19,487 bases of DNA from Thermoproteota archaeon (GCA_027491395.1 JAOZFI010000056.1:1-19487); one strand, 5' to 3'; shown: positions 1 through 19,487, numbered from the stretch's first letter. Notes: a model not told the origin generated them from the letters alone. Made by a program: numbers and translations.

Positions 1-256
1 TGTCCTTGACCGGACCATCGTAGTCCTCGAAATGGATCCAATCCACTCGAGCGCCCTCGGGTATCATCACCCTCACATCTGATTCGAAAGCTCTCACCGC
101 TTCATCGTCCCCCTCGTAGAGGGCCTCCACCATCTTCTTTCCCACGTTACGAGCTTGGAAGCCAGTCAAGTCATGTTCACTGGCCAAGTTTAGGAGGAAC
201 ATGCGGTATCCTGTATCTTGGACCCTCTCCCCCTCTATGATCAGTCTTCTCTTCAT
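1..256 (-). CDS. Acylphosphatase-domain protein, copy A (5' part only; runs off the left end)
   Basis: Manual translation from ATG at 256: MKRRLIIEGERVQDTGYRMFLLNLASEHDLTGFQARNVGKKMVEALYEGDDEAVRAFESDVRVMIPEGARVDWIHFEDYDGPVKD. The VQxxGYR loop and the G..ARN Asn match acylphosphatase catalytic residues. No stop codon before the window edge. Confidence 0.85.
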   Translation of the reverse strand, partial: MKRRLIIEGERVQDTGYRMFLLNLASEHDLTGFQARNVGKKMVEALYEGDDEAVRAFESDVRVMIPEGARVDWIHFEDYDGPVKD

Positions 257-278
257 CGCGGGAATATCAGCAAGATCC

Positions 279-286
279 TATATAAG
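279..286 (-). promoter_or_regulatory. TATA box (CTTATATA) of acylphosphatase copy A
   Basis: Lies about 23 nt upstream of the ATG at 256 and is homologous to CTTAAATA at 19201-19208 of copy B. Confidence 0.6.
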
Positions 287-435
287 AGTTGCCAGACATT
301 CAACAAATTCGGTTGAGTTTTCGAAAGTTTTATGGTTAGATTTATGGGAATAGGGAGAGATAGGATAGGAAGGGATAGGGGAGTGAATCTAGCTTCAACC
401 CAGAGTACAATGCTCTTTACCCAAGCTGTTTCCAG

Positions 436-1548
436 CTACAATCCACTCAGCAGATCGCTAAACCTCCTGAGCCCTTCCCTTAACTCCTCGCTATCACCCC
501 CGAAGCCTATCCTGAAGTGTCCCTCCATCTCAAAGCAACAACCCGGTACCAAGAACACCCTCTTCTCCCTGATCAGCCTGAGAGCCAGCTCCTCTGAGGG
601 CATGTCGAGGGTGTAGCGGGGGAAGGCCACAGTTCCAGCCCTCGGTGGAATCCAGTCGATGAGGGATTCTGACTCTACCCAACCCTTCAGTATCTCGAAG
701 TTCCTCCTGACTATCCCCAAATTCCTCTCGTAGATCCTCTCCACATTCTCCAAGGCAAGTAGGGCGAGATGCTCGAGGAGGATGCTGACGCTTATGGTCG
801 TGTAATCCCTGTGGGACATAAGCTCCTTCATCACCTCCTCATCCCTTGTGGCTATCCAGCCGAGCCTGAGGCCAGTCAGCGACAGGGACTTGGAGAAGGA
901 CCTTGTAACGATGGCTCTATCGCAGAGGTCGAGCATGGAGGGAACCTCATCGCTGAATATGTTCAGCCCATGGTAGGACTCGTCGGCCAGCACGTAAGCT
1001 CCGTACCTATCGGCTATCTCGCATATATGGGACAGATCCTCCCGATCCAGCAGGAGACCGGTGGGGTTGTGAGGGTTGTTTATCACTACAATCTTCGCTC
1101 CCTCGGCCAGCCTTGACAACTCCTCGAAGTCGGGATACCAGGAGTCCTCCTCTCTCAAGCGTAGCAGCCTTATCTCAGCACCGAATGCCTTAGGCAGGCT
1201 GTAGAGCTGCTGGTAAGCCGGGAAGATCGATACTACCTTATCACCCGGTTCGACGAGGCTGAAGAAGACGAGAAAGTTTGCGTCTATGGCTCCTCTAGAT
1301 ATGAGCACGCCCTCAGGGCTCAGATCGCGGTACAGACGGGAGATCTCCTCCCTAAGCTCAGGAAGTCCCTCCACGTAACCGTAGGTCAGTGGGAGGTCCC
1401 TCAGCTCGTTCAAATACTCCTCCTTGCCAACGAACCTCAGGAACTCCCCCAAAGAGAAGGGCTTCACGCATGTCTCGGCCAAGTTCAGCTCGACATCATG
1501 CTCGTACTTACCGATGAACCTCTCGACCAGAAACGGATCGACCTTCAT
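436..1548 (-). CDS. PLP-dependent aminotransferase, class I/II
   Basis: Motifs NNPHNPTG, DESY and SFSKSLSLTGLRLGW (PLP Lys), plus C-terminal FRIGFG; 370 aa. Confidence 0.93.
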   Translation of the reverse strand: MKVDPFLVERFIGKYEHDVELNLAETCVKPFSLGEFLRFVGKEEYLNELRDLPLTYGYVEGLPELREEISRLYRDLSPEGVLISRGAIDANFLVFFSLVEPGDKVVSIFPAYQQLYSLPKAFGAEIRLLRLREEDSWYPDFEELSRLAEGAKIVVINNPHNPTGLLLDREDLSHICEIADRYGAYVLADESYHGLNIFSDEVPSMLDLCDRAIVTRSFSKSLSLTGLRLGWIATRDEEVMKELMSHRDYTTISVSILLEHLALLALENVERIYERNLGIVRRNFEILKGWVESESLIDWIPPRAGTVAFPRYTLDMPSEELALRLIREKRVFLVPGCCFEMEGHFRIGFGGDSEELREGLRRFSDLLSGL

Positions 1549-1566
1549 CGGTGCGCCGGGAAGGTC

Positions 1567-1989
1567 TCAGATAAAAGGACCCTCCCCGATCCTGACCCGC
1601 AACTCCCTGAATCCCTTCCCCTCCCTCCAGATGAAGGCCCCGATCCTGACTCTGGGAACTGAGATTATCACGTAGAGGAAGCTTGGATGGGCCTTCTCCT
1701 CATCAATCTTGGATGGGAAGGCCTTTCCTAGGGGATGACTGTGATAAGCGCCCACGATCTCCATGCTCTCCTTCTCGGCTTCGAGGAAGGCCCTGTACAT
1801 GTCCTCGGGATCTATCTCGTATCTCAGTGGTGTATCTGATATGTTCTTCGCTCTATAAGCTCTTTTAATCGAGAAGCCCTTACTTCTAACCTTTTCACCA
1901 GCTAGGAGGCCGCAAGCCTCTCTAGGGTACTCTGAGAGGGCGTGACTCACTATGCTATCTCTAACTCTCTTTGGGATGAAGACCTCCAT
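1567..1989 (-). CDS. JAMM/MPN+ (M67) zinc metalloprotease, desampylase-like
   Basis: N-terminal EACGLL Glu and the JAMM motif HSHPLGKAFPSKID (HxH-x7-S-x2-D). Lies 18 nt upstream of the aminotransferase on the same strand. Confidence 0.92.
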   Translation of the reverse strand: MEVFIPKRVRDSIVSHALSEYPREACGLLAGEKVRSKGFSIKRAYRAKNISDTPLRYEIDPEDMYRAFLEAEKESMEIVGAYHSHPLGKAFPSKIDEEKAHPSFLYVIISVPRVRIGAFIWREGKGFRELRVRIGEGPFI

Positions 1990-2042
1990 CTCGCTGCCGC
2001 TCGGTCAAGCAGTTTAAGCGTATCACTCAACACTCGCTATGA

Positions 2043-2050
2043 TTTAATAC
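2043..2050 (+). promoter_or_regulatory. TATA box (TTTAATAC) for the C/D sRNA
   Basis: About 20-27 nt upstream of the predicted sRNA 5' end; divergent from the JAMM gene TATA at about 2012-2019. Confidence 0.55.
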
Positions 2051-2069
2051 GGGGCAGGGCAGTGTACTT

Positions 2070-2131
2070 TGGGGCGATGAAGCTGGAGGGGACATCTGAA
2101 GCATGATGAGACACCCCTCAGGCTGAGCCCA
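2070..2131 (+). ncRNA. Archaeal box C/D sRNA (2'-O-methylation guide type)
   Basis: C box GCGATGA 2074-2080, D' CTGA 2096-2099, C' ATGATGA 2103-2109 and D CTGA 2123-2126. Spacers are 15 and 13 nt, with a terminal stem TGGG/CCCA. About 60 nt, intergenic, with its own TATA. Confidence 0.85.
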
Positions 2132-2354
2132 GTCCTAGGATTGCGGCCCAACTCCGGGACGAAATGAAATGACATTGATGGAGAGTTATGGGGGGTGTTC
2201 ATGAACGATGCACCCGTATTACCAGCTCGCGCGCGTGGTTGCTCCTCCTTCTGTGAATTACCTTAGGGGATATGATGCTCTTACTTCTACGTGACTCGGC
2301 CTCATCCAGCGTCCAACGGGAAATCCTTATTAGGCTAGAGTAGTTGACTGATCG

Positions 2355-2717
2355 ATGGCCAGAAGGGTAAAAGTCATCCTCTATGGACTTTTCCCCACCG
2401 TTTACTTCACCGCATCTCCATGCTGCCGCCTCCCAACTCCCGAAGTTGAGCATGGGGAGGAGCAAATCTCGGAGTACCCTTGGTGGATGGTTCATGATCT
2501 CATGCAGGCCGCGGAGATAGCTAGGAGGCTGTCGAAATATGGGAGGAGGGTGAAGGTCGACTTGGTCAGCGCGGACTCTCTCAAGGGCATCTGGATATCC
2601 CTGAGGTACGGTCTGAGGGGAGAACCCTCAGCCATAGTCGATGACTGGGTCTTCAAGGGGCCCTCGCTGGACCCCGACTCGGTCGAGGAATTCGTCAGGA
2701 ACCTGCTCCAGAGGTGA
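2355..2717 (+). CDS. Hypothetical protein, possibly thioredoxin-like fold, with a CC motif
   Basis: 120 aa with host-like codon usage, SPCCR near the N-terminus and a P-x2-IVD strand motif. TATA-like CCTTATTA lies about 23 nt upstream. Confidence 0.7.
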   Translation: MARRVKVILYGLFPTVYFTASPCCRLPTPEVEHGEEQISEYPWWMVHDLMQAAEIARRLSKYGRRVKVDLVSADSLKGIWISLRYGLRGEPSAIVDDWVFKGPSLDPDSVEEFVRNLLQR

Positions 2718-2719
2718 AT

Positions 2720-2950
2720 TCATATCTTCTCGACTTTTATGGCCTCTACAGGGCAGGACATCGCCGCATTTTCCACGCACTCCTTCAACTCATCGGGCAC
2801 CTCGCCAACAGAGATGGCATCTGACAGCTCAACCGAGTACTTGTCCACCACCCTGTTCTTCCCCTCTAGCACGAAGACCTCGGAGCATAGAGTCGGGGCG
2901 ACCCCGCAGGCTATGCAGGACTCCCTATCCACGGTAACTCTCAGGGTCAT
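2720..2950 (-). CDS. Single-cluster ferredoxin (archaeal type) with atypical CxxCxxA motif
   Basis: VTVDRESCIACGVAPTLCSEVF ... CVENAAMSCPVEAI; 76 aa. Confidence 0.88.
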   Translation of the reverse strand: MTLRVTVDRESCIACGVAPTLCSEVFVLEGKNRVVDKYSVELSDAISVGEVPDELKECVENAAMSCPVEAIKVEKI

Positions 2951-3162
2951 ACTCCTATAAGTATGTTATACATAATAAAGATGACTTGAAATAGCATCAT
3001 TAGGGAGGGCATCCGGCTCGCATCGGACCATTTCTCAAGGTGGTTAGTTGGGATGCCCATTCATAGGCCACCTTGGTCAGCCCGTAGCGCGCTCACGCCA
3101 TTAGGTGACGAACTAGGCGCCTTCCACGTAGGAGAGGAATAGACATCCCAAGAGGGGCTTAG

Positions 3163-3363
3163 AGAAGGTCCCTAGAGGGAAGGATCGTAGATGGAAGGCT
3201 GGCCTCCAAGCTAGCATCAGCAGCGAGACTTAGGACCCTGCCGGTACACCGGTACTGGGAGATCTCGGATGAGTTGCTTTATGAGAGCGTTAAGAGAGGC
3301 TTGAGGGATTTCAAGGAATACGCGGAGAGGGTGTCGAGATGGAGCTCAAGTACTACGAAATGA
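3163..3363 (+). pseudogene. HEPN/DUF86 (HepT-like) RNase toxin remnant, C-terminal half
   Basis: The frame from 3163 reads RRSLEGRIVDGRLASKLASAARLRTLPVHRYWEISDELLYESVKRGLRDFKEYAERVSRWSSSTTK*. It has an in-frame TAG at 3160-3162 and no ATG, and it overlaps the start of the downstream MNT gene as in HEPN-MNT operons. Confidence 0.75.
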
Positions 3364-3740
3364 ATGAGGAGGAGATCAGGAAGCTGGTTGAAGATCTCAG
3401 GGCCAAGCTAGAGGCTTATGAGGATATAGTGTTCGCCTATATCCATGGAAGCTTCCTCAAGGGTAGATTCAGAGATGTGGATGTTGCTATCTGGATCAAG
3501 GGAGGTAAAGCAGATGCATTTCACTACACGGTGGAGGTCTCAGCGGAACTCTCTAAGGAGTTCCCGGTAGATCTTCATGTGCTGAATGAGGCCCCTGTTT
3601 CCTTTCAATACCAAGTCTTCACTGGAGGAAGGCTCTTGTTCTCGAGAGATGAGAAGATAAGGTCGGAGGCTATGGATAGGGCCCTCAAGATGCATCTAGA
3701 CTCCAAGGAACTCCTCAGGTCCCTGAGTGCGACTCGCTAA
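3339..3740 (+). CDS. Minimal nucleotidyltransferase (MntA-like antitoxin)
   Basis: FAYIHGSFLKGRFRDVDVAI (GS...DxD) and VDLHVLNEAP; 133 aa. Confidence 0.9.
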   Translation: MELKYYEMNEEEIRKLVEDLRAKLEAYEDIVFAYIHGSFLKGRFRDVDVAIWIKGGKADAFHYTVEVSAELSKEFPVDLHVLNEAPVSFQYQVFTGGRLLFSRDEKIRSEAMDRALKMHLDSKELLRSLSATR

Positions 3741-4402
3741 CCATTTTGAGGGTGCGGACAGATATCCCGTTATAGCCCTTGCGGACGATAGATCCCGTGT
3801 AAGAGATCAGAAAGGTTTGCAGCCTATTCTAACCAGATCTCGCGGATTAACTTCACCCTCAAGTACTGCTGCCAATGGCCCCACCACTCGGAGAGTGAGG
3901 ATTCTGTCGGTGTAGCAGGTCATGATCCAGTGAAAGGCCAGGAGACTCCTCTAGGCTTATGTCCTAGGACGGAGAGGATGTCATCACGCCTCGCCAACCT
4001 TGGTATCCTCGGCCCAGAACGGATTTCAACCCCTAAATCCATCTTCCTATCCCCCGAAGTTATTATGAATACGAGGTTATCCTCTCAACGAAGACTAGGG
4101 ATTTCGAGACCTGCTAAGCGGGACATTCAGGGCCTCAGCCGCCTCCTCAGGGGTTCTTCCACTCATCTCACGTCCGAGAAACTCTCTCTATCCCTAGAAC
4201 TTCAATCATATGTAGGAGCTCTCTCACAGGATCCACATGCCTGAACGCTCGGGGACAATATGACCCCTTTAGGGATATATGACTACAATAGCTACCCCTA
4301 CTCCCGCGTTCAGCCATAGAGGGGGCGATTGGGACCAATGGACCTTACAGCCCATCCAGTCAATATCTGCAACTTTATTAGCCGGGACAGGTCTACCAAA
4401 CG

Positions 4403-4723
4403 ATGCTCCCGATAGTCGTCGAGGCCTCCGCCTCGGAATCATGGCTGGACTCGGTGATAAAGTTCTCCCAAGAGCTCAGGTCCCACTTCGGCAGGAGGCT
4501 CCTCAGGGTTATAGCCCTTCCCAGCCCCGATCAGGAGGTCCACGATTCCAATGTCCTCGTGGTCCTCGACAGGTACGACCTGGGCGATGTGGATGCTGTC
4601 ATAGAGATAGCCTCGCGCATCGATGAGAGGATAAACCCCTTGGTCGCCAGCGCAGATGAGGAGGACGAGGTGGAGGCCTTCCTCCAGGCCGGTGGTAGGG
4701 ATGTCCAAGCTAATCAAGTCTAG
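4403..4723 (+). CDS. Divergent MNT-fold protein, partner of the downstream HEPN
   Basis: MNT-like size and pattern (F...L...FG.RLLRVIAL...DSNVLVVLD...INPLV), but lacks the GS and DxD motifs. Overlaps the HEPN gene start. Confidence 0.7.
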   Translation: MLPIVVEASASESWLDSVIKFSQELRSHFGRRLLRVIALPSPDQEVHDSNVLVVLDRYDLGDVDAVIEIASRIDERINPLVASADEEDEVEAFLQAGGRDVQANQV

Positions 4724-5063
4724 GGTCCTTATAGAGGAGGCGGAGAAGGACTTGGAGCACGGTTCCTACAACAAGGCGGTCTCTGCATCTTATTTTGCCG
4801 CTAGGTTACTGGTCGAGCATTTGATAAGGGGTTTGAAGACATCGAAGGACGATAAGATAGCTAATGCCCTTCAAAGACGGTTAGATGAGAGAATAGGGGA
4901 GGAAAGAGCTCGAGATATAAAGGAGAGGTATCTCAAGCTCTTCATGAGGAGGAAGATCGCTGATCACAAGCCATATCTCTTCTCGAAAGAAGAGGCGGAA
5001 TGGGCGGTATTGGAAGCTAAGAGGCTGATGAGGGAGATAATGGAAGCCCTCTCCCCAAGGTGA
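4701..5063 (+). CDS. HEPN domain protein
   Basis: AEKDLEHGSYNKAVSASYFAA and RKIADH (R-x4-H) ... FSKEEAEWAVLEAKRL. Start reassigned to ATG 4701 after GGTGG, in frame with ORF 4656-5063. Confidence 0.85.
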   Translation: MSKLIKSRVLIEEAEKDLEHGSYNKAVSASYFAARLLVEHLIRGLKTSKDDKIANALQRRLDERIGEERARDIKERYLKLFMRRKIADHKPYLFSKEEAEWAVLEAKRLMREIMEALSPR

Positions 5064-5097
5064 ACGCTTAAGTCTTGCCGGAACTTTTCAACCCCAA

Positions 5098-7032
5098 ATG
5101 AAAGTCGCTTGTCAGAGAGATTGCCTCGATGGTTGTGTCCTAATCTTGGAGGGTGAAGGTCCTGAGGCCTCGGTGCGCGGCGATCCCGATCACCCGGTCA
5201 CCAAGGGGTTCGCATGTCCAAAGGCCCTGAACTTCCCTCACTACTATTCCAGCGGAAGGAGGGTCCTCTACCCACATATCAGGACCGAAAGCGGGTTCAA
5301 AAGGGCGAGCTGGGATCAGGCCTTGGACGTAATCGCCTCCAAGCTTAAGGAGGTAATGAGGGAATACGGCCCACAGGAGATCCTCATATTCAACTACTCT
5401 GGTAACACGGGACTGATAAACTTCAACTATCCACTCAGGCTTGCCTACGCCCTCAACGCCTACCGGGTGCAGTACACGATCTGCGACGAGGCTGGTGAAC
5501 TCGCGCTGGAGCTTCACTACGGGATGCGCTATGGAGCCCTCCCGGAAGACCTTGAGAGGGCTGAAATGGTCGTGGTGTGGGGTGCAAACCCGGCCTCGTC
5601 CAGCGTGCACGCCTATCGGATCCTGGTGGATCTGAAGGTCAGGGGGGCACCCATCTGGGTGATCGACCCTAGAAGGACGAGAACATCTCTGCTGGGGAAT
5701 TACGTCAGGATAAAACCGGGAACCGATTCCTTACTAGCAGCGGGCATCTCTTGGTACCTGATAAATGAGATCGGTGTAGACGAGGCCTTCATATCGAAAT
5801 ACACGGTGGGCTTCGAAGAGTACGCTCGACATATCTCCAAGTACACTCCCGAGCTCGTGGAGGAGGTTACCGGGGTTCCCAAGGAGATGGTAAGGGAACT
5901 GGCAGAAGAATACGCTGAACTTAAGCCCAGCGTCACGTATATCGGTGTGGGAATGCAGAAGACAAAGTATGGGGCCGAAGCCGTCCGCACCATCTCCCTG
6001 ATACCAGCGCTGGTGGGAGTTCACAGGGGTTTCTTCTTCTGCAACTCGTCCCGTGACTTCGACACCGCCTACCTGCAGGGCAGGCATCTGGGAGAGGACA
6101 GGAGGGTTAACATGCTGGACGTTCCCTCCATGCTCTCGCTAGGTCGCTTCAAGTTCCTCTACATCTACAACTCAAATCCCGCAGTTACCCTACCTAGGTC
6201 AGACCTCTTCCGAGAGGGAATGGGAAGGGAGGACCTGTTCTCCGTGGTGCACGATGTGATGTGGACCGAGACGGCTGAGCTGGCTGACGTAGTACTCCCG
6301 GCCCCCGGGATGTTCGAGCAGGAGGATTTCATCGCAAGTTGGTGGCACCCCTATCTGGCCTACTCCCCCAAGGCTTGGGAGCCGCTCGGGGAGAGCAGGC
6401 CTAACTGGTGGGTCGTCCAGAAACTAGCCGGGAAGCTAGGGATGGAGACGCCTGAACTCAAGGAGGATCCTATCCGAGCGTTCAAATGGGCTGTGAGGGG
6501 AAGTGGAATGCTCAGGGTACCTGTTGAGGAGGTGATGAAGAGGTGTTATGTGAGGCTGGAATACCCGCCGAAGCACGAGTACCAAACCCCCTCCGGCAGG
6601 ATAGAATTCTACAGCAGTACAGCGGAGAGGCTTGGTTATTCTCCCCTTCCGGTCTTAGGGTGGGAGGAGGTTGATCCCGATCATCCCTACATCCTAATCA
6701 CTAGCTCGATTCCGGGGAGGACATCCTCGCAGGATGCCATGCCCGAGGATCTCCCGGTGAGGGATCACATACACATCAGCTGTGAGGATGCGGACAAACT
6801 GGGAATGAAATCAGGAGATCTGATTCTCATTCGCTCTCCGTGGTCAGAGGCTATCGCGACGGTCGCGATCGACGACTCCCTTCCCAGTGGAGTGCTGTGG
6901 GCTAGGAGATCAGCTAAGTTCATCAAGGGCGCGGTCAACGATCTCCTGCAGGACGAAAAGCAGGTTATAGCCGGTGGGAACTCGCTCAACAGTAGCAGGG
7001 TATCGATCGAGGCGCTGGTCAGTGAGAGTTAA
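5098..7032 (+). CDS. Molybdopterin-dependent oxidoreductase (DMSO reductase superfamily) with N-terminal 4Fe-4S site
   Basis: CQRDCLDGC...GDPDHPVTKGFACPKA; TICDEAG (putative Mo Cys ligand); VVWGANP; TETAELADVVLPA; TPSGRIEF; C-terminal MGD-binding barrel. Confidence 0.92.
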   Translation: MKVACQRDCLDGCVLILEGEGPEASVRGDPDHPVTKGFACPKALNFPHYYSSGRRVLYPHIRTESGFKRASWDQALDVIASKLKEVMREYGPQEILIFNYSGNTGLINFNYPLRLAYALNAYRVQYTICDEAGELALELHYGMRYGALPEDLERAEMVVVWGANPASSSVHAYRILVDLKVRGAPIWVIDPRRTRTSLLGNYVRIKPGTDSLLAAGISWYLINEIGVDEAFISKYTVGFEEYARHISKYTPELVEEVTGVPKEMVRELAEEYAELKPSVTYIGVGMQKTKYGAEAVRTISLIPALVGVHRGFFFCNSSRDFDTAYLQGRHLGEDRRVNMLDVPSMLSLGRFKFLYIYNSNPAVTLPRSDLFREGMGREDLFSVVHDVMWTETAELADVVLPAPGMFEQEDFIASWWHPYLAYSPKAWEPLGESRPNWWVVQKLAGKLGMETPELKEDPIRAFKWAVRGSGMLRVPVEEVMKRCYVRLEYPPKHEYQTPSGRIEFYSSTAERLGYSPLPVLGWEEVDPDHPYILITSSIPGRTSSQDAMPEDLPVRDHIHISCEDADKLGMKSGDLILIRSPWSEAIATVAIDDSLPSGVLWARRSAKFIKGAVNDLLQDEKQVIAGGNSLNSSRVSIEALVSES

Positions 7033-7100
7033 CGAATTTCCCCGCATGAACCCTCATAGGAAGGATTATCATATTCCCTCCCCTCATTCTTGGGATTCTC

Positions 7101-8357
7101 ATGAAGGTAGGAGATGTACTGAAGGGAGATGTACCCGTCGGGAGCGTGGTTGAGCTAGAGGGAACTATAACTGAGATACTTCCATCCTTCTCACTAGGGG
7201 ACATAGTTTACGAGAGGTTCTCGTTGGAAGACGGTACGGGGCAGCTCACTGTGATCTTACCCTCCTCACCTAAGTACTTCCTCCCCGACGACAGGGTGAA
7301 GGTGAGGGGAAGAGTCAGACCCTGCCCTTACGCCCCGTCAGTGACCTGTTTGGAGACATCGGGGGACGACATCGACATCTTGGAGTGGAAGTGGATAGAA
7401 CCCAGATTCAGGGAAGAAGCTGCAAAGAGAGGAGCATTCGATGTAAATGCCCTCCTCCAAGTCACCAAGTTCGACCGGGAGCTCATCAGAGGGGTAATCG
7501 AGACCGGTCTGGATCCTCTCAAGATGAGGGAGAAGTTCGAGGAGAACCTATCCTCCAGAAGGGATGTGAGGTACTTGGTGGATACTATAGCGGCAATGGC
7601 CATGTACGCCATATTCCTCAGGGATCTACCGGCTGCGAAGAGCGTGAAGACCACCCTGTACTTGCTGAGAGACCTGAACCTCCCTGAGAGCGAGCACAGG
7701 GTTCTGGAGCTCCTAGGTGAGATGATCGATGCTTTAGTGAGCAGGGAAGGTCTGGCTCCCTACATATCACCGCCAGAAGCCGTTCAAGGAGTAGTGGAGA
7801 GGTACCCCGTGGCGGAGGAGGAAGAGATAGAGGGTCTCCCGAGGCTCGGCTTTCTGGCTAGGAGGATAATAGAGGATCTCAGGGAGGGGAAGAAGGAGTT
7901 CCTGATAGTGGAGATATCCGATGGCTCCCAAGTGATGGAGGCGAGAAAGATGGTGGAGGTAGCTGCGGGAGTCGCAAAAGCGAAGCTCTACTACATGCCA
8001 ATCTCATCGCTCAGCTCGGTCGAGGGGATGAGCCAGGTGATATCGGACCTCAAGAGCATAGTGGAGGGAATAAAGCCGGATGAAAAGGTGATTTTCTACA
8101 TGGAGGGGCTTGAGCTCCTCGTTCCCAGCGAGAGGATGATGGAGATGATGAAACTCACTCCTCAAGGGGTATCAGCGGCCAAGGCGTTCAAGGCCGATCT
8201 CACGAAGACGCTGGAGTCCCTCTTGGAGAAGGTCGTCGTGGTGTCCGTGACCAGCTCAAAGGTCCTTATAGACGACGAATTGGCCTCCAAGGCAACTCAG
8301 ATAGTCTCGGGCGAGACGGGGATGGGAATAAGCGGAGGAGGGTACCCTCCCTACTGA
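7101..8357 (+). CDS. Uncharacterised protein: N-terminal OB fold plus C-terminal degenerate AAA-like domain
   Basis: VELEGTI...FSLEDGTGQLTV...DRVKVRGRV fits an OB fold. KLYYMPISSLSS...KVIFYMEGLELLVP resembles the AAA Walker B region, but there is no GxxxxGK[ST]. Confidence 0.75.
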   Translation: MKVGDVLKGDVPVGSVVELEGTITEILPSFSLGDIVYERFSLEDGTGQLTVILPSSPKYFLPDDRVKVRGRVRPCPYAPSVTCLETSGDDIDILEWKWIEPRFREEAAKRGAFDVNALLQVTKFDRELIRGVIETGLDPLKMREKFEENLSSRRDVRYLVDTIAAMAMYAIFLRDLPAAKSVKTTLYLLRDLNLPESEHRVLELLGEMIDALVSREGLAPYISPPEAVQGVVERYPVAEEEEIEGLPRLGFLARRIIEDLREGKKEFLIVEISDGSQVMEARKMVEVAAGVAKAKLYYMPISSLSSVEGMSQVISDLKSIVEGIKPDEKVIFYMEGLELLVPSERMMEMMKLTPQGVSAAKAFKADLTKTLESLLEKVVVVSVTSSKVLIDDELASKATQIVSGETGMGISGGGYPPY

Positions 8358-8759
8358 TCACTCCCTCAATATAGTCATCACGGGCCTCCTAGTTGCCTTA
8401 GCAACTCTCTCCGAGATACTCCTCCCCACGACCTTTCCCAATCCCTTTCTCCTTCTCTTGAACATGATTATCAGGTCGTACTTCCCCTCCTCAGCCTCCT
8501 CGACTATAGCGTCGGCCACATCCCTCGCCTCGGCCACGACTACCCTAGTGGGAATACCCATAGTCCTCAGCTCTTGAGCTAGATCCCTCAACCACTCGGG
8601 AGTGTTCACTTCAACGTCGAGGGGCGTGGTTATGGGGACCTTCACCACATGAAAGATTGTCAATTCGCTCCCCCCTTCGAGTTGGGAGAGTGCCGCCACT
8701 ATTTCCCTTGCATCCACCCTATCTTTGAGGGGGAGCAGCACCTTTCTCAGTTTAACCAC
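8358..8759 (-). CDS. Universal stress protein (UspA family)
   Basis: KVLLPL...LTIFHVV...DVADAIVEEAEEGKYDLIIM...GRSISERVAKATRRPVMTI. Confidence 0.9.
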   Translation of the reverse strand: MVKLRKVLLPLKDRVDAREIVAALSQLEGGSELTIFHVVKVPITTPLDVEVNTPEWLRDLAQELRTMGIPTRVVVAEARDVADAIVEEAEEGKYDLIIMFKRRRKGLGKVVGRSISERVAKATRRPVMTILRE

Positions 8760-8818
8760 CTCTCCTTATCCCCAGCAACCGTTTTAAGCTCTTTCTACAT
8801 CCTGAGCTCTAGGTGGAA

Positions 8819-9160
8819 ATGAGGGTTCGGGAGGATCCAACTACTTCCTTCGTGAGAGGGAGCTATCGTCTCCTCATCTTAGCGTTGCTAGAAAGCTCTG
8901 TAATGCACGGTTATCAGATTTTAAAGAACTTAGAGGGGCTGACGGGACAGAGGCCCAAGATAAGCACCCTTTACTCGATACTGAAGGACATGGAGAGGAG
9001 CGGCCTTCTTCGCTCGAGAGTGGAGGATGCTAGAAGGATATACCAGCTTACGGAGAGGGGAAAGCAGGTCTTGAATGAGTTCAGGTCCAAGCTGGGCGAG
9101 GGGGCGCTGAGGATACTGGAGTTCATAATGAGACCTAGGACCTTCTCTTCCAATCGTTAG
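8819..9160 (+). CDS. PadR family transcriptional regulator
   Basis: LLILALL...MHGYQI...STLYSILKDMERSGLL...RRIYQLTERGK. Start is ATG 8819 (after GGTGG) or GTG 8813. Confidence 0.9.
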   Translation: MRVREDPTTSFVRGSYRLLILALLESSVMHGYQILKNLEGLTGQRPKISTLYSILKDMERSGLLRSRVEDARRIYQLTERGKQVLNEFRSKLGEGALRILEFIMRPRTFSSNR

Positions 9161-9208
9161 GAGCATCACTTCTAATAACTTATATGTTCATCAGAACAAC
9201 AACTTCTA

Positions 9209-10417
9209 ATGAGTATGCTTGAGTGGCAGAACCCTTGGTGGGAGGGGAAGAAGAGCAGGGTAGTCCTTAAATGGGAGAAAAGAAAGTACAAGTGGGTTCC
9301 CTCGTGGTTAAACGAGATATCTCTTGAGCCGTTCTCTCTCAACTTCGTGGTGGGCCCCAGGCAGGTGGGAAAAACCACTGGCCTTCACCTTCTCATAAAC
9401 AGACTTATTAAGGGCGGGGTGGAGCCACAAAGGATATTCTTCCTCGATCTGGACCTCATATGGGATCTGGACTCCTTCAAGAGGGCTCTGGACGATTACC
9501 TGAGGATAAGAGCTTATGAGGGCCACGACTCGTCCTACATAATCTTGGACGAGGTGAGTAGTTTGGAAGGGTGGTGGAGGCTCGTCAAGGGCTACATTGA
9601 TCTGGGGATCTTTGACAACGATGTACTGATTCTCACGGGATCCTTATCCCTGAGGGTGAGGGGAAACGTGGAGCTCTTTCCCGGCAGGATGGGTAAGGGA
9701 GTCGAGGTGGAGGCTCTGCCCCTTTCCTTTCGGGAGTTCCTCCAAGTGAAGGGGATCGAGGTTAAGAGAACCGGGAATCTAGAGAAGGACATGGTCTCAC
9801 TTCTTCCAGTTAGGGAGAGGGTTAGAGGGCTGTTTCGAGACTATATGAGACTCGGGGGATATCCCCTCTCCGTAAATGAAGATCCAGCGGCCGAGGAATC
9901 CTTCATAAGATCTGTTATCGGCGAGCTTCTGAGACTGGGGAGGAACCCCTCACTGGCCTCGGCCGTAGTGGGATCCCTGTTCAAGAAGGCCCCTTCTCCC
10001 CTGTCTTACAGCTCCATAGGCTCAGATGTGGGGGTATCATACAAGACCGTCAGGGACTACTTGGAGGTGCTCAAGGGATTGATGGTGGTTGGGGAAGCTC
10101 CATTCATGGAGTCGGGCTCGGTAAAATGGAGAAAGGAGAGGAAATATTTCACAAGAGATCCCTTCCTCGTAAGGTCCTTGGCCGGCAGGGTGGGAGTGGA
10201 TCCCTTACCCAGCGCCGTGTACGAGTGGGTCGTGCAAGAGCACCTCCTCAGGAGGTTCGGAAGGGTCTATTACTGGAGAGACGGGTACGAAGTTGACGCC
10301 TTTGCAGGAGGGCTCAGGGTCGAGGTCAAGGCCGGGAAGCCCCACAGAAGATATCCTAGGGATGTCCTGATCTTAGATGAGTATAACATAGCCGACTTCC
10401 TAGCGGTGATCATCTGA
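9209..10417 (+). CDS. Archaeal ATPase, AAA_14/DUF4143 type
   Basis: QNPWW, Walker A GPRQVGKTT, Walker B IILDEV, LTGS, GGYP, wHTH region, and C-terminal YYWR..EVD....EVK. Confidence 0.9.
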   Translation: MSMLEWQNPWWEGKKSRVVLKWEKRKYKWVPSWLNEISLEPFSLNFVVGPRQVGKTTGLHLLINRLIKGGVEPQRIFFLDLDLIWDLDSFKRALDDYLRIRAYEGHDSSYIILDEVSSLEGWWRLVKGYIDLGIFDNDVLILTGSLSLRVRGNVELFPGRMGKGVEVEALPLSFREFLQVKGIEVKRTGNLEKDMVSLLPVRERVRGLFRDYMRLGGYPLSVNEDPAAEESFIRSVIGELLRLGRNPSLASAVVGSLFKKAPSPLSYSSIGSDVGVSYKTVRDYLEVLKGLMVVGEAPFMESGSVKWRKERKYFTRDPFLVRSLAGRVGVDPLPSAVYEWVVQEHLLRRFGRVYYWRDGYEVDAFAGGLRVEVKAGKPHRRYPRDVLILDEYNIADFLAVII

Positions 10418-10419
10418 TC

Positions 10420-11130
10420 CTAAGTTCTTCTGGCCTTGATGGCCACAAAAGTCCCCAAGAGAGCCCTCTTCACCTTGATAACCTCGAACTCCTCCCCTAT
10501 TATGCTGGTAAATTCGGAAGCCGTCAACATGCTCCTAAAGGTCGGGTAGAGGGCCTTCCATGGCGTATCTAAGCTCCCGTATATGGGTATGGAAATGAGA
10601 GGGACCAAGGTCCTGAGGTAGAGGTCCACCAGCCAAGCGAAGGCCCTGTTGTCCGGTCTGACTAAGTCCAAGACTAGGAGCTGGCCTCCTGGCTTGAGCA
10701 CCCTTTTGAACTCACTTAAAGCTCCGTAAAGGTCCCTTGCATCCCTCAAAGCGTAAGCTGTTACGATGACATCCACGGAGCTGTTGGGTAGAGGAATTGA
10801 TTCGAAGGTGGCCTCCAAGAAGTTGAGCTCAACGTCACCAGCTATGCCCCTTAGATTATCGAAGGCCGCCTTCAGCATCGACGGTAGCGGATCCAGGCAG
10901 TAAAGCTTACCCCTCCCCATCTTCCTCAGTATGTGGACTGACATGTTCCCGGGACCGCAGCCAGCGTCTAGTACTATCATGCCATCATCTAGTGTGGCCA
11001 TGCCGGCGAGGATCCTCCTCATCCTCTCGCTGTAACCTAGAGTGATCACCCTGTTCACGGTCTCGTACTTCCTGACCGTCCTGTCCAGAGCGTTGACTAC
11101 CTCCCTCCAGGTGCCGTCCTCCAATCCCAC
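10420..11130 (-). CDS. UbiE/MenG-like class I SAM methyltransferase
   Basis: YETVNRVITLG, VLDAGCGPG, IPLPNSSVD, AYALR and EFKRVLKPGG. Confidence 0.85.
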   Translation of the reverse strand: MGLEDGTWREVVNALDRTVRKYETVNRVITLGYSERMRRILAGMATLDDGMIVLDAGCGPGNMSVHILRKMGRGKLYCLDPLPSMLKAAFDNLRGIAGDVELNFLEATFESIPLPNSSVDVIVTAYALRDARDLYGALSEFKRVLKPGGQLLVLDLVRPDNRAFAWLVDLYLRTLVPLISIPIYGSLDTPWKALYPTFRSMLTASEFTSIIGEEFEVIKVKRALLGTFVAIKARRT

Positions 11131-11212
11131 GCGCCGAGCTGCCCCGAAGAGGTTAAAAGGTTATCATCCACTGGGACCTCAAGTTTTTTCTCCTCTCCGC
11201 TCGCGATCCCAT

Positions 11213-12178
11213 ATGGAGCTGCTGTACCTCTCCTACCAAGATATATCCTCCTTGGGCATCCCCCTATCCCATATAATAAAGGTCGTGGAGGATGCGTTCC
11301 GTCAGAAGGGAGAGGGTCTGGTCGAGATGCCTCCCAAGCCTGGGATCCATCCTCGACCGGACTCGTTTATTCATGCGATGCCGGCTTACCTCAAGGGTAG
11401 CGATGCTGCTGGCCTGAAGTGGGTATCGGGCTATCCAGAGAACCCGAAGAGGGGTCTCCCATACATAACCGGTCTGTTCATCCTCAATGACCCTGACACC
11501 GGGGTGCCGATAGCCATGATGGATGCCATGTGGATAACCGCCTATAGAACGGCTGCAGCCACGGCCGTTGCAGCCAAGTACCTAGCTAGGGAGGATAGCG
11601 AGGTCCTTGCGGTGCTGGGATGCGGGACCCAAGGTAAGACCAACACGCTGATGCTCCGGGAGGTGCTCCCTATAAATACCGTTTGGGCATACGACATCGA
11701 TCCGAAGGCCCTCGACAGGTACGAGGAGTTCATTAGGGAGAGAATCGATGTGGAGATCATCCGGGCCTCCTCACCCAAGGAAGCGGTGGAGCACGCAGAC
11801 ATTATAGTTACAGCCGGCCCGATCCTCAAGAACCCGAACCCAGTCATAGAGGCGGACTGGGTGAGAGAGGGCGCCACCGCCGTACCGCTGGACTTCGATT
11901 CCTACTGGAAGTCATCGGCTATAGCCTCGATGGACAAGTTCTACACGGATGATGTGGATCAGCTTAAGTACTACATAGAGGAGGGGTGGATCCGTCCGAT
12001 AGAGAGAATAGACGGAGATTTGGGTGAGGTCGTCGCCGGAAAGAAGCCCGGAAGGGAAGAGGCTCACGAGAGGATAATGTCAATGAATCTGGGGCTAGCG
12101 ATAGAGGATGTCGCGACGGGAAAGCTCATCTACGATCTGGCTATAGAGAAGGGAGTAGGGAGGAAGCTTCCCCTTTGA
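11213..12178 (+). CDS. Ornithine cyclodeaminase / mu-crystallin / archaeal alanine dehydrogenase family protein
   Basis: MPPK, HAMPAY, GLKWVSGYPEN, TAYRTAAATAVAAKYLA, LGCGTQG and GLAIEDVA. Start reassigned to ATG 11213 (MELLYLS) to remove the overlap with the methyltransferase. Confidence 0.92.
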   Translation: MELLYLSYQDISSLGIPLSHIIKVVEDAFRQKGEGLVEMPPKPGIHPRPDSFIHAMPAYLKGSDAAGLKWVSGYPENPKRGLPYITGLFILNDPDTGVPIAMMDAMWITAYRTAAATAVAAKYLAREDSEVLAVLGCGTQGKTNTLMLREVLPINTVWAYDIDPKALDRYEEFIRERIDVEIIRASSPKEAVEHADIIVTAGPILKNPNPVIEADWVREGATAVPLDFDSYWKSSAIASMDKFYTDDVDQLKYYIEEGWIRPIERIDGDLGEVVAGKKPGREEAHERIMSMNLGLAIEDVATGKLIYDLAIEKGVGRKLPL

Positions 12179-12774
12179 GGCTCAGGTTAGGGATCCCCGT
12201 CGCTAGAGTGATCTTGGGGGCGGAGGCCTCCACATATAGGGAGGTGGGCCTGTGCCTCGACCTCTTCTTCTCCAAGTGGGCCTCCTCCCTCGACGAGTTC
12301 GTACCCCTCTTAATACCCAAGCAAAGGTGTAATGAGGCTGAAGGTAGACCGCACCTCGAGCTCGAACCCCTAGTAACTCCTAAGGAGTTCGTTGAGAGGT
12401 TCTCGATCGCATATAGGAGGTACGCCGAGCGGGTGTATGATCTCAGGGAGAAGCTGCTTCAGGTGAGGAGATCCTATCGCTTCAACCTCCTGATTCCTCC
12501 CTCATCGTCGCAGCTTCGGGCTGAAGACATGCTAGTGAAGGAGATAGGGTTGATCGAGGGTTCCGTGAGGGGAGTCAATCTAGTACTGGGGCTCGACGAG
12601 TGGGATAAGGTCGAGGAGGTGAGTTTGATAGCGTGGCAAGGTAGTTCGATGCTGTTTGACGTGCTCTCTCCAAGGGGTTACTTCAGGTTCGGGAATAGGT
12701 CTAACCTCCTGACTACGCTGATAAGATCAAATCCCCAGCTACGGGATTTCCTCTCGTCCTTGACCAATGATTAG
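12175..12774 (+). CDS. Hypothetical protein, probably co-transcribed with the cyclodeaminase-family gene
   Basis: 199 aa; TTG start overlaps the upstream TGA; host-like codon usage; no recognisable motif. Confidence 0.7.
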   Translation: MRLRLGIPVARVILGAEASTYREVGLCLDLFFSKWASSLDEFVPLLIPKQRCNEAEGRPHLELEPLVTPKEFVERFSIAYRRYAERVYDLREKLLQVRRSYRFNLLIPPSSSQLRAEDMLVKEIGLIEGSVRGVNLVLGLDEWDKVEEVSLIAWQGSSMLFDVLSPRGYFRFGNRSNLLTTLIRSNPQLRDFLSSLTND

Positions 12775-13002
12775 CACTTCTTAGCACTCCCCTAATTGAA
12801 GGGAGTGGTTCAAACCTGGAGCTATTGGCCTCATGTCGGGCCGGTTTCCACAACCACTCGCTTAATTTGATCAAGGATAGCCTCGCGATACTAGGCCCAC
12901 GCTCCTCGGTTAATTGGTTAGGGTGAGATGAAAACCGGCATCGAGCGATCCAAAACCAAAAATATGACCCATGAGGTTCCAGTAAGATCAATCGGGGAGA
13001 TC

Positions 13003-13692
13003 TCACTCCTCAGTGAGCCTCCTGTAGAGTCTTCTACCGGTATCGTTTCGCACGTATCCGTTTTCCAGAGCTGGTATCACGAGATCGGGCCGGTCCGTGG
13101 TGATGGCGTCCACGCCCATCCTAGCCAAGGCGAGGGCCTGCTCCGCATCGTTCACTGTCCACACGTACGTGAGGCCACCCACCTCCCTCATCTCGCTCAG
13201 AAGAGCCTCGTCCACATAGGAGAGCTCGACTGACAGCCCGTCAGCCATCGCATCAGCCATGACTTGGGCGGGCCTGGCCGGCCTGCCCTGTATAGACGCT
13301 AGCATCAAGTAGTTGCCTTTTAGCTCCGGTCTGAGCTTCCTGAGGATGTTGTGGTACTTGGAGCTGATCGCGACTCTCCCGTCCCCCGGCAGGGAGCTGA
13401 AGATCTTGGGATTCACCTCGGGGGTCTTGAGGTCTACGACTAGGGCGACATCTCTCTCCACGATCTCCCTCACGATCCTGTCTAGCGATTCGCCCTTGGG
13501 TTCTGGGAAGAAGATTCTCCTCAGCAGAGCCTCCCTTAAAGTAGCTGGCTTTATGCTAGTTATGTGTCTGACCTCGCTCCCCGTTATGTCAACCTCCACC
13601 GCGTCGACTCCCAGCTGGAGGTAGAGCCTGAGCTTAGTGAGGGTGTTCGCCCTATGCCCGACTATGAGCGGACTCATCCGGGGAGCTTGCAT
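13003..13692 (-). CDS. Glycerophosphodiester phosphodiesterase family protein
   Basis: IVGHRAN, AVEVDI, VDLK, YVWTVND and GVDAITTDRPD. The start may be slightly downstream (MSPL). Confidence 0.88.
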   Translation of the reverse strand: MQAPRMSPLIVGHRANTLTKLRLYLQLGVDAVEVDITGSEVRHITSIKPATLREALLRRIFFPEPKGESLDRIVREIVERDVALVVDLKTPEVNPKIFSSLPGDGRVAISSKYHNILRKLRPELKGNYLMLASIQGRPARPAQVMADAMADGLSVELSYVDEALLSEMREVGGLTYVWTVNDAEQALALARMGVDAITTDRPDLVIPALENGYVRNDTGRRLYRRLTEE

Positions 13693-13760
13693 CCTAACAA
13701 TTTAAACGTGCCTGAGCCAGCCAGAACCGAGCTGGGACATCGTATAATGGGGAGATCCAT

Positions 13761-15533
13761 CTAGCCTTCACGCAATATCTCCCTAGCGAGCCCCACTAGA
13801 TTGACCATGACCAGTAAGAGGCCCCCGTCATCTCCCAAAGCGACAGCTGCCCACAGTGGGATGTAACCGATCACTCCAAGCAAAGCTGCTACAGCTTTGA
13901 AGATACCCACCAAGGCCATATTCGACCAGAAGGTAGATACTACGGACCTAGAAGCCCTGAACAGCCATGGCAGTGACGGGATGCCTGACACAAGGGCCAC
14001 ATCGCCCGCCTCGATCGAGGCCTCCAAACTGCCGACGGCCACACCCAAGTCGGCCGCAGCGAGAGCTGGGGCATCGTTTATTCCGTCACCGACCATCGCG
14101 ACGTATCCGAACTCCTTCAGCCTCCTAACGATCTCTACCTTCCCTTCTGGGGAGAGATCCGCATAGAGCTCATGGATCCCCAAGCCCTCGGCCACCGGTC
14201 TGGCGCTCTCCTCCCTGTCACCGGTGAGCATGGCAACGCGGAGACCCATCTCCTTCAGTTGTTCGACCACCTCCCTAGCCATGGGATTCACCTCATCCCC
14301 GAGCGACACGTAGCCGTACTTCCCCCTCACCGAGGCATGAACGACGACACTCCCACTCATAGCCTCCTCAACCCCGACGAAGGATGCCCTCCCGGCGACC
14401 ACCTTCGCTCCCTCTACTAACCCCCTTATCCCCTCGCCCGGTACCTCCTCCACTTCCTCGGGTATCGAGAGCTTCAGGCCCATCCTCTTGGCTTCCTCCA
14501 CAAGAGCTCTGGCCACGGGATGCTGCGAGGCCAGCTCTAGGGAGGCTAACAGTCTGAAATCCTCCACATCCATGTGTAACTCCCTCACTACCAGCCTCCC
14601 CAGTGTGAGAGTACCGGTCTTGTCTATGGCTACAATCCTTACCTTGGCGGCCATCTCGACAGGAGCGGATCCCTTGAACAGAACTCCCCTCCTCGCAGCC
14701 ACAGCCAGCGATGTGAGGGTCGTGGCCGGAGCGGCGACGAGGAAGGCGCTTGGACAGGCGACGGCGACCAAGACTATGGCTGCCCTCACCCCTAGGAAGG
14801 CCCATGCCAGCGCGGAGAGGGCGAGCATCGATGGGAGGTAGTACTTGCTGAACCTCTGGACCAGCCTTTCTCCGGAGGACTTCCTCTCCCTGAACTCTTC
14901 CACCATGGCGAGTATGCGCGAGATGAATGCCTCCCTCCCAACCTTAAGGGCTCTGATGACCAGGCTTCCCTCGACTAGAAGGGAGCCGGAGTGGACGTAG
15001 CTGCCTACCTCCACCCTCACGGGGAGTGGCTCGCCAGTCACCACCGACTGGTCTAGGTGACCCCTGCCCCTGACCACCAGACCATCCACGGGGATCCTCT
15101 CTCCCCTAGCCACTACCACTAGGTCACCTCTCCTTATGGAATCGAACTCCACCTCTAGGAGGGAACCGTCCCTCTCCACCTTGGCCTTCCTCGGGAGGTA
15201 CTCCATCAACTCCTTCAACCCGGACTCGGCTCTCTTCATTGCCACATGCTCCAGTATCTCGGCCAGTCCGAACATCCCGAGGAGGAGGATACCCTCAAGG
15301 TGGAGGTCTAGCCAGTAGGTGAGGGCACCAACCCCGACCATCAACAGGTTAACCGCATGCTCTATCTCCGCCTTTCTCTCGTGGAGCACCTCCCACACCG
15401 TGTAGGAGGAGATCATGACTACCAGTAAGAGGAGTAGAAGCGAATCCAAGCCCTCTATACCGGTTATGTGCAAGATCACGGATGTCAGCGACGCGATCAG
15501 CACCGAAGCCCAGAAGAGATCCTCCAGCTCCAA
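13761..15533 (-). CDS. Heavy-metal-translocating P1B-type ATPase without an N-terminal metal-binding domain
   Basis: TGEP, ACPSA, DKTGTLT phosphorylation site, SQHP, MLTGD and GDGINDAPALA. Confidence 0.94.
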   Translation of the reverse strand: MELEDLFWASVLIASLTSVILHITGIEGLDSLLLLLLVVMISSYTVWEVLHERKAEIEHAVNLLMVGVGALTYWLDLHLEGILLLGMFGLAEILEHVAMKRAESGLKELMEYLPRKAKVERDGSLLEVEFDSIRRGDLVVVARGERIPVDGLVVRGRGHLDQSVVTGEPLPVRVEVGSYVHSGSLLVEGSLVIRALKVGREAFISRILAMVEEFRERKSSGERLVQRFSKYYLPSMLALSALAWAFLGVRAAIVLVAVACPSAFLVAAPATTLTSLAVAARRGVLFKGSAPVEMAAKVRIVAIDKTGTLTLGRLVVRELHMDVEDFRLLASLELASQHPVARALVEEAKRMGLKLSIPEEVEEVPGEGIRGLVEGAKVVAGRASFVGVEEAMSGSVVVHASVRGKYGYVSLGDEVNPMAREVVEQLKEMGLRVAMLTGDREESARPVAEGLGIHELYADLSPEGKVEIVRRLKEFGYVAMVGDGINDAPALAAADLGVAVGSLEASIEAGDVALVSGIPSLPWLFRASRSVVSTFWSNMALVGIFKAVAALLGVIGYIPLWAAVALGDDGGLLLVMVNLVGLAREILREG

Positions 15534-15586
15534 GCTTCTCCCCTTGAGCTAGAGGGTCCCTTAAATAATATGCTCCCCCCACCTCA

Positions 15587-16084
15587 ATGATGGAGATGGA
15601 TTGGAAGGACCTCCTGATAGATCTGTACATGAGGAGAGCGGAAAAGAACGTCTTAGAGGTAGGTACAGGTTTCGGATCTAACCTATCTCTCCTCTTGGAG
15701 GTCTTCCCAGATTCTACGATAGTGACAGTTGATCCCGAACTCTCCGCATCGAACAGGATTCCTCAAGGGGTTCATTTCGTCCAATCCAGGGCCGAAAGCC
15801 TGCCCTTCCGGGACGAATCCTTCGATCTGCTCTCGACCGTTGCCACGATTCACCACCTCACCGACGTTCAGGCAGCGCTTGGCGAGTTCAGGAGGGTACT
15901 CAGATGCACCGGCAGGCTGGTCATAATGGACTGGACCCCCGATTCTAGGTACAATCCACATGGGAGGGAGAAGGTGGTGAGGAGCATGGAAGAGGTAATG
16001 TCCTCCGTAGATCACTATGTACAGGTCATCCACATGGAGGAGGAAGAGGATTACTATGTGATATGCGGGGCCAAGCCTTGCTGA
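15587..16084 (+). CDS. Class I SAM-dependent methyltransferase (short, Methyltransf_11-like)
   Basis: VLEVGTGFG, AESLPFRDESFD, TIHHL and EFRRVLR..GRLVIMDW. Divergent from the P1B ATPase. Confidence 0.85.
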   Translation: MMEMDWKDLLIDLYMRRAEKNVLEVGTGFGSNLSLLLEVFPDSTIVTVDPELSASNRIPQGVHFVQSRAESLPFRDESFDLLSTVATIHHLTDVQAALGEFRRVLRCTGRLVIMDWTPDSRYNPHGREKVVRSMEEVMSSVDHYVQVIHMEEEEDYYVICGAKPC

Positions 16085-16103
16085 GCTGGCGATAAACCTA
16101 AAT

Positions 16104-16138
16104 ATGATAATACCAATTATCATAATGAGAATTATCAT
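16104..16138. promoter_or_regulatory. Tandem overlapping palindromic operator-like element
   Basis: ATGATAAT-ACCA-ATTATCAT (16104-16123, perfect arms) and ATCATAAT-GAGA-ATTATCAT (16119-16138), with a 15-nt period, ending at the ATPase start codon. Confidence 0.6.
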
Positions 16139-17465
16139 GTTTGTGAACAGGAAGGAGGAGCTGGAAGCCCTGAAAGAGAGGCTGGAATCTGACTCGTTCG
16201 AGTTCATAGTGGTGATGGGGAGGAGGAGAGTCGGGAAGACCCGTCTCATCTTGGAAGCTGTCAAGGGAAAGGATTACATCTATTATCTGGCGGTTGAAGG
16301 CGGTAACTTAAGATACTTCAAGCTGACGGCATCTCGCCTCGTTCCTCAGGCTAGGTACGCGATGGAGGATTGGGAATCTATATTCGCTTTCCTGAAGGAC
16401 AGGATAGTGGTTATAGACGAATTCCCTAACATGGTGAAGGAGGATCCTAGGGTCGTCTCGGTCTTCCAGAGGATAGTGGACTTACACCTGCGCGGTACTA
16501 GGACGAAGCTGATTTTGTGCGGTTCCTCAGTCTCCATGATGAAGGACAAGGTCCTCTCCTACAAGAGCCCATTGTACGGCAGGAGGACCTCCACCCTCAA
16601 GCTGGGTCCCCTGAGGTTCCCCGATCTCAGGGAGTTCTTCCCCTCCTCAAGTTGGGAGGAGCTTGTAGAGATATACGGCTTCGCTGACGGGGTTCCCTAC
16701 TACCTGAGCAAGGTCAGGACACCCTTCTGGTCTTGGTTGAAGAGCGAGCTAAAGTCACCAGACACGTTCCTCAAAGAGGAGGTAGACTTCCTGCTCAAAT
16801 ACGAGTTCACCGAGCTATCCACCTACAGGAAGATATTGGAGGCCATAGCCCACGGGAAGAACACTCCCAAGGAGATAAGGGACTATACGGGGTTAAGTCA
16901 CTCGGACCTAACTTCCTACCTGAGAAACCTGATGGATGTGGAGCTCGTGGTCAGGGAGGTCCCGGTCACTGAGAGGTGGAGCTCCAAGAGGGGACGCTAC
17001 TACTTAGCGGACAACTTCCTCACCTTCTGGTTCAGGTTCGTGGCGCCAAACCTCTCCCTCATAGAGGAGGGACTTCTAGACGTGGAAACTGTGAGAGCGA
17101 GTTACCCGCAGTATTTAGGAATTATCTTCGAGAAGGTGGCGAGGGAGGTCATGATAAGCCTCATCAGAAGTGGGAGACTTGGCATGAGGGTTACAAGGCT
17201 CGGCAGGTGGTGGGGGAGAGGTGAGGAGATAGATCTGGTGTTGGTAGACGATGAGAAGAGAAAAGCGCTACTCATGGAGGCCAAGTGGTCTGATTTAAGC
17301 TCTAAGGATGTGAGAAGGGTTGTCAGGGAGCTGATGCGCAAGGGACAGCTCTTATTAGAGGGATACGATAAGGAATACCTGATTGTAGCTAGGAGGGCCG
17401 AGGAAGTTGAGGGGGTAAGGGTACTGGACCTCAGATCGTTTGATGAGGTCTTCGGGGGAGCTTGA
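16137..17465 (+). CDS. Archaeal ATPase (ATPase_2/DUF234 type) with wHTH and C-terminal PD-(D/E)xK-like domain
   Basis: MFVNRKEEL, Walker A GRRRVGKT, Walker B VIDEFP, LCGSS, SPLYGRRT, DNFLTFWFRFV and GRWW..EEIDLV....EAKW. Start reassigned to ATG 16137. Confidence 0.92.
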   Translation: MFVNRKEELEALKERLESDSFEFIVVMGRRRVGKTRLILEAVKGKDYIYYLAVEGGNLRYFKLTASRLVPQARYAMEDWESIFAFLKDRIVVIDEFPNMVKEDPRVVSVFQRIVDLHLRGTRTKLILCGSSVSMMKDKVLSYKSPLYGRRTSTLKLGPLRFPDLREFFPSSSWEELVEIYGFADGVPYYLSKVRTPFWSWLKSELKSPDTFLKEEVDFLLKYEFTELSTYRKILEAIAHGKNTPKEIRDYTGLSHSDLTSYLRNLMDVELVVREVPVTERWSSKRGRYYLADNFLTFWFRFVAPNLSLIEEGLLDVETVRASYPQYLGIIFEKVAREVMISLIRSGRLGMRVTRLGRWWGRGEEIDLVLVDDEKRKALLMEAKWSDLSSKDVRRVVRELMRKGQLLLEGYDKEYLIVARRAEEVEGVRVLDLRSFDEVFGGA

Positions 17466-17485
17466 TTGATTCTCCGGTGGGATTG

Positions 17486-18925
17486 TTATTCCAATCCCAG
17501 ATGATGGAGCATGTGATGGTAGTGATCGACGGGCATGAGGTGCCAGAAGGCCCTCTCCACCACTTCGGACAGGGCCGGGTGGATGTGCATCCCCGTGGAT
17601 ATGGCCATGTATGTGGGGTCCCTCGAGTACATTAGTGTAACGATCTCCTGTATCAGGATTGAGGCGTGGGGCCCTATTATGTGAGCCCCCACTATGACGC
17701 CGCTCTCCGCATCGACTATCACCTTAACGAAGTAGTCTTTGACGCCCATTGCCTCACCTTTGGCCGTGTCCTCGTATCTGTGGAACCCTATGAGCACTCT
17801 GTCCTTTCCAAGCTTCTCTACGGCTTCAGCCTCTCTCATACCCACGGAGGCCACCTCCGGGTAGGTGAAAACGGCGTGAGGAACTGCGTGGTAGCTCATC
17901 TTGACCTTGTGGCCCATTATGTTGTAGAAGATGACCTTGGACTCGTAGTTGGCCACGTGCTTGAACAGGTACTTGCCGTTCGCATCACCACAGACCCAGA
18001 CTCCCGGCTGGGAGGCCTCCAGATACTCGTTCACCTTTATCCAGCCCTGCTCATCCGTCTCTATGCCAGCCCTCTCCGGATGGAGTATGTCGGTGTTGGG
18101 TGCTCTGCCGGCAGCCACCAAGATCTCGTCAGCGACGAAGCTCACCTCCTCACCCGTCTCCCTGTTTATCGCGATGAGTTCCTTCTTACCGTCGGGCGTC
18201 TTCCTGGCCTTAACGACCTCGTGATTCGTGTATATGTCCACGAACTTTCCCAGCTCCCTCTTGGCCAGCTTAGAGACTTCAGGCTCCTCTTGAGGTAGGA
18301 ACTGGGGATTCCTTCCTATGATGGTTACCTTGGTGCCCATCGCTGAGAAGAAGTGGCCGAATTCGGCCGCTATATAACCTCCCCCAATTATCGCGAGGGA
18401 ATCGGGCCTCTCGAAGAGGTGGAAGATGGTCCTGTTGGTGTGATAGCCTACCTCCTCCAGCCCCTCTATCGGGGGGATGTAGGGCTTCGATCCCGAGCAG
18501 AGGAGGATGAGGTTCGACTTGATCAGCTTGTCACCCACCTTAAGCGTGTAGGGGGCGACGAACTCCGCCACCTCCTGATAGTAGTCGATGTTGGGGTGCT
18601 GGCTTAACCCCTTCCTTATCATCTCTATCTCCGGATCTATCAGGCTGCGCATTCTCTTCATTACCCTCTCGTAGTCTACCTTCCTTATCTCGACATCTAT
18701 GCCGAAACGATGGGCATCCTCCACGATCCTGAGGACATCGGCGGAGTGTATGAGGATCTTGGAGGGAATGCATCCCCTCGTGAGGCAGATGCCTCCCGGC
18801 TCGTCCTTGTCTATCACGGCTACCTTCATATCAGGATTGTGGTGGAGGAGTCCATCCATTATGTTCATGGCCGTGCCAGTACCTATGGCTATGGCGTCAT
18901 ACTCAATGGGCCCAGGCATGTCCAT
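17486..18925 (-). CDS. Class I pyridine nucleotide-disulfide oxidoreductase (dihydrolipoamide dehydrogenase / mycothione reductase-like)
   Basis: GGICLTRGCIPSK redox disulfide, IIGGGYIAAEF, GRAPN, FTYPEVASVG and HPALSE His-Glu pair. No MerA-type C-terminal CC. Confidence 0.92.
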   Translation of the reverse strand: MDMPGPIEYDAIAIGTGTAMNIMDGLLHHNPDMKVAVIDKDEPGGICLTRGCIPSKILIHSADVLRIVEDAHRFGIDVEIRKVDYERVMKRMRSLIDPEIEMIRKGLSQHPNIDYYQEVAEFVAPYTLKVGDKLIKSNLILLCSGSKPYIPPIEGLEEVGYHTNRTIFHLFERPDSLAIIGGGYIAAEFGHFFSAMGTKVTIIGRNPQFLPQEEPEVSKLAKRELGKFVDIYTNHEVVKARKTPDGKKELIAINRETGEEVSFVADEILVAAGRAPNTDILHPERAGIETDEQGWIKVNEYLEASQPGVWVCGDANGKYLFKHVANYESKVIFYNIMGHKVKMSYHAVPHAVFTYPEVASVGMREAEAVEKLGKDRVLIGFHRYEDTAKGEAMGVKDYFVKVIVDAESGVIVGAHIIGPHASILIQEIVTLMYSRDPTYMAISTGMHIHPALSEVVERAFWHLMPVDHYHHMLHHLGLE

Positions 18926-18945
18926 CCCGGCCTAGAAGAATATGT

Positions 18946-18953
18946 CTTTAAAG
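18946..18953. promoter_or_regulatory. Palindromic TATA box CTTTAAAG, possibly bidirectional
   Basis: Lies about 21-28 nt from the reductase start (18925, minus) and about 20-27 nt from a GC-rich hairpin cluster starting at 18973 (plus). Confidence 0.5.
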
Positions 18954-19159
18954 TACTTGACTCTCGCGAAGGCCCGCGCTAACGAACTGGCGGGATAGGT
19001 CCCAAATCCGAAGTAGATCCTCCGAGGGACCCAGAAGGGCTAAGACTGGCCCAACGCAGGCCCTCATCTAGCTGCCAGCTGGGCAGACTAGGGGCTGCAC
19101 ATTATAATTACCCCGAACTCCCATGACTGCTGAGTACTTTGAGGCGTAATAGTGCTGAT

Positions 19160-19487
19160 ACTTTCGGAACTTTCTTATCTATGTCACACGCTTGATAACT
19201 CTTAAATACGATCTCGATGATCCTTTAAACGATGGAGAGGAGGCTTATTATCGAGGGAGAGAAAGTTCAGGACATAGGATACCGCATGTTCCTCCTAAAT
19301 CTAGCTGGTGAACATGACTTGACTGGCTTCCAAGCTCGTAACGTGGGAAAGAAGGCGGTAGAGGCCCTCTACGAGGGGGACGATGAAGCGGTGAGAGCTT
19401 TCGAATCAGATGTGAGGGTGATGATACCCGAGGGCGCTCGAGTGGATTGGATCCATTTCGAGGACTACGATGGTCCGGTCAAGGACA
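19160..19487. repeat. Right arm of the inverted repeat (pairs with 1-328)
   Basis: Reverse complement of the left end; the last 127 nt are identical. Confidence 0.97.
19232..19487 (+). CDS. Acylphosphatase-domain protein, copy B (5' part only; runs off the right end)
   Basis: MERRLIIEGEKVQDIGYRMFLLNLAGEHDLTGFQARNVGKKAVEALYEGDDEAVRAFESDVRVMIPEGARVDWIHFEDYDGPVKD; 5 amino-acid differences from copy A in 85 codons. Confidence 0.85.
   Translation, partial: MERRLIIEGEKVQDIGYRMFLLNLAGEHDLTGFQARNVGKKAVEALYEGDDEAVRAFESDVRVMIPEGARVDWIHFEDYDGPVKD

Follow-up and report, generated by a model that had tools for sequence, protein, structure and literature searches.

Can a segment of archaeal chromosome that lies between two inverted, outward-facing copies of one gene turn around and, if so, does it turn as a programmed switch or through ordinary recombination between paralogs? 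The question is raised by the window analysed here, a stretch of DNA of 19,487 nt that constitutes the whole of contig C52 in a korarchaeal MAG of 62 contigs (G000). A preliminary description of this stretch had proposed a candidate invertible cassette flanked by acylphosphatase-domain paralogs.

Terminal repeats and assembly graph

The following features were located at the two ends of the window.

1..256, minus strand: left copy (WL) of the acylphosphatase-fold/coiled-coil gene, ACYP-cc; codons 1-85 (2-256) and the first base of codon 86, running off the contig end
19232..19487, plus strand: right copy (WR) of ACYP-cc; codons 1-85 and one further base, running off the contig end
1..127, no strand: perfectly identical outer left arm, the k=127 overlap with the collapsed repeat node; gene nt 129-255
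128..258, no strand: diverged inner left arm; gene nt 1-128, 84% identical to 19230-19360
19230..19360, no strand: diverged inner right arm, partner of 128-258
19361..19487, no strand: perfectly identical outer right arm, reverse complement of 1-127

The two inverted repeat arms (1-258 and 19230-19487) are 258 nt each and 92% complementary. Their outer 127 nt are identical, the first mismatch is found at position 128, and identity over positions 128-258 is 84% by mismatch count. As the next longest inverted pair in the window measures just 33 nt at 73%, the end repeat is far beyond chance. The two ATGs occupy mirror positions (256 on the minus strand and 19232 on the plus strand; 19487-19232+1 = 256), and a weaker similarity continues for approximately 35-75 nt upstream of them, within promoter elements common to both copies. 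The inverted, outward-facing acylphosphatase-domain paralogs of the preliminary description, with 85 codons each and identical outermost 127 nt, were therefore recovered, and the window holds the 5' halves of both genes only, as had been stated. No other match to the first 300 nt of the window was found in the MAG.

De Bruijn assemblers break contigs at collapsed repeats and leave ends that overlap by k. The start and end of C52 share 127 nt, as do the ends of C15 and C17, and in all four pairs of contig ends in the MAG share exactly 127 nt. This agrees with the earlier proposal that a collapsed repeat left the 127-nt identity as a k-mer overlap. The exact overlap does not differ from other collapsed-repeat breaks of this kind of assembly and is an ordinary assembly effect. 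The common 127 nt of the C15 and C17 ends form the 3' end of the same ACYP-cc gene, so that the identity runs past both window edges, as was suspected; beyond these 127 nt the two contigs are unrelated. A full-length form of the protein (P0014, 151 amino acids, from a contig of 1649 nt) joins the 85 amino acids of the left copy to the common C-terminus of C15 and C17, which provides its last 41 residues. This join gives a repeat length of 328 nt (127+74+127), of which 74 nt are missing from the contigs. The repeat node itself was too short to enter the MAG, in which the shortest contig has 2017 nt.

In the resulting graph, the left and right ends of C52 lead into one collapsed repeat (~328 nt) that continues into C15 and C17; counted over the binned contigs, each side of the node has two exits and not many. 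Both window ends thus enter the same node, which the preliminary description had put forward as a check. Because the last ~328 nt are identical in both copies, an assembler with k=127 collapsed them into one node, and the G000 graph consequently fits both orientations of the block. C15, repeat, C52, repeat and C17 make up one chromosomal stretch of ~61 kb whose middle part fits either way round. The simpler reading, that a paralog family broke the assembly, is true as well and does not conflict with the block being inverted now and then by homologous recombination.

The ACYP-cc gene and its promoters

The two 85-residue products agree at 80 of 85 positions and both match the acylphosphatase family of Pfam, PF00708 (E 9.5e-12 and 8.4e-12; 45.5 and 45.7 bits). 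Scores across the ACYP-cc proteins tested were 45.5-49.5 bits, with a cut-off of 22.5 bits. The proteins found in relatives have 145-222 amino acids and consist of an acylphosphatase-like domain followed by a coiled-coil tail of 60-140 amino acids with a varying number of repeats, and up to five gene copies occur per genome. Tandem Repeats Finder detected one weak 21-nt array in the coiled-coil part of the gene in G012 and none in G010; the repeats are clear at the protein level only.

The predicted model of P0014 has a mean pLDDT of 91-98 in every 10-residue block through residue 90, the beta-alpha-beta-beta-alpha-beta order of strands and helices that characterizes the acylphosphatase fold, and one long helix formed by residues 86-148. 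The top five Foldseek matches to this model are all acylphosphatases (TM 0.73-0.81 on the target), the best of them being 8jfs_A (TM 0.81 on the target, rmsd 2.0 A, 86 columns), and by sequence the closest of the solved structures is the N-terminal domain of HypF (4g9i, E 5e-6). Catalysis in acylphosphatases depends on an arginine of the phosphate loop and an asparagine. Among 34 members of the ACYP-cc family, R18 is invariant and N37 nearly so; the phosphate loop reads V-Q-D where solved acylphosphatases have V-Q-G or V-Q-A, the glycine being replaced. ACYP-cc is similar to acylphosphatase (PF00708) and the HypF N-terminal domain in its Pfam match and predicted fold but differs from acylphosphatase in the added coiled-coil tail, the replaced loop glycine and its multiple copies, and with 145-222 residues it is not a stand-alone acylphosphatase of ~90 amino acids. 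A literature search on acylphosphatase in Korarchaeota gave no description of the ACYP-cc family.

Two putative promoter regions were annotated.

277..330, minus strand: left-copy promoter region, with a TATA-like box ~30 nt upstream of the ATG (~279-288) and the element AAACTTTCGAAA (319-330)
19160..19206, plus strand: right-copy promoter region, with ACTTTCGGAA (19160-19169) and a TTAAATA-type box ~30 nt upstream of the ATG (approximate)

The same conserved elements are present in both, and their conservation upstream of paralogs in many genomes suggests a role as promoters. AAACTTTCGAAA occurs just twice in the MAG, so that a regulon is not definable from it.

Orientation of the block in related genomes

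A second, inverted ACYP-cc copy was found in three of the twenty-one genomes of the genus (G000, G010 and G002). These three form one clade in a tree of the rpoB region (6496 alignment columns) with 82% bootstrap support, within which G000 and its sister species G010 are joined with 98% support. Parsimony and the 82% support point to a single origin of the second copy. The second arm is absent in four of the seven close relatives; in G012, G006, G008 and G011 the C17-like flank abuts the aminotransferase at a distance of 20-56 nt, with no ACYP-cc copy between them.

Seven of the twenty-four loci compared are junctions of the block. The whole window is collinear with G002:C4, a contig of 883 kb, and the block is also collinear in the assembled pieces of G010, G012, G006 and G008. 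The left end is joined to the C17-like flank and the right end to the C15-like flank in G002, which has the orientation of the single-copy relatives. The join of the right end to the C15-like flank through an ACYP-cc gene is shared by four of the five informative relatives (G002, G012, G008 and G006). The joins of G010 are reversed, with the left end connected to the C15-like flank (contig C12) and the right end to the C17-like flank (contig C28), and G010 is the only informative relative with flipped joins. Relative to G002 and the single-copy relatives the block is thus inverted in the assembly of a sister species of G000, as the cassette proposal had anticipated for some relative. The breakpoints of the difference in orientation between G002 and G010 lie inside the repeats.

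The two copies of G010 share an identical run of 136 nt at their 5' end, and the G010 joins cross that run. Contigs C12 and C28 are not independent of each other as evidence of the flip, as both hang on the crossing of this run, and the flipped state is represented by one MAG (G010), assembled in short contigs.

The copies of G002 are both damaged, one by a stop and the other reduced to a relic, and the inverted pair is therefore not maintained everywhere. No homology was detectable between the spacers at the new junctions of G002 and G000. When the sequences downstream of the stop were compared for eight copies, only orthologous pairs of close genomes were above shuffled controls. A resemblance of the C17-side spacer of G000 to the downstream sequence of G006 and G008 was dropped, as the similarity was not above shuffles. 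A scan of metagenomes with the 85-residue protein returned five loci, and none of them reaches across both flanks in a near-identical strain. The G002 contig itself is among the five, another is a contig of 1302 nt with a weak match from the right-end side, and the remaining three are distant paralogs with 57% identity.

Exchange between the two copies

Over gene nt 1-128 the two copies of G000 match in 108 positions out of 128, and from nt 129 to the stop no difference is left. The pattern in G010 is a different one, with identity over gene nt 1-134, 107 matching positions out of 127 in nt 129-255 and a 21-nt indel; the 3' parts of the two G010 genes differ by a 7-residue indel and two substitutions in the 3' half. 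Within the identical tracts, identity within a genome exceeds identity between genomes. These patterns indicate that the two copies evolve in concert, the conversion tracts differing between G000 and G010. The repeats (~328 nt perfect and 128 nt at 84%) are long and alike enough for homologous recombination, and RadA is encoded in the MAG (PF08423, E 7.3e-90). As the 3' parts are identical in G000, an inversion there changes neither protein and the swap would be silent.

Origin of the probable inversion

Homologous recombination and gene conversion between the inverted paralogs probably account for this locus, the flip in the sister species included, rather than a shufflon. The block is a core-chromosome segment of a Korarchaeum-like archaeon between two outward-facing inverted ACYP-cc copies. 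Homologous recombination, presumably by RadA, would let these copies trade sequence. Where the exchange is non-reciprocal (gene conversion), it would maintain their similarity, over tracts that vary from species to species, and reciprocal exchange would flip the 19-kb block, as seen in G010 compared to G002 and the single-copy relatives. We infer that the flip resulted from recombination between the copies, and that such flips happen sporadically and are neutral to selection, with no regulated switch behind them.

A parallel is provided by the inverted tuf genes of Salmonella, where recombination is described to give both conversion and inversion of the interval, with inversion in as many as one in four tuf recombination events and in 5 of 59 cassette events (PMC8262849). 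The genes tufA and tufB of Salmonella enterica resemble the ACYP-cc pair in having two inverted whole-gene copies, homologous recombinase-independent exchange with occasional inversion, and conversion tracts that keep the copies alike. The differences are that the ACYP-cc interval is 19 kb whereas that of tuf comprises hundreds of kb around the origin, that RadA rather than RecA/RecBCD would act in an archaeon, that ACYP-cc is a non-essential, lineage-specific multi-copy family, and that the korarchaeal case is known from genome comparison only. Further works on Salmonella tuf reportedly include Abdulkarim and Hughes 1996 and Hughes 2000.

An effect of assembly alone, in which the paralogs are fixed, the block has never inverted and G010 is mis-joined across its 136-nt run, is in our view rather unlikely. 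The run does lie at the very place that the G010 contigs have to cross, a single wrong pairing at a two-in/two-out node would yield both C12 and C28, and the other four informative relatives are all in one orientation. However, an assembler that meets an unresolved repeat normally ends the contig there, as in G000, instead of guessing, and a run of 136 nt is below common read lengths and should be resolvable by single reads. The conversion tracts also show that the copies recombine in both G000 and G010.

It is improbable that the repeat is the product of the inversion and not its cause. The staggered-break model, which comes from work on Drosophila inversions, would have a one-off inversion around a single ancestral copy that turns the block and deposits a gene copy at either end. 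Starting from the single-copy state (G012, G006, G008 and G011), it can be reasoned to predict exactly the G010 joins, namely that the copy remaining at the right end has the C17-like flank at its 3' end and that a duplicate of promoter and gene separates the left end from the C15-like flank, and the lack of detectable homology between the G002 and G000 spacers also speaks for it. The second copy of G002 would then be an independent insertion or the result of a later flip back. With the single origin suggested by the tree, however, the two-copy ancestral orientation of G002 still requires that the block inverted once more between the copies. The duplicated unit, which includes the promoter and stops one base past the stop codon, is rather neat for random breaks, and the conversion tracts show ongoing recombination anyway.

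Recombination between the copies as a frequent event is a further possibility, and a doubtful one: RadA-driven exchange would maintain both orientations in natural populations and reshuffle coiled-coil repeat numbers and 5'/3' combinations, as a recombinase-free flip-flop. If true, homologous recombination would here play the part of a shufflon, in a multi-copy family that is lineage-specific and co-regulated.

Gene content of the block and the case against a dedicated switch

The block between the repeats was annotated by a Pfam scan.

259..19229, no strand: bracketed block, ordinary chromosomal genes
436-1548, minus strand: class I/II aminotransferase
1567-1989, minus strand: JAB/MPN gene
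3339-3740, plus strand: Polbeta nucleotidyltransferase
4656-5063, plus strand: HEPN gene
5098-7032, plus strand: molybdopterin oxidoreductase
13761-15533, minus strand: P-type ATPase
17486-18925, minus strand: pyridine-nucleotide disulfide oxidoreductase
Further block genes: Usp, PadR, two archaeal AAA ATPases, two methyltransferases, an ornithine cyclodeaminase-like gene and GDPD

The tRNA and Rfam scans of the window gave no match. No recombinase family was found by the Pfam scan among the thirty ORFs of the window and fourteen ORFs of the flanks (7-12 kb per flank), and the earlier statement that the window encodes no site-specific recombinase holds. In the whole MAG, the tyrosine recombinase family PF00589 has one match, on C30, and the serine recombinase family PF00239 has none.

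Known site-specific invertible elements are the Hin/Gin/Cin invertons and the Rci shufflon. A programmed cassette of this kind, in which a dedicated recombinase switches 3' ends or promoters, is very unlikely at this locus. The geometry is similar, as inverted arms bracket the segment, the outward-facing genes have variable 5' ends and cross the arms so that inversion would recombine 5' and 3' parts, and a swap in G010 would make chimeras with the 3' parts that differ there. Unlike the known elements, the block has no adjacent recombinase, short specific sites or alternative 3' cassettes: the sole tyrosine recombinase of the MAG lies on another contig, the arms are whole genes of ~0.5 kb including promoters in which no separate short site was identified, the 3' parts that would be exchanged are identical in G000, and both promoters carry the same elements. 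Nor is the second arm a constant feature of the close relatives. The shufflon-like swap and dedicated cassette of the preliminary description are not supported on these grounds. A mobile or extrachromosomal element with terminal inverted repeats at both contig ends, suggested in addition by the Polbeta nucleotidyltransferase and HEPN gene, is hardly credible and is rejected on synteny, since the same collinear chromosomal neighbourhood occurs in G002, G010, G012, G006 and G008, the genes are metabolic or housekeeping with no integrase, transposase or replication gene, and one 'terminal repeat' is absent in close single-copy relatives.

Implications

The block does not reveal a new switching mechanism. 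For genome reconstruction, the ACYP-cc family can be flagged as one that repeatedly breaks contigs when Korarchaeum genomes are assembled. To our knowledge, recombination is hardly documented in this uncultivated archaeal lineage, for which the locus offers a small and clean case of inverted paralogs that undergo gene conversion and, probably, inversion. The genomes compared here present it as a series of states, from a single copy through an inverted pair to a pair that is flipped or decayed.

The inverted repeat at the contig ends

The window is an entire contig (C52, 19,487 nt) from a korarchaeal MAG of 62 contigs and 1.72 Mb that is 98% complete (G000). Its two ends form a real inverted repeat whose 258-nt arms (1-258 and 19230-19487) show 92% identity. 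Positions 1-127 are the reverse complement of 19361-19487 with no mismatch, the outermost difference between the arms is found at position 128, and 128-258 is 84% identical to its partner. Both arms contain the beginning of an acylphosphatase-fold/coiled-coil gene, and the two 85-aa products have the same residue at 80 of 85 positions and match the Pfam family Acylphosphatase with scores above the family cut-off. The preliminary description of these ends was right in all details; the mirror-image start codons, the 85-codon reading frames and the 127-nt identity were all reproduced.

Features of the inverted gene pair
ATG at 256, minus strand: left-copy ORF, outward-facing, 85 codons, running off the contig
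ATG at 19232, plus strand: right-copy ORF, outward-facing, 85 codons, running off the contig
2-256 and 19232-19486: window members of the gene family, whose further loci include L027:8699-9250 and L028:2329-2859
319-330, minus strand: upstream element of the left copy, conserved in paralogs
19160-19169, plus strand: upstream element of the right copy, conserved in paralogs

The gene family

The ORF is 145-222 aa long in the relatives and encodes, in this order, an N-terminal acylphosphatase-like domain, a conserved linker, coiled-coil units of ~25 aa and a conserved C-terminal helix. The number of coiled-coil units differs between paralogs and between species; in the genome G016, an assembly gap of Ns falls inside this repeat region. 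A full-length family member of 151 aa from a large protein collection (P0014) starts with the exact 85 residues of the left copy. Its predicted model (mean pLDDT 88) has the acylphosphatase strand and helix order at residues 2-78 and a single long helix at 86-148, and it most closely resembles solved acylphosphatases and the N-terminal domain of HypF in structure, with sequence comparison pointing the same way. The Arg and Asn positions, which we take to be catalytic from the acylphosphatase motif, are conserved in the family, and the loop glycine is replaced by Asp (V-Q-D instead of V-Q-G). The members are named 'acylphosphatase' in the source records, which come from Candidatus Korarchaeota or Korarchaeum, and the genomes of the genus have none to five copies that are frequently close to contig ends. 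The Korarchaeum 'acylphosphatase' is a lineage-specific multi-copy family.

An alignment of the upstream regions of 19 paralog copies revealed a AAACTTTC-type element ~75 nt upstream of the start codon, which is often extended to AAACTTTCGAAA; the core AAACTTTC is absent from six of the copies. A TTAAATA-type box at about -30 is also common to the paralogs, and their similarity stops immediately 3' of the stop codon. The 12-mer of the element occurs twice in the MAG, once in the window and once on another contig (C8:47605). This conserved element looks like the site of a shared regulator.

A collapsed repeat in the assembly graph

A comparison of the window's first 300 nt with the MAG gave matches at the two C52 ends and nowhere else. 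Two further contigs, C15 (34,457 nt) and C17 (7,084 nt), have exactly 127 nt in common at their ends and are otherwise unrelated. These 127 nt represent the last 41 codons of the gene, the stop codon and one base, and the C-terminus they encode is exactly that of P0014. If P0014 is the true gene, the gap between the window edge and the C15 and C17 ends would be 74 nt and the collapsed repeat would measure 328 nt (127+74+127). Such a node would be dropped from the MAG, since the smallest contig in it is 2,017 nt. Exact 127-nt overlaps also occur between the ends of C28 and C32 and between the starts of C32 and C53, which agrees with a final k of 127 and implies that other collapsed repeats exist in the MAG. 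The earlier suggestion that the 127-nt identity is a k overlap at a collapsed repeat is therefore borne out by three pairs of contig ends, and the identity does continue past both window edges, the 3' end of the gene being common to C15 and C17.

The sharing of ends leads to a four-way junction where the left and right ends of C52 are connected through the repeat to the ends of C15 and C17. The repeat node has two exits per side, not many, and the graph is compatible with C52 in either orientation. Thus, the mirror-image ends are explained by the assembly, and the repeat is present in exactly two copies with C15 and C17 as the outer neighbours. C17 and C53 are probably neighbours as well, since a contig of the sister species G010 (G010:C28) passes from C17-like directly into C53-like sequence.

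Orientation of the block among relatives

We refer to the aminotransferase end of the block as WL and to the oxidoreductase end as WR, while FA denotes the C17-like flank (GNAT, DUF3160 and LUD genes) and FB the C15-like flank (aldo/keto reductase and others). A total of 24 loci were compared, seven of which are block junctions, the other 17 being paralogs elsewhere or without informative neighbours. The entire block is collinear on an 883-kb contig of the relative G002, which reads FA – gene – WL ... WR – gene relic – FB. The left copy in this genome (L025:10148-10678, minus strand) is interrupted at codon 72 by one in-frame TAA, and the right copy (L026:10500-10830, plus strand) is a frameshifted relic that contains several stop codons and has lost most of its coiled coil to an internal deletion. 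The inverted pair is evidently decaying in the G002 lineage.

The joins observed in G010 are WL – gene – FB on contig C12 and WR – gene – FA, followed by C53-like sequence, on contig C28, so that the synteny check proposed earlier finds the block flipped in G010 relative to G002. The WR – gene – FB join is present in G002, G012, G008 and G006, and the flipped joins are confined to G010 among the 24 loci. Both C12 and C28 cross a 136-nt identical run, and one wrong pairing at this run would yield both of the contigs from which alone the flipped state is known. We rate such a mis-join as unlikely, since assemblers usually break instead of guessing and 136 nt should be within the reach of single reads.

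The identity between the window and G002 is a mosaic of 68-76% over the left 3 kb (1-3400), then 86% and 91% (3490-19486), and G000 and G002 are 92.5% identical around rpoB. Replacement of the block's left end, or faster evolution there, is possible.

History of the second copy

A copy beside the aminotransferase was found only in G000, G010 and G002 among the 21 genus genomes. In the single-copy genomes G012, G006, G008 and G011, FA meets WL directly, 20-56 nt apart, without an intervening gene. A tree was built from 6,496 columns around rpoB for eight of the 21 genomes, picked by RpoB identity; G006 was excluded because its rpoB is split across two contigs. The topology obtained was (G020,G009),(G008,(G011,(G012,(G002,(G000,G010))))), with 82% support for the two-copy trio and 98% for G000 and G010. 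In the simplest history, a single copy would first have been located at WR|FB, the common ancestor of the trio would have gained a second, inverted copy at FA|WL, and the block would then have flipped in the line leading to G010 or, as a reversal, in the one leading to G002. Alternatively, one staggered-break inversion could have produced both the inverted pair and the arrangement seen in G010. If the pair had a single origin, G002 would still require exchange between the copies, and the junction spacers gave no signal for or against a staggered-break origin.

Other genes in the block

A Polbeta-type nucleotidyltransferase (3339-3740, plus strand) is located close to a HEPN-domain protein (4656-5063, plus strand), separated from it by three small ORFs without assignment, and this pair may be a toxin-antitoxin-like module within the block. 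No Pfam family was found at E <= 0.001 for the ORFs at 7101-8357 (plus strand, 418 aa) and 12175-12774 (plus strand, 199 aa), the former giving merely a sub-threshold OB-fold hint.

Recombination between the copies

In gene nt 1-128, the two copies in G000 match at 108 of 128 positions, and they do not differ at all from nt 129 on. The pattern along the gene is the opposite in G010. There, no difference separates the copies over nt 1-134, 107 of 127 positions match in nt 129-255, with a divergent patch at nt 135-212, and the copies are nearly identical past nt 255 except for a 21-nt indel. In the converted tracts, each copy resembles its partner in the same genome more than its positional counterpart in the sister genome. 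The copies evolve in concert, by conversion that postdates the separation of the two species. On the evidence of these tracts the two copies demonstrably recombine, and their behaviour matches that of the inverted tuf pair in Salmonella, in which conversion and inversion accompany each other (PMC8262849).

No recombinase, integrase or transposase was found among the 30 window ORFs and 14 flank ORFs scanned, in line with the preliminary description for the window. The MAG as a whole has one tyrosine recombinase, located on C30, and a clear RadA, with no serine recombinase. Exchange anywhere within the identical 328 nt in G000 would alter neither protein and both promoters bear the same elements, so that a flip would only reverse the 19-kb block; together with the lack of a local recombinase, this speaks against the shufflon-like swap of gene ends that had been suggested. 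A programmed inverton or shufflon lacks three of its four defining features here, and synteny rules out a mobile element. The block does not represent a novel type of switch; the mechanism is most probably homologous recombination between inverted paralogs, an ordinary mechanism in an unusual lineage.
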